The translations under genes were made by a program, and so were the position numbers. Below are positions 1-64,000 of a DNA stretch of 64,000 bases, one piece after another; within the stretch, counting starts at the first letter, position 1; each line of letters starts with the position of its first letter. The DNA comes from a virus (lineage: Duplodnaviria; Heunggongvirae; Uroviricota; Caudoviricetes), in IMG/VR virus record IMGVR_UViG_3300028805_000044; one strand, given 5' to 3'. The notes beneath the pieces are model-generated. The model made no database searches. It was given only the letters and a program-made list of their open reading frames with translations, and had not been told where the DNA came from.

Positions 1-3000
1 ACATAGGAATCTACTAGATATTTATAAGCTTCTTCTCCAGTAAGAATTTTTCCATCTGGAGTTTTAACGTCTTTCTGTGGAATAGTTCTCTTTAATTTTT
101 CATAATCTATATTAAATACTACATGACGTTTACCTTTACTTGTTACCTCATGTCTAGTTACAAACTCTACATATTCAGTAACTTGTCCATTAGAGTTATA
201 TGTAAACTTACCTTCAACCTTTTCAGATGGGCCATAATTCTTTACATAGAAGAATTTACCTTCCTCACTGTAAGCAAGATCATCTCTTATAATATCTCGT
301 CCTACTCTGAATAAAAGTCTGTGGTCCTTAGTAGTAGTATAAACTTCATTTAATACATTTCCATCTCTTACTTCTTTTCTATGCTTATCTTTCCAGAAAG
401 TATGTTTATAAGATACATCAGGCAACTCTCCATCTTCATCAGGTTGTGTAGATTCAAACTGTCTATCTAAAGAGATATAAGTATGTTTACCATTAGATTT
501 CATCATAACAAAATCATAGAAATCTGGAGACACACTTTGATGTACTTGTCTTATTTTCTTTGCTTTCTTTGGACCTTCTGCTATTACATCTGCCATAGAT
601 TCGTCCATTTCTATTCCAAATCTAGACTGATAAATATTAGACATTATAAGTTCAGCAGGAGTATTGTAAAGAGTAATATCTTTACTAGCATCAAGTTCAT
701 CAAGTAATTCTTGTGTGCTTGAATATTCCTTAACTCCTTGGGCTATAAGCCTTTCTATGTAAGCATTTACTCTTCCACGTTGTTCATCTGAAAGTCCTTT
801 AGACTTAGCAAACTTTCTTAAAAGATGTATAGAATTGAATATATTATTTACTCTATCTCCAGGCTTTCCATTTATTTTACCTTTATATTCCCACCATATC
901 TTAGTAGGAGCTAAGTTACGTGATTTATGTACATTCTTTCTAAATTGAAGAACTTTAACTGGTCTTTCTAACTTATCCTATATAAAGGCTCTAGGATCAG
1001 CCTTAAATAAATAATAATCAGATATTTTATCAAGAGCAACATCTATCCATTCTTGAGTATTATCAGCATTTTGGATAAGTATACCAACATTATCTGTAGG
1101 CATGAATTCTTCTGTATGTAAGTCCCAATCAGGAGTTTTTCCTGGCTCTTCAATTACTTTATACTTCCATTTAAGAGCATTATACTGGTCAGTTTTTTGC
1201 ATTAAATATGCTTCAACCACCTAATTATTCCATTCTTCAGAAGAAATCTAATATCCAGCAGCTAACTAATCTGCATCAAGCGTAGCTAGAGGCTTGAAAT
1301 ATTTATCTTCAGGATCTTCTTTTTCTTCAGCAGTTCTTTTCTTATAGTCTTTATAAGCATTAGTAGCTAATTTTACTAAATCCTTATATTGATATTGTTT
1401 ACCATCTATATCGTAGATCATCATAATATTATATCCGGGAGAAAGAACTGCTCCAAGTCCAGGATATTTCTTACGAATTGACTTATTTGTTATTATAGAA
1501 GCAAACGTTGAAAGTATATTACTGTAAATATTAGCATCACTAAATGGAATCTTTAAGTCATCCATAGCATGGGCATTGCTAAGACTAAATCTCTTTTTGA
1601 TTTGAGTAACAATAGATTCAGCAAGTCCTGCTTGTCCACGTGAAGTACTAATATTGTTTATAATAGTTCTACCAATAATATCATAAAGAGCATCTCTAGT
1701 TTCATCAGTAGGATTCTATTGATAAGCTTCAATACTTTCCATTTCAAGAGAAGCTTCTTCAAGAGCAATCTGTCCAAGAGCTTGATATATACCTTTTACA
1801 TAGTTATGAAGTCTACCACCGGCATCAAGTGCAGAAATAACCTGAGAGAACTCAGTCATTTCAGCCTCATCAGCTTCATGGTCAGCATCCATCTGGATAC
1901 CATAGTATTCAGTACCAAGAGTTATTGTATCAAGATCTTCATCATTTTCAAATCTTGAAGTTGAATTTCTATTACCTGCTCCATTTTTGATAGCACTATT
2001 ATTACATAGATAATCTATCATTAAGTATTTAAGAGGTTGTTCATAAGTGTTTTGATTAAACTCTCTCTTTGGAAGGGTTTTACCTTCTGCTTTTGCTTTC
2101 TCTTGAGCAGCAATAAATTCTGGGCTAAGAACTGTTACGTTATTAACTAAATTTGCTACTACATAGTTTGAAGCTTCTGAATATCTTAGTTTTCTATCAT
2201 TTCCTTCTCCAACAAGAGATTCACTATTAATACCTCCAAATACTTGATGTGCTTCGTAGATAGAGGACATAGTATGTAAAGTAGTATCTTGTTTTTGAGG
2301 AGTTAGATATATTCTATGATTACTCTAGGCATCGAAATAATGATACTTTCTTACTGATTTACTACCTATACCTTTATCATCTACTCTTATTTCGTCGGTA
2401 TAATATACAGCATTCTCTTCATCATATCCAAAGTCTACTATTTTATAATGTACTCCTTCTGGTCCTTTATAATATAGATCATTACCTCCAGATAAATCAG
2501 CAAGAGTAATTTCTCCACTTACTTTATGTGCAGCTATCTTTAATATACTACCTTTAAATGCCCAAGGCTTATTAGCCATTTTCTTGAACATATGTAACAT
2601 ACTAACTGTAGAACCTTGAGATTGTTGCATCATATTATTTGTCATTGTATGTGCAGCAAACTTAACAAGTGAAGAAGTCATATGTTGCTTATCATAGTAA
2701 TGCCATATAGGTTTCTTTACAGTTCCAACTTCATTTTCTTGAAGTGACCAGTTCTCTAAAATAGATGTTATAGGATTTATAAATGCAGCACCATCGTGAG
2801 AATCAACTGAACCTTCCTCTCCAGTAAAGTTGAATACAGGAGCAGGTATATCATCCATAACAGCAATACGCATTGTTGAAGCTATTCCTCTGAGACTACC
2901 CTGAGTGTAGTATCTCATAGTAGCAGGAATAATTACGTTACGTTTTAACTAAGCTCCTTGTCCTGCTGATTCCACTTCATACATGGCATCATCTATTGCT

Positions 3001-6000
3001 CTTTTTGCTTTACGCTTATTACTAGAATCAGGCATAGCCTCAATTACTTCATAAGCTTCTGTTAAACTCATAGTATTCCAGAAATCTTGTGCATCAATTC
3101 CTTTTGAAGTAGCTACAGTAGTTATAGCAGCAGCTAATTCCGGATCTTGGAATGATAATATACTAGACTTATTATCTGGATTAAGAGCCTTAGTAATAAC
3201 CATATTTGGCTTAATACCTCCAAGATGTTTGTTCTTATGGTTTATTTCTGAACCAGTAAGAGCCATACGTAAATTATTACCAATAAGACTATGTAATAAG
3301 AAGAATTTATTAAGAACTGGATTCAGTTCTAGAGTATCTCCTTCTTTTATAGCATCATGTGAAGTAATAGGTTCGTCATTAACTCTAGCAAGAATAAGAG
3401 TTCCATCAGAAGTAATCCAGCTACTAGGTCTTTCTCCGAAGTACCTAAGAGCTTGTACCCAAATGTTTTCTGGATCAGGTTCACCTTTTACAAAACGGAT
3501 TCCACTAACAATCATCTTATTCTTTAGAAGTTGATTTACAAATCTTCTTCTTTCTTTATTAAGACGTTCTCTTATATTAGATTTAGTATAAATTACAGTA
3601 GCATAATGTAACAGAGATTCATTAAATGCAAGACCTTTCTTCTTGTTCTTACCATCTTTAAACGCTCTGTTACCATTTATTCTAAAATGAGTATCTACTA
3701 GTATTTCACTCTTAAGACCTTTCTAGTTTTTAAGAGCCACTAAATCGTATTCATCCATAGTAGCTAGACGTCTATCTATCTGTCTAACCATCTATGTAAC
3801 TACATTCCAATTAGGCTCTAGAGCTAACCCTTCTGCATCTGCAGGATAAGCAAGCATAAACATATCTTGCATATCAAATAGTTGGGCATAGTCAGAAAGA
3901 ACGTTTCTTAATATTGTACGATAACTTTCACCAATTGTTCCTACATATAAGGTTTCAAGTTCTGAATCAGACATTAGGCTTATATCTTTTCCATTAAAGT
4001 TAAGTCCTATTTTATAGTTAACAAACTTAGTCTTATCAGAATATGTAGTAGGTTGAATTATCATGTATTTATTATTCTCATTCTATACTAAAGGAATTAA
4101 GAACTTATTTACCATAGCATGATAGAATAATTCTCCTTCTGTCATTCTTTTAACTTGCTTAGTTGTTCCATCAGCAAGTCTTACATCAGTATCAATAACA
4201 GTTCCTTTAATTGCTCCTAAGTTCTACATAAACAAGTTATGTCTTAAAGGTTGACTTTCAAAATTATCAACTTTATGTTGGGAATCTGAAAGGAGGGTGT
4301 GCAAGTCAGTTCCCATAAATGATAAACCATAGTTAGGAACACTATCGCCAGCTAAGTTTTTAGTGTTAGCTTTAGATATTTCTCCAGACATAATTTGTTT
4401 AATTATAACATAGTTATTAAGCCAGGTTTGAGACATTCCTATTGTGATAAGATCTGGACCAAGTACTGAAGGTTCCCAAATACTTCTCCAATCTCTATCA
4501 GTAGGATCCAATCCTAAAATACTGTCTTTATATATTTTAGAGTCTTCAATAAATTTCTCAATTTGACTTGAATTATACTGTCCATTATCAACAGCTTGTC
4601 TAAACTTATCGTGTATATCTCTAACTACAAGTCCTCTTATAGCAGTTGCTACAGCTTCTTTTGGAGAAGCAGCAAAGTTCTATTTAAATAACTCAAATTC
4701 AAGTAATCCGTCTTGTGTTGTGGTAAAACCAGTTCCAGAAAAGAAGTCTACGAATTCGAGAACGTTCATAAATGTAGCGCCTTTTTCACTTCTTGAATCT
4801 ATAAGTAATTGTCTCTTAGTCTTTGTACTTAGGTCTACACTTCCAAACAAACTTTCAAGTCCCATTTCTAAGGAACTATCCTTAGCTCTTACCTTAATTT
4901 CGATACCCTTATCATTAGCTCTTTTAGTGAGTATACCATAAGGATTTTCAGCTAAATCAATATCAACTTCGAGTATTGCTTTACCTAAATCTATAACATA
5001 ATGGCTAGGACTCTTAGAAATGATCTTATAGCCTAGTTCTACATTTTCCATGGTCTGATTATTGTTATTGATAGCTCTAACCATATCATAGAATTGCTTA
5101 TTTGTTTGGAACTTCTTCTTTACTTCAGTTACATACTAGCCAGCATTGTAATCATATACAGTTTGTAAGTAAGACATTTCAGTACTTGAAGCTATCTAAG
5201 CAGCAAGACTTTCCACAAGTGGATATCTATTGGTAAGTCCTTTTTGTCTGTTGTAAGAAGCTTCAATATTGAACAGAGAATTACTACCAGCAAATACATA
5301 TTCATATACTGCATCAAATACCTTCATTTCATAGGGATTGACTATTTTCTATTTAAGTAAAGCAGTACGTACTGAATCATACTTGTTTATAATAGTAAGT
5401 ATTTCTCTCATCTTATTCACTGGATCCTAATTAAATGTAGCCATAGCCTAGTATAATTCTAGAAGCTTTTCAGATCCACCTTGTAATTGAGATATATTAC
5501 CAAATAAGTTTGTAAATGCTCCAAGATAATTTACTGGAGTAAGATATGTATCATCGATAGGAATACTAGAAATAAGGAACTTAGAGAAATTACCCATTTC
5601 TTTTAAAGCATCACGAACATCTATTTGCCATCCATGAACTCTGTTTTCTGTATCCTTACCAAAACGATATTTATAATGAGGTTGTTTGTCTTCATCTATA
5701 TAAATAGGAAATTCTTGATCTTTGTCTGCAGAAATATAGTCACCTATAGCCTCTTTAGATAATTTATCAAAATAAACTATAGATAAATAAGCATTTATTG
5801 CTTCGAAAAGACTAGTACCTTGTCCTTCTCCATTTACATTAAGAGCCCAACCTTCTTCAACTTCATCTTCAAGAGTTCCTATTTTACTTTTCTAAATAAC
5901 TAGATTATAGAAACGGTCTAATGTATTTATGTAAGTTCCAATAGGTTTATTTTGTCTAAACATAGAGTTAGGTAGTCCCTTAGCAAATCCTAAAGCACTT

Positions 6001-6611
6001 AAATATCTATAAACAATAAGATATTGGTTAGCTAAGAACTTCTCTATGTTTTCGTTAAGAGATTTCTAATCATCAACAATAGCAGAATCTTTTAACGTTT
6101 GTCCAATTCTTACTACAGTTGTCAGTCCAAGTTCTCTAGCAAAGTGAGTTTTAAAGTACTCCTTAGCTGGAAGATTACCTGCAAAGAACTTGTCTAGTAC
6201 TTTACTTAGACGTTGTGAAGCTATTTCTTCACGACTTTGTAACTGTCCGTCTATAACAGCTGTTAAATCTACTTCCTCATCTCTAGTTATTTTTCCTTTT
6301 GGATAATAATGAGTTTTAATATTCTCAATGATTGTTTGAGAATCAGTACCTCCTCTTTTCAAGTCTAGAGATTTATTATTCTTCGCATTAGCATCTAATA
6401 GATCCTCTAGTTGTGAAGTCATCCTGTCTATAGACTATTTAAAGTCTTCAGGATTTACAGAGGATTCTTCAGATAAACTATAGTTAGGGACAGTACGATC
6501 AAAATTCTCGATTATTGCCTTAACCATATCACTGGCATTTTGGACCTCCAGTATTTCTACTGGAAGTCCTAATGCATCAAGTTTCCCAAAGTTTGGTAAT
6601 TTGCAACTCAT
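1..6611 (-). CDS. Giant virion-packaged RNA polymerase-like protein, 3'-truncated by the window edge (>2200 aa, TAG read as Gln)
   Basis: ATG at 6611 overlaps the upstream TGA (ATGA). Track fragments ending at 6066, 4680, 4224, 3792, 2949, 2325, 1716, 1266 and 978 share one frame and all end in TAG. The frame appears open to the window edge. Motifs DSHDGAAFINP, GTVKKPI, YGIQMDADH and KKYPGLGAV, the size and the position after the cargo genes fit crAss two-barrel RNAP. The catalytic DxDxD motif was not seen within the window. Confidence 0.65.
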
Positions 6612-9600
6612 TTATTACAATCAGTTTCATTTGTTTGATTGATAAATTCATCTATTACATTCTCTAATAGCTTTATATCATCTTCATCAAGTACTCCTTC
6701 TTCATCTAGAGTAGCTCTTAAGTCTTTCTTTAGTGCTACTAGATTATCTTTAGAATATTCTGTTCCGTCTTTTTCTTCCATCCATGCTTCAAGAGAGTCA
6801 CTTTCCTCATATTGAGAATGGGCTTTCATAATCTCACGGATCTTAGAATTAATTTCACTACCTTTATATACCGCAGGTACATTAGTTTCTTCTCCATCAT
6901 CTCTCTTGCCTGGAGCAGTCTTATCATTTAGAGTTACATTTTCTCCATCAAAGCGGACTTCTATTATCTTACCTGCAGCATCTGTATATTCTACAGCAGT
7001 TCCTTTTCCATCTGGAACTGTTTGTACTACATCTCCAAATTTATGTTCGTTAAGTAAGTCTCTAAGAGTTCTAACTCCATCTAAAGTAACCTCAACTATA
7101 ATATTATCAGGATCAACTTCTCCTTTAGAGAAAGCTCTTCTATTAAGCTCTTTTACATGTTCTTGTATGTAACCAAGGACTTCGTGTTCTTCATAACCAT
7201 CAAAGTTCCAAGAAGAGGTGTCTACTCCAAATCGAGTAAGTTCCTTAAGAATTGGATATTCTACCGTTTCTTCTTTCTTTTCTTCTACAACTATACCTTC
7301 TCCAACTTTATCAAAAGTAAATTGAAGAATAGGATTGCCTGGAATTACATCAGTCTTAAATAGACATCTATTAGTAGCACAAGGAGCTATCATATCACTT
7401 GCTGTACCTCCTGCCTTTATAAGTATTGGATCTATAAAGAATCCATATTTAAATAAGGCATCAGTAGCTACTTGCTGTCCATCTTCAAATTCGTTGTAAT
7501 TCTTTTCGAATGCAACTCCGTGGAAAATGAGATTAAAGAAATTGTCCATTCTACAATCTTGATATACAGTATCTCCAGAGTCTTCATATGTAAAATCATT
7601 TTGTCCTATAATATCAAGTCTTGTTTCAGATTCTTGTACTAGACCTCTTACTTCTTTTCCTCCAATAGTAGTAACAAGATGTTCGTCTAGTCTAGAATAA
7701 TCAAGATCAGTATGTTCTTTATCATTCATATCCATATAAATATGGAAGGAAGGACTTTTTTCTTTACCAAATCTTTCAAAGAATGACTCAGAACCAAAGT
7801 GCATTTTATAATGTAGGTTTTGAGCAATCTTAGCTAAGATAAGTGGAACAGCTTTTACTCTAACTTGGTCAGGAATAGGAATTGTATTCCCTTCATGGTC
7901 TATAAAAAGTTTCTTTTCCTTAGAATTGTTAACCCAATTCTCTGCTTCTTTATAATTGATTCTTTCATTCTTATTAAGTCCAGTAGTTTCGAAGATTCTA
8001 TCTATTACATTAGTAAATAGTTCTTCTATCATTTCACTGTACTGATAAGCTAAGTCTGGATTTATAAAGATTCCATTAATGCTATCTGGTGTATAAGTAC
8101 CATTAACAAATTTATCCTTATAGTAAGGATTATCTTCTTTAAGACCTACAATCTTTCTAATAACAGAACCTGTACGATTACTCCATCCAACTCTAAATCT
8201 TGGTATGTCAAGACCTTCATTAAATGCTATAAGTGCTTGTACACGTTTTACTTTATCTCTATCAAGTTCAGAATTAGTTTCCAACCAACGTTTATATTCA
8301 GCATTGGAAGGAGTTGGAAGTTTCTCAAGAGTTTCTCCAGTAGATTCTTCATATTCCTTTTTCTTGATTTCTTGAAGTTGATGATAAAGTTCTGCATCCT
8401 CTTTTGCCATCTAAATGAGTTGTTCTTGAGTGATACCATTATCTCTCTTGAAATCATTTAAGGCATTTATAAATTTATTAAGATCTGCTCTAAAGTTCCA
8501 TAAAGAAGCTAACATTCTAATACCCATAGGTCCTAAATCAAATGGGAATGTAAAGTCAGACTCCTTACGATTAGTAGTATAAATATCTTTAAATCCATTT
8601 CTATAAATAGAGTGGAATGATACTCCAGCATTATCAAGAACAATCATTCTTACTTGTGCTTTTGAAGGTGTTCCTGCAGCACGTAATCTCTATTGTTCTA
8701 GATAAAGATCACCAAGACGTTCAGGTGATAAAGTATTGTTATTAGATACAAATATTACTGCATGTCCAACAAGACTCGGATCAATTCCAGGAATCTCATC
8801 AGTAAGAACGTGTATTGGACTTACAACAGAATTACCTGTACGTGCATCCCATTCAGAAGTTCCATCCCACAGGCTTTCTAGACGTATTTTACGTCTTTCA
8901 TCAGCATCTGGGGCATCCCTTAGAGCTTTAATATCTTTTTTCTTTAATTTTATTAATTCTGTTCTACCGCTAAATTTAGGTTTATTTATTTGAATTTCCT
9001 AGCTTTCACTTTCTACAAGATTTTTTAACTAAGTTTCATAGTGTCTTGCTTGTGCTATTTGAGCGTCTTTTTCTTCACGAGATAATTCTGGATTGCTTTC
9101 GATTCCTTCTATCCATGTAGATGGATCGGCTACAGCACCAAGTGTAATAACAGCAGGACCTTTAGCTGTTTCTATTCTGGCTTGTATACTAATTACTTTG
9201 TCAGGTATAAAATCTTGTTTTTCATCATCAAGAGTAGTCTAACCTATAAGGTCATGTACCTCACTCTTGTCTTCTGAAACTAAGAAGAACTTAGCAGCTT
9301 TTAATTGTTCCTTAGTTACAACTCTTTGTAAATTAACAGGAATATCATATAAATCTATATTTAAATCATATAAGAATAAGCTCTTTAAGAAGTTAAGATC
9401 TCTTACAAGAGCTCTCTTTTCAGAACCATTATGTGCTAGAATACCATCACTTCCAGGAATAAAGAGACCTAGATCTCTTACTGGACCAGACTTAGGTATC
9501 CATCTTCTCTTACCATCAGATGTAATGTTACCTTTAAATTGTACATTACCATAAGCACGATATCCAACTCCTGGAGTTTCACTTGGAAGCTTTTCTACTT

Positions 9601-12600
9601 TTTCTACTTCGTCCTTCTTTTCTTCGGAAACATCTACAGGGGGAATATCTTCAAGAGCTGGTTCTTTCTTTTCTTCTTCCTTCTCTTCTTCTTCCTTCTT
9701 CTCTTCTACAGTTACTTCTTCTGGCTTAAGTTCTGCAAGTAATCCTTCTATATAGTTAAGTCTATTCTATATAAAGTCTTGAATTACCTCAGGAGTAAGT
9801 CTTTCATATTTAGTTGTGTAATCTTCCTTTACTGGGTTAATTATTTCTGAAATACCATTATCAAGAACTATACTACCTCTTCTACTTCTAGAAATCATAG
9901 TATATAAGTCTCTTAGTAATTCAGCAGCTTCTGATATATGTGTTTCATAAGCCTTTTTGTCTCCACTCTTAAGAAGTTTACCTCCCCAATCGGAGTCTAC
10001 AATTACATAATCAAACTCTCTTCCTTGAACGCTATCTTTATCAAAGATTTCAAAAGATGTAACGCCAGAACCAAGATGACTTTGTATAAAGTTTATTCTT
10101 TCTTTGTTATTACCTATATAAGCAACTGACCCAGATAATTTGCTAAGGTCTTCAGAACTTATAGAAGATGTTACTTTATCTCCTTCTAATTGCTTATCAT
10201 TCTCAAAGAAGCTAAGTCCTAATTTATTATGTAAAGCTTCAAGTACTTGTGCAAATATTTCTGAACTTGTTTCAGATGTAGAACCTCTCATCTTATCAAG
10301 TAAAGATACTATCTGTCTTTGATTAGAAACCTTCCATATACTTTCGTTTCTAAGAGAGAAATTAAGTCTTGGAGTTCTGAAAGCAAGTAAAGTTTCTCTT
10401 GCTAAGTTATAAGCTTTTCCTACTTCACTACCTTTACCTCTTTGATTTTCATCACCAAGTAAGGTAATTCTTGTTCCAGTAAGTCTAGCCCAATTTCCAA
10501 GAGCTTGCAATGTTAAGTTTCCAATATGAGTAGCTTCATCAATTACTAAGTGCTTTGGAGCATCCTTTATTACATAATCGGAATCCTTAATTCCTTTAAG
10601 TATTGTAGTAGTTTGCTTGTCAAGACCTCCATTAGATTTAGATTCTTTTATATCAGTACTTTCATCAAGTACTTTCTTAGCAAGTTCAGCAGGAAGAATC
10701 TATTTAAGTAGAGCATCTATTCCAAATGCTTTAGCTTTAGGAGCTAGTGCAGAAAGAGTTTCAACTTGCTTACTAGTAGGACCCGCTACCCAAGTATCTT
10801 CGTCCTCATTAATAAGGTATTTAGCTTCAACACTAGTTTTACCTGCACCTCCAAGTCCAGTAACAATTGTAGTATTATACATTACTGGCATTTTAAGACC
10901 TTTTCTTTCTGCAAGTTCTTGAAGTGCTTCAAGAGCAGCGTTAATAACTTTTGGATCGGCAGCAAGTGCTTGTCCAAGTTGCATTGCAGGTTGTTGTGTA
11001 GCTAAAGGAGCAATATCAGGATTAGCTTTTATAAAATCTCTTTCTAATTCTAATTGCTTTTGAGGATCTATACCAATTAAAGATACAAGATACATAAACT
11101 TATCATAAGCAGTAAGGTCTTTTAATTCTTCATCAACATTAGAAGTAACACCACTTATAACTTGTTCATCCTGATTAATATGTGCAAGTAATCTTTGCAT
11201 TATATCTTTAAGGTCTCTTCCTTCTGCTATAGCCTTCTATACATTATCATGGAACTGTTTTTCAAAATGGAATAAAGCATTAGGTCCATTAGGATCAACT
11301 ATACTATCCTCTAAGAATTCATTAGAAGTCATACTAGTGCTTAAGAACTTAAGCCTAGACTTACTAAGAGCTTCTTCTGCTCTCTATAGGCTAGCAGCAC
11401 TATTAGCCTGGTTTTGCATAGATAACTGAATCCATTGGTCTATTTCTCTAGTATAACCATTAAGTGCCATAATAAGCTGTCCACCTATCTTTTCGTCCAT
11501 TTCAAATAAAGGCTCAAATTTCTAGAAGAACTCGGAATCACCTTGTTTTCCTTTATGTGTTTCATAAAATTTATTTACGGCCTTGTTATAAGTCATTCCA
11601 TCTCCAATATTAGAAGGACGAGAAGAAGCAGCAACCATAGCAGTAACTATGTTTATAAGTTTCTTTGCTTCTTCTAAATATTTTATTTGGTCTCCAGATA
11701 ATATAAAGTCATGTGCTTTTTCATTTTCTCTGAACTATTTAAATATAGATTCAAGAGCTTTTTCAACTTCTACTGCCTCACTTCCAATCTTTGGAGCAAG
11801 TTCCTTAACGAGCTCTACAGCCGGATTTTCTTCTACAGAAAGTCTATCTTCTAAGTCTTTTGCTGCTCTTAAATCTTCATCACTTTTAAATAGTTCATTA
11901 AGTCTTTGAAGTTGAGGTTCAAGTCTTTCCATTTCTTGATTAACCATATCATCAAGCATTTGATTATAGGTCTCTTCATCCCAAGCTTCAAATTCTTCTG
12001 TTTCTAATGCGTCTAACTAATCCTTTAGTTCTCTTTGCTTTTCCTCATTATTTTCTACCATATATTGAGCATAAATATCTTCATACTATGCTACTTTCTA
12101 TATAACATCGAAGTCCTTATCTCCGGCAGCATCAGATAACATTTCACGTAGTTGTTCAGCAAGACTATAGCCCTCCCATCCTTCTCTATTTACTCCATGT
12201 AGTACTTCTTTTAGAGTAAACTTTCTATTAGGAGATAATTGAGAGAAAAAATATGTAAGACCACCATAGTCAGCAGTTCCAAAACGTTCAATAAATTGGT
12301 CTGCTATCTACTTACCATATCTTACTTTTAAGGACTCTCTTACTTTATTGACTAGTTCAGGATAGTTTTCTGCATTATCAAGTAAATCTTTATTTATACC
12401 TGTACCTATTGTACGTGCAATAAGTCTATTCTTAATTTGTTGCTATGTTTCTCCAAGATAAGCCATTAAATAACGCTTAGTACTTGGATCAATAAATGTT
12501 CCTGGTCTAACACTTCCAGTAGTTGGGTCAGTAGTTCCCCAAGCCTCTGCCTCATCAAGAAGTCTTTGTAGTTTTTGTATCTTATTACGAGCATTTATTT

Positions 12601-15583
12601 CAGCTATTGTAATAAGTCTTTCCTTTCTTCTTTTAGCAAAGTCTAGAGGAGATTCACCTTCTAATTGTGTATTTCTATTTATATAAGATTCAGATTCTTC
12701 ATCTTCTCCAGGAAGTAAAGAATTATAATCGTACATATCCTCATTCTTTAGAATACCCTCTTCGTCAAGCATTTTACGTATTCTTTCCCATTGTTCGCTA
12801 CCTCCCATATGGCGACTTAGAATGGGTTCCATCTATGGTTGGAGTTGCTTAAATTTATCAAATGATTTGTCAAGTTCCTCTTCTATTTTAGATGGGTCTT
12901 TTACTGCTTGTTCATAAAGTTTATCAACAAACTCTTTCATACCTCCATCAAGGAAATCATAGTCAGTATTAAATAATTGACGTGCGTACTATTTCTTTGT
13001 TAAAGGCATAAATGCTCCTACTAATTGAGGATTAATAGCAAAGAGCATTTTCTACATATATTCAAGAGAGTAATCTCCATTGAAAAATTTATCTCTTTCA
13101 AGAAGCATTTTATCAAGGTCAGCTTTTGCTCTATCAAGCTCTACAGAACCTTTACCGTCTCCAGCTGTTCTTTTTAGTTCTTCAATATGAAGTTCTTGAT
13201 TTACTATGTTCTTGGTAAGTTGTTGATAACGTCTTTGATAACCTGTTATATAGGAAGTGTCTTGTAAGTAATCCTTTAGTGCTGTATAGTTTTCATCCTA
13301 TAATACAAGTTGCTCAAACAGTTCATCTTCTGTTTTAGTAAGATGATTTTTCTGTAATATAGTCTCAATTTGTTCTATAGCCTATGTAAGTGTATTATAA
13401 GCATAATCATTTTGAGACTGATTATTTTCATCTGCTGTTAGAAATATAGATTGGACATTACCCTTTTCGTCTGTAGTTTCTTCAGTTTTATATGATAATT
13501 CAGTACTTCCTAGGTCTCCATCTTTATGTAGTCTAGCAAGTTCATCACGTATTTCTTGTCCTTTTCCTTGTCTAAGAAGAGTTAATAGTTCACCTTGTGC
13601 TTGCCTTGCTTTGAAATTTCCATCCTTTAAAGAGAATATTCCACCACCAATAGCGCCTCCTAAGAAGGACATAAGGTAACGGTCTTTAGCATTTGCCCAA
13701 GCACCTAAATCTCTTACTTCCGATAATCCATACTCCCCAGCTATTTCTCCAAGTTGCTTTACAATATCAGTTACAAGTTCTTCAGAAACCTCTTCAAGAC
13801 CTTCACCTAAAGCCTTACCAAAGAATCCAAGAGTTCCTTCTTTTATAGCTCCATGATAATCTTGAACGGCTTTCTTTCCTGCCTATATACCTTTTAAAAA
13901 GTACTTTCCAAGACCTTTACGTTCATCAGTTACTGCTGTTTTTCCAGCTTTAACAGTTACTTCTGGAGTAAGATGTGATAATTGTTCAGTAATCTTCTTA
14001 GTTTCTCCAAGAATTGCATTTCTAAAGGTAGCTCGTTCAGCTCTCTAAGCTGGATCATAAAAGATTTCACCAAGACCTAGATATTTATCAACTGACCACA
14101 TTCCTACAGTACTACCAAGAGCAAGCATTGCTGCTTCTCTTTTAGATGTACCATGAGAAAGAGCATCTTGATAAACATCACCATTAGATATAATAGCCAT
14201 ATAAGCAAGAGATAAGTCTTGTGCTATCTTTGTTCTCTTAGCTATTTGTTCCATAGCAGGAGTCACATGTTTTTGCCAAGCAGCTCCACCATAGACTGTA
14301 GACATCCATTGGTCTCCTTTAGTAAGTTCATTAAGTGCAGCTCTGTCTTTAGCACCAGTAAGTTGAGTAACACGGGACATAGCAATTTCTCCTCTTTCTC
14401 CTTGAGACATAAGAGCATTTGCTTGTTTTGTATACTCTCCAAGTGCCTTTGCTTTAGCTGCTTGTTCTGTGGCTTTATTAGCCTTCTATATTTTAGATAT
14501 GTTATTGATAACCCATTGTTGCTGTCCCCATTGTAAGGCTACATCTGAAACAAGACTACCAAAGTTTTCAAAGGAGAACATTTTTTCTTTAGCATAATCA
14601 GATGTATTACCAGTAAATTTGGCTCCTATTCCAGCTATAGTATTAACAAGAGAAGACTCAGGAATATCATTATCAAATAGTCCTGCCATTCCATATAACA
14701 TTGGAAGTGCTTTAGACATTTCTCTTGCTACCAGAGCACCAGCATAATATTGACCTGCTCCAGGAATAAACATAGGTGCTAATATTGCTACATTTTTCAT
14801 AACAGTTCCAGCTACACTCTTATCCATTCCATCAGAATCAAAGAAGTCATATTTATTAAGCCAAGAGCCATCTACTGTGAGATTATCAGTAATACTTAAT
14901 ATATCTTTATTAGCTGCAGAACGACCAGCTAATGTTTCATAGTAAGGAACTCCTCTATCATTAAGTTTCTTTTGTCCTTTATAATGTTCAACTTCTCTAC
15001 CTAGTATAGGATCGAAATGAGTTCCATTTTCATCATATGTTGCTAGAACTAAAGGATCATCAAATAATGAACCAATCCAAGCAAAAGGATTGTGAGTAAA
15101 AGCCAAATCATTAGGAGAATAGTCTCTAAATTGTCCAGTTTTGTAATCAAAAACCTTCTCTCTCTGAGCCAGTTCTCTATCTGAAAGCAATCTTTCTCCA
15201 CCTAAGTTTGGTCCTACTATACCTGTGCTTTTACGTTCTGAATTAGCAACTCTTTCAAAGCTAACACCAAAAGGTCGTATATTATCTTTCGCTTTACGGA
15301 ATGTATCAAATAATCCGTATTGGTAATTATCTAAAGAGCTTTCTGTACTAAACTCTCCAAATTCCTTTAGTTTCTATTTATAGAAATCTGTAAATTTTTG
15401 CTTTACAAAATTTCCATTACTATCCTAGAATAGAGGATTTTCCTTAATAAACTTACTTTTTAAGTACTCATCCTCTGATAACATCTAGGTATTCCCTAAG
15501 TTCATTTCTGATATATCTTTAAAATCAGCTACAGTGAAATCGGGATTATTTATACTAGCAACTATAAAATCATTTTTCCTCAT
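6608..15583 (-). CDS. Giant virion cargo/ejection protein (2991 aa) with an internal superfamily-1 helicase domain
   Basis: Starts MRKNDFIVAS at an ATGA overlap (15580-15583) and ends at TGA 6608. Nine track fragments join in frame through TAG. Gly/Ala hydrophobic segments (GKALGEGLEEVSEE, FLGGAIGGGIF) lie in the N-terminal half. Helicase motifs TGLGGAGKTS, LVIDEATH, LLGDENQ, VQGREFD and YTMISRSR lie at about 9880-10860. Confidence 0.8.
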
Positions 15584-17475
15584 TGTTCTTGTAATATATC
15601 ACTACCTATATACTGTTGTTTGTCTACTTTACCAGAAAGAATATCTTGGTAGTTACGCTCATATAATTCTCCAGATGAATGTTTAACTTGATCCCCAAAC
15701 GAGCTTACGGCAGCATTTCTATTTGGGTTAAGTGGTATATAAATGGTACCTCTATAAATATCATCATATCCACCTTCAAATAACCAACCAAGTCCCCAAT
15801 CATCTATATCTACATTATAGTTGGAATTATCTTTGTCTGTGCTAAGTGCTTTAGACATTCTATCAGCAAGAGCCTTATCGGGATTACTTACCTTTTCTAC
15901 ATATTTAGAATTAGTATCAAACTTCCATCTGTCAGTAGTATATCCAGATACCATTAAGAAAAGTCCAAATCGTCTAGGATCAAGACTCTCTGAACCGGAT
16001 AGGTATTGGTCAAGGCCCTCATTCTTAAGTCCTTTAGCAAGTTCTATTTCCCAAGCCTTAGTTCCTTTAGGGGCCTGTATTTCACTAACAATCTTTTGAT
16101 ACTTATCCATTATAGATAGGTCTACTACTTGGTTACCATATTCATCAGTAGTAGCTGGAAGTACTGCTACGTCACCTCCACCTTCTGCATACATAATATC
16201 TTTAAGATTTTCAGTAGGAATCCTTTGGTTACCCATTGTGATTCCTGCATAACTCTTAGTAATACCACCTATACCACTAGTTGCAAGTAATTCACTGATA
16301 CTCATGTCTCTTCCAACTTTATTAAGTAATGGATAATGAGTACTATTAAAGTTCATTGCTTCTTGTCCTTCTCTTGTTATAATAGTAAGTTGTCTAGAAG
16401 CACCTCCCTTTTGCTCTAACATCTATGTAAGTGGATTATCGTTCTCATCACCGGGCTCTTTAGTTGTCTTAGAAGACTCTTTCTTAGTCCCATCTGGGTT
16501 AAGAGAGACCTAAAGAGTGGGTTCAAAATTATATGTATCAGAAGTTCTAGATAATATAAGACTAGAAAGAGTTTCAGTTGGAGTGCCTCCAGTTGAATGT
16601 AAAGCAAGTAAAGTTCTTTCTTGAGGAGTGAGACTATTATAAACTGCTTTTAAAGCAAGTTGTGCTTGTTCTTTCTAATCCTTAGTAATTACAGAGTTTT
16701 TATAAAGTCCATCTACTGTTAAAGTTCCTGCTTCCATAGCATTTGTAGTCTTATCCTAAAGAAGAGCTAGTCCAGATTTTATAGCATCTGACTATTTAAC
16801 AGTATAGCCTTCTATTTTCTTTTCTGAAGTTCCAAGGTTTTGAACCAAACTATTAACTTTCTTAATAACTTGGTCCATTCCAACTCCAGTCATTGTATTA
16901 TATATAGAGTCACCAAATGGAAGTTTTGTTTGTCTAAGGTTAAGTAATTCTCTGTTGGTAAGTGCTACATAGTCACCTTTTTTAAATTCATCAAGAGTTA
17001 CAGCATCAATACCTTCTCCATCGGATACAACTACACGTCCATTTCGATCAACAGCAATTTCATCTAAACTATTATTAGCTACAAGTTCCTTACGTGCTTC
17101 TTCATAATGTTCTTTACCTTGAGCAAGCATATTAAACTTACCTATATTATTAAGATAATAACTTACTAAAGAAGAATATGATGGTTTACCACTAAAAGAA
17201 AACAAAGTATCATCTTCAAACATCTATTTAAAGTCTTTAAGAACATACTGAACATCAATAGGTAAACCCTTTACGTTATCAAATACTTTAAGGACATCCT
17301 TAATACTAAGTTCATCCTTTTCAGAACTTTTAGAAGAGCGTCCAGAACCTTCAGAAGAACTAGCAACAGCAGGAGCATAAGCCCCTGCGGTTGTACTAGC
17401 ACTTGTTGGTATATAATTTACAGCTAAAGAAGCGAATTCGCCTCCTAATTGAAATTTTTGTACTTTTATTTTCAT
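15580..17475 (-). CDS. Putative internal virion (cargo) protein, 631 aa
   Basis: Fragments 17224-17475, 16792-17223 and 15580-16422 are in one frame joined by TAG; the gap was checked and has no TAA/TGA. ATGA overlaps at both ends. N-terminus MKIKVQKFQLGG. Confidence 0.75.
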
Positions 17476-20400
17476 CTTCTTCTTCTACGTCTTGAAGGTC
17501 TTAAATCCTTAATCATACTAACGTATCTATCATTATCTCTACCTCTAGCTTTTAGTTTGGCTATTTCAAGTTTTGTTCCGTCCTTTACTTCAAGAACAGT
17601 TTTATAACCTCCTCCAAACCAAGGTGTATGATACATATTATAATAGGCTTGTGCATAGTTACCTCTAATATTTCTAAGAGCCTTAGCTTGTGCAGATCTT
17701 ACATAAGCTCTTTCTTCATCAGTAAGACTCTGTCCAGACTGATATTTGTCCATAAGAGCAGCGTACTTAGAATCGTTTTCATAAAGATCTGATTGAGCTC
17801 TTTCTTCTGGACTACCAAGTTGTATTTCCTTAGCTTTATCAACTAAGTCTTGTTCACGTTGATACTTCTTTAGTAACCAGTTACCCGTATCAGATATAGC
17901 TCCCATTAGAATATTATTGTCACCACTTCTCCAAGCAGCTCTAATTTGTGCCATCATTCTTGCTCTATCTGCTATAGCCTTTCTATTGTCATCACCAACC
18001 TTAATATTATAAAGATAATCTTCATTGTCAATATTCCAAGATTTACCTGCAGTTTCAAACTGTCTTCCAGAATCTTCCATAAAGGCCTTATCCATTACAT
18101 CACGTCCAACTCTTTCTGTCTCAAGAGCAGTAGCAAAGTTAGTTTGTTGGTCAGCGCCTTGTTGTCTTTGTTGAACTCTGCGTAAGTCTGCAAGTTCATT
18201 TTGACCATGCTTTATACGTTCTTGCCATCCAACTATAGCTAACTTCCTATCTATAGGATCACGTAGTGGAGCTTGGGGCATCTCTTTAAGAAGATTTCCG
18301 TAGATATCTCTATTTCCAAGAAGTCCTTGTATTGTTTTACCTGCTACAATAAGTGGTGTTGGATCAAATGGATTCTTTAACTTGGTAGACACTACTGTAT
18401 CTCTTCCTGTTTCAATATCTCCAGTTCCTTCACCTCCCATATCTCCAGGTTTAGCCTAAGCAGCCATTTCTTGTAAAACTGTTTCATTAGGATTTGTAGG
18501 AGAATTAGCTTGAGCAGCTCCATCTAATGGCTTTATTCTATAATATTTATCATCATAGTTATTATCCATTACATAACCTAATTCCTTTAACTTTTCATTA
18601 AAAGTATTAAGCTATTCTGGAGTCCAGTCATCTAACCTACCAAGAATACGTCTATCATCAGTTATCTAACTATAATAGCCGTCAGGCCCCCAATTTTGAT
18701 TAACATTGTCACCTGTATTTCTTGAAACCCCTTCAAAATCATAGCGAGTGCCATAATGAGGCTGTATACCAAGAGTATTAAATCCTCCAGGCTTTGTAGT
18801 AAATCCATTACCTTGATTATAAGCAACTTGATATGCATGTGTCGTATAATCACCGGAAGCCTAGGCATTAAAGTTACTTCCAGCTTTAGCATACATCTAG
18901 GAATGTTGATCTTGCATACCATTTAGCCAATCAACAGCTGCCTATCTATCACTTCCTTCTAGATCTTTAAGTCTATTTATAATAGTATCGCCATATCCAC
19001 TAAATACATCATTATACCAAGTACCTGCATTAGAACTTAACTTTACACCCTTTACTGCTTTAATAATACCTCCATTTCTTAAAGCATAAAGAATACCTCC
19101 AATTTCATGTTTTCTTCTCTTATGCTTCTTCTTTGATTGTGGATTAGGTTGCGCTTTAGGTTGTTCTGTTGGTCTAGCAGCATATTTTTCTCCAGTTGGA
19201 TAAGGCTATACCTTAGAAGTTGTATTATGTATATTTAAAGGAGAATCTGCTGGGAATATATACAGTTTACTATAATCTCTCTTAGGAACTATAGGTTGAT
19301 TTCTTCCAGAATAATAAGCTTTATAAGGATTTATTCTAGTTAGAATACCTCTTATATCAACAGAAGGATTAGCATTTTCTGCTTTCTATACTAAGTTTTC
19401 ATCGCTAAACCAACCTTTATGTTTATTTTGTACTTCTATTGTAGTTCTACCGGGTACCTCTTTAAAGGCTCCAAATCTAGTAGAAGTATTCCAAGGAGCA
19501 AAACGTGTTTGATTTAAAGTGACTCCTTGTCCCATAAGTTCTTCAGTGAGAGCTTGTCTAGCTTTTGTTCCTCTTGTTTCTCTTAATTTCTTAAATGTTT
19601 CATCAGAAACCTTCTGCTTACCTTTATTTGTATATATATAATGTTCAGGTTCTGTAGTTGTAGTAGTCTTAGTCATCCCTGCCTTTTTAACTTTAGTAGC
19701 AACAGAACGTCCGTGTCCAGTCATTATTTGTAATGCTTGTGAAACATTCTACCAGTCTTGCACACTCATACTAGATGGAGAAGTAAGTTTCATAATAGAA
19801 TTCTTTATTTCTCCAGCATTAGCAAGACCATTAACTGTGTTTACCCACTACATCATTTTAGGAACTGCCCACATAAGATTTCTTGCTATCTTAGCACTCT
19901 TTCCTACACCACCAAGACCAGGAATAAGTCCCATAACATCAGCAGCAAGTCCAAATCCAGCATTTTTAGTAGCGTTCCATAGTCCAGCTCCATCTGCTAG
20001 ATCAGCACCAAAGTTAGTAGCTGTACTTCCAAGTCCAAGAACTGCAGAAGCAGCAGTACCGTATCCAGGAACAAAAGCAGCTCCCATAGAGGTTATATCT
20101 GCTATAGTAGCAGCTATTCTAGCAGTTTCTGAATTAGAGAACTAAGAATTTTCTTCTTTTGTTTCTTTCTTAGGAGCAGGTTTCTATACTGGTTTAGGAT
20201 TATTTACTTCATCCCAAGAAGAGAAATCAAATCCACCACCTTGTTGTAAGAATTCAATTTTACCTCCTTCCTTCTAAGATGGAATAGTATAATTAAGCTG
20301 TTGTGCTATATAAGGATTACCAGTATCAAGTAAGTTTGCTTCTTTTATACCTTGTCCAGGTACATAGAATGCATATCTACCTGTAGAATTATCAAGACTT

Positions 20401-21536
20401 CCATTTATAAGATATTGGTTATCTCCAATCTATGTAAAGTACTTTTGCCAGTTAAAGGCAGACTTCTATACAGGATTTCCTGCATCATCCTTAGTATTAT
20501 ATGTAGAGAATAATCTAGCTAGATAGTTAGACATTCTATTTCTATTTTCTTCTCCTAAATCATATATACCTTTCCAGCCAGTAGCAAAAGTAGAGAAGTA
20601 ATTATCAAGTTCTTTCTATTGTTGACTTACAAAATCATTAGCAATACGTTCACGAGATCTTCTTTCAAATCCAGGATTAAAAGCGGCTACCGGTCCCGAA
20701 TATTGGAATCTATTGAGATCAAGATTATTTTGTAAAGCCTAATCAAAATTATAAGTAGATGGAGTTAAAGCATATTCATGAATTCCTTTATTACTACTAT
20801 AATTAAGATATTGTCTTCCTTGTTGTACTTGTTGAGCTTCTTGTTGTGCAGCTATTTGTTCTTGTACTTGTTGTAGTTCAGATTTAGGTTCTTCCTCAGG
20901 AACTTCTTCAACTGGTTTTGTTATCCAATTTCTATTGTCAAAACCAAGTCTCTGAAGGTTTCTTTCTGTAGGACTATCTAAAAAGGTTTGTATTCTACTT
21001 TCTAAGTCAGCTCTATCTTTATAGCCCTCATATCCTGTATATGCACCAAGTCCATTCTTTTCTTGTTCTAAGAACTTTTTAATTTCAGCAATACGACTTG
21101 CATCATCTCCTTCTGCCCAGTAAGCTTTCTCATTAAACTTACCTGAAGGATTTAAATATTTTAACCAGTTCTACTGTAATGTAGTAGTTCCGTACTTTTT
21201 CTCTTCTAATGGTGTAGGTGCTTTAATTTGGGTTCTTGCTAGTTTACCCATAAAGCCTAGAGCACGTTGATATGCTTCCTACATATGCTTATCTTCTCTA
21301 TTTAATGCTGAACCGAATTGATACTAACCATCAGCAGTACGGTTCAGCATATCACCAGTGGCAATACGTCTACGAAGATCCTGAAAGGCTTGTCTTAGTA
21401 AGGTAGTTCTGTGTTTATTAGCAGCACTTCCATACATAGAAATAAACTCTTCCTATTTAGAATCAATATCACGTAGCCATTGGTCTTTATCGATACTTCC
21501 GGTACCGAAGTCAAATAAGTTTTTGTTGTCTGGCAT
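17472..21536 (-). CDS. Putative ejection/cargo protein with hydrophobic Gly/Ala helices, 1354 aa
   Basis: Starts MPDNKNLFDFGTG just after a terminator. Joins fragments 19848-20087, 19386-19724 and 17472-18440 through TAG. Contains the membrane-like segment AFVPGYGTAASAVLGLGS...LIPGLGGVGK and ends PSRRRRRR-TGA. Confidence 0.75.
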
Positions 21537-21548
21537 ATGTTATATAAT

Positions 21549-21581
21549 AAAAATGGGACACACGAGTTAACGCATGCCCCA
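21549..21581 (-). terminator. Intrinsic terminator-like hairpin
   Basis: Minus strand reads UGGGGCAUGCG-UUAACU-CGUGUGUCCCA then UUUUU: an 11-bp stem with G-U pairs, directly after the TGA at 21591. Confidence 0.75.
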
Positions 21582-21590
21582 ATTCAGTTA

Positions 21591-21914
21591 TCATTTCTTT
21601 ATGAGTCTAGCGAATTTACCGCCTTTCTTATAAACAGGCTCGCCCTGTGGTTCTGGTTGCTGTTCAGCACCACCTTGCTGCTGTGCTAACTGAACAAAGG
21701 CTTGGCATACAGCCATTGCTGCTTGGCAATCTTGACTCTGTAGAGCCTGCATACTCATCTGAACTAATTGTTGTAGTGGATCTTGACCTCCAGCCTCAGG
21801 ACCTCCCTCTGCTGGTGCTCCAGCTGGTGCTCCACCTGCTTCAGGTGCGCCTGCTGGTACTTCTTGTGGAGGCATAGCTCCACCTTCTTGGAATTTCAAT
21901 GTTTTAAATTTCAT
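21591..21914 (-). CDS. Small Gln/Ala/Gly/Pro-rich protein, 107 aa, probable abundant virion cargo
   Basis: Complete ORF ending in TGA. Begins MKFKTLKFQEGG and ends YKKGGKFARLIKK. About 18 Gln codons, none TAG. Confidence 0.8.
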   Translation of the reverse strand: MKFKTLKFQEGGAMPPQEVPAGAPEAGGAPAGAPAEGGPEAGGQDPLQQLVQMSMQALQSQDCQAAMAVCQAFVQLAQQQGGAEQQPEPQGEPVYKKGGKFARLIKK

Positions 21915-21948
21915 AAATCAGATAGTTTAATTAAACTCTTAAGTACAG

Positions 21949-21980
21949 TGAATATAGATATTTATTTATCTATCTACAAA
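21949..21980 (-). promoter_or_regulatory. Possible Bacteroidota-type promoter for the 107-aa gene
   Basis: TTTG-N20-TATATTCA against the consensus TTTG-N19-21-TAnnTTTG (two mismatches in the -7 box). The spacer holds a weak inverted repeat ATAGATA-N6-TATCTAT (21954-21973). Confidence 0.3.
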
Positions 21981-22002
21981 TAGGTTAACACTTTTTAAGA
22001 AG

Positions 22003-22575
22003 TCAATCTTTCTTATTAGGTTTCTCTACGTATTCAGGCTCTCGAGAATCTTGTTTCTTAAATACCTTAAATATATAACGTCCTAAAGCTTTATAATCTT
22101 TATCGTTATGACTTTCTCTTGCTCTATAAGCCTTAGATATAATAACTTTAGTTTCTCTTCTAGATACTATTCTCTCACCTCCTTCTAATTCCATCTAAGT
22201 AGAACCATCAGGTGCAAGTACTCTCATAGTTGGAGCTTTATCATCAAGAAATTCAAGAGTGTCACCTACTTGTATTCCAGAACCTTGATTTACTTCTACT
22301 ACATAAAGAGTATCTTCATGTCCTAATAAAGTTGGATCGTTAGGCTGTCCTTGTTCAACAGCGATAACTTCCTAGTCACTATTTATAAATATAATATCAA
22401 GTGGAATTGGAGTATCTTTCATCCACATTTCTACAAGGTCAGGTTCTTCAAAATAAAAGATCATTCCCTAGTCAGCAGGTAGCTCTGTTACTCCTTGTAG
22501 ACCATCTCTTCTTTCTTTATATGAGGCAGCTTCTTCTACCTTATACTATTTATTTCCAATACTAATATTAATCAT
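22003..22575 (-). CDS. DUF192-family protein with C-terminal extension, 190 aa
   Basis: Read-through gives MINISIGNK[Q]YKVEEA...GLQGVTELPAD[Q]GMIFYFEEPDLVEMWMKDTPIPLDIIFI, where [Q] marks TAG. The GMxFxF and WMKDTxxPLDIIF motifs are characteristic of DUF192. Ends at TGA 22003. Confidence 0.85.
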
Positions 22576-24130
22576 AACGCTGCTTCCATATATCAAAATG
22601 ATGTTTCCACTATTTAGAATCTTTATACTTTTCTGTAAATGTTAAAGCGTCTTTCTCATTATCAAAAGAGATTACATTATTCTATTTTAATGCAGTATCA
22701 AAAGCCTCTTTCCAATCTGGAATATATTGAAGTCTTCCTTCTTTCATTTGAATCTGAGGAAATACTAAGTACTTACCATCTTTTTCTGTATAACCAAGAA
22801 GATGGGTACCTTTTCTCCTTTGTCCTTTTTCATCATCAAATTCAGCATATCCCATATTAGGACCTATACGTTGAACAAACAAAGGATTTACCTGAATTGC
22901 GTAGTCAACAAGCTATTCTATAGACTTACCAGAGTTTATTACTCCTCCTTGTTGAAAAGCTTGATGCTAAGCTACTATTTCTTCTGGAGTTTGTACTTTC
23001 TTTTCAGGTTCTAACTATTTAAGAAGACCAGTTCTATCATCAGTATTCTCGAATATTTCTTTAACAAGGAGTTTGCCTGCTTCAATAGCTGCATTATCAG
23101 AACCGTCTTCCATTAATTTTTCAAGTTCTTGAGTAACTTCTAAAGTAAATATTATTTCATTAAGTTCTATCTCGGCTTGTTGTTCAAGTTCTCCACCCTC
23201 CATCTCGGATACTACAGGAATACCTTTTTTAGTAAGGCCTTCTGCATTTTCCATATGATGAAGACGTGCATGTAATGAACCTTCAGGAATAACATTCATT
23301 TTACCTCCTTCTTTGAATTCAGGAACTTCATCTTCTAATTCAGTAAGAGTATCAAGAACTTTAGGAGCATTTAAAATGGAATGTACTTTATCTAAAATTT
23401 CTATCTTAAGTCCAAGACGTCCAAATGAAATATTTCCGAAACCTCCATTTAGAATTCTCATAGTACGTTCATTCCATCTATCTCCCATCTAAGCAGTTAA
23501 TAATTCGTTAGTCTTCTGCTTACCCATTATCTATTGTAATATAGACATTTGTCTATTGGCATCATAGATTTTATTGTTTAAAGAACTTTTAGAAGTAAAA
23601 AGACCAGCTCTTTGTCCAGATAAAGATTTAGCTTCGTCCCAGTCTTCCATAAAGTCTCCGTAACCTCCACTGGTTCTAGCGAGAGTATCTTCAGTGTCTT
23701 GGTTATTAACTACACTTGCTAATTTAGATGCACCTAATGAGTCTATAGCATTAAATGCAAATTTAGCAGCCGTAGCATATAATCCAATTGGACCTGGTAT
23801 ATTAGAGGCAGCTCCTAAAACTCCATTTACTACATCAGTACCTTTAGAAGTTATTCTTTTAGGAAGAAGGGACTCCCCTATGTTAGCCGCCATAGATACG
23901 AGTCCCGAAGTACCTCCCATTCCTTCAAAAGCTTTTCCTAAGACACTCTTTCCTGCCTTAGATGCTCCACTTCCAAATATATTTCCTAAAGCAGATGATC
24001 CACCACCTAATATACCTCCCAAGCCGGTTGAAAGTTTAGGTTCCATTGCTGGAGTCTATAATTTTAAATCCATAGCTCCTATATTGCCAGTATTAAGACC
24101 CCATTGTCCTTTTCTAATTAACTTACGCAT
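22568..24130 (-). CDS. Putative virion cargo protein, 520 aa
   Basis: Fragments 23531-24046, 23015-23488 and 22682-22882 join in frame through TAG. Starts MRKLIRKGQWG overlapping the upstream gene and ends TAA 22568 overlapping the DUF192 start. Gly-rich hydrophobic N-terminus; EGGE and FKEGG motifs. Confidence 0.75.
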
Positions 24131-27100
24131 AGCTTTCAGTATAAATTGTTTTTACAGCAGTGATGGTAGCTAATTCATCACCTTTATATCTAATACGTAC
24201 TCTCATAAACTTATCTCTTATTTTAGTTTCTTTACGAGCTGTCCATCCTCCATAAGTAGGTGGATAAGCATTTCCTCTATCTCCAGTATTTGGAAGAACC
24301 TATATACCATCAAATGAATAACCATTAGGAAGAGTAGTTTCTGTAATCTAAGTACTCTATAAATCGTTAGGTAACTCACTTGGATTTATAACAATAGGTG
24401 GTTTAGTCCAATTAGCTTCGTTCTTCTACATAAAGATAATAGAAGGTATCTATACATACCATTTATCCTCCTTGTATTCAGAATTACCCTTTATACGTCC
24501 GTAGAATATACGCTCGTAATATTTAGTAGTTCCGTCATTCTCCTACCAAGCGAAAGCTCTTCTATGAGTTGGAGCGAAATGTGCTATAATATAATTATAA
24601 TCCGCACTAGATATCTCCTTATCGTAATAACCATCTATAGGACAACATCCTATGTGAGTCCATACTCTAAATTCATTTAGTTGAGGATCATAAATAATCT
24701 CTGAACCGGATAAGTGAGCATAATCTCTAGGTGGTTTCTAATTACTAACTGGAGAAGTTTGCTACATCATTGTATAATAATTATATATTTCATCTAATGG
24801 AGCAGTCCTTCTATAATAAAGAGGTAAGTAAGTAGACTTCTAATTATACTAAGTTCCAAGAATCTTTTCTTGCTTAGGCTCTAGTTCTTTATAATCTGGG
24901 TTGTATTTAATATTAGAACCTAATCTTTGATAAAGTTGTTTCGTAGCTTCTTGTCTACAATACATATTTAACTTGTTAGGAGCCCATTCATAGGCTTCTC
25001 CAACTACATCAAAGTGGAATGACTCTGGTTGTGCTTTATTACTTATAATTTGTAAGTTATCGAATATCTTATGTTGTTGAGGATTATCAATTACAACAAA
25101 TTCAAATTCAAATGGATGTTGCTTACCATACCAATTACATGGTCTTATTTTTCCTTCAACTTCCATAAGTCCTGCTTGTCCATGCTTCCAGAATGAAGTA
25201 GTAAGTCCATTCTTGTAAGTCTGATTAGCATAGCCAACAGTTCCATATATAGTAGGACCGTAAGATACATTTTCTTGTTCCATATTTGTACTATCGGAAC
25301 TTGTAGGAGTAGCCTTTACAGCAGGAGTGTGATAAGGTGGATTATTTAAAGCAGTATCACTTATATATAGATAATTACCTACTACTTTGTATCTATCCAC
25401 ATTATTTTGGTTATCATCATATGCTTCAATAACATAATTAATATTATCTGCATCATTGACAATTACCTTACCAACACATGTGTATCCACTCTAAGCTGTA
25501 CCTGCAATATCATTAGTTTTAAGAGCAATCTTTGGATATCTATCAGTCAATTTAGTAATAACTTTAGATGTATTTCTATCAAAACTAAAGAAAATATTAT
25601 CAATATTAGCTGAATAAGAAGGAACCCAAGAATAGAATGTTGTAAATTGCTATTGTACTTCATTGTAACACAGATTCCAAACTTTTTCCTCTATTGTATT
25701 AATATCATCGTAGAATGTAAACATTACATCGCTCTTAAAAGCATTATAATGGCTCTTTACATTACGAATTCCAATTATTGGGGTTTTCTCAGTTTCAGTT
25801 AAAGAAATATTATCAATAAGGAATTTTTCAACACGGAAGTCTGAGATAATATCAAAGTTCTATCCAGTTGTTCTCCAAATCTTCTTACCAACTGTATCTA
25901 CACCATATACACAATACGGGGTCTTGATGATGCTTTCTGGCCACTAACTACCATACATATCAGAAAGAACCATTGGGTTCTCAGGGAGTACGTTAGAGGT
26001 GTTTATAAACACATTTCCACCTGCCCCACTTCCAGCAATTGCTCTTTCATTCACAGGAATAAGACAAACTCCATGTTCGAAAACAGCAATTAAGTTACCT
26101 TTAAGTTCTAAAATTCTCGTTAAGGCTCCATAGGTAAGTGTATAGTCTCTATAATTCATTAAATCGAATATTCTAAAGCCATTACGGAAAGCATCATTTA
26201 TAGCTACATTAGAATACATAATCCTAGTTACAAAGACATTCTTTACTGCTGGAACATCAGGCATTTCATAATTGTACTTTGTAGATAAAGTAGTAGTATA
26301 ACCGTCATTATATACACTAGACTCAGGAACTTTATTTTCTCCTGAAGTATTCCTTGCATATAATGGGTAGAAAGCACGTGGCTTATTAGTAAGTCCTTCT
26401 TCAGATGCAAAGGAATGATCAACACTACGTAATGATAAATTTACATTAGAACAAACTTTAATAGTTACCCAGTGTCCTATTTTAACCGCATTTACATCTC
26501 CTCTATTTACTTTAGTAAATGAATCTGCATCCTCCAAATTCATATTGTCCTTCCAAGTATTTACACTTACAATTTCATCATTATATGGTGCTGAAGGATC
26601 TGCAAAGTTTCTGGTCATTCTGTGAGTGAAATTACCAATAAAGCAATCTCCTCTATAACATATATTATTTTTTGAGAACTCATCCCATTCAAATCTATCA
26701 GAAATAGGCTCAAATGGAGATGTATCCTAATATCTAATTTGGAAGTACTCCCACATATTAGCTTCGCTATAGTTAGGAATTTTAATATCCATAACAGTCA
26801 TAGCATATGGAAGTTTTTCGGTGCCTTCCAGTCCTAGATAAGGACCATAAACTCCTCTTAGAACATTTGTAGCATTTTCTGCAGGATTTCTATACGTATA
26901 ATAAGATACTCTTTGTACTTCTTCAGCTGTTCCTGCTAATGCTGAATATAGATAATTCTTATTTTTAGCAAGAGCTTGTCCATCTTGAAGTGATACTATC
27001 TTATACTATTTAAGAGCATTGGTTGTATCTGTTTTACCTGCTATACTATATAAATATGTACCATTACGAGTACAATGAGGTGTAACCAACTAATTAGTAG

Positions 27101-28787
27101 AAAATCTTACTTCAAAGTCAGAACCAGTAAATAGTTGATTATAGAATCCAGGATTAAGTTCAAACTCTGGACAAAGAGCTGCTTGTCCTGTGTTTACTGA
27201 GCTATAATCTAGGGTTACACGTCTTTCATCAAAATTATGTGTAAGAATTCTTTCCTTATTAAAGAAGCCCTCCATCAAATATTTAGTAGTATTTTCAGCA
27301 CTTCCTCCAGAAATTGGAAGAGCAGGAAGATGACTTATATTTTCTACACCCATAGAAACAGCTTGACAAAGAGTAGTCGCAATACGTTTCTATCTTACGA
27401 AGAAACATCCTATTGTGTATTTCTTAAGTTCATTGATAAGATCAGGACTACCATTTATTTTGATTGCTATAGGTTTAACTGCATTACTAAGTATCTAAGA
27501 TACAGAAGAATGTGTTCTAAATACCCCTTTACAGTTATCTGTGTCATTTATAGAAGATGTGTATTTATCTATTGGTATATACCTTCTAGTTGTTCCATTA
27601 TATATCTCTTCTATAGTTGGAGTTGAGCTCATGTCTATCAGTTCTCTTCCTCTTATATTAAACACTGGAGAAAGAGTATAGTCCTTCAATATATAAACTA
27701 CTCCAAAACGATAAATTTCATCATTCCAATAACCAAGTCGGTAATAAATATTATTTACATTATAGTATTCATATTTACCTGTAGCGTCTTGATAATTTTC
27801 ATTTACAAAACCTATACTATCACCTTCTACAAGACTTGGCCAAAAACGTAATGATAAATCAGTAAGTTCTTTATAAGGAATTTCAAATTTCTTCACATTT
27901 CCCATGAATAGCATATTTTGTGCTATATCTTGAGTATTTACGGATTCCACAACATTATATTGAACATTAATATCATTGATACTTACTGCTAATTTGTCCT
28001 CATATCCATTTACTCTTACTTCACAACTATTACTATATATAGGAAAATTCTTATCTATTTTAAATGCCTCTGTAGTCTTATTAGCTAAATTATCTGAAGT
28101 ATATCTAGTGTAATATACAACCACGTTTGAGTAAGAAGCGTCTAAATTAGATAATCTAAAATGCACAGCTTTAAAGCTGCTTTGATCTCTAATACCTCCT
28201 TGTATAGAACCTGGCTCATTCATATTACCTATATAACATGTTACAACTCCAGATTCTCCAATAAAATCGGTTTCATTACCATCAGCATCAGATAACTTGA
28301 AATAAAAATGATAGTTACCAACTGGAAGATTACCCCCAGTACTAACTCCCATAAACTTTATCTTAGCTACAGTTCTAACCTTTTTGTATAAAGAGGTATC
28401 AGCATTAAAGGTTTCTTTATCATATATATTTGTATCATTATCTCCTTCTCTATCTACTATCTAATAAGTATCCATTCCAGTAACAGAAAATCGGCTGTTT
28501 ATCATACGAGGTTGGTTAATGCCATCGTTTAAGATAACATTAACCGAACCATCATATGAAGGTTGTATAGCCATATCCACAGGGTGCTATAAATCAAATG
28601 GTAACGCTTTAGTATCCAAATCAATCAAAGCACCTTTTGGTTCTATTCCCAACTCAGGATCACTTGCATTGTTTATCCTTAAAGTTTTAAATGGATTATA
28701 TTCATATACTAAGCTTCCTTTCTAAGATAGCTATTTAATAGCTAAATTAACGCTTAGAGAATTTGTTAGGGGAGTTATAGTATTCAT
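24123..28787 (-). CDS. Tail stabilisation/muzzle-like protein (P22 gp10-like in crAss phages), 1554 aa
   Basis: ATGA overlap at 28784-28787. Four track fragments are in one frame. Motifs SYDGSVNVILNDGINQPRMINSRF, YRLGYWNDEIYRFGVVYIL and the C-terminal KIRDKFMRVRIRYKGD recall crAss stabilisation proteins. Ends TAA 24123. Confidence 0.7.
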
Positions 28788-31700
28788 TGTCCAGGAAACC
28801 AAATATGTTGAAGTTCATTTTTAAGTGCTGATATTTCAGGACTATACAAAGTTGTATAGTACATATCTGGGGCATTCTCATCTACAGCATCAGTCCAGTT
28901 TCCACTAGTTTTTACATTAGAAGTCTTTGCATAAATTTCATTATCTTCATCATCAGGAATATCACTCCATTCAAGTTCACTGGCTCTAGTGGTAAAGTGA
29001 GTAAAGAACTGCGGAAATGTTACTATAGATGAAGAATCATTCCATCTATAAATAGATAACGTTCCATTATTAGAGTTATCCAATTTAGTACACTTAGGAG
29101 TACCTATCCATTCATATGTACCATCTAGATTAGCTTTTGGTTTAGCTGAAACTCCTTCTCCCTCAGATTTAGCACATACAGAAGCATTAAATGCTCTATC
29201 ACTGACATCTAATTTATATATAGCCTTTATATCATAATCATCTTGATCAGATTCAGCTTCAACTGAATTAAATGTTGCTCCAAGATAATATCCAATTAAA
29301 ACATCTAAATCGTATAAATTAGGTATTTCAATTTCTATGGTCTCTGATATATTAGGATTATCTACATTTACAGTAGGAATAAGATTAGTTATATTATATG
29401 TTTTTCCTCCAGTTGTAAAAGTACCGTTTCCCCATTTATTAGCAAAGTGAGTACTTAGGGCAATGTTATCATCTTCAGAAACCATTACGTCATTGATAAT
29501 ATTGTTTAAACCAGTAGAATTTTGTGATAGATTTATTCTTACTTTGGTAGTGCCCTATTGATATTGATAAAAACGTTCATTCGTAGTTACATATTCAGCT
29601 TTTTTGGTCACTCTATTAACCAAGAAAATTTGACTAAGAATACATTTAAGCATAACATCAAGTCTGGGCCATTTCTAATCACTTTTTGCTTGAATATCCC
29701 TTTTAGTTTCAAGATTTACAAAACGTATATCACCATCAGTAAATTTCCAACATGCAATGAGGAAGTTATCATCTTGATAATCCATATAAGAACCTCCATT
29801 TTCTCCATCACTTAAGAAGTGCATTGAGCCTTCTCCGGAAGCAACCGAACTGTTTTCTTTTAAAAGATCAAATTCAAGTTCAGCATCTTCACCATGATCA
29901 CCAGAGAAAATATTAGTCATAGGACGTCCCATATAATTATTAGCTGTAAATAAACCTCCATCATCACATCCACCTCCAGCGTCTGGGCCTTCTACTACAT
30001 ATCCAGCAGGCATTATTCTAGAGTTATAATGCATTGTGGTATTATCTCCATCTCCAGCACCAGATATACATAAAGTATTTTCAGGATTCCAATAAGGAGC
30101 TACCTTATTCTTTTTATCAAGAGTATAGTCAGGAGCATAGAGAGGCTTAAGTCCTTTAGACTAGTAAGTCATAGATTTAACATCAGATATAAGCCCTTGA
30201 ATAAATCTATTATCCTTAAATTTTATATTATCAAGAGTAAATACATTGTCAGTTACAGTTGGATTAGCATCAGTAGTATATTCACTTGCTCTATTATAAT
30301 CAATACTATGGTCGGGTTCTGTAACAGTAGGAAATTGTTTAAGGCTAGTACTTTTCATCCACTCTTTTTCAGATCTATCTATTGTTATAGAACTTATAGA
30401 ATAGGTACTAAGTAAATCATGTACAAGCCCATCTTTTGGTTTTCCTATATAAAGTTCATCAACTCCTTCTAATTCTCCTGTCATTTTGAATTTGCTCTTA
30501 TACTCGTTAGTGACATTGGTCAAGTATTGATAACTATCAGCCTAAGTCATATCTAAATCAGACACCGGGGTAATATACATCTTAGATTTAACATCGACTG
30601 TAGGAACATTATACTAAGTTCCATTAGGACATTGAATATTAGAGTCAGAGCCTATAAGTTCTGTTTCTAAACTAGGATCTAGTTTTACTCCAAAAGCCCA
30701 ATTAGAAGCGCATGTATATTGTAAAGATTGCCTATCCATAGCAGCTGCATTTTCTCCAGCTAATCCTATGGCATTGTTAGTATAGAAACCGTTATAACTA
30801 GAATTATATAATTTGCTTAAATAAAGCATCTTAAAGTCTATAATTTGTTCAGACTCCCCAGTAAGTTTCTTTACTATTTCAACTATATAAATCCTGCGGT
30901 ACTATAAGCCTATATCTGCATAATTTATATAGTCTTCAAAGTTTCCGTTATATGATTCTCTTTGGAAGTCTATTTGTTTTGCTTTACTTCTATCATAACC
31001 ATCTTCTAGTTTATGGAAGTACATTCTTATATATTCTATCTTCTTAGAACCATCTAAGTTATAGAAATCATAAGCCCATCCTATTTTTACATAAGTATCA
31101 GTTACAAAGAATCTCCATTCTCCAAAATCATCCTAATTTCTACGTATTTTGTCAAAGTCAATATTAATAGAACGTCCCATACGTTGAATAATTCCAAATG
31201 GAACATTAGGATAAATCATAGATGGAATAGTACCACCTTCTACTACTTCTATTTGATTATTATCATAATCAGAACCTCCAGTAGCTAGTTTCAAATAAGT
31301 ATCGTTCTTACTAGAATAAGTTACATTATCCTTTGTTGCTTCTCCTGTAAATGTGACTTTGATATTATTACCTACCATTGAATATTCCCTTAATAAATTA
31401 AAAGAATCCAATGTATTTAAATTTATTATAAGAATCATTTCTCCAGAAGAAGAAGCATCAAAGACTTGTACTTTAGTAACATCATATAGATAAGAAGAAA
31501 GATTAGTACTTGCACTATCAAGAAGGAAATCTCCACTTGTTCCTTTAGTCCAAGTTTTCATTATTTCTATACCTCCGTCTGATTTTACAACTCCAAGTTG
31601 AACATCAACATAACCATTCTGTACATATGAAGTTAAATCACTCTTATCGGGAAATCCTATAATATATTTATCACCAGGATGGAATATTCTTGCTTCCCCG

Positions 31701-32125
31701 TTAGCTGATGTAAATAAAGCCTATTTTACATTTTCTTTAATTATAAAGTTTCCATTGTACATGGTAGATGGGATAGTAACAGCTGTATATATGTTTGCTG
31801 GCTTATTTATATCCCAGTTTTCTCCCTCCCATAATTGTTTTGGTGAAGGAAACGAACCAACTTGTCCTTTCTTAGTAGTAGGATTGTAAGCGGCTACGTA
31901 TATAATACCCCCATGTTCCTTCATACCAACTGGAACATATCCAGCTTTAAGTAATGCATTTTTAATTTTCACATTACCCATATCATTCTATAAAGCACCT
32001 TCATTACCATTATAGGTAATAAGAGTTCCATTAAGAGCATCAGTAAGAACATCATTGGGAGTGGTAAGAGGATGTAAATCTTTAATCATGCCCTTCTAAA
32101 ACGTATTAGTCGTTTCCTTTTTCAT
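28784..32125 (-). CDS. Conserved crAss tail protein with a muzzle-type N-terminus, 1113 aa
   Basis: N-terminus MKKETTNTF[Q]KGMIKDLHPLTTPNDVLTDALNGTLITYNGNEGAL[Q]NDMGN is a conserved crAss motif. Six fragments join through TAG. Ends TGA 28784. Confidence 0.7.
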
Positions 32126-32699
32126 TTAATACCTAATATTTATGGGTTGTTACTAAAATATCTTCAAATTTTAAGGGTTCTCTAATCTATATAAGTTCGG
32201 CTTCTCTACTACGGAAAGCTCTCTATAATGATTTCATCCCAATATCACTTTTATATGGGACTCTAAATATATATCTACAGTTATACTCTTTTACTTCACA
32301 TTCTTCTCTTATTTTATAGAGCATAACTTGTCCATAATCAAACCATTTTCTGGGACGTCCTTTACTTTTCTTTTGTTTTAGATAGTTTTCTATCTAAGGA
32401 TCTGTAAGAGCAAAGTAATAATATCCATCCCATTCAAATTTTCTACGTTTATAAAGGACACGTATTTTTATAACTAATTTCTTTACATAATACTTAAAGT
32501 GTTGTATAGAATTATTACGCAAGTATCCTATATAACATAGAAAGTCTCCGTCTTTTATTAGTGTGTCCCCGCCATAACTATTATGTAAATATAATGATTT
32601 AAATCCAAAATTTAAAATTCTCATTATATCCTTCTCTGGAAGACGAGGCCAGAGTTTACGTACATCTTCATAATAGTCATTAATAGTCTTTATTTCCAT
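32106..32699 (-). CDS. Conserved crAss protein, possibly IHF/HU-like, 197 aa
   Basis: Track fragment 32394-32699 extends through TAG to TAA 32106 (checked). The N-terminal helical motif NDYYEDVRKLWPRLPEKDIMRILNFG and its position beside the IHF-like gene support the call. Confidence 0.5.
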
Positions 32700-33145
32700 T
32701 AGCAGTATCTTTTTCCATTGTTCGTATTTTCAGTAAGCTTATCTTTAAGACGTTTACTTACATAAATAGGTTTTCTTCGTCTAATTCCATTATCCTTTCC
32801 ATACATTTCTAATACTAGCTAATTACCGGTGAAATTAGAAGCTAAGAAATCTACATCAAGCCATTTACCATATCTTCGGGCTTCTTCAAAAGCTTTTCCT
32901 TCATAATTATTGACATGAATTTCTGAACGCCTACTTCCAGTTGGTAACTAAAATGTTACATTATTTTCTATAATATCATTAAGTATTAGTTGAAGCGCGT
33001 CCTTAAATACGCGCTTCACTAATTTATCTTTATGGTAATCACCATTAACAATATTACAATCAGAACAGGTCACTAGTAACTTATCATACGGAAAGTTCTC
33101 GAAGATTTCATCCGTATTAAAGGCATAGCCTGTAGCGTAGTTCAT
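32699..33145 (-). CDS. crAss IHF-like protein, 148 aa
   Basis: Extends through TAG 32948 (NNVTF[Q]LP) to a TAA overlapping the next ATG (TAATG). The DVDFLASNFTG motif and tail-module synteny fit the IHF-like genes of crAss phages. Confidence 0.55.
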
Positions 33146-33321
33146 TCTTGTCCAGGATCAAGTGTTGGGGTAACAGGTTCTTGTTGCTGAGGCTCCTATG
33201 GCTCAGGTTCCTACTGTTGTTCTTCTTCTTGAACTGGTTCTGTTGGTTTTAAAACCGCTTCCATTCCATAGGAAGGTGTAATATATCCTGCTGCTCCAGC
33301 AGGCATTGCTTTCTGATACAT
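33142..33321 (-). CDS. Small Gln/Glu/Pro-rich protein, 59 aa (absent from the ORF track)
   Basis: MYQKAMPAGAAGYITPSYG...EEEQQ[Q]EPEP[Q]EPQQQEPVTPTLDPGQE. It exactly fills the gap between TAATG (33319-33323) and ATGA (33142-33145) overlaps. Confidence 0.65.
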
Positions 33322-34013
33322 TATTTTAAAGGTTTATAAGATTTATTATAAATTTTTCTATTCCAATTAACTTTGGCATCGAGAATTTCATTCCATTCAT
33401 TCTATGAAATATATTGAGGTATTCTTGCTTGTGAACAAAGAGTTCTCCATTTTCTTTCAAGCATGTTAGCTATTTCAAGAGTATTCCTATTATTAGTTCT
33501 AATAGCCTCTTTAAATTTCATATAATACGCACAGAATGCTGCTATTGCCATAGCCTCTTCCTCTGTAAGTTCTGGAAGTCCATCGTCATCTAATATAGTA
33601 CCTTTATAAAGGATGAAGATTTTTCCTGTATATTTCCCATCTAAATAGAGTGTATCTCCAACTCTTTCATAATGGACATATCTTCCTCCTATATAAAGTG
33701 GATTCTCAAAGGCTTTTCTTGCTTCTATATAATCTTCCACCCAAGAAGAATAAGGATCTCCATTTGGGTAGAAATTAGAAACAAAGTTCCAGTCTTCAAA
33801 TCCATATGTAATTGCTTCTATTTCATCACAATTACATGGTAACTCTACTGTATTAGCATGACAGTTTATATCTGCACAATATCTATATAGTCTTTGTTTT
33901 TTGTTCCCAATCATTCTCCAAGCGACTAAGCCTATCTCTTCGAAGTCATCGGGAAGTAGCTCTAAATCATAGAGTTGATTAGCTAAAAACATAGCATATC
34001 CAAACTTTTCCAT
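33321..34013 (-). CDS. Tail ring / tubular protein (P22 gp4-like), 230 aa
   Basis: The track ORF extends past TAG 33402 to TAA 33321. Motifs ELPCNCDEIEAIT and ILYKGTILDDDGLPEL, and the C-terminus ARIPQYIS[Q]NEWNEILD, are typical of crAss tubular proteins. Confidence 0.7.
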
Positions 34014-34693
34014 TAGGGTTTATAGGTTTGATCGTTAGGAGCCGGTTGCATAGCAAGCTGTCTATAATAACGTAGTTTTTTCTCAGTGAGTCTTCTCTTA
34101 ACTTCATTATTAAGGAATGAGAAATTATCGTCATCTAAATCAGAACAGCAAGCATAATCTTCTAGTTGTCTAGGGTCTTTAAATATTGCTACTACTGATA
34201 CCTATTTAATCATAGGAGCATTGAATATGTAAGCATCATACATTCCATTTTCATTTGGAGTTGTATCTACATAAACAAAAGGTTTGTTCTTTCCTCTTTT
34301 TCTATACTTATGATAATAATTCCATTGATAGGAAGAAGTATAAAACATAAAGGGAACCTATCTGTCTATAGAACCTATATAATCAATAGCACGAGCACCA
34401 TAGTCATTAAATACTTGTGGCATCTCAAAGTGTGCAGTAGGAGTAGTACCAATCATTTCTCTACATCTACATCTTTCCAGGTCTTTACAGTCTACAGGTA
34501 TACAATTAACAGCAATTAATAAGTCCCTTATAGGAAGGGTACCCTTTAAAGAATACTCTTTTAAGACTTGTAAGCGCTCATCGACTACATCATCTTCTAA
34601 CTATTCCATTGAAATAGATGGATTATGATGGTATCCCTAAAGACCTGATACAACATCATTGTATATAGCGTCTGCGAGTTTCTTTATGAGCAT
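34013..34693 (-). CDS. Tail ring protein paralogue, 226 aa (missed by the track)
   Basis: MLIKKLADAIYNDVVSGL[Q]GYHHNPSISME[Q]LEDDVVDERL... One frame with in-frame TAGs, ending in a TAA that overlaps the next ATG. Confidence 0.65.
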
Positions 34694-34698
34694 AAATA

Positions 34699-34734
34699 AA
34701 AAAAAATGGGCAAGGGCATTTCGTGCCCCTGCCC
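34699..34734 (-). terminator. Intrinsic terminator
   Basis: GGGCAGGGGCA-CGAAA-UGCCCUUGCCC followed by A and U8, after the gene ending at 34754. Confidence 0.85.
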
Positions 34735-34753
34735 TATTCTTAATCGGTTAATA

Positions 34754-35665
34754 TCAATCTGTAACTGCTGTAACAGTTCCAATCTTAGCTAATTGTGTTT
34801 CAAATGCACTAGCTAGATCTTGCTTTACAAAGAATACGTGAGTTGTCTTAGATTTAACAACTTCACCAACTGCATCTCCACCCATAATACCTCTATTTAC
34901 ACAGTAAACAATAGTATACTGGTTGTACTTTGCACCTACAACTGGAGTCTCGTCTTGGACGATCTTGTTCCATCTTGTATTTGCAGCAGTAGGTAATCTG
35001 TAATCCTTGATCATATTTCTGTAAGTACCAAAACCTTGTTTTGCTTGACGAACTAAAGTAACGATGTCACCATTCTCGTCCTCAATGCTATCAATAGCTT
35101 CGAAAGCACCTACGTGACCGCCTTCTTGCCATGCGCCCTTATTTTCATCAAACTTTTCAAAGTCAACCTTTGTTAGAGTTTGATACTCATCTGTACCGTC
35201 AATGGTTAGAACACCAGCGTTTTCTGAAATAGCAAGTAACTGATATTCATAAACCATTTGCTGATATTTCTTAGCGATTTTCACCACTTTCTTTGCTACA
35301 TTAGCTGCAGTTTCGCCGTTCTTCCAAAGGAACTCAATATAGAAAGGCTTTCCTTTGAAAACGAAATCATTAGCATAGTAGCTATTTTGACAACCAGAGA
35401 GTCTGATATAAATAGCGATTCTGAAAGTTGTATCTGCAGCAGGTGCAGTAACTTCTGTTAAATCTATAGTTGCCTGAGCCATCACAGGATCAGAAGCAGC
35501 TCTTTTATAGATAGCTTCTACATTGTCAGCTAAAAAATTGAAATCTCTCTTAATGTGGATTCCCTTCACTGTATTACCTTCCTTTATCTCAGTAATAAGG
35601 TCGTTAGCAGGGAAATTATAGTCTTGTAGACTATTTACGATAGTAGTTGTTGTAAATTGAAACAT
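34754..35665 (-). CDS. Conserved virion protein, probably the auxiliary capsid protein, 303 aa
   Basis: Complete TAG-free ORF ending in TGA and followed by a strong terminator. Its size and its position downstream of the MCP and a ring gene match crAss auxiliary capsid genes (synteny inference). Confidence 0.55.
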   Translation of the reverse strand: MFQFTTTTIVNSLQDYNFPANDLITEIKEGNTVKGIHIKRDFNFLADNVEAIYKRAASDPVMAQATIDLTEVTAPAADTTFRIAIYIRLSGCQNSYYANDFVFKGKPFYIEFLWKNGETAANVAKKVVKIAKKYQQMVYEYQLLAISENAGVLTIDGTDEYQTLTKVDFEKFDENKGAWQEGGHVGAFEAIDSIEDENGDIVTLVRQAKQGFGTYRNMIKDYRLPTAANTRWNKIVQDETPVVGAKYNQYTIVYCVNRGIMGGDAVGEVVKSKTTHVFFVKQDLASAFETQLAKIGTVTAVTD

Positions 35666-35682
35666 ACTTTATCATTTATTTA

Positions 35683-36831
35683 TTAACCTCTCTTTGCTGG
35701 TTGAGGCTGTTCCTATTGCTGAGCTGGATTGGCAATAGTCTGTGTAACTGGGATATGGGTATTTAGACGATCGTCACGTCCGTTCTCCATAACTATATGT
35801 ACCAGCTCGTTGATAATCTCCTGACATACATAATCTGGGAATTCCATCATTTGAGAAGTATCCTCTGTTAAATCGAGTTGCTCTTGTGATAGTCTAATAT
35901 GTTGTGGAGCCTTGATATAGTCCACATAGACTCTCTCTAGTTGGAATAATGAATTATCCTTGCCGTATCTGATTTCAATACGTACATTTCCTGGATTACC
36001 ATAGCGGATTTGTCCAATCTTTTCTACAGCATTTACTTGAGTAAAACCTTCACCGCTAGTGTTTCTAATATCTATAACTCTACTCACACCTCCAGTAGTA
36101 CTCTTATCATTAGCATACTGGTTACCATTTTTATCAGTAATATGAGTTGCATTAATAACATTCTCTCCATAAGTATCGGAATCTGTAAACTCAGTACCAA
36201 TAGTCTTGATGTCTGGTCCATAAGGATCAGTTGGAAGAGCTTTGTTCTCAGTAGGTTCAGCGAAACCACTCTTACCATCATAGAAATGAGAAGTGTAGTC
36301 TGAAAGTACTGGATCAGCACCACTTGCTGCAGTATTAACTAAATCTCTATTTACATTGTGTAGATAGTAATAAGGTCTCTTGTAAGTAGGACGAGTATAA
36401 ACATTATTAATAACTGTAGACCAGCTATCTGCTGTAAGTCTTTCAGCTGCGAACTGTACATATGTATTAGCATCGTAGCATTTAAATGGCTTAAGCACTT
36501 TATACTCACAAATACAGTTCAATAGATGTAAGTAATCTGTTGGAAGGTCAAACTCATATATAGAGTTGTAAAGAGAACCTTTCTTAGTCACATCTACTCC
36601 AGTCTTATAAAGAGCATTGTTTCCGTTTGCTACTTCCAGAGTAACTGTAGACTTTAAGACTCTTACATCATCTGTAGTTTGCTGATTAATGTCGTAGATA
36701 TTATATCTTCTATTTACGTATTGATCAACGGCTTTGTTAAAAAAGTAGTTAAAGTCTTCAAGCAGTAGATTAGGTGCTTGTGACTTGTTTAATTCAATTA
36801 AAACAGCTTCATATACCTGTCTTGCCGTCAT
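35683..36831 (-). CDS. Tail ring protein, 382 aa
   Basis: Motifs LIELNK...LLEDFNYFFNKA, FDLPTDYLHL and DYIKAPQ...FPDYVCQEII. A single TAG at 35713 lies in a Gln run (PAQQ[Q]EQ); the true stop is TAA 35683. Confidence 0.7.
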
Positions 36832-36851
36832 AGTTTATAAACTTTTATAGT

Positions 36852-37703
36852 TTATTTTGTCTTATCTTTCCCCTGAGGTTCATCTATATTATCAGGGTAT
36901 AAATGTGGATAAGTATCTTTCTTTATAAGTTCAAGTATTTTTTTATTCTTAGGATTTTTCATCCATGTAATAACAGCATCATCTGTTCCACCTAAAATCT
37001 TATCACTGTACCAATAGTTCTTTTCACGAACAAAGATGATACCTGCTTCACGAGCATCAACAAGAAGAATACGTAAAGTAAGATCTCCTCCTGTGTATAG
37101 CTTAATAATCTTGTCTGGATCTTTTTCGGCTATCTGTAATAGATAATCTTCAACATCAGCATCAGATTGACCTGACATTCTCTTACCTAGAATCTTAGCC
37201 ATAGTAAGTCTTCCATCTACTCCATTATCATCATTGATAATAAAGTCAGAAGCTTGTAAAATCTTCTTTTTCTTAGAAACACGTAGTTTTACTTCTTCTC
37301 CTGGTCTATCTACGTAAAGTTCAGCAATACCATAACGAGGTCTTTTGGCTTTCCAGTCCATTGTACCATCTATAAGGTAGTCACCCTTTGCATCTTTAGC
37401 CCATCTTTCTGGAGCAATAAGAGGACAGTTCTTTATAGCTTCCCATTGAGCTGCTTGAATGTCGTCATCCAAATTAAATACAGTTCCATCTTCAACTATA
37501 ATCTGTTCTCCTTCCTTTATATAGTATTTACCACTATTTCTTTCAGCGTCAGTAAGAATTAAATCTCCTAAAGAATTAGTTGCTTTTACACATTCGGGGT
37601 ATCTCCCAGTTTTCGGATCTTTACAAGGTTGTAAATAATATTTTATTCCTACTTTACCATAAACACTGCGTAAAACAATGTAATTTTCTCTTGTCACACT
37701 CAT
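36852..37703 (-). CDS. Conserved crAss protein downstream of the major capsid gene, 283 aa
   Basis: Complete TAG-free ORF ending in TAA; function not recognisable. Confidence 0.75.
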   Translation of the reverse strand: MSVTRENYIVLRSVYGKVGIKYYLQPCKDPKTGRYPECVKATNSLGDLILTDAERNSGKYYIKEGEQIIVEDGTVFNLDDDIQAAQWEAIKNCPLIAPERWAKDAKGDYLIDGTMDWKAKRPRYGIAELYVDRPGEEVKLRVSKKKKILQASDFIINDDNGVDGRLTMAKILGKRMSGQSDADVEDYLLQIAEKDPDKIIKLYTGGDLTLRILLVDAREAGIIFVREKNYWYSDKILGGTDDAVITWMKNPKNKKILELIKKDTYPHLYPDNIDEPQGKDKTK

Positions 37704-37725
37704 ATTAACATCGAATAAATTTATA

Positions 37726-37762
37726 TAAAAATATGGAAGAGGAGGATTACGGCTCCTCTTCC
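37726..37762 (-). terminator. Intrinsic terminator after the major capsid gene
   Basis: Perfect 10-bp stem GGAAGAGGAG / CUCCUCUUCC (37735-37762) followed by AUAUUUUU. Confidence 0.8.
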
Positions 37763-37780
37763 CTTATCTTGATCTTATAA

Positions 37781-39202
37781 TCAAACTTCTCTTAGGATAA
37801 AGCTTCTATAAGGATTGAATACGCCTACACCACTGTAACCCCAGTTGATAATCTTAGAAGCAGCTACAGGGCTAGAAACTTCACCAGAGCTTAGACCATT
37901 ACGTCCACCTACACCAAGATACTTGTTAGTGATGAAGTCACCACCCTTCAGTGTGAACATCTGGATTGGTGGTTCAGCCTCAGTAGCATCAGCTGTTAGG
38001 TCAAGACATAGGCAATAAGCCTTCTGGAATCCATATTCTCTTGAGAATGTTCTATCTACCTTGAAGGTAATTTGGTTACCACCATATTCATAAGAATCAA
38101 ATGTAGCACCAACTTTGATATAGTCGTTAGCTTGTTTGCTATAGATATATGTACCTTCTGTCTTGTATTTAGCTAAGAAATCACCAAGAACTGTTTGGAT
38201 AAGAGTCCACATTCTTTCATTGCAGATGAACATGTACTTATTACCAGTTGGTTTCTTAGCTTTCTCGTTCATAGTAGCAATCACTACATTAAATACATCA
38301 ATAGTAAGTTTAACGAATGCATACTTAGAAGCGAATCTTTCAACTTGTGGGATAATACCATCACCAATATAGATAGGACGACCAGTATCTGGATCAGAAA
38401 TAGTTGGCTTTCCGTTAACATCGACGTTAGTCTTGTTGAAAAGTAAACCATTATTTCTTACATAGAGGAAGTTATCAAGAAGATTCTTCTCTAGTTTGTC
38501 CATTCTATAAATAGTTTCTGTAAGATTACCTTGTCCCTTGCCTTCACCGATAGAGATAAACTTATCTTCGAAAGCACCATACTGAGCAGAATAGCTATCA
38601 TCAACACGGTGAGTTGTGATGTAGTTTCTGTGTTTCTCAATATTTGATTGATACTTAACGTAACCTTCTTCGTGCATTTCAGGCATAGCATTGCTCTGGA
38701 ATCTTGTAGTCATACCAATTTGACAACCACTTAGGTCAAGAACTGACTTATAGTCATTATCAATCAGACGAACAGTTACTTCCCAGTAATCGTCAGCCTT
38801 TCTTACAGGTCTTGCTACAACAAAACATTGCTGTCCAGTTTCGTCAATCTTAAAGATGTCATATTTTTCATAGTATCTTTCTTTGAAGGCCATAACGATT
38901 TCTGCACCGTCAGCGCCATCTGTTTCAGGAACTGCTGCAAACTCAACTCTCTTAATGTAGTTAGTTTCAACTTCCCACTCAAAGTACATAGCATCAATTG
39001 ACTGATACTTGTTACCTTGCTTTCTATCTTGATAGAAAATATTTCTAAGAGATTCTGTTAGATATGAAGCAGTTAATTCAGGATAAAGTCTAGACACAAC
39101 GCCTAGCTTGTAAGGTTGAGTACCAAGGAACTTATAGAAATCCTCATAAGTTCTGGTTTCACTCATTGTAGATCTGTTAGTTACAAAATTTGCTACAATC
39201 AT
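37781..39202 (-). CDS. Major capsid protein (crAss-like, HK97 fold), 473 aa
   Basis: Size, codon bias, downstream terminator and the sequences (RTYEDFYKFLG, EMHEEGYVKYQSNIEKHRNYITTHR, IGDGIIPQVE, C-terminal VFNPYRSFIL) recall crAss major capsid proteins. No TAG. Confidence 0.88.
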   Translation of the reverse strand: MIVANFVTNRSTMSETRTYEDFYKFLGTQPYKLGVVSRLYPELTASYLTESLRNIFYQDRKQGNKYQSIDAMYFEWEVETNYIKRVEFAAVPETDGADGAEIVMAFKERYYEKYDIFKIDETGQQCFVVARPVRKADDYWEVTVRLIDNDYKSVLDLSGCQIGMTTRFQSNAMPEMHEEGYVKYQSNIEKHRNYITTHRVDDSYSAQYGAFEDKFISIGEGKGQGNLTETIYRMDKLEKNLLDNFLYVRNNGLLFNKTNVDVNGKPTISDPDTGRPIYIGDGIIPQVERFASKYAFVKLTIDVFNVVIATMNEKAKKPTGNKYMFICNERMWTLIQTVLGDFLAKYKTEGTYIYSKQANDYIKVGATFDSYEYGGNQITFKVDRTFSREYGFQKAYCLCLDLTADATEAEPPIQMFTLKGGDFITNKYLGVGGRNGLSSGEVSSPVAASKIINWGYSGVGVFNPYRSFILREV

Positions 39203-39227
39203 AGTTAAAATCTTATTTAAAAGTTAA

Positions 39228-40322
39228 TTACCAGTCTAAATCCTCAATAGAAGAGATATTCTTCTTCTCCTCTGGTTTAGCAGCAGGAGGAGGAGTAACA
39301 ACAACGTGTCCAGGCTATATGCCTTTCTTTCCATCCTCAAGTCCCTTATTGTAGGCTTCTTGTCTTATTTTCTTGATGGAATCTTTATACATTGTTGTAA
39401 TATCATCTATCATTTTGTCCCCATTAAGTGCATACCAAGCCATTGTTACTAATGACTCTGGATCATTGAGAACCTTACCTAAATTACTTATGCCTGCTTC
39501 GTCACGACCTAAAATAAACTCAGCTAGTTGTTCTTTATCATCTTTTTCTAATTCTACATCAAGTCCAGCGATAGAAGTTAGATTATCTATTTGTTCTGTG
39601 ATTACATTAGAAAACTGTTGATATTGTTCTTCTTGTTGTTGTTGAGCAAGAAGCTCTTGTTGCTGTTTATTTTGGTCTTCTAAGTCTTTGTATTCTTTAC
39701 GAATACCTTCTATTTGTTTCTTAAAAAGAGCCTCATCTTGTTTAGCATTTTCAAGTGACTTGGCGAGTTGTTCCTCGGTTATTCCATCCACTCGAGCTTG
39801 TAAATCTAAAACAAATAAGTCATCGTCACTAAGCTCATCCACAGTATATGAAGGCTCAGGTAACATTTGCTGCTGTAATTGACTGAGATATTGCTGAGGA
39901 GTCAAGTTATTAGTTCTTAACATATTCAGAAACTCTATCTCATCATCTGTCAGATCCGATTCTTCATTAGTTTCTTGAGAAGGAGGTGTTGTAGGCTCTC
40001 TCAGGATATTAAGCTGTTCTTCACGAGACAAAGTATCCCAAGCACGTTCCTCTACTTCATTGTTATCTCCATCAAACTTAATTTTAGAAGGATCTTGTAT
40101 TCCTTTTTCTTTAAGTAGTATTTTAATTATATCATCTTCTCCTTCCTGATTACCAGAGGGCGGAGGTGTTTCCTCACCCTTTTCAGCAGGAGGGGTTTCA
40201 TTCCCAGGTGTTGGGGGCTCCTATTGTGTAGGAGGTTCTTGTGGTGGCTCTGTACCACCCTGAGGTGGAGTGTCTTGCACTTCTTCCTCGTAAAAGTCTA
40301 AATCATCAATTCCTATTGCCAT
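39228..40322 (-). CDS. Acidic coiled-coil protein upstream of the MCP (scaffold-like), 364 aa
   Basis: Starts MAIGIDDLDFYEEE, with a Pro/Glu/Thr/Gln low-complexity N-terminus. Two TAGs (40221, 39315); ends TAA 39228. The position matches the conserved crAss gene before the MCP. Confidence 0.7.
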
Positions 40323-40347
40323 AATTCGTATTATTTATAAAACATAT

Positions 40348-40377
40348 CAAATATAATCAGAAATCTCTGCACTCAAA
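40348..40377 (-). promoter_or_regulatory. Bacteroidota sigma-type promoter for the capsid operon
   Basis: TTTG (40374-40377), 18-nt spacer, TATATTTG (40348-40355, an exact TAnnTTTG match), about 25 nt upstream of the ATG at 40322. Confidence 0.6.
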
Positions 40378-40430
40378 ATGCTAAAGCCATTATTTGGATA
40401 AAAATAAGCAAAAAGCATCTCAAGTGCAGA
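40366..40430 (-). other. Long RNA stem-loop between the endolysin and the capsid operon
   Basis: Minus-strand UCUGCACUUGAGAUGCU pairs with AGCAUUUUGAGUGCAGA over 17 bp including three G-U pairs, around a 31-nt loop. Confidence 0.6.
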
Positions 40431-40438
40431 TTTTCCAA

Positions 40439-40960
40439 TTAACCAATCCACTTCAAGTCATTTAGACGATTTAACCATCCTTTTAGAAATTTCTTATTAG
40501 CAGGTCTAGAATTAGCAATAGAAACAAAATGATCTTTACGTCTTAACCACAACTTATTAAATAAGGCTTTTTGGTCTGGGTAATTATTTATAGCATAAAG
40601 TGTATTAGGTCCTACAATTCCGTCATCTTTGACACCAAGCACTTTCTAAGGATATTTTATTCCATAAAGTCCACTTGCCCATACCCAATCCACTAGGAGA
40701 TTAGCTATAGATTGACTATTTATCTAGTCTGCCTTCCATCTATCCCAATACATAGTTTTTAGAATATCTGTCCATTCTTCTTGTGTTATATTTTTCAAGT
40801 CCTATTGAGTTGGAGTTTTCTTTCCTTTTTTAGCTCTATATGCTGTGTAAACAGCTATAGTAACTCCTTTCATTGTGGGACCTCCTTTATCTGCTGGGTC
40901 GTTTGACCAACCTCCTTCCCATTTAAGGATGTGTGGAACTAATTTATTTATATCAGCCAT
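40439..40960 (-). CDS. Glycoside hydrolase family 108 endolysin with C-terminal peptidoglycan-binding region, 173 aa
   Basis: [24 protein letters not shown] is the GH108 EGG..DP.D.GG.T..GVT signature. Three in-frame TAGs (40802, 40724, 40646) give WKAD[Q]INSQ and YP[Q][12 protein letters not shown]. Ends ...[19 protein letters not shown]. Confidence 0.9.
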
Positions 40961-41253
40961 TCTTTTATGAGTGGAATCATTTCCAATTTAATTTTACCTT
41001 GTTTATCTAGTTTATCAATGGTTTCTTTAACTATTTTCATTTGATCTCCGCTAATTTTTATTTCTTTATTTGGATCTTTATCAAAGTCCCATTTAACATA
41101 GTTATTATTTTCTATATATGAAACTTCTGCTTTTTCTTCATCACTTAATTTTAATTCTCTAGCTAAATCATATATATCTACCATTTCTGAAAGGGTACCT
41201 TCAGATGGAAGAATATTTAATAATAATAACCTATTTCTTATATCCATTATCAT
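40948..41253 (-). CDS. Hypothetical protein, 101 aa
   Basis: Complete ORF with an ATGA overlap upstream; ends in TAA overlapping the lysin start. No transmembrane segment, so not an obvious holin. Confidence 0.7.
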
Positions 41254-44200
41254 TCACCGGAAGAACCGGCCTCCAAATTACTAATTGTTGTTCCTATATT
41301 AGTATAAGAAAGATTTAATTGTCCTTCTATAGTCTATAATTCAGAATAGGAAGCAAATATATTTATATTATTAACTGTAGTAGTTAAGTTATCTATATCA
41401 TCATTTATAGTATTTATAACAGTAGTCTGATTAGTTCTTTGTTCTGTGGTCATAGCAGAAATTTTAGCTTGAAGAGCTGCTCTTAGCTCTGCTACTCTTG
41501 TACCATTGTCACCATAATACTGTTCAAGTTGTATTCTTAAAGCATAAGCTGCTTCTGCATCCTAACTATTTTCATCATCAGTAGTTGTATGTGTCTGATT
41601 TTGGTCTCGAATATATCTATTATCAAAGGAAGGGTGATAATAACAAGTAAGAGTGAATCCTCCCCAGTTTACAGTGTCATCATCAGCTGTTGTTATTAGA
41701 ATAGTACTTCTATTAAATGCATGATCATCAAATACAAGACTACTACTTCCCCAACTGTAAAGTCCTCCAGAATCATATTTTCCACTAGTAGAGTTATCCT
41801 ATAAAGCTGATATTTTTGATCCATAGTCATATATACGACTATAATTAGCATCATAAAGTCCTGCATCATTAAAATGATAGGTATTTCCTTTAAAACATAT
41901 TTGATCTACTGAAGGTTTTATCTTATCAGTACACCTATTATCACTATTATACATTCTAAACTTTATATTTGGATTATCTAGCATATACTCACTATTGAAC
42001 ATAAAGTACTTTTTAACTATAGGCTAAGAGTCCACAAACTTACTACTATTAACTATTGTTATAGCATCTTCATAGTTTTCATCACAATAACCCTCATTAT
42101 GTCCTGTAATTTGGAAACTTATATTACCTTTAACTAATTGTTCTATAAACCATTCTCTTTGTTGAAATCCTTTATGATTATTATCATTAGTTTCCATATG
42201 AGGGAAGTTTAGAGCATAATAGCCAGCTTGCCATCCAACATAAACATAAGAAAAAGCAGATACATTACAGAAATATCTAACATATAATGTAGGCCTTCCT
42301 ATAACAGTACTGTGAATAGGAATAATAGTCAAGTTAAATATTATTCCAGGATTACTAATAGAAACGAAATCATTCCATGTAGGATTAGTAAGATTAGGAT
42401 TTACATTTACAAGAGCAAAATTACCCCTAGAGGTCATAATATTTCTATGTTTTACTGTTCCTGTACTATCATGAGATTGTAACTGTATATATGGAAGATT
42501 TGTCTGATTTTCACCGTAGCCATAACCAGTGCTTGATATAACAAGTGGATTGTAATTATGTATTTCATCCACAGTAAACATCGTAGTACTTCCAATATTA
42601 AGACCTCCTATTTTACCCTCAGTACTATAAAGAATACCATTTACTACAACTTTTCCGGTTTGGTTCCAATATAAAGTAGGACCTCCAAGATTTCCTTTTC
42701 CATCTACTTCAAGTCCCCACACTCTTAAGGGTTCTGTATACTGATTTACGAAAGCAGTTTCAGCATCAGCAGATAATAATCCATCATTAAAGGTTTCATT
42801 TGGATTATCTGGAACTCTATACCATGTAAATTCAACAGGATTTAACTAGTACTGTCCATCAGCTCCTTTACTAATTGGATAGCCATCAGGATTAACTCTT
42901 AACCAAATATATTTATTATCACTGCTTCTCTAGAATCTTCTAACATAATGTACAACTTTTGTATCTCTAAAATAATGCTCTCCTTCATTACCGATACTAG
43001 TAAGTTCTTTTATTCTATATATTCTTACAGTACCCTATAAAGCAGGAGTACTAGCAATAGGGTCACTACTTGTATATGTTATACTTGTGGATGGGGCACT
43101 CTAAGTTTGTCCTGGAGTAACGATGGTAAATTGAGTTTGTGCAACATTGGTTGCTACAGTACATCTTACCTAATCTACACTAAGGAATTTTGCTTGTATC
43201 TTTCCATTCTCAAACAAAGCAGTCGGAGCTACATAACCATTAAATTCGTCTTGTGTTGTAGCTATAATAATATGATTACCCCAAAGAAGAATATTATTAT
43301 TATCTATTCTCATACCAGCGGATCGTAACTCTCCTTTTGAGTAAACACTTTGTCTTATAAGAGTCTAAGCCCTTTCCGTATCCTATCTAAGTATATCTAA
43401 TGAATTATAGTAAGCATTCTATGCAGCAACTGCAAATGTTATTGCATCATTTCCTATATCAGCAAGAGAACGTCCGTTACTTAGGTAGAATTCTCCAGTC
43501 AAGAATACATTCTATCCATATAGTCCATAACCATAAGGCTATTTATCCATTGGGAAAATTTCATCTTGTATTCCATTTAGATTACCAAGACGTGCCTTTG
43601 TAGTTCTGGTGGAAGCAACCTATAAAAGAGGATGTTCTTCTTCAAGGACTATATAATCCTCTTCTACTGTTTCTCCACCTTCAAATCCTTCAGTTATTAC
43701 TTTCTCTCCATCTTCTGTAAGGAAAAAGAAGAATTCAGAAGCCGAACTAAATTCTGTATTCTCATTTGGTATAGTACTTAAGTAATAAATTATATCTACC
43801 GAACCTCCTGGAATACTTGGAACAGCACTTCCTGAAGCTAAGTAATATACATCATTATACTTAAAGTATACATATTCACATTTAGTTCCATCCTTCTATA
43901 TATAGTAATCTCCTGTATAAGGAATATCCACTAAATGGGTAAATCCAACAAAAGTATTCTTATTTACTGAAGCGGTAGTATGTAATTTTACTGTCTAATA
44001 TATAGGTACATAATAAATAACAGAATAATCTGGACGATTTACTCCAGAAATAACATCCATAAATGGAGCACCATTATCTGTAGATGTTATATAGACTGCA
44101 TTTTGACGTTGTGGATCCCATAGATTTCCCATCTATACTAAGGAATCCTTCTCTTCTACTAGTCCAATTAAGTCTTTCTTTTGTTGATTCTAGTAGGATA

Positions 44201-45752
44201 ATCTTATGACATTTCCATTTTCGTCATAATTTATGTTTTCATTTGGATCTTCACTTGGTTCTTTATAATGAGAAGATTGCTAATAAAGTCTAAGATTTAC
44301 TTCATCTTCCCCATATGTAACTTGAGCATTTAGAGACGAATCATATGTAATAGTAGTCTTTTTATCCAGAATTGAATCTGCAAGCTATATTATAAACTAC
44401 TTTCCTATGATATTACATACAACAGCATCGTAGTACTTTATACCTCCATATGTCCATTTCTAACATCTAAGAATATCTCCAGGCTTAAATACTGGAAGAC
44501 CATCATCATCGAAAGTTACTATATAGTAATCTCCTCCAGCAAAGTATTTAAAGTAAGAATATATAACAGATATATAAGAAGCTATATCTACGTTTCCTTC
44601 TTCTTTTTCTTGAAGATATCTTGTATAATCATTTCTAGTTATTATAGGAAAGGTACAATCAAATACAAATTCATCACTGAATAAACTATATATCCTGTAA
44701 TTTTCAGCATTTGTATCATTAAAGTAAGATCCAGCATAACTAGTATCTACAAGAGTCTTTACTATCTTAGCATTTCTAAGAGTTTCATTACTCCAGCATT
44801 GCTTTATAAATATTCCATCTCCACTTGCTGTAGAGAAGGCAGCTACTGGGTCAGTAAAGCTCTTATATTCTATTGGATCAAAAAGTCTTATAAAGAATTC
44901 ACCCTAATGTCTATTTAAACAGAACTTATTATATTCAGCAGTATCAGCAAAGAAACTACTTTCTTTTATTTCTAGCTTCTATACTGAGGTTACTTTACCT
45001 GCATTTGTAATCCATAAAGAACCATTAGTTGCTGATATTCTATTAACTACGAGTTCATATACTTGCATAAGTTTACGAACTACAAGATTATCTATAGTTA
45101 GAGTATTAGTATCAGCGTCCATTCTCCAACCATAGCCTCCGAATCCACTAGAGAATTCGGGAGTTCCTATACTTCCATGCGTTACGATATCTTTATAGAA
45201 AAGAGTAGAAGATTCAAACGTAATAGGCTTTCTAAAAGTCCAAGCACCGTTAATTTTTTCGTCTCGATTTCTTCGAGTGAAAGATTCTCCTGTCTCTCCA
45301 TTTAGATATCTAGCATTTAAGTTTTCGACAAGTGTAGAGCTATTTACATAAAGAGGAGGACCATTCTTTACATATATAGCAAGTCTACCTGTCATTGTAT
45401 CTCCAGAACGTTTTACATACCCAGTACCTTCAGGAGCCACATTTATGAGTTCTAAGAGCTCACCATCTATAAATAAATATAATATATTGCTTAACTTATC
45501 AAAAACAAAAGTTCCTTCTTTAAATTCAGTAGTATCAAGTCCTTCTATACCTTCTACTACTTTAACTCTTGAAGTACTTATATTAGGATCCTCTCCAGTT
45601 AAGCTTCTAATAACTTCTTCTAAAGTCTAGGATTTATTTCGGGACTTGATGTAGATCTTACCCAAAGATTCTAACACCAAGTCAGCCGAAATATTACCTA
45701 CGATATTGACTCTCTTGCCAAATACTGTATCTGTTCTAACTAAATTATCCAT
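41250..45752 (-). CDS. Large tail-associated structural protein, 1500 aa
   Basis: Starts MDNLVRTDTVFGKRVNIVGNISADLVLESLGKIYIK. Contains tail-fibre-like motifs YVKRSGDTMTG, GFGGYGWRMD and LTIDNLVVRKLMQVYELVVNRISATNGSLWI, plus ARLGNLNGIQD. One frame through TAGs to TGA 41250 (the middle was only spot-checked). Confidence 0.7.
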
Positions 45753-48700
45753 TTATTTCTATCCAAGTTTGTGGTATCCAAGAAGCATCGTGCATACCAA
45801 CGAATGTGCTAGCATTAGTAATAGAACCTTTATTAACACCTTCGACGTATCCAGATACATTTCTAATACGCGTAAATTTACTTGTATCAAACAAAGGAAT
45901 TGAACCTCTTAACTATCTATTGTTATTAAACATACCAGAGATATTAACAATACGTGGGTTGTATGGATTATCATTACCTTGTGGATCAAACAAGATAGAC
46001 TGAATAATACGTAACCCTCTATCGTAATCTCTAGCATTAGATACTTCAAATAATCTACTAACGTTCTGTAATTCAGAACATCCAGCAAATATACTCCAAC
46101 TTATTTGTGGATTTTCACCTTCATTAGCTTCATAATAATCCCATTCACTAAATAGTACATCTTTAAATAGAGAAGATACATCAGTAAGTTGAGTATTATT
46201 AACTAATAAATCTGAATTAACATCCACTCCAACTTCTATAAATGTATTCTAGAAGAGTCCTTCTATGGAAAGAAGATTTGGATTATTTTTCAATAAGTCT
46301 GGAGGATATTTAATACCTCTACATTGAGATGCAGGATATCCATGGTTAAATTTATAACTATTAAAGTTTACAAATGCACAGAATCCAAGTCCTGCAAATA
46401 CTGAATTAAATTTAGTATTATCAGGAAGAGCTTCAAATAATTTACAAGGTAATCTACCAACGAGTCCATCAACTACACCTGTAGATAATCCATTTACACC
46501 TTCATCGTTTGTTGTAATAACAGAAGTTGTATATGTAAGACCATTAAATGCTCCTTGTAAATCACTCTCAGAACTACAATATCTCAGATAGTCTGCTGGG
46601 AACATATAGTTCTAATAACCTACTTCTCTATCTCTAGCATCTGACAATGCTTGTAATTGTTCATTATCATATCTAAAGACATTATCATATAGATCTGAAT
46701 AATAAGGAGAATTAGTAAGATTTGGATTTATAGTAGCCCAGTCACGTCCATCTATATAGTAAGGATCATTTCCGTCAAAATTGGTAAAATCTAACTGGAA
46801 GTTCACTCTAGTTCCTGGAGTCTTAATAACTATATTATCCCAAGAAGTCTACAATTCCATCTTATTAAGAACATAAGGAGTTCCTATATCTAGTGTTCTA
46901 TTTTTGGTATATCCCAATTTGTAACACCCTGCAAATACAGAACTTATATTTTCTATAGTTTGTTGTATTTGTCCATTTCTCTCCATATAGAAGAACTTAT
47001 AAGGAATAGTACCAAATACTCCAGAATTATAAAGCATACTCTACACATTTGTAAGAGCACAATTTATAAATCCTTCTCCTCTTAGCTATATATTTAGATT
47101 ATGAGCATTATCAAATAGATAAGAAACATCTTTCAATGAGGTACAATCTCTAAATAGTAACACGTCTGGGAATGTATATGTTATACCTTCATTTGTAAGA
47201 GTTTCATTAGAGAAGAATCCTTGTACATTATTAAGTGCAGTACAACCTTCAAATATATCATTAGGAATAGTAGAATCTGTAAATGTAACTCCTCTAAATA
47301 CATATTTTGCTTGTAAAAGAGTAGATCTAAGATTAGTAAACATTTTACTCATCTAGAATAAATTACATTCTATACTTCCACCACTCATTTCAAATGGAGC
47401 ATTTATAACAGTACACTTAACTATTTCGTATTCTCCATCAGAAGTAAGTCTTCCTCCAAATACGTTATCGTGAATTTCTCCAACTAATTTTATTCCTTGA
47501 TATATAGAAGAATCTATAGTTCTTACTGTAATAGGAGTAGGCCAGTGGAATAAATAATCAAATGTAATTCCATCTACAACTTCAGATTCTATATCCATAC
47601 TAACCTTAGAACATCCAGAGAACATGCCTTTTGGGAATGTTGGCAGATTCCTTAAGTTAGTAAAGAAGGTCTTAGACTTAAGTCTTCCATTAGGAATGAG
47701 AGAATCTCTATTTACTAATTGATAGCTCTCTAGATTATAACAATTAGAGAACATATAGTCTGCTTCTAATAGTCCTATATAATCTCCATCTAGAGGAGCA
47801 AAAGCATTATTATCTATAAATTGTAGAGCTGTTCCACTAAATGCATTAGATGCTTGTTGTAAGTGGGGTAAGAAATCAAATGTTCCATATGTAGTAGTAT
47901 CCTAAGCATTATAGCTACTCTTTCTAGAATAAATACCACCTCTTACAGAAGTACTTTCTAAGAATGAATTTATATTAGTTACATTAGGACAATGCCTAAA
48001 TAAATCATATCCTATTTCAGCATCTATTCCATAACAATTTAGGAACATCTTATTTAGAGATGCTATATTATCATGTAACTTAAGCATTAGCATTACAAAA
48101 TCACTTCCAGATAAAGAAGAACATCCATTAAACATTTCATCAGTAGATGTAAGACTAGTGTCAAATGATATATTGCAAGCGTTTGCATTATTTATAAATG
48201 GAACTGGATATTGTAATACTGGATAGTTACTATATATAGAAGGAGAATTAAGTGTAAGAGAAGCACAATCCAAAAACACACGAGTGCCCATGATAGTAAA
48301 GTTTCCATGTAAGAATTGTAAACTACTACAACCTGAGAAAGCTCCTCCCATCAATCTTATAGGATTATCTTGATCATTTACGCATTTAATTCCTTGTACA
48401 TTTCTATTATCTGTAAGTGTAAGCATCTACAAATCTTCAAATTGTTGTAAATCAAGATATGTAGTAGCAAGTGGAACTGTATTATCATATTTTAGATAAC
48501 TGATATTGTTTCCACTTAGATTAAGTTCTTTCAGTGTAGTCCAATTAGCCTTAGATGGGAATGTAATATTTGTAGTAAGTATTCTTGCTAATTGTACATT
48601 CTCTAAGTTTGAAGCACCTACAAGATTTATTTCTAACTCTTGATTATTCTAATTATTGAAGCTTACGTATTTAAGTCCAGGACAAGCAGAAACTGTAAAC

Positions 48701-51700
48701 GATTTTAGATTACTTATATAAAGTTGTGAACCATAGTAATCTGCTATAATGGTATGAATACCGGGGCAGTTACCTATAAATACAGTCTTGACACTTGCTG
48801 GAATTGTAAGTTGTTTAAGTTTTGGACAGTTTCTAAGATTTATTGTTTCTAGCTCTGTACATCCATCTATAATAAGCTCTTCCAACATAGCTTGATCTTG
48901 ATACGTAAGAGTCTTAATTTTAGTATAAGACAGGTCAAGTTTTCTAAGTACTGAACTACTAGAAAGTGGAACTTCACTGAATGATGAATTAGATACATCT
49001 AAAACCTCAAGATTTGGAAGTTGCTATGCTATATTAAGAGGTCTATATACAATATTAGAGTTAGAGTCAAGAAGAGTAACTCCATGTAAATCCAACTTAA
49101 CAAGAGATTCTAGGTTACTAGCATCAGTTAAGAAGTTATCACTTCTAATATTAGATTGGTCTCTAAGACTAAGCTCCTTAATAAGTGGGAACTTAAGAGC
49201 TGAAATAGTATTCCAAGTAAACTGATTAAAATTATCTAAGGATGTTAAATAATTATTAGCGAATATAGTAACAACCTGAGTACCACCTACGTTATTAATT
49301 CTGTATTGTTTTGGATTTTCATCAATCCAGAATGACATAGGACGTGCAGACGTTGCTATTGTAATACGTATCTAACTTTCTGCAGTAAGACCTAATGATA
49401 CACTAGTTGGGCTTATGTTGGTGATATAAGTAGCATTGTTTTCTTTCCAGCTATCATATAGAGGAGTATTAGTAACACCTGTAAGAGTGCTATAACCTTC
49501 AGTATTTACTCCATATACACCATCTAAGAATTTGATTCTCTTTACAAACCAGTCTTTTACGTTAGCACTACCGTTACCATGTAAGTAAGAAATCTCACTG
49601 TAATTATAAGTATTATCACCATAAGTACCAGTAGCAGGATTATAACTCTTCTCTACTTGTAGATATTTAAGATAATAGTCATAATTATAAAGAGCAGGTC
49701 CAACTTTATTTATTTGTCCAACATAATATTTATCAATAAATTCAGCTGGGTCTGGGAAAAGATTAGTACGCAGGTCTCTATATACAGATTGTAATGATTT
49801 AGCATCCACACTATCAGGGCGTATATTCTCTACTATCTCTTGAAGTCTTGTATTATATCCAGAATATTCCTAGTTAAATACTCCAGAAATAGAAGAACAG
49901 TGATTAGTTACACGCGCCTCAGCTAGAGCTGATGTATCAGTATAATATCTATGTAAATGAGCATTATATGGAACAGTTTCAGCACCTACGTTGTTTACAC
50001 GTAATGCAGTATCCATATCGTAGAAACACATATACCAAATACATTCACCAGCACTTGATTTTGTCCAAGAACGTAAAGTTAAGTTCTTAGCCATAGAGTC
50101 TACAAGTCCAAATACGATAGCTATCATATAATAACTAACCATATTGTTCCAATTCATATAAAGGTCTAGTGTAGATTTTACATAGTTTACAACGTCATAA
50201 GATGGATAGTACTCTCCTGATTCCTACCAAGTACCTTCTATCTTTTTAAGTTTAGGTGTTTGCCAATCATTCTATCTATATACTTTTTTATCAGTTTCTA
50301 TATTATAGCCAAATGAAGCCAAGAATGTAAGTAATCTTCCAAGATTTGCTTCTCCCTGTCCATCTGAATCATAAGGGAATTCAAATACTCCTTCTTTCAG
50401 TATATCAGGATCATCTTGGTCAAACATAGCTATAGCACTGTTCTCTTGTACTTCCATAGAATAGATAGGAGAACCTGCTTCTACCGATGTTTCTTCAGAA
50501 TAAGAAGCTACCATTCTAGGATATGTTTCATCTTCTGTAGTATAAGTAACACCATTTAAAAGTTTAAGACCTAGATTGTAGTAAGCATAACGTCCTAAGT
50601 TGAAGTTATAAATACCCATACAACGACAGTTAGCTACATTACTACCAGTTGCTTTAAACTTTATAAATAGGATACAAGGATAACCTTCAGATGTATGTTT
50701 TACCTTACTAGCATATTGATATCCACTCTTTTCCATTGGAGGAGTATTATCAAGAGGTACAATCTTTACAGTATTTCCTTGGTTATCTTCAGTAGTTACA
50801 AGTCCGTTTACTATACTACCAACAAGAATGTTATTTACGTGAGAAGAATCCATCACGTCAGCCTTTAAGGTATATCTATTCTCTGGTAGCCAATCCTCTC
50901 TCATTTGAACAAGAACATCTTTATTAGTATCGTCTTGTCCCATATAAATTTCATAGTTCTTACTATTATATCTAAGAGAAGAAGTACCCTGAATACCTAT
51001 AGTCATACCTGTTCCGACTGTATTATCAATACGAGTTGGAGTAGCATTACCCATTGTATAATAGTCTATATTTATAGGGAATCTGGAAGCCATCACGGTT
51101 TCTTTAAGATCCTCATTGAACTTTGCTTCAGTAATTCCTAAGAAGTCAGAATCAGAAGTAAGCTGATTTACTACAACAATTGGATAAGGAATACGAGACT
51201 CTGCTAAAGCACTTACAAGACTATTTAATAGTGAGTTAGCATCTTTGTACTCAGATTCATCATTTTCATCAAAAAGTAAACTATGATAATTACCATCAGT
51301 TCCAATCTAAATGAAGTTATTTTGTAACATTTCATTCTAAGTGGACATATCTGGATTATCATTAGGACCTAATTGACTATATATAGTAGATGATATGTAA
51401 TTTTGAATTATTTCATTATCTGAAAGTGCAGTAGAATAACCTTTAAAGTCATATACGTGTACAGAACAAGCATCATATATTTCTCCATCTATTACTCTTC
51501 CTCCTATGTGTAGATAATCGTTAAAGTACCATCCATAAGCTCCACTATTATCAGTATTAAATATCTGATTAGAAGTATGAGAAGTAATCATAGAAAGTAC
51601 ACCATTTACATAGGTCTTAATAAACCAGTGATTAGGATTTGCCTCTGTATCACCAGGACCTACATAACGTTGTCCTACTATATCTATAGTTACTAAGTCT

Positions 51701-53445
51701 CCCTTTGTAATATTAGAGCTATATTGGGCAGTTTGTACTGCATATAATACTTTACCTGCTTGTATTTCTATTCCTGCAAGCAAGTTCTGATTTTCATCAT
51801 ATTTGCCAATACAAGCAACTACATCAGAAGAATCAACGTTAGAGTCTGTTCTGAATGTAAATGAAAGTGTCCATCCACTACCATCTAATAGATTTACTTC
51901 GTTAGCATTTTCAGAGAATAAAGGAAGCTCAAGATCTGTCCAAGATTTACCAGATAAGTGCATTCCTTGCATATCTGTTTGTTGCATAAATCCAGACAAG
52001 TTATGACCTTGCATATTTATATATCTCTATTGAATCACACCCTGACTACTATATGGGAATCGAGTATTTCTGTTATCATACATCCATTCGGTAATATTAC
52101 CAGTTGGAATACCCATAACAGGAGAGAAATAAGCAAATAAACTATTATTAAAGTTTGTGGCTGTTATGTATTTAGTTGCTGCTTCAGATAAAGTAAAATA
52201 TAACTCTTTAGTATCTTGAATAGCACTAGAGTCAACAGATATCGCATTAAGGGTTACCTTTACAAATTTATAAGAGTTATTATCAGTATCATATATAGTA
52301 TCGTCAGGAAGAGAAGAAGTATTAAATAGGAATTGTTGATTTACATCCTTAATAACCTTACTTATAGTTCCTGTTACTTGTCTTGAATCGTTCTCTATCA
52401 ACATTCCATTTTCAAAGTAGCATGGAGTTACAGTATAATATACATTATAATAAGAATATGCTACCCTAGAATATGTAAGTTGATAATTAAACTGTATACT
52501 GTTTCCATAGACAAACTTATTTAGTTTAGCTAAGTCTACATTATTAGTAGGCACAGTTTTATCTACTCCATATGTAAGAATATACAGAGTATTAGGTTGT
52601 ACGATAGTGCAACTAAAAGATACACTTTCAGAACGTAATAAATTATCATTAAGTACACCAACAGCATAAATCTCGAAAGTAAAAGTTTCACCAATAGATG
52701 TACTTTTTCTTTCATCTAGATAGTTTACGATAGAGTCTATTCTAAATTGAGATTCTTTTGCCTGTGGAATATCAAAGCTATCAATCTAATCACCATTACA
52801 TAATACAACTATATTAAGATCGCTATCAGTACTGTTTGAAGCTGTAATAACTACCGAACCAACTGGATTTTGTGGATATATAGTTGAATTTGGAACAGAT
52901 GTCTATGTAAGTTTGATTGCTCCTGCAATTACAGTAAGAGTAACTGGAGAAGCATAGTTCTATCCAGAGTTAGCATTTATAGTAAGTCTATTGGTAGAAC
53001 TTGTGAGATTGTTAATCTTTATTTCAGAACGAGTAAGAGAAGTAATTACATAACTTCCTTTTGTATTACCATTTTCGTCTTGAATTATTACATTAAAGTT
53101 CTTTTTAACACTACCTCCATTAATTGTTATATGTACGGTTACAGAAGTTCCAGAGGTATAGACTCTGTTACCTTCTTCTATATCTATAGTATAAGCAGTA
53201 GAGTCACCACCTCCACCACCTCCGCCTCCACCACCGCCTTTGGCTCCATTTTGATAGATCCAGGCGATGTTCTTTTCGGCTTGGAATATTCTATTATCTA
53301 ATTTGGTAAAGCCCTAATCTACTGATATTGACTCTCCATTCTCGTCTACATATCCGGGATTGGAGAGTTCAATATTAGCAGCATTGGAAGCTCCATCAAT
53401 AACCCATTGCTGAGTTCGCTCGTCCCAATGTTTTATTTTACTCAT
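45745..53445 (-). CDS. Giant multidomain protein, 2566 aa: Gly hinge, Ig-like/LamG region, CotH-kinase-like domain, leucine-rich repeats
   Basis: Fourteen track fragments are all in one frame and end in TAG. Starts at an ATGA overlap (53442-53445) and ends TAA 45745. Motifs: GAKG9 hinge, WTLSFTFRT (LamG-like), GIQGTSSLRYNSKNYEI, YTLKADVMDSSHVNN, GIYNFNLGR, DSMAKN, WYMCFYDMDTA, and repeated MFxGCxxL/LxxL units. Confidence 0.8.
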
Positions 53446-55049
53446 ATTACGATAAATGGTCTTGTACTTAATCTTGGTTGATTAGTTGTTATCATACTTT
53501 CAACTCTTCTTGATGTTCCATCAAATAAGAAGCAGTTTCCATCGTTAACCATAAGACCTCCCCAGTACCATCCTGAGTCAGAGCTATGATAATCGTTAAG
53601 ATTTCTAACCTATATAAGATCTGCAGGTTTACTTGGTAATAGAGGACATTTTAAACGTCCAAGAACGTTCTATATTCTAGCTATTTTTGTAAATGCACAT
53701 ATCCATTCAAGTGGAGTTCCTAAAGCCCATTGATGTTGAGTTCCTCCAGTACCAGGAGCATATTCATAACATAAATATGGAGCAGGAAAGAATGTAGGAG
53801 TACTTCCCTCTGATGTTCCCATTTGCCATACTGTATAATAGTCTCCATTTGTATTTACTTGAGGTTTTACACATCTACTTATAATATTTGGAATCAAGAA
53901 TTCATTAGCAGAACCAAAGAATTTATAAGGATTACCTCTATCATTTAAAAGATTTGGAGAAGGAGGTAAATCCTTAAGAAGTATCGGATTAGCAGTTACA
54001 TCATCACTAGCTGCTACCTGCATATATGGACAAGGAGAATAGTAATGTCTGCTATATTGATATTTATGGTCTGACTAATCTGAAGTAGCCTGTATTTGTA
54101 TTGTCTATGGAGCGTAATAACTACCTCTATAATAAGGGTTATTCATAGTCATTCCTCCAGGAAGTACATACGAAGGATCTCCGTCGTGACAACATTCTAC
54201 AAAAGGAGTATGTCCTTTCTAACTCCAATCATAAACTCCAAGTATATCATAAGTGCTTCTGAAATCAACAGCTTCTGTATAGCTCATATTACCTGAAGGC
54301 TTGTTAGTACTTACTAAATCAGGCATTTCTTCTTCTGTATCATATTGAATAGGTCCATCAAATTCTCCTCTATGGAATAATAGACCAGTATAAGGAATCT
54401 ATGAATAACATTCTATATTGTCTTCATGCCATAACATTTCTTCAAGCTTAGGAGCAAACATACACCACTCTTCATAATGGTCTTCACAACTCTTTACATG
54501 ACCATCAGTATTGTCATAAGCTAAGTTTTCTAAACCTATAAAATGGGCATGTTCATCAAACATTCCCTTAGGAATTACACAAACACCAAGAGCTAGGTCT
54601 GTTATATTTTCATCGTACTCTGCTGTATAAAGTTCTCCATTACTTCGTTCGTAAAGAACACACCCTACAGGTATGTCTGAGACGAAATCATTAGTCTTTG
54701 ATACAGCTTCTTGAGCATTAAATACACTATAATATCCTACAGTTTCGTGACTAGCAGTAAGCGTAGCTTGCTGGGGAATTACCCCAGCAGCTAACGTCTT
54801 TTTCTATGTTCCTTGTAAAACTACTTCAGTTATACTAGAATCTTTAAAAGCATCTTCTTTAATTTCTGTTATTGTATGTGGAATCGTTATTTTCTAAATA
54901 TCACAATTCTTAAAAGCCTCAGCTTTAATTGTATCTGTATCCATCACATACTATATCTTATGTTTCCCGTTTCCCTATAACGTAGCTCTTACTGGAGTAG
55001 TGAGATTATTTATTTCTACACCATCCACTAATATTTTAGTTACTGCCAT
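53442..55049 (-). CDS. Protein with N-terminal BspA-type LRRs, 535 aa (mostly missed by the track)
   Basis: Checked codon by codon from MAVTKILVDG (TAATG overlap) to TGA 53442. Contains TIKAEAFKNCDI[Q]KITIPHTITEIKEDAFKDSSITEV, typical LRR_5 repeats. Confidence 0.75.
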
Positions 55050-58000
55050 TAATTACTATTTAGTAAGGTTACTTGTTGTCCATTATTTCCTGTTAATTCT
55101 GCATTAACTACCGAGTATACACTATTACCTTCTTGGGGCTCAGCCCCACCACCAGGCTCTTCATTACCTCCAGAAGTAGCATAACTTAGCTCTACAATTA
55201 TATTGTTAGAAGGATTATTCTGTCCATTTCCAGGAACCTTTTCCAAGTCAGCAGCTGTATAAGGATTGTTGTAAGTATAAACCCATCCTACACTTGCATC
55301 CATAGATAAAGAAGTAGGTTTAGTCTTAAATACTCTTCCAAGAATTCTGTCTCTTTCAGTTGTAGAACCTGCTGGATTTGTAACTTCTGTTCCCTTACCA
55401 ACTCTCCATAATATATAGTGTGGATAGTTCTGGCCTCCATTCTTCTTTTCCGTAGCGAATCTATCAGTAGAAGCAGCAGTACCCTTAGCTGGGTAATAAG
55501 CTTCTAGCCAAGGAATATTAGCAGTAGGTAATTCCTTATTAGAAGTAGTCTTATAACCAGTAGCTTGTAAGGTTACATATTTAACATATGTTTGTTCATG
55601 TCCCTGTCCATCATATAAGTCTCCAAACTGTACAAGATGTGCTTTATCACCGCCCATAGAAGTGTACCAAGCAGGATATGTTATCTCTCCATTTTCTACA
55701 TGATAGTCTGGATCATATACGAAAGGTTTCATTCTATTATCAGGATTATCCCTCATAAGACGTGAACAGGTATAAGTATGCTTGTGTCCACCTATACAAA
55801 GTCTAAAGTTATTATCTTCTAGGAATTTACTGAACCAATAATTACCCACAGAATTTAAATGCGAACCACCTCTGCTATAAGCTACATTTTCGTTTAAGTC
55901 TCCATCCAAGTAGTTATATTTAACAGTATCTCCACTGGATGTTCCATAAATTTGTCCTCTAGTAAGAAGTGTAAATGGATTGTCATGTGTAAAAGCAACC
56001 TTCCATTTTATCTTGTTATCTATATGTTGTAAGTCATTTACACACCACTGTTTAATAATGCTATATATTCCTGTAGGACCTGTAGGATCTCCGTCAGCAC
56101 TATAGTTACTAGAAACTCCATACAAATCTTGTTGTGTAGTAAGAGTAAACTCTGAATTCATGCATAGGAAGTATACATCTCCATATATAAATGAATATAC
56201 AGAAGGAATATACTTATCATTACTATCAACAATAGGCATATCGTAAGGGAATTCAAAAGTAAAGAAAAAATTAATATTTTCAGGATTTACTTTATTAAGG
56301 TCTTCTCCAGTTCCCAGAACTTTTGGATCAGCAGAACACAAGTCATTGTTACCAATAGTGAACATTTGTTCTATATTTCTATAAAACCTAGATGCATCAC
56401 GATAAAAAGCTAACCATTCATTTAGACGATTGCCATTCTATGTCTGGTCACCTGTATTCATTTGCCATTCATAAGCAAGATCTGGATCGTTATCGCCATC
56501 ATTCTTTATAAAATCAGCAGTAATTCCCCAAGTTTTGTATTCTTCATCATGGAATCCCTATTGGTCTGTAGTTTGTACAAATTGGAAACCTCTTTCAATT
56601 ACCTTGTCTCGATTTCTCATAGTGAATTGGTACGTATCAGACCAATGCCCATCTCTACCAACTTTATAATTATATACCTAAGTATCTTCGGGTTCATCAA
56701 AATCGTGAATAAACTTGTGAACAGTATAGTCTTCACCAGAGGTAGCTACGTTTCTAATCCTATTATAAATAGGACTGTCCCAGTTACGACCATTACCAGA
56801 ACGACCATCGCCCTCTTTAAATGATTCATAAATATCTGCCTGGTCTTCTGAAGTACCAACTGGCCATATTTTAATAAATTCATCGTAGTATCCTTTAGAA
56901 ATCCAGTTGAAGCAACGAGTTCTATGAGCATTCCATCCAAATGAGCAGTTAACTACATTAGGACCTTCAACAAGCTTTGCCTTATTAAAGAATATACTCT
57001 TTCCTTCCTTAGAATTACATGGTTTATAATCATTTATATCTACTGAAGGATTAACATTTGCTAAATTGAAATAGGTCCACTATGCATTTGCACTATTATC
57101 TAGAGCAGATGGAGCTTTAAGAGCCTATTTAACTGGATCCATATTAAAATATCTAAATATTAAGCAATTATTAGGAGTAAGTCCAGTTCTTCTATTATTA
57201 AATGGAGACTTACAACATTCCATGCCTTCACCTATACCTATGAGATCGATAAAGTACTTAGCTACATTACCATCCTTAAATAGTTGTGTAGAAGTAAATG
57301 GATGTTCATCAAATGGAGTGGCAAGTCCAAGAGCATAATCGGCTTGTTCTGCATCCTCGAATCCTCCACTTAGATAAATAGAACAAGAATATCCCAATTT
57401 AAGAAGTCTATTTTCATCCCATACAGAATGAGCTGAAGTTTCATTTGTTGCTGCTACCTCAAGAACTTCTGGATTCTTAGTGTTAGCATAAGTCCATTCC
57501 ATATCGGGTTCTCCCACTCTTATCAAAGTTGTATTTGAATCATAAACTGAACAAGGAGCACATCTTATTAAGAATGTTCTACCTGCTGGGATATGACCTG
57601 TAAGAGGAAGAGTAATCCACTATCTACCATTTACAGCAACTTCTCCTTCAGAGTAGTGAAGATAAAGTCCATTAAGATTAAGATCCTAAGTAGAAATATT
57701 ACATAATTCTATAAAACTATGGGATACGGGATTATAACTATATTTATCAGAGTCTCCTCCACAATAAACCATGTTTATATAGACGAAAGGACTTTCTACT
57801 GAAGAATGTTCACTTAAAGGATAGTATAGAGGACTATACATACCTCCAGATAGGACTTTCTGAGAAGTTTTCAATACGCTGTGTGATTTATCTACTAATG
57901 TGAGATCACCATTCTTTACACCTAGAACATATAGATCATTGTTATTCATCATATCAACGAACTCTATACCAGTGATTCTCTTATAATTATTAATCGTTTC

Positions 58001-58948
58001 TTGTATAATTCCGTCCATGTCTGTTTCTATATCAATTGGTTCGTCGGAGCCTCCTCCGCTTGTAGCACCAATCTTTATTAATTGATAAGTTTTTGGATCT
58101 TTAATCCATAATGTCTAAGTATCATAGCACCATAGCAGTTCTCTTTCTTCAAAGTCATCTGCATGGTTTTTCATATAAATCTAAGTACCACTTTTTACTT
58201 TTAAGCAATAAGTATTTGGACAATGTTCTGCGTTTAGATATTCAGGTTCAGGAGCTTCATATACTTCAGTATGGGAATTCTCCTCCTAAGTTGCATTATC
58301 CTCTTCTTCAGAAGTTCCATAATTTGGCTCTTCTGAGGGTAAATCGTCTTGTGATGTAGACTTATTATGTGAGAAGTCTCCTGGATCTATCTCTGTCTAC
58401 ATATACATTAATCTATTTACTTTTTGCTATAAGATGTTAAGTACCTTAAGCATATTTTGAACAACATCAGACGAAGACTAATAACCTTCTTCAGATGTAT
58501 CAATCCATATTCCACCTTTATCATCCGGAGGAGTATCTTGAATGTAAATTTTTCTGAATGACTCCCAATATTCACCATTCCAAAAGCGTAGATCATCTAG
58601 ACTATCTATATAGACTATTTGACCTCTCATTTGTAAAGCAGTTTTTGTAGCCAATTCATCAAGGTCTTCCACAACCACGAGAGAAAGACCTCCTCCTCCA
58701 GAGCCTCCTTGTCCTTCCCAAAGTTCCCAAGCACCATTTCTATATATAAACATATGTGCATCATCGGCAACTTCTTTAACATAGCAGAGCATTCCATGTT
58801 TTAGTTTGTTAGTGGATAGGAAAGCATTCATTTCCTCGATGGTTTCTACCTGAATATAACCACCTCGTAAGTCATTTACATCAGCAATAGCAAATTTTTG
58901 ACCGTTCTTTGGTCTAAATTCTGATATAATTTCTAAAAATTCGCTCAT
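55049..58948 (-). CDS. Structural protein with lamin-tail-like and purple-acid-phosphatase-like (FN3 + calcineurin-like metallophosphoesterase) domains, 1299 aa
   Basis: Fragments 58478-58954, 57686-58018, 57125-57526 and 55049-56365 are in one frame. Lamin-tail-like LNGLYLHY...W..LPLTGHIPAGRTFLIR. Phosphoesterase motifs FVQTTDQ[Q]G, MNTGDQT[Q]NG, TIGNNDL, FTHDNP and IGGHKHTY occur in the canonical order. Confidence 0.8.
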
Positions 58949-58956
58949 AAACAATG

Positions 58957-58980
58957 AAAGGCGAGCAAATGCCCGCCTTT
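58957..58980 (-). terminator. Intergenic hairpin, terminator-like
   Basis: AAAGGCGGGC-AUUU-GCUCGCCUUU: a 10-bp stem with one G-U pair; the U tract is weak. Confidence 0.55.
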
Positions 58981-58984
58981 TATA

Positions 58985-59437
58985 TTAGTCTTCTTCAACA
59001 AATAATGTATAAAGAATTTCCAAGAAGTCGGCAGCGTTGAGTTTTTGTCCGTTAATTTCTACGTCATTACCTGCATTTAGCTCAAGGATTTCTGTATATT
59101 CATCCTCAGTTAGTTTAGTGTCGATAACAACTTCTTCTTGACCTCTTTTTAAAACAAACCCATTGTAATCCTCTTGAATTTGTCTATTCCAATCTTCAAC
59201 CTGCTTTGTTTCTTGTTCACTCTTATCTTTCTTTTGCACAATCTCAGAATAGCCCTCTGGAGTAAAACCCTTAATTGCTTCCTGTACATCTTCATCGAAC
59301 TCTTTTCTTACTTTTCCTAATTTAATACGCATTTGCATAACTTTAACTTTCAAGTCCTTAGAAAGTTCTTTTCCATCATTCTTTAGAAGGACTTTAGAGA
59401 TAAAATTCTGTTTTACTAGAGCCTCATTTGTTGTCAT
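58985..59437 (-). CDS. Hypothetical helical protein, 150 aa (possible tail-fibre assembly chaperone)
   Basis: Complete TAG-free ORF ending in TAA; the function is a positional guess only. Confidence 0.7.
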   Translation of the reverse strand: MTTNEALVKQNFISKVLLKNDGKELSKDLKVKVMQMRIKLGKVRKEFDEDVQEAIKGFTPEGYSEIVQKKDKSEQETKQVEDWNRQIQEDYNGFVLKRGQEEVVIDTKLTEDEYTEILELNAGNDVEINGQKLNAADFLEILYTLFVEED

Positions 59438-59439
59438 AA

Positions 59440-59724
59440 TCAGTCTTGTTCTAATTCATTAATTATTGCTGCAATTACACCGTCTAAGAAAGCTTCGACA
59501 GCGGTGAATTGCTGCTTTTTTATACCACTAATATTCTTATCTATAATTTCTCCAGCTCTTTGACTATAGCTATAAGTGCCTAAGTAAGAACCATCCACAT
59601 TCTGAAAACTACCATTCAAAGTGAAAGTATTCTATGTTTCATTAACACTTAGTTCACCTTGAAGTTTAAAGTCATTTCCTGTTTCTGTAACAGTGTACTG
59701 AGTACGTTTGTTTGTTAGTTCCAT
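59440..59724 (-). CDS. Hypothetical protein, 94 aa (missed by the track)
   Basis: MELTNKRTQYTVTETGNDF...NET[Q]NTF...INELEQD-TGA; one TAG at 59632; lies downstream of a promoter match. Confidence 0.7.
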
Positions 59725-59750
59725 ATATTAAGTAATATTAATTTTCTTTC

Positions 59751-59781
59751 TAAAGATATAATATTTATTGTATTTTGCAAA
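59751..59781 (-). promoter_or_regulatory. Bacteroidota sigma-type promoter
   Basis: TTTG (59778-59781), 19-nt spacer, TATCTTTA (59751-59758; one mismatch to TAnnTTTG), in an AT-rich 100-bp intergenic gap. Confidence 0.55.
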
Positions 59782-59824
59782 CTATTTTAAAAATTTTTAA
59801 CAATTTATATATAAGATAACTTCA

Positions 59825-60787
59825 TTAACTGGAAGATGGCTAAGGATACTACTAAATAGTACATGTAACTGGCTAAAATTGAGTTCCATCAGATAAAGTA
59901 ATAGTAACCTATGCATTCATAACAAAAATTGGTCTATTTCCAATTTGACTAGTAGGTTCAACATAAATTTCTTGGGAAGTTCCATATTTATATATAGTAT
60001 ATGTAAAGTTATCTTGTCCAGTATTATATCCAGGCCAATCTCCAATACCTACAGCTCCATCTCTAAGATAAATAGTAGCATAAGCTGAATAACCTGATGT
60101 ATAATTCATATAAACATATATTGTTCTTGGATAATAATTAGGGTAATTTACATATCCGCCTGCCCAATCTACAGTAAGAGTATCTAGTTCTGCTGTGTTC
60201 CATCTTATATCAGGTCTCTAATTAGTAGCTATATATGTTGTGTTAGCTTCCTAATATATAGGTATATCAGGCCCTTCAATGTAAATTCCTTTAACAGTTC
60301 CTGTAGGTTTACTATACCCTTTTAGTGTTCTAGAAGTTTTAGTGTTTCCTAAATCACTTCCAGAAACATAAGGACCATAAATATATGTAGAACCACCATA
60401 ATGCCAACTTACTTCATCTTCATAAGTACCATCAGAATAATACGTCCTTGTCTTATAATTCCACTTAACTTCCTATACACCACGACGCTAGCCTCCTGAA
60501 GCAGGAATATCTCCTCCATCACATTCATAATTAGTAGTAGCATATACCTAATAAATAGTTCCTGTACCAGTCTAAGTTCTAGACACAGTTACATCAGCAT
60601 CTCTAACAAGTTGATTACTATCATAAGTTCCGCTTATTGATACTGTACTGTTACCATTTGTTACATATCCAGGAATTGCACTTTTAGTGGGGCAGAGGTT
60701 AGGAGTAGAACTACTCGCAGTAGTTCCTACCCCAACAGCATCTGCTTTATTTTTTAAACTTGCTAATGTAAGTATTAAATCTGCCAT
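59825..60787 (-). CDS. Tail-fibre-associated beta-rich protein, 320 aa
   Basis: Fragments 60572-60787 and 59909-60109 join through 11 TAGs (checked) to TAA 59825. Thr/Tyr/Gly-rich, with motifs LCPTKSAI, YDSNQLV and DIPASGG. Confidence 0.65.
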
Positions 60788-60789
60788 AA

Positions 60790-63700
60790 TTATTTAGTTT
60801 CTAGGATTCGTATTCGTTCTTCTAATTCTCTTACTTTATTTTCTAATTGTCCTACGTAGAATGATAGTATTGAAGGATAATTAACTGTCATATTACCTTC
60901 TTCTCCATCTCTAAACATTTCTGGAACTTCTTGAGCAATTACTCCGTAATGCCATTTTTCAGTATCCCTTAATTGGAATTTACGGATATGCTCGGAGAAT
61001 GAAGAGATATTTTGTTTTTTAGCACGGTCTGAGGTTGTATAGAAATTAGCAGCATAGATATTATCATAATAAGGATTACAATAAATTCCACTAGTTCCAT
61101 ATATATGAGTACCGCTACCCCAAAGCATTTGATATGTTGAGTTACTATCATTATTATAATTTATTGTAACAGAACCTGCACTATCAGCATAACCTGCCTT
61201 TATTTTCTCCCAGTCAGTTGACATCCAACTACCTCCCCTATACCTAAGTATTCTAAGATATGTATCATCGTAATTGAGTTGCAACATATGTCCATATGCT
61301 CCAGCAGATTTACCTGCAATTATGGTTTTCTCTGATCCTGGGTTATTATATACTATTGCTCCAGAAGCAGAAGGCATAGTATCTGTAAACCAAGATTTAG
61401 CAGAATCTGCAGGAGCGTCATCTGTCATAGGAGATAGATAGAATCTTACAAGATCTGAAGCATGTAAACTATCTACCATATCTGAATTAGAAACGGTCTA
61501 GCTGCTTATATTAGAAGAGGTAATAAAGGTTCCCCAGCCTGTACTACTTCCACCTACAATTCTTCTAAAACGAAAATCATCAGAATTAAAACAAAAAGCT
61601 AAATCAACGTAGTAACCAGTACTATTTCCATGATTTAGTATAAGGTGTGAATACCAATCATCAGCAGGATTTTGAAAAACAGTTGGGTCAGTACCTACAT
61701 GGCCAGTATCTTGTGCAAATTGCAATCCTGTTATTCCATATTGTATCGTGTTGTAGCTATTAAGATATCTTACTGCTTGGGAAGCAATATTATATGCTGT
61801 TATAACCTCATACGCAGAACCATAGGATGTACCAGTATTTTGTTGTGAAGAAATGGCAAATCTTGGTTGACCATCACGCATAAAATGGAGCGCACACATA
61901 TAAGGAACATCTCCACCATTGTATCCATTAATCCAAAGAGTATCATGCCAAGTAGTTCCCATACCAATATCAGCATATCTTGTCATAGCAACTCTAAGTC
62001 CAATATTAGAGTTAAAATATGTTTGAGGATTTGGTTGGTCATCTCCTATATACAATGTTGGTAAATAATTTGCAGCGTTTACACTCATAGAACCTATATG
62101 TGCAACTCCTCCATCTGATGTTAAAGCATAAGCGGAAGAATTGGTTGGTGTTTGATAACCACCTGCATATAGTAATGTATTCCAGCCGTTTCTTCCATTT
62201 CCAAAATAATAAGCAGTTATATTTGCAGCACCTTCTCTGTTCTCATCTTGATAATTGAACCATACTGCACCACTAAACCCTGCAGATATGAAATTAAATT
62301 CGTTACCTGCAGTTAGTAGATTATTAGCTGTTCCTCGATGCGCAAACTGATAAGCATGTTCTCCGTCAACCATATCAGCATTTCCGGCAGAATCTGCATA
62401 TCCTGCATAAATTTTTTCCCAATCGGAAGACTACCATGTTTCACTTGCTTTACGTAAAATTCTTAAATATCTGTCAGAATATCCCATTTTAATAATTGTA
62501 CCATAACTATTATTAGTGTTCATTCCAATTAAATAAGAATACTCATCTCCATAAGAATTACATACAAATGAACGAGGATGGGATTGAGCATAAGAAATAG
62601 CCCAATTAATTGGACTATCTCCATATGTTGAATCCTAAGGAGATGCCACTCCTTCTGACCATAAATATTTATCAGGTTGAACTCCTATTTCAGTAAGTGT
62701 CCATGAAACATTTGCAGTGCCGTCAAAATATTTTCCAGTATTTCCGATTGTGAAAAGTCTTGCAGTTTGTAACTTGGTTGCTGTTGCCGCATTACCAGAT
62801 ATGGATATGCCCCACGTTCCACTTGCACCAGTACCATCTCCCATAGGAATACGTTTCCAATCACTCCAACCACCACCATTGCGCTGCCTTAATCCCATTA
62901 TATAAGTTGGGTCATCGTCTATCAATATCTGGAAGCCAAAATTTGTATTATCCCATCCACCATCAATGATAATTCCATTTGAACTGAGTATTGATGTATC
63001 AAAATCCGTAAACAGGTATGCGTTTAGTTGATTTGCCCAATGTGCCGCATCGAGAGCATCTGATGACTTTACAACTGGCTTATAGTTAAGACCAGCAGCA
63101 CTTGCACAAGAACCACTACTTGTTATATATCCGCTGTCGTTGGTAAATGATGACACATTTGTAGGCCTACCACTGACGTTAGTCCAAGCTACAGAACCCG
63201 CAGAGCTTGCGTAGTTTACTGACTGAGAAGCGATATTTCCACTTGTAATAACCCGACTACCATTTTCATAGAGTGTTGTGGCATTGGCAGAACCGTTGAC
63301 ATCAAGTTTGTAAGAAGGTGATGTCGTGCCAATACCGACATTGCCTGTTTTTATGAAGATGTTTCCATCTGCATCCCAGTCATAAGGATACTCGTATTCG
63401 CTACCGAGTCCTTGGTCACCCCATCTTGAGGTAAGCAGTTTTATAGACGTAATAGAGGTAGCACCTGTGGTGTCTTGCGGGTCTTTCGTTATTGTAAGAC
63501 GAAGATAATTTGCGTCTGTGGAAAGTTGACTTGGAATTGAAATCCATATTGGAGCAGCGTTGATTTCTGGACGGAAACTCGACGAGTGTAACACAGTCCA
63601 CGTACTTCCATCAGAAGATTTCTCTATGACGATTGTAATATGTGCCTGCGTTGCTTGGTAAGCAAGACCTAAAACCATCCATCTTGACATTGTATACCGA

Positions 63701-64000
63701 ATACCACTACTCCATACCCAGCGAGAACCTGTCACGCCTGTTGGATTTATAATACTTATTTTAACTGCTTCTTTCTGCGCAAAAACACGCTTGTCTAAAG
63801 TCGCAGCAGTCCAATTTACATTGTCGGTTGTTGTATAATATGCTGGGGTTGATGCTCTGCAAAAAGCAAAAACGTCATGCCACAAATACTTTGGTATTGG
63901 AGATTGAAAAAGAGAGGTTGGGTTTGCAGCAATAACGGTACTATTACTTACTGAATAAGTAATTCCGTTAGCATTCTCCAAAATGCCGCCAGACAATGGT
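60790..64000 (-). CDS. Tail fibre / receptor-binding protein with C-terminal S74 intramolecular chaperone, 5'-truncated (>1069 aa)
   Basis: Three fragments in one frame joined by three TAGs. Fibre motifs GNVGIGTTSPSYKLDVNG, WGISISGNAATATKLQTAR and YFDGTANVSW. C-terminal TSDRAKKQNI...GVIAQEV followed by a coiled coil. Confidence 0.85.

Follow-up and report, generated by a model that had tools for sequence, protein, structure and literature searches.

The 64,000-nt stretch of DNA analysed here, referred to as the window, almost certainly belongs to the late block (genes for virion, tail, cargo and lysis) of a crAss-like gut phage with a 192.6 kb genome, and in this block TAG serves as a sense codon for glutamine. 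The late recoded block spans 42-138 kb of the genome, and the entire window lies inside it. In line with membership of Crassvirales, both the Crassvirus major capsid protein and the muzzle protein are encoded in the window (Crass_capsid profile, 38.2 bits with a cut-off of 27; crAss_MUZ profile, 106 bits), and there is a weak match to CrAss_Ring_1 (19.2 bits vs. a cut-off of 27). In a megablast search the GenBank phages yielded two distant records only, and a PHROGs scan of 18 window proteins left almost nothing named, the sole match being that of a 1500-aa protein to tail fibre. Judged from the genome size and general features, the phage may be a member of the Zeta group.

The use of TAG as a sense codon is first of all reflected in the open reading frames. 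ORFs of at least 100 aa cover 53.3% of the window under translation table 11 and 88.5% when TAG is read through, compared to 58 and 72% in control read-through of TGA and TAA, respectively, and the longest ORF grows from 600 to 2991 aa. The first-pass annotation, made from the sequence letters, had proposed such a gain in coding density as a check of its claim that TAG is reassigned throughout the window. It had also described the TAG-terminated fragments as stacking in a single minus-strand frame per gene, and this is what the curated gene set displays: 29 tiled minus-strand genes (listed below) comprise 99.1% of the window and contain 224 in-frame TAG codons among 21,177 codons, with no internal TAA or TGA. 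The terminal stops are TAA (n = 16) or TGA (n = 12), none of the genes ends in TAG, and the junctions are mostly overlaps of 1-8 nt of the ATGA/TAATG type, in agreement with the earlier description of genes that stop only at TAA or TGA and abut or overlap the next one. Since off-frame TAA and TGA combined make up about 8% of codons, it is impossible that the long frames originated by chance.

3-6611, minus strand, first 2203 codons of a giant 3292-aa virion-block protein (genome 121223-131101); 20 TAG in the window
6608-15583, minus strand, protein of 2991 aa containing a P-loop AAA_30 domain; 27 TAG; ends in TGA and overlaps the next gene by 4 nt
15580-17475, minus strand, 631-aa protein; 6 TAG
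17472-21536, minus strand, 1354-aa protein; 21 TAG
21591-21914, minus strand, 107-aa protein; no TAG, 18 CAA/CAG
22003-22596, minus strand, DUF192 protein, start probably the ATG at 22575; 4 TAG; sites 75 and 134 Gln in 120/120 homologues
22568-24130, minus strand, 520-aa protein; 8 TAG
24123-28802, minus strand, 1559-aa homologue of the crAss muzzle protein; 23 TAG, making up 42% of the codons for Gln
28784-32125, minus strand, 1113-aa protein; 10 TAG; site 46 occupied by Gln in 47 relatives and by TAG in 7
32106-32699, minus strand, 197-aa protein; 4 TAG
32699-33145, minus strand, 148-aa protein; 2 TAG
33142-33321, minus strand, 59-aa Glu/Gln/Pro-rich ORF; 2 TAG, one at 33211
33321-34013, minus strand, 230-aa protein with a weak match to crAss tail ring protein 1; 1 TAG; site 204 Gln in 50 relatives
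34013-34693, minus strand, 226-aa protein; 4 TAG; site 31 occupied by Gln in 48 relatives and by TAG in 10
34754-35665, minus strand, 303-aa capsid-cluster protein; no TAG
35683-36831, minus strand, 382-aa capsid-cluster protein; a single TAG, close to the C-terminus (35713)
36852-37703, minus strand, 283-aa capsid-cluster protein; no TAG
37781-39202, minus strand, Crassvirus major capsid protein (473 aa), free of TAG
39228-40322, minus strand, 364-aa protein; 2 TAG, one at 40221
40439-40960, minus strand, GH108 and PG_binding_3 endolysin, 173 aa; 3 TAG; site 105 Gln in 120/120 homologues
40948-41253, minus strand, 101-aa protein; no TAG
41250-45752, minus strand, protein of 1500 aa matching a tail-fibre PHROG; 26 TAG; sites 431, 456, 540 and 738 Gln or TAG in all relatives
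45745-53445, minus strand, 2566-aa LRR-containing protein; 22 TAG
53442-55049, minus strand, 535-aa BspA-type LRR protein; 10 TAG
55049-58954, minus strand, calcineurin-like phosphoesterase domain protein of 1301 aa; 13 TAG, those at sites 610, 799 and 839 aligned to Gln in 120/120 homologues
58985-59437, minus strand, 150-aa protein; no TAG
59440-59724, minus strand, 94-aa protein; 1 TAG
59825-60787, minus strand, 320-aa protein; 11 TAG vs. 5 CAA/CAG; no other gene in the window prefers TAG so strongly
60790-63999, minus strand, 2779-aa protein (genome 58705-67044), of which the window includes the last 1069 codons, 3 of them TAG

The giant 3292-aa protein had no match in Pfam and PHROG searches. 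The three glutamine-rich contexts quoted by the first-pass annotation, PAQQ[TAG]EQ, PTQ[TAG]EPP and EQQ[TAG]EPEP, are exact and located at 35713-35715, 40221-40223 and 33211-33213, respectively. The last one resides in the 59-aa ORF, which fills the sole apparent intergenic gap.

Judged from the aligned residues, the meaning of TAG is glutamine, and this assignment rests on protein columns, not on tRNA similarity. Across 79 IMG/VR loci, Gln accounted for 484 of the 1474 residues aligned to TAG and was 948 nats ahead of Glu; Glu and Lys were the next commonest residues. Gln was also the maximum-likelihood residue when each of six whole genomes of relatives was taken separately, two of them being standard-code genomes, G003 and MT835470, in which the lead of Gln was 45 and 17 nats, respectively. 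The share of Gln is lower in TAG columns than in CAA/CAG columns (21 vs. 27% in G003, 15 vs. 29% in MT835470). The annotation had suggested that TAG falls where the GH108, DUF192 and phosphoesterase families conserve or tolerate Gln, and the six such sites listed above are indeed Gln in 120 of 120 homologues, although some database homologues may carry TAG already translated as Q. The tallies at the DNA level are immune to this. In HSPs of 80-95% identity, the TAG codons of the window face TAG (30), CAA/CAG (16) or other codons (4) in the relatives, and those of the relatives face CAA/CAG (36), TAG (30) or other codons (10) in the window. Conserved TAG sites read CAA/CAG in the DNA of G003.

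No tRNA genes were found within the window, in agreement with the first-pass statement that it lacks a suppressor tRNA. A tRNA(CUA) gene is located about 28 kb outside it, at positions 35700-35789 of the genome (ARAGORN; 42.3 bits with the Rfam tRNA model). Of the components that the first-pass annotation had proposed to look for in the rest of the genome, the tRNA is present, and profile searches of the genome gave no match for release factor domains (PF00472, PF03462) or the GlnRS/GluRS catalytic domain (PF00749), nor for GatA (PF01425) and GatB (PF02934). Orthologues of the tRNA were detected with ARAGORN in the genomes of the TAG-recoded relatives G001 and G005, with compensatory changes at five of the seven acceptor stem pairs, and a CUA tRNA is absent from the standard-code G003. 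BLAST with the suppressor sequence revealed no orthologue in five relatives, whereas ARAGORN did recover orthologues from the fetched genomes.

The suppressor tRNA is 90 nt long and has a 22-nt variable arm, A73 and G2-U71. In Escherichia coli, the identity of tRNA-Gln is specified by G73, G2-C71 and G36 together with a weak 1-72 pair, G3-C70, G10 and U35. The phage tRNA has the Gln-type features U1-A72 (a weak 1-72 pair), G3-C70, G10 and U35, and lacks G73, G2-C71 and G36, having A73, G2-U71 and A36 instead. An amber suppressor necessarily has A36, and the phage's own tRNA-Gln(UUG) likewise carries A73 and G2-U71. U1 and a D-arm 12-mer are common to the suppressor family and this tRNA-Gln(UUG). 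E. coli supE, a tRNA-Gln(CUA) amber suppressor that inserts Gln, shares with the phage tRNA the CUA anticodon, U1-A72, G3-C70 and G10; unlike supE, the phage tRNA is 90 nt in length and possesses A73, G2-U71 and a variable arm with a 5-bp stem and a 7-nt UUCUGAG loop. Typing by whole-sequence similarity placed Tyr nearest, followed by Gln, and was dropped as a guide to identity, as Tyr, Leu and Gln score alike. The tRNA-Pyl label given by ARAGORN was also rejected: it is based on the anticodon only, and a very short variable loop and a compact D loop would be expected instead of the 22-nt arm.

The UUCUGAG loop resembles the anticodon arm of tRNA-Gln(CUG). We tentatively suggest, on sequence grounds and with less than even confidence, that it copies this arm, and that such a "two-headed" tRNA may let an anticodon-reading host GlnRS charge the CUA tRNA with Gln. 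In an IMG/VR pattern search for long-arm tRNA(CUA), in which the variable arm was left unspecified, 21 of the 23 distinct tRNAs (that of this genome included) displayed CUGA at the tip of this arm, and a further one UUGA; the stems differ among genomes and the loop is kept. Among 41 other long-arm tRNAs used as a control, none had CUGA in the variable-arm loop, and one tRNA-Leu had CTGA elsewhere in the arm. No published description of a variable-arm CUG loop was found in a literature search. The phage tRNA(CUA) would decode TAG in the late genes, and as genes for GlnRS and GatA/GatB were not found in the phage, it is presumably the host GlnRS that charges it. A Bacteroidales host would use GlnRS directly, as the GatA/GatB families had no match in Bacteroides thetaiotaomicron in the control panel. 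A gene with 34 TAG codons needs near-complete suppression over host RF1, and no phage factor accounting for this was found in the genome. The Gln-like loop makes it testable how the CUA tRNA obtains Gln and beats RF1 at up to 34 TAG per gene.

That the TAGs are true stops, the genes being fragmented, decayed, mis-assembled or subject to rare context-dependent read-through, could be proposed from the many short same-frame fragments obtained under table 11. We regard this as extremely unlikely: the frames are interrupted by TAG alone, never by TAA or TGA, homology and Pfam domains (GH108, DUF192, Metallophos and crAss_MUZ) run through the TAG sites, recoded relatives use TAG both at these Gln positions and at others, and a dedicated, conserved tRNA(CUA) exists. 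Neither is there a special read-through context. The nucleotide 3' of in-frame TAG is A in 49% of cases vs. 26% after CAA/CAG, and A after TAG was considered as a suppression context and rejected, as off-frame TAG is equally biased (44-51%) and the bias is weak in the relatives. If TAG is a sense codon, it might still specify another residue, such as Glu, Lys, Tyr, Ala, Leu or pyrrolysine. The tRNA invites such readings, having A73 as discriminator, an extended variable arm of the kind found in class II tRNAs (Leu, Ser, Tyr), tRNA-Tyr as the best typed match and the label "Pyl", and Glu and Lys come next to Gln in the TAG columns. However, the phage also has long arms on its Gln, Glu, Lys and Arg tRNAs, and arm length is therefore uninformative on identity. 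With Gln on top in all six genome comparisons, Ala 1830 and Tyr 2743 nats worse at the 79 loci, the six TAG sites invariant and close relatives swapping TAG with CAA/CAG, a residue other than Gln is highly improbable.

The claim of reassignment holds across the window and fails as a property of the whole genome, because early genes still stop at TAG. Read-through raises ORF coverage in the late block, not in the early one. In early genes longer than 100 aa, in-frame TAG occurs only within the first ~27 or the last ~25 codons, and internal TAGs of the early block are confined to short doubtful ORFs, mostly in the tRNA region at 0-27 kb. It could be argued that TAG is nevertheless reassigned genome-wide, or in the host too, so that the terminal TAGs of early genes also encode Gln; reading through them adds just 3-30 codons before TAA or TGA, and one of the resulting tails has a similar counterpart in the relative G001. 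We consider this very unlikely, as ~23,000 early-block codons include no TAG inside substantive ORFs, with ~250 expected at the late-block rate, and in three early genes TAG stands at the position where the orthologues stop with TAA or TGA. The standard code suffices for the early (replication) block, and since this block has no internal TAG and some of its genes end in TAG, the genome is dual-coded. Early genes would then be readable under the standard code of the uninfected host, and late genes, with up to 34 TAG each, would be completed only after the suppressor tRNA has accumulated. Dependence on TAG may in this way gate late expression, the late genes being unreadable without the phage tRNA.

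For annotation, table 11 loses about half of the window and shatters giant virion proteins, the longest of them 3292 aa, and TAG should be translated as Gln in the late block only. The recoding described here is real and well supported, yet it has already been described for crAss-like phages and proven there by proteomics, as the first-pass annotation acknowledged in part when it noted that amber recoding is known in gut crAss-like phages. The phage is one more clear case of two codes separating early from late expression and introduces no new principle. Late-gene TAG-to-Gln recoding (genetic code 15) with the same architecture is known in crAss-like phages (Yutin 2021, PMC7886860; Borges 2021, 10.1101/2021.08.26.457843), and a metaproteomic study showed TAG translated as Gln in them (Peters 2022, PMC9523058). 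Similarly to those phages, in-frame TAG does not occur outside the block of structural and lysis genes, the replication genes are read with the standard code, a tRNA(CUA) is phage-encoded, TAG corresponds to Gln and close relatives have the standard code. Nothing essential differs, although this genome is without the RF2/aaRS "code change module" and its capsid genes avoid TAG (1/61 Gln codons). Blocks with different codes are also found in the Mgcod-type dual-coded phage genomes (10.1101/2022.06.29.495998); here the block borders were set manually, using ORF coverage and the positions of TAG. The likeness extends to the Zeta group (Yutin 2021), with which the phage shares its size (192.6 kb, matching the upper end of the 145-192 kb given for the group), a large number of tRNAs, near relatives that switch code, relatives with split MCP genes and an MCP without recoded stops.

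The window is the reverse strand of positions 63834-127833 in one 192,624-bp IMG/VR virus record, and the phage genome has a G+C content of 33.8% and a CheckV completeness of 100%. Under the standard bacterial code (table 11) ORFs of at least 100 aa cover 53.3% of the window, compared with 88.5% when TAG is read through, while the control read-through of TGA or TAA gives 58% and 72%, respectively. Reading TAG through extends the longest ORF from 600 to 2991 aa. The 29 curated genes share the minus strand and cover 99.1% of the window, and their 21,177 codons include 224 in-frame TAG and no internal TAA or TGA. [quoted passage not shown] Indeed, the terminal stops are TAA (16 genes) and TGA (12 genes), and neighboring genes mostly overlap by 1 to 8 nt. 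The three TAG contexts quoted there are exact in the sequence, and the one at 33211 sits within a 59-aa ORF (33142-33321) that closes the sole apparent hole in the gene tiling.

By gene content, this is the late block of a crAss-like phage, with virion, tail, cargo and lysis genes. The following products were recognized by Pfam matches, and PHROGs gave next to no further identities for the window proteins:

37781-39202, minus strand, Crassvirus major capsid protein (MCP)
24123-28802, minus strand, crAss muzzle protein
40439-40960, minus strand, endolysin with GH108 and PG_binding_3 domains
in the window, minus strand, tail ring protein 1 (weak match)
in the window, minus strand, DUF192 protein
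in the window, minus strand, 1301-aa protein with a calcineurin-like phosphoesterase domain
in the window, minus strand, LRR proteins
in the window, minus strand, P-loop domain within the 2991-aa protein

The probable start codon of the DUF192 gene is the ATG at 22575 (MINISIG...), as in its closest homologs, instead of the upstream TTG at 22596; with this start, the gene overlaps the preceding one by 8 rather than 29 nt. Outside the window, the phage encodes a P-type cation-transporting ATPase of 883 aa (genome 21692-24343, minus strand; 1692-4343 of locus L087; E1-E2_ATPase, E = 5.8e-41).

In order to escape circular reasoning, all queries used to determine the meaning of TAG carried it as X. 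Around the capsid gene in 79 IMG/VR loci, the residues facing the window TAG codons (n = 1474) are most often Gln (484), with Glu (144) and Lys (141) next, and another 140 facing codons are TAG. When the TAG-column profile was scored against the substitution profiles observed for the individual amino acids in the same alignments, Gln was the best, 948 nats ahead of Glu. In HSPs of 80-95% protein identity, the codon opposite a window TAG is TAG in 30 cases, CAA/CAG in 16 and something else in 4; opposite TAG of the relatives, the window has CAA/CAG in 36 cases, TAG in 30 and other codons in 10. Six whole relatives were also compared (four complete ones and two GenBank records), two of which, G003 and MT835470, use the standard code (table 11 ORF coverage of 85 and 93%, respectively), the remaining four being TAG-recoded. 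Gln is the maximum-likelihood meaning of TAG in all six, leading by 45 nats in G003 and by 17 in MT835470. At conserved TAG sites, G003 has CAA/CAG and the recoded G001 has TAG or CAA. The suggestion that the GH108, DUF192 and phosphoesterase families tolerate or conserve Gln at TAG was also borne out, as Gln occupies six sites in 120 of 120 homologs (endolysin site 105, with Prevotella and Dysgonomonas entries among the homologs; DUF192 sites 75 and 134; metallophosphatase protein sites 610, 799 and 839), but TAG may have been translated as Q in some of the database entries, and the DNA-level tallies are therefore given more weight. Gln is also the commonest residue at endolysin site 79 (45/120) and at 9 of the 13 TAG sites of the metallophosphatase protein. 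The assignment of TAG to Gln is correct, and it matters for annotation.

No tRNA gene is located in the window, from which a suppressor tRNA had already been noted as absent. The genome has approximately 24 tRNA genes and a tmRNA at 2-20 kb, and the proposed search of its remaining part revealed a 90-nt tRNA with the anticodon CUA on the late-gene strand (ARAGORN; genome 35700-35789, plus strand; L087:15700-15789), scoring 42.3 bits against Rfam tRNA (gathering score 29). Both G001 and G005, which are recoded, have orthologs of this suppressor, and no CUA tRNA was found in the standard-code G003. Neither U1-A72 nor the anticodon loop CUCUAAA varies among the orthologs, and compensatory changes are seen at five of the seven acceptor-stem pairs. 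The D-arm 12-mer TGGTGTAATGGT occurs in only 5 of 114 tRNAs, namely one tRNA-Met and, in each of G001 and G005, the suppressor and the tRNA-Gln(UUG). Genes for a release factor, GlnRS/GluRS, GatA or GatB were not found in the phage genome. The Gat families had no match in Bacteroides thetaiotaomicron (control panel), and therefore a Bacteroidales host would make Gln-tRNA directly via GlnRS. The host GlnRS would presumably charge the tRNA(CUA). The tmRNA (genome 4441-4839, minus strand, locus L086) lies inside the tRNA array and scores 62.7 bits against Rfam RF00023 (gathering score 47). An odd tRNA at genome 9374-9446 (minus strand), with the anticodon loop CGCCAAA, is identical at 61 of 74 positions to a second tRNA(CUA) of G001 (7229-7302) and may represent a former or alternative suppressor lineage.

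The variable region of the suppressor (22 nt) consists of a 5-bp stem and the 7-nt loop UUCUGAG, the loop being CUCUGAA in G001 and G005. This arm resembles the anticodon arm of tRNA-Gln(CUG). When IMG/VR was scanned with a pattern constrained solely at the CUA anticodon loop and the T arm, 22 distinct long-arm tRNA(CUA) were obtained; with that of the phage itself included, the apex is CUGA in 21 of 23 and UUGA in one, while the stems vary from genome to genome. The variable-arm loops of 41 other long-arm tRNAs all lack CUGA and are mostly GNRA or UUCG-type tetraloops. No description of a CUG loop in the variable arm of tRNA(CUA) was found in the literature. We hypothesize that such a loop might aid recognition of the suppressor by GlnRS. 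Long variable arms also occur on usually short-loop isotypes, namely Gln (91 nt), Glu (88), Lys (86) and Arg (86) at genome 2283-20294 (L086), and Thr, His, Lys, Cys and Trp in G003. A G001 tRNA called Val(GAC) by ARAGORN has the variable-arm loop CUUUUAA, similar to a Lys anticodon loop.

The use of TAG is uneven. It accounts for 23.5% of the Gln codons in the whole window and for 69% in a 320-aa protein (59825-60787), while the four capsid-cluster genes (34754-39202), MCP included, have a single TAG among 61 Gln codons, the other 60 being CAA/CAG (binomial p = 2.5e-6). Thus, the most abundant virion proteins avoid the recoded codon.

Recoding is confined to one genome block, and the early genes keep TAG as a stop. 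Read-through lifts ORF coverage at approximately 27-138 kb of the genome and barely alters it at 138-192 kb, a minus-strand block. The early block spans 138-192 kb and 0-27 kb (approximately 23,000 codons), and any in-frame TAG of its substantive ORFs lies solely ahead of the likely start or in the last approximately 25 codons; internal TAG is limited to short, doubtful ORFs, mostly in the 0-27 kb tRNA region. Thirteen table 11 ORFs of this block end in TAG, and in three early genes (genome 161553-161945, 180870-181193 and 182757-183263) TAG falls exactly at the TAA/TGA stop of the orthologs. This placement and coincidence indicate that TAG remains a stop in the early genes. Two TAG-rich minus-strand ORFs, both without a Pfam match, lie outside the main late block and outside the window: genome 40163-41449 (31 TAG in 428 codons, 7.2% of all codons) and genome 29428-30939 (18 TAG in 503 codons).

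In several IMG/VR relatives (loci L051-L053, L062, L071, L074 and others), the MCP gene gives partial matches (e.g., residues 181-473) or is spread over approximately 2 kb, suggesting introns or other insertions, such as those described for MCP genes of the Zeta group (Yutin et al., 2021; PMC7886860). Its size, many tRNAs, code-switching relatives and the split MCP genes of its relatives make the phage a candidate member of this group. Reassignment of TAG to Gln in the late genes of crAss-like phages has been published (PMC7886860; preprint 10.1101/2021.08.26.457843), and metaproteomic evidence for it in crAss-like phages is reported in PMC9523058. The late-block recoding described here is a further case of this phenomenon, and its pattern matches that of the published dual-coded crAss-like genomes (PMC7886860; preprint 10.1101/2021.08.26.457843).

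Follow-up and report, generated by a model that had tools for sequence, protein, structure and literature searches.

CotH kinases and related giant phage proteins

The Bacillus spore coat protein CotH (PF08757; structures 5JD9 and 5JDA) is a 42-kDa stand-alone enzyme. Substitutions of the catalytic residue D228 or the metal-binding residue D251 inactivate CotH of B. subtilis (PMC7821199). It has been called an extracellular kinase, as in the preliminary description of the DNA studied here, but strictly this is not so; CotH works in the mother cell, on the spore surface. In Mucorales, members of the CotH family have been discussed in connection with the spore surface and virulence (PMC9973265).

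Other phage-encoded kinases of the kinase-like superfamily include the T7 gp0.7-type kinases and the HipA-family kinases of 'Gratiaviridae' (PMC8008677). The T7 gp0.7-type and HipA kinases are of other families than the protein described here, and are small early or cytoplasmic proteins rather than domains of fibre-like giants. Giant phage proteins that combine CotH, LamG and leucine-rich repeats (LRRs) have already been noted, both in the literature on DGRs and in database annotations. Such giants make up category f1 of the DGR variable proteins, with CotH, Laminin_G_3 and LRR (Wu et al. 2018, PMC5758913), and likewise the Bacteroides 'domain group 3' of CotH/LamG/LRR giant DGR proteins (bioRxiv 10.1101/2024.11.15.621889). 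Phage proteins with CotH motifs were also remarked on by Benler et al. 2021 (PMC8008677). The DGR giants are phage-associated, exceed 2000 aa and carry CotH-like active-region motifs beside a carbohydrate-binding module and LRRs, as does our protein. The fold assignment itself is thus not new. A literature search on CotH in Crassvirales, crAssphage and internalin-like proteins found no study of this protein.

The window, a stretch of 64,000 nucleotides, comes from an amber-recoded, crAss-like phage of the ruminant gut. The protein, P0001, has orthologues in crAss002 (gp20, annotated 'transferase/internalin-J, LRR') and in Bacteroides phage SJC03 and the DAC phages (SJC03 gp83). Further orthologues are the 'internalin-like protein' of cr52_1, cr109_1 and IAS virus and the 'spore coat protein-like protein' of cr124_1. 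These orthologues are likewise approximately 2600 aa long, with the CotH domain at residues ~780-1300, and share 24-34% identity with P0001. The crAss002 paper does not mention gp20 or its upstream neighbour gp19. A scan of genome contigs gave only three MAG contigs, which are probably binned phage DNA, and so no sign that this subfamily has a cellular homologue.

One homologue of 3605 aa (locus L006) has bAvd and a reverse transcriptase approximately 8 kb away. RVT_1 is absent from the complete 192.6-kb genome of the window phage, and no template/variable repeat pair was found; the only genomic repeat of the CotH gene is one 54-nt match of 81% identity. No C-type-lectin variable region was detected in P0001. 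P0001 is a non-diversified form of the CotH/LamG/LRR giants of DGR type.

Reading frame and recoding

The gene is located at 45745-53445 on the minus strand, with its TAA/TGA-type stop at 45745-45747. When TAG is read as Gln, the region is a single ORF of 2566 aa, as the preliminary description had it, with 22 TAG codons in frame and neither TAA nor TGA inside it. Under table 11 the same region gives only fragments, with ORFs of 95-274 aa, as would be seen if the motifs had arisen by chance in pieces split by genuine TAG stops. We give this reading practically no credence. Residues 4-2561 of P0001 are collinear with residues 5-2617 of crAss002 gp20, and P0001 also aligns end to end with SJC03 gp83. 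Both orthologues are written in the standard code and contain no internal stops, unlike the amber-recoded gene of the window phage. Moreover, the phage carries a tRNA with anticodon CUA, and TAG read-through closes nearly all large genes in the window. The collinearity and the tRNA establish the read-through gene as genuine; together with the window-wide read-through they refute an artefact.

In one sheep-gut metatranscriptome, contigs from RNA libraries are identical to the CotH gene. Carried-over DNA may account for these, so we do not count them as evidence of expression. A contig joint skipping 53442-55180 (run X1) was set aside as too weak, with only 20 letters on one side.

Domain organization of P0001

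The first 66 residues (53248..53445, minus strand, as are all features below) are modeled as beta-hairpins followed by a long helix and form a putative virion anchor, for which no structural match was obtained. A poly-Gly hinge follows at residues ~69-80 (53206..53241; pLDDT <50). Residues ~85-425 (52171..53193) are modeled as three Ig-like or macroglobulin-like beta-sandwich domains, and Foldseek matched this region to the domain arrays of alpha-2-macroglobulin and complement C3.

Residues ~425-700 (51346..52173) form a concanavalin-A-like/LamG-like lectin domain. It has the jelly-roll beta-sandwich fold of the ConA-like/LamG superfamily, and its best match is the sugar-binding module of an arabinanase. 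The LamG-like domain proposed in the preliminary description thus stands as a fold but not as a Pfam family: no family, and hence no Laminin_G, matched residues 430-760 at E <= 10.

The CotH-fold domain comes next and is followed by canonical LRRs at residues ~1330-1720 (48286..49458), where three profiles score above their cut-offs: LRR_4 (40.3 bits, cut-off 27), LRR_EndoS (28.0, cut-off 27.9) and LRR_At5g56370 (27.7, cut-off 27). Degenerate BspA/DUF285-like repeats and a variable C-terminus make up residues ~1721-2566 (45748..48285). Here the profile matches are weak (LRR_5 15 bits, DUF285 13-18 bits), although 12 F-x-x-C repeat cores are observed where 1.4 are expected (maximum 6 in 2000 shuffles). 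Of the LRR/DUF285-like repeats proposed earlier, the LRR part is secure and the DUF285 part is putative, with F-x-x-C cores but weak profile scores. The homologue of locus L091, which is split by an element, carries both LRR_5 and DUF285; an Rfam scan of the element gave no intron family.

The conserved anchor, the Gly hinge and the Ig-like domains together give a tail-fibre-like layout. The N-terminal 66 residues are the best conserved part at long range (56-70% identity), against 17-28% in the Ig-like and LamG domains, and the C-terminal repeat region is the least conserved part among close relatives. This gradient fits a fibre.

The CotH-fold domain

The domain lies at residues ~760-1314 (49504..51168). 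It has the atypical protein-kinase-like fold of CotH (5JD9/5JDA). A Foldseek comparison, as suggested in the preliminary description, returned 5JDA and 5JD9 as the sole matches at E <= 0.001 (4.7e-7). Identity to 5JDA is approximately 12%, and compared with Bacillus CotH the domain is enlarged by insertions that total approximately 200 residues.

Pfam CotH did not appear at E <= 1 when full-length P0001 was searched. On residues 760-1340 it matched with E 9.5e-5 and 22.5 bits, marginally below the gathering score of 23.8. Twelve of the 36 orthologues match Pfam CotH at E <= 0.01 (best 4.6e-8). The cut-off is passed by the orthologue P0109 (28.7 bits) and by the relatives P0274 (31 bits) and P0275 (42.3 bits), and hhalign of the family profile against P0275 gave a probability of 99.3% and E 2.6e-20. 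Against the solved CotH chains, phmmer searches with the domain, P0274 and P0275, and hmmsearch with the 36-sequence family profile and a catalytic-core profile, gave nothing or noise; residues can therefore not be numbered against 5JDA. A PHROGs search with P0001 found only two families of 'unknown function'. The domain is genuinely homologous to CotH, the spore-coat kinase of Bacillus, though divergent from it, and the earlier assignment by motif recognition is borne out.

Candidate active site

The motifs that had been listed from the N-lobe to the metal site are all present and in kinase order. In brief, these are QGTSS (residues 819-823, 50977-50991), SKNY (residues 828-831), YTLKAD (residues 858-863, 50857-50874), GIYNFNLGR (residues 944-952, 50590-50616), DSMAKN (residues 1116-1121, 50083-50100) and FYDMDT (residues 1141-1146, 50008-50025). 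YTLKAD contains K861, a candidate nucleotide-binding Lys at the end of the strand before an alphaC-like helix. DSMAKN (D1116, K1120, N1121) is a putative catalytic loop after an alphaE-like helix, and FYDMDT (D1143, D1145) a putative metal-binding motif after a beta-hairpin.

K861 is invariant in 260 of 260 homologues, the DSMAKN residues in 259-260 of 260 and the FYDMDT Asp residues in 259 of 259. K829 is invariant as well. This invariance extends to homologues of only 24% identity, and crAss002, SJC03, Lak-B5 and phage G share it.

In the model topology, D1116-x4-N1121 and D1143/D1145 appear to occupy the places of the kinase catalytic loop and the DFG equivalent, and both fall within the stretch that matches positions 161-221 of the Pfam CotH profile. 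D1116 and D1143 are thus putative equivalents of B. subtilis D228 and D251. It should be noted that this equivalence is drawn from topology and the local Pfam match and not from a residue-level alignment, because no sequence search reached the CotH chains.

The domain could instead be a catalytically dead CotH fold whose part in the fibre is purely structural or adhesive. The CotH surface proteins of Mucorales have been proposed to act as adhesins, and the insertions, the low identity to 5JDA and the adhesion-type neighbours (Ig-like, lectin, LRR) would suit such a role. We nevertheless consider a dead domain unlikely. A Lys, an Asp-x4-Asn and two Asp that are placed as in kinases and invariant in approximately 260 sequences, within surroundings of 17-28% identity, are hard to explain without catalysis.

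Gene neighborhood

Upstream of the CotH gene on the same strand lies a partner gene (55049..58948). Its product, approximately 1300 aa long, combines a Gly hinge, an LTD-like domain (a weak match) and a metallophosphoesterase domain resembling purple acid phosphatases (22.6 bits with Metallophos, cut-off 21.5), whose metal-ligand motifs are conserved. A phosphoesterase gene is found upstream of the CotH gene, on the same strand and usually abutting it, in all of 80 IMG/VR loci, and a homologue is also upstream in crAss002, SJC03, L005, L006, phage G, Lak-B5 and L091. In crAss002 this is gp19 ('phosphatase'), directly upstream of gp20, and in SJC03 it is SJC03_82.

In the window the two genes are separated by a gene for a 535-aa BspA-type LRR protein (53442..55049; LRR_5 34.6 bits), whereas the crAss002/SJC03 group has no intervening BspA gene. 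Among the 80 IMG/VR loci, only the near relatives L008 and L010 have the corresponding extra spacing of approximately 1.6 kb; the BspA gene is apparently a lineage-specific addition.

The same cassette, a metallophosphoesterase followed by a CotH-bearing giant, is found as gp352-gp353 in Bacillus phage G and as an ORF pair in Lak-B5. These are a jumbo phage of Bacillota and a 540-kb Prevotella megaphage, lineages and hosts unrelated to the window phage, with 22-30% identity to P0001. The alignment of phage G gp353 with P0001 extends over the LamG-like and LRR parts, whereas that of Lak-B5 covers the CotH domain only.

The linked phosphoesterase and the lectin raise the possibility of a non-protein substrate. 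An active phosphotransferase might modify a glycan or a precursor of the envelope (for example a unit of capsule, LPS or teichoic acid) and, with the neighboring phosphoesterase, remodel phosphates on the surface polymers of the host, either at adsorption or late in infection. Glycan kinases (Fam20B, POMK) are among the kinase-like folds of the secretory pathway. In P0001 the ConA-like lectin, with its arabinanase match, lies directly N-terminal to the kinase domain; the alignment with gp353 runs from LamG to CotH, a pairing also reported in the DGR survey; and the fibre-like partner protein bears an esterase that resembles purple acid phosphatases. We regard this as possible but not favored: the only characterized CotH enzymes are Ser/Thr protein kinases (PMC7821199), no sugar-binding site was identified beside the active site, and extracellular ATP is scarce.

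The CotH gene is located in a fibre block upstream of the capsid genes, and the cargo/RNA-polymerase block is downstream. On one side of it is a fibre gene that ends in an S74 chaperone-like part and on the other a match to a 'tail fiber' PHROG; PHROGs otherwise gave almost nothing on the neighboring genes. This position bears on whether P0001 might be an internal effector that is packed, injected and early in infection phosphorylates host cytoplasmic proteins, the LRRs recognizing the substrates. LRRs are target-recognition modules in many bacterial effectors, and the host cytoplasm supplies ATP. Crassviruses are also known to package and eject cargo that includes several proteins of very large size (PMC10172136). 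An effector nonetheless seems improbable to us, as the gene lies in the fibre block and not in the downstream cargo block. P0001 is also rich in beta-sandwich, lectin and LRR domains and has a Gly hinge, whereas the cargo of crAss001 is predicted to be alpha-helical, and fibres typically combine a conserved N-terminal anchor with a distal end that varies, as seen here.

Proposed function

We suggest that P0001 is a giant tail-fibre-type virion appendage with a divergent CotH kinase domain, which is most likely active and works during assembly; on balance we hold this to be probable. From the N- to the C-terminus the appendage would consist of the anchor, Gly hinge, three Ig-like domains, ConA/LamG-like lectin, CotH-fold kinase, LRRs and the variable BspA/DUF285-like end. 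It counts against a virion location that a search of the structural atlas of crAss001, covering gp44, gp45, kinase, phosphatase, leucine-rich and tail fibre, found no mention of a kinase, a phosphatase or a leucine-rich protein. Fold, homology, residue conservation, domain order and gene linkage are results of the analysis, and catalysis, virion location, timing and substrate are inferences.

The CotH-fold domain is most likely a working phosphotransferase dependent on Mg/Mn and ATP. D1116-x4-N1121 would be its catalytic loop, D1143/D1145 its metal site and K861 or K829 its phosphate-binding Lys. Since only the cell interior offers ample ATP, the domain would most likely act within the infected cell at the time of virion assembly, much as CotH phosphorylates coat proteins while the spore is assembled. 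Outside the cell, a kinase on the virion surface would find ATP scarce. The lectin and LRR modules, for which a targeting role had been suggested, may position the kinase on its target, and it probably cooperates with the upstream fibre-like protein bearing the metallophosphoesterase. As for the acceptor, a protein is our leading guess, at somewhat less than even confidence; a glycan or other small phospho-acceptor is a plausible second, and no acceptor at all is the least probable.

crAss-like phages rank with the most abundant viruses of the mammalian gut, yet no function has been assigned to most of their giant structural genes. One of the largest now has a firm fold assignment. Its putative active site is strongly constrained in at least 574 clusters (50% identity), and in phages of both Bacteroidota and Bacillota the gene is strictly linked to one for a phosphoesterase. 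Since orthologues are carried by cultured phages (crAss002, SJC03/DAC, phage G), a virion-associated phosphorylation system and its target can be put to the test.

More tentatively still than the glycan substrate, we speculate that the metallophosphoesterase and the CotH giant form a conserved, horizontally mobile two-enzyme 'phosphate-editing' module on the tail appendages of unrelated phages, editing phosphates of the virion or the host envelope. If so, this module would write and erase phosphates to control adsorption or assembly. Shared by crAss-like phages, Lak megaphages and Bacillus phage G, it would be a virion-borne enzymology not yet described.

The CotH giant gene and its genetic code

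Read with the standard bacterial code, positions 49500-51100 contain short minus-strand ORFs. With TAG read as glutamine, the whole window becomes an array of large genes on a single strand, and the gene at 45745-53445 on the minus strand is one ORF of 2566 aa with 22 TAG codons. Residues 4-2561 of its product, P0001 (the CotH giant), align with gp20 of crAss002 (2622 aa), and gp83 of Bacteroides phage SJC03 (2657 aa) aligns over nearly the full length; both orthologues are encoded in the standard code without internal stops. The virus record is 192,624 bp, is rated 100% complete by CheckV and encodes 23 tRNAs, one of them with anticodon CUA. A structure model spanning three TAG positions of P0001 forms a coherent fold. 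Collinearity with the orthologues, the tRNA(CUA) and the coherent model are all independent of the code of this genome, and support read-through of TAG. The identity of the inserted amino acid cannot be read from the orthologues, as the aligned positions are variable; we take it to be glutamine on the precedent of amber-recoded crAss-like and Lak phages.

The tRNA(CUA) gene, an amber suppressor labelled Pyl by ARAGORN, is located outside the window (G000:C1:35700-35789, in the complete genome), on the opposite strand to the remaining 22 phage tRNA genes and away from the stretch that they occupy (2283-20294). The nearest DNA matches to the window come from sheep, cattle and goat gut metagenomes. 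Contigs of a DNA run and an RNA run break or diverge at a tract encoding poly-Gly (53206-53241, loose ends at 53206 and 53238), perhaps because the GGN repeat varies in length or confused the assembly.

Assignment of the domain to the CotH family

A preliminary description had proposed, from motifs only, a CotH-like kinase domain flanked by LamG-like and LRR/DUF285-like parts. All of its kinase motifs are present in the proposed order, at residues 819-1146. CotH (PF08757) was not reported at E <= 1 when full-length P0001 was searched against Pfam. The excised residues 760-1340 matched it with an E-value of 9.5e-5 and 22.5 bits, 1.3 bits below the gathering score, the best stretch being residues 1090-1166, which span DSMAKN and FYDMD. 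Among 36 orthologous domains, 12 matched CotH at E <= 0.01 (best 4.6e-8), and one orthologue, P0109, passes the Pfam cut-off. A family-profile search also brought up P0274 and P0275, shorter proteins that score above this cut-off, at 31 and 42 bits. P0275 has motifs matching those of P0001 (QGTSS, LKVD, DNFAKN and FYDMD), and hhalign of the family profile against it gave a probability of 99.3% and an E-value of 2.6e-20.

The AlphaFold2 model of the domain, built from a 36-sequence alignment, has a pLDDT of 76.7 and a pTM of 0.82. The structural comparison with CotH suggested in the preliminary description was made with Foldseek against the PDB, and the Bacillus cereus CotH structures 5JDA (4.7e-7) and 5JD9 (7.3e-7), both with prob 1.00, were the sole matches at E <= 0.001. 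The CotH reading is thus borne out by the structural match, the Pfam match of the excised domain and the profile link to relatives that pass Pfam. From this combined sequence and structural evidence it follows that the domain is a genuine but strongly diverged CotH homologue, with approximately 12% identity and approximately 200 residues of insertions.

Putative active-site residues

Conservation was assessed with a family HMM on 261 aligned full-length homologues, including those of crAss002, SJC03, Lak-B5 and phage G, with domain identity to P0001 down to 24%. In this alignment K861, K1120 and N1121 are conserved in 260/260 homologues, D1116 in 259/260, and D1143 and D1145 in 259/259. Q819, G820, K829, D866, S867, H869 and R952 are each kept in at least 258. 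In the model, a long alphaE-like helix (domain residues 340-353) precedes D1116-x4-N1121, D1143 comes after the next beta-hairpin, and K861 ends the strand preceding an alphaC-like helix. D1116-x4-N1121 and D1143 are thereby predicted to occupy the kinase-fold positions of the catalytic loop and the DFG equivalent.

In Bacillus subtilis CotH, substitution of D228 or D251 abolishes activity (PMC7821199). The spacing of these residues, 23, is similar to the 27 between D1116 and D1143, which becomes 22 without a 5-residue insertion visible against P0275. Sequence searches gave no residue-level alignment of the P0001 domain to a Bacillus CotH, and we therefore only infer that D1116 and D1143 correspond to D228 and D251. 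Such absolute conservation beside drifting Ig and lectin domains (17-28% identity) is the pattern expected of an enzyme and not of a scaffold. With its catalytic-type residues invariant, the domain is unlikely to have a purely structural role.

Architecture of the CotH giant

A second model, of residues 1-790 (pLDDT 81.9), predicts that the N-terminal module (residues 1-66) consists of a pair of short hairpins and a helix of 25 residues. It is followed in the model by a disordered poly-Gly hinge, then by three domains of beta-sandwich type that resemble macroglobulin/complement domain arrays, and then by a jelly roll (residues 425-700). The proposed LRR flank is real: bona fide LRRs are found at residues 1330-1720 (LRR_4, 40.3 bits). 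Residues 1720-2566 gave weak LRR_5 and DUF285 matches and contain 12 copies of an F-x-x-C repeat core, against 1.4 expected. At long range the N-terminal 66 residues are best conserved (56-70%), followed by the kinase domain (35-44%); the part that varies most between close relatives is the distal repeats. This gradient and the Gly hinge are the usual signature of a fibre with an N-terminal anchor and a variable exposed tip.

Gene neighbourhood and phosphoesterase pairing

At 60790-63996 lies the gene for a protein of 1068 aa, its 5' end beyond the window, whose C-terminal, sub-threshold match to the intramolecular chaperone Peptidase_S74 points to a tail fibre or spike that cleaves itself. 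Two small ORFs separate it from a phosphoesterase gene (approximately 1300 aa, 55049-58948), which is followed by a BspA-LRR gene (535 aa, 53442-55049) and the CotH giant. Downstream in transcription order are a 1500-aa protein with a 'tail fiber' PHROG match and then, between the fibre block and the downstream genes, an endolysin-like gene (173 aa, 40439-40960; PHROG 315, E 5.8e-40). Of the genes beyond it, only one gave a 'virion structural protein' PHROG match. The CotH giant could also be an ejected effector, but this is less likely given the gene position and the beta-rich, hinge-containing protein.

The phosphoesterase has its own N-terminal module, a Gly hinge (GQGGSGGGG, near residue 90), a segment weakly matching the lamin-tail domain and a purple-acid-phosphatase-like catalytic domain (Metallophos, 22.6 bits; cut-off 21.5). 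Its metal-ligand motifs, D / GD / GN / H / GHxH, are conserved, and an invariant GNND replaces GNHD in the copies of crAss-like phages, Lak and phage G. In crAss002 (gp19, 'phosphatase'), SJC03 (gp82) and two metagenomic loci (L005 and L006), an orthologue precedes the CotH gene on the same strand. Bacillus phage G encodes gp352 ('metallophosphoesterase') followed by gp353 on the same strand, and the Lak-B5 megaphage has a 1570-aa phosphoesterase ORF followed by one of 2896 aa. In phage contig L091, whose endolysin has peptidoglycan-binding domains that suggest a Gram-positive host, the partner carries Pur_ac_phosph_N, Metallophos and LTD.

The phosphoesterase gene is upstream on the same strand in all 80 best IMG/VR loci, and in most of them the two genes abut. 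An extra 1.6 kb, corresponding to the BspA gene, was found among them only in L008 and L010, near relatives of the window; the other 78 lack a comparable gap. One contig joint from the probable source run skips 53442-55180, but it is weak, with just 20 letters on one side. Common descent alone could account for the linkage within crAss-like phages; that it recurs in Lak, phage G and L091 argues for a functional pair.

The L091 cassette (L091:5326-17091) is in the standard code, and the break in its giant gene falls about 20 residues past the FYDLD metal motif. Within the gap of approximately 1.2 kb is a NUMOD3 homing-endonuclease ORF of 275 aa, and the 1672-aa C-part (LRR_5 and DUF285) continues in frame from a point ahead of its called ATG. 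No intron family was matched in an Rfam scan of this element, which may be an intron or a free-standing endonuclease insertion.

Relation to known CotH proteins and proposed function

A DGR survey by Wu et al. reported phage-associated target proteins of ~2000 aa whose 'primary motifs are CotH and Laminin_G_3' (PMC5758913), and a 2024 preprint described Bacteroides DGR proteins of >2000 aa that combine CotH-like active regions with carbohydrate-binding motifs and LRRs (bioRxiv 10.1101/2024.11.15.621889). Public annotations of viral proteins already include 'Spore coat protein-like protein [uncultured phage cr124_1]', 'CotH kinase protein' and 'Spore coat protein H kinase fold, TRANSFERASE', and crAss002 gp20 is labelled 'transferase'. 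The family assignment is therefore not new. We found no description, in the literature searched, of a putative active site conserved almost universally in these proteins, of full-length orthology between Crassvirales, SJC03/DAC and the recoded window phage, of the LamG-CotH-LRR core shared with phage G, or of the strict linkage to a phosphoesterase gene. P0001 is a non-DGR form, in contrast to the DGR proteins: the 192,624-bp genome contains neither a reverse transcriptase nor a template/variable repeat pair. In locus L006, a DGR with a bAvd gene and a reverse transcriptase (L006:21989-24121) lies approximately 8 kb from the 3605-aa homologue P0165, in agreement with the DGR literature.

We suggest that the CotH giant is a fibre-borne CotH-type phosphotransferase. 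It would act during virion construction inside the infected cell, where there is a supply of ATP, in the way that CotH acts on the spore coat. The lectin and LRR modules would supply targeting, and the phosphoesterase-bearing neighbour would be its functional partner. A glycan or envelope acceptor as substrate is a serious alternative, favoured by the adjacent lectin domain and the phosphoesterase. P0001 is a further example of the known but functionally unexplored phage CotH proteins, and the main product of the analysis is a hypothesis that can be tested in cultured phages.
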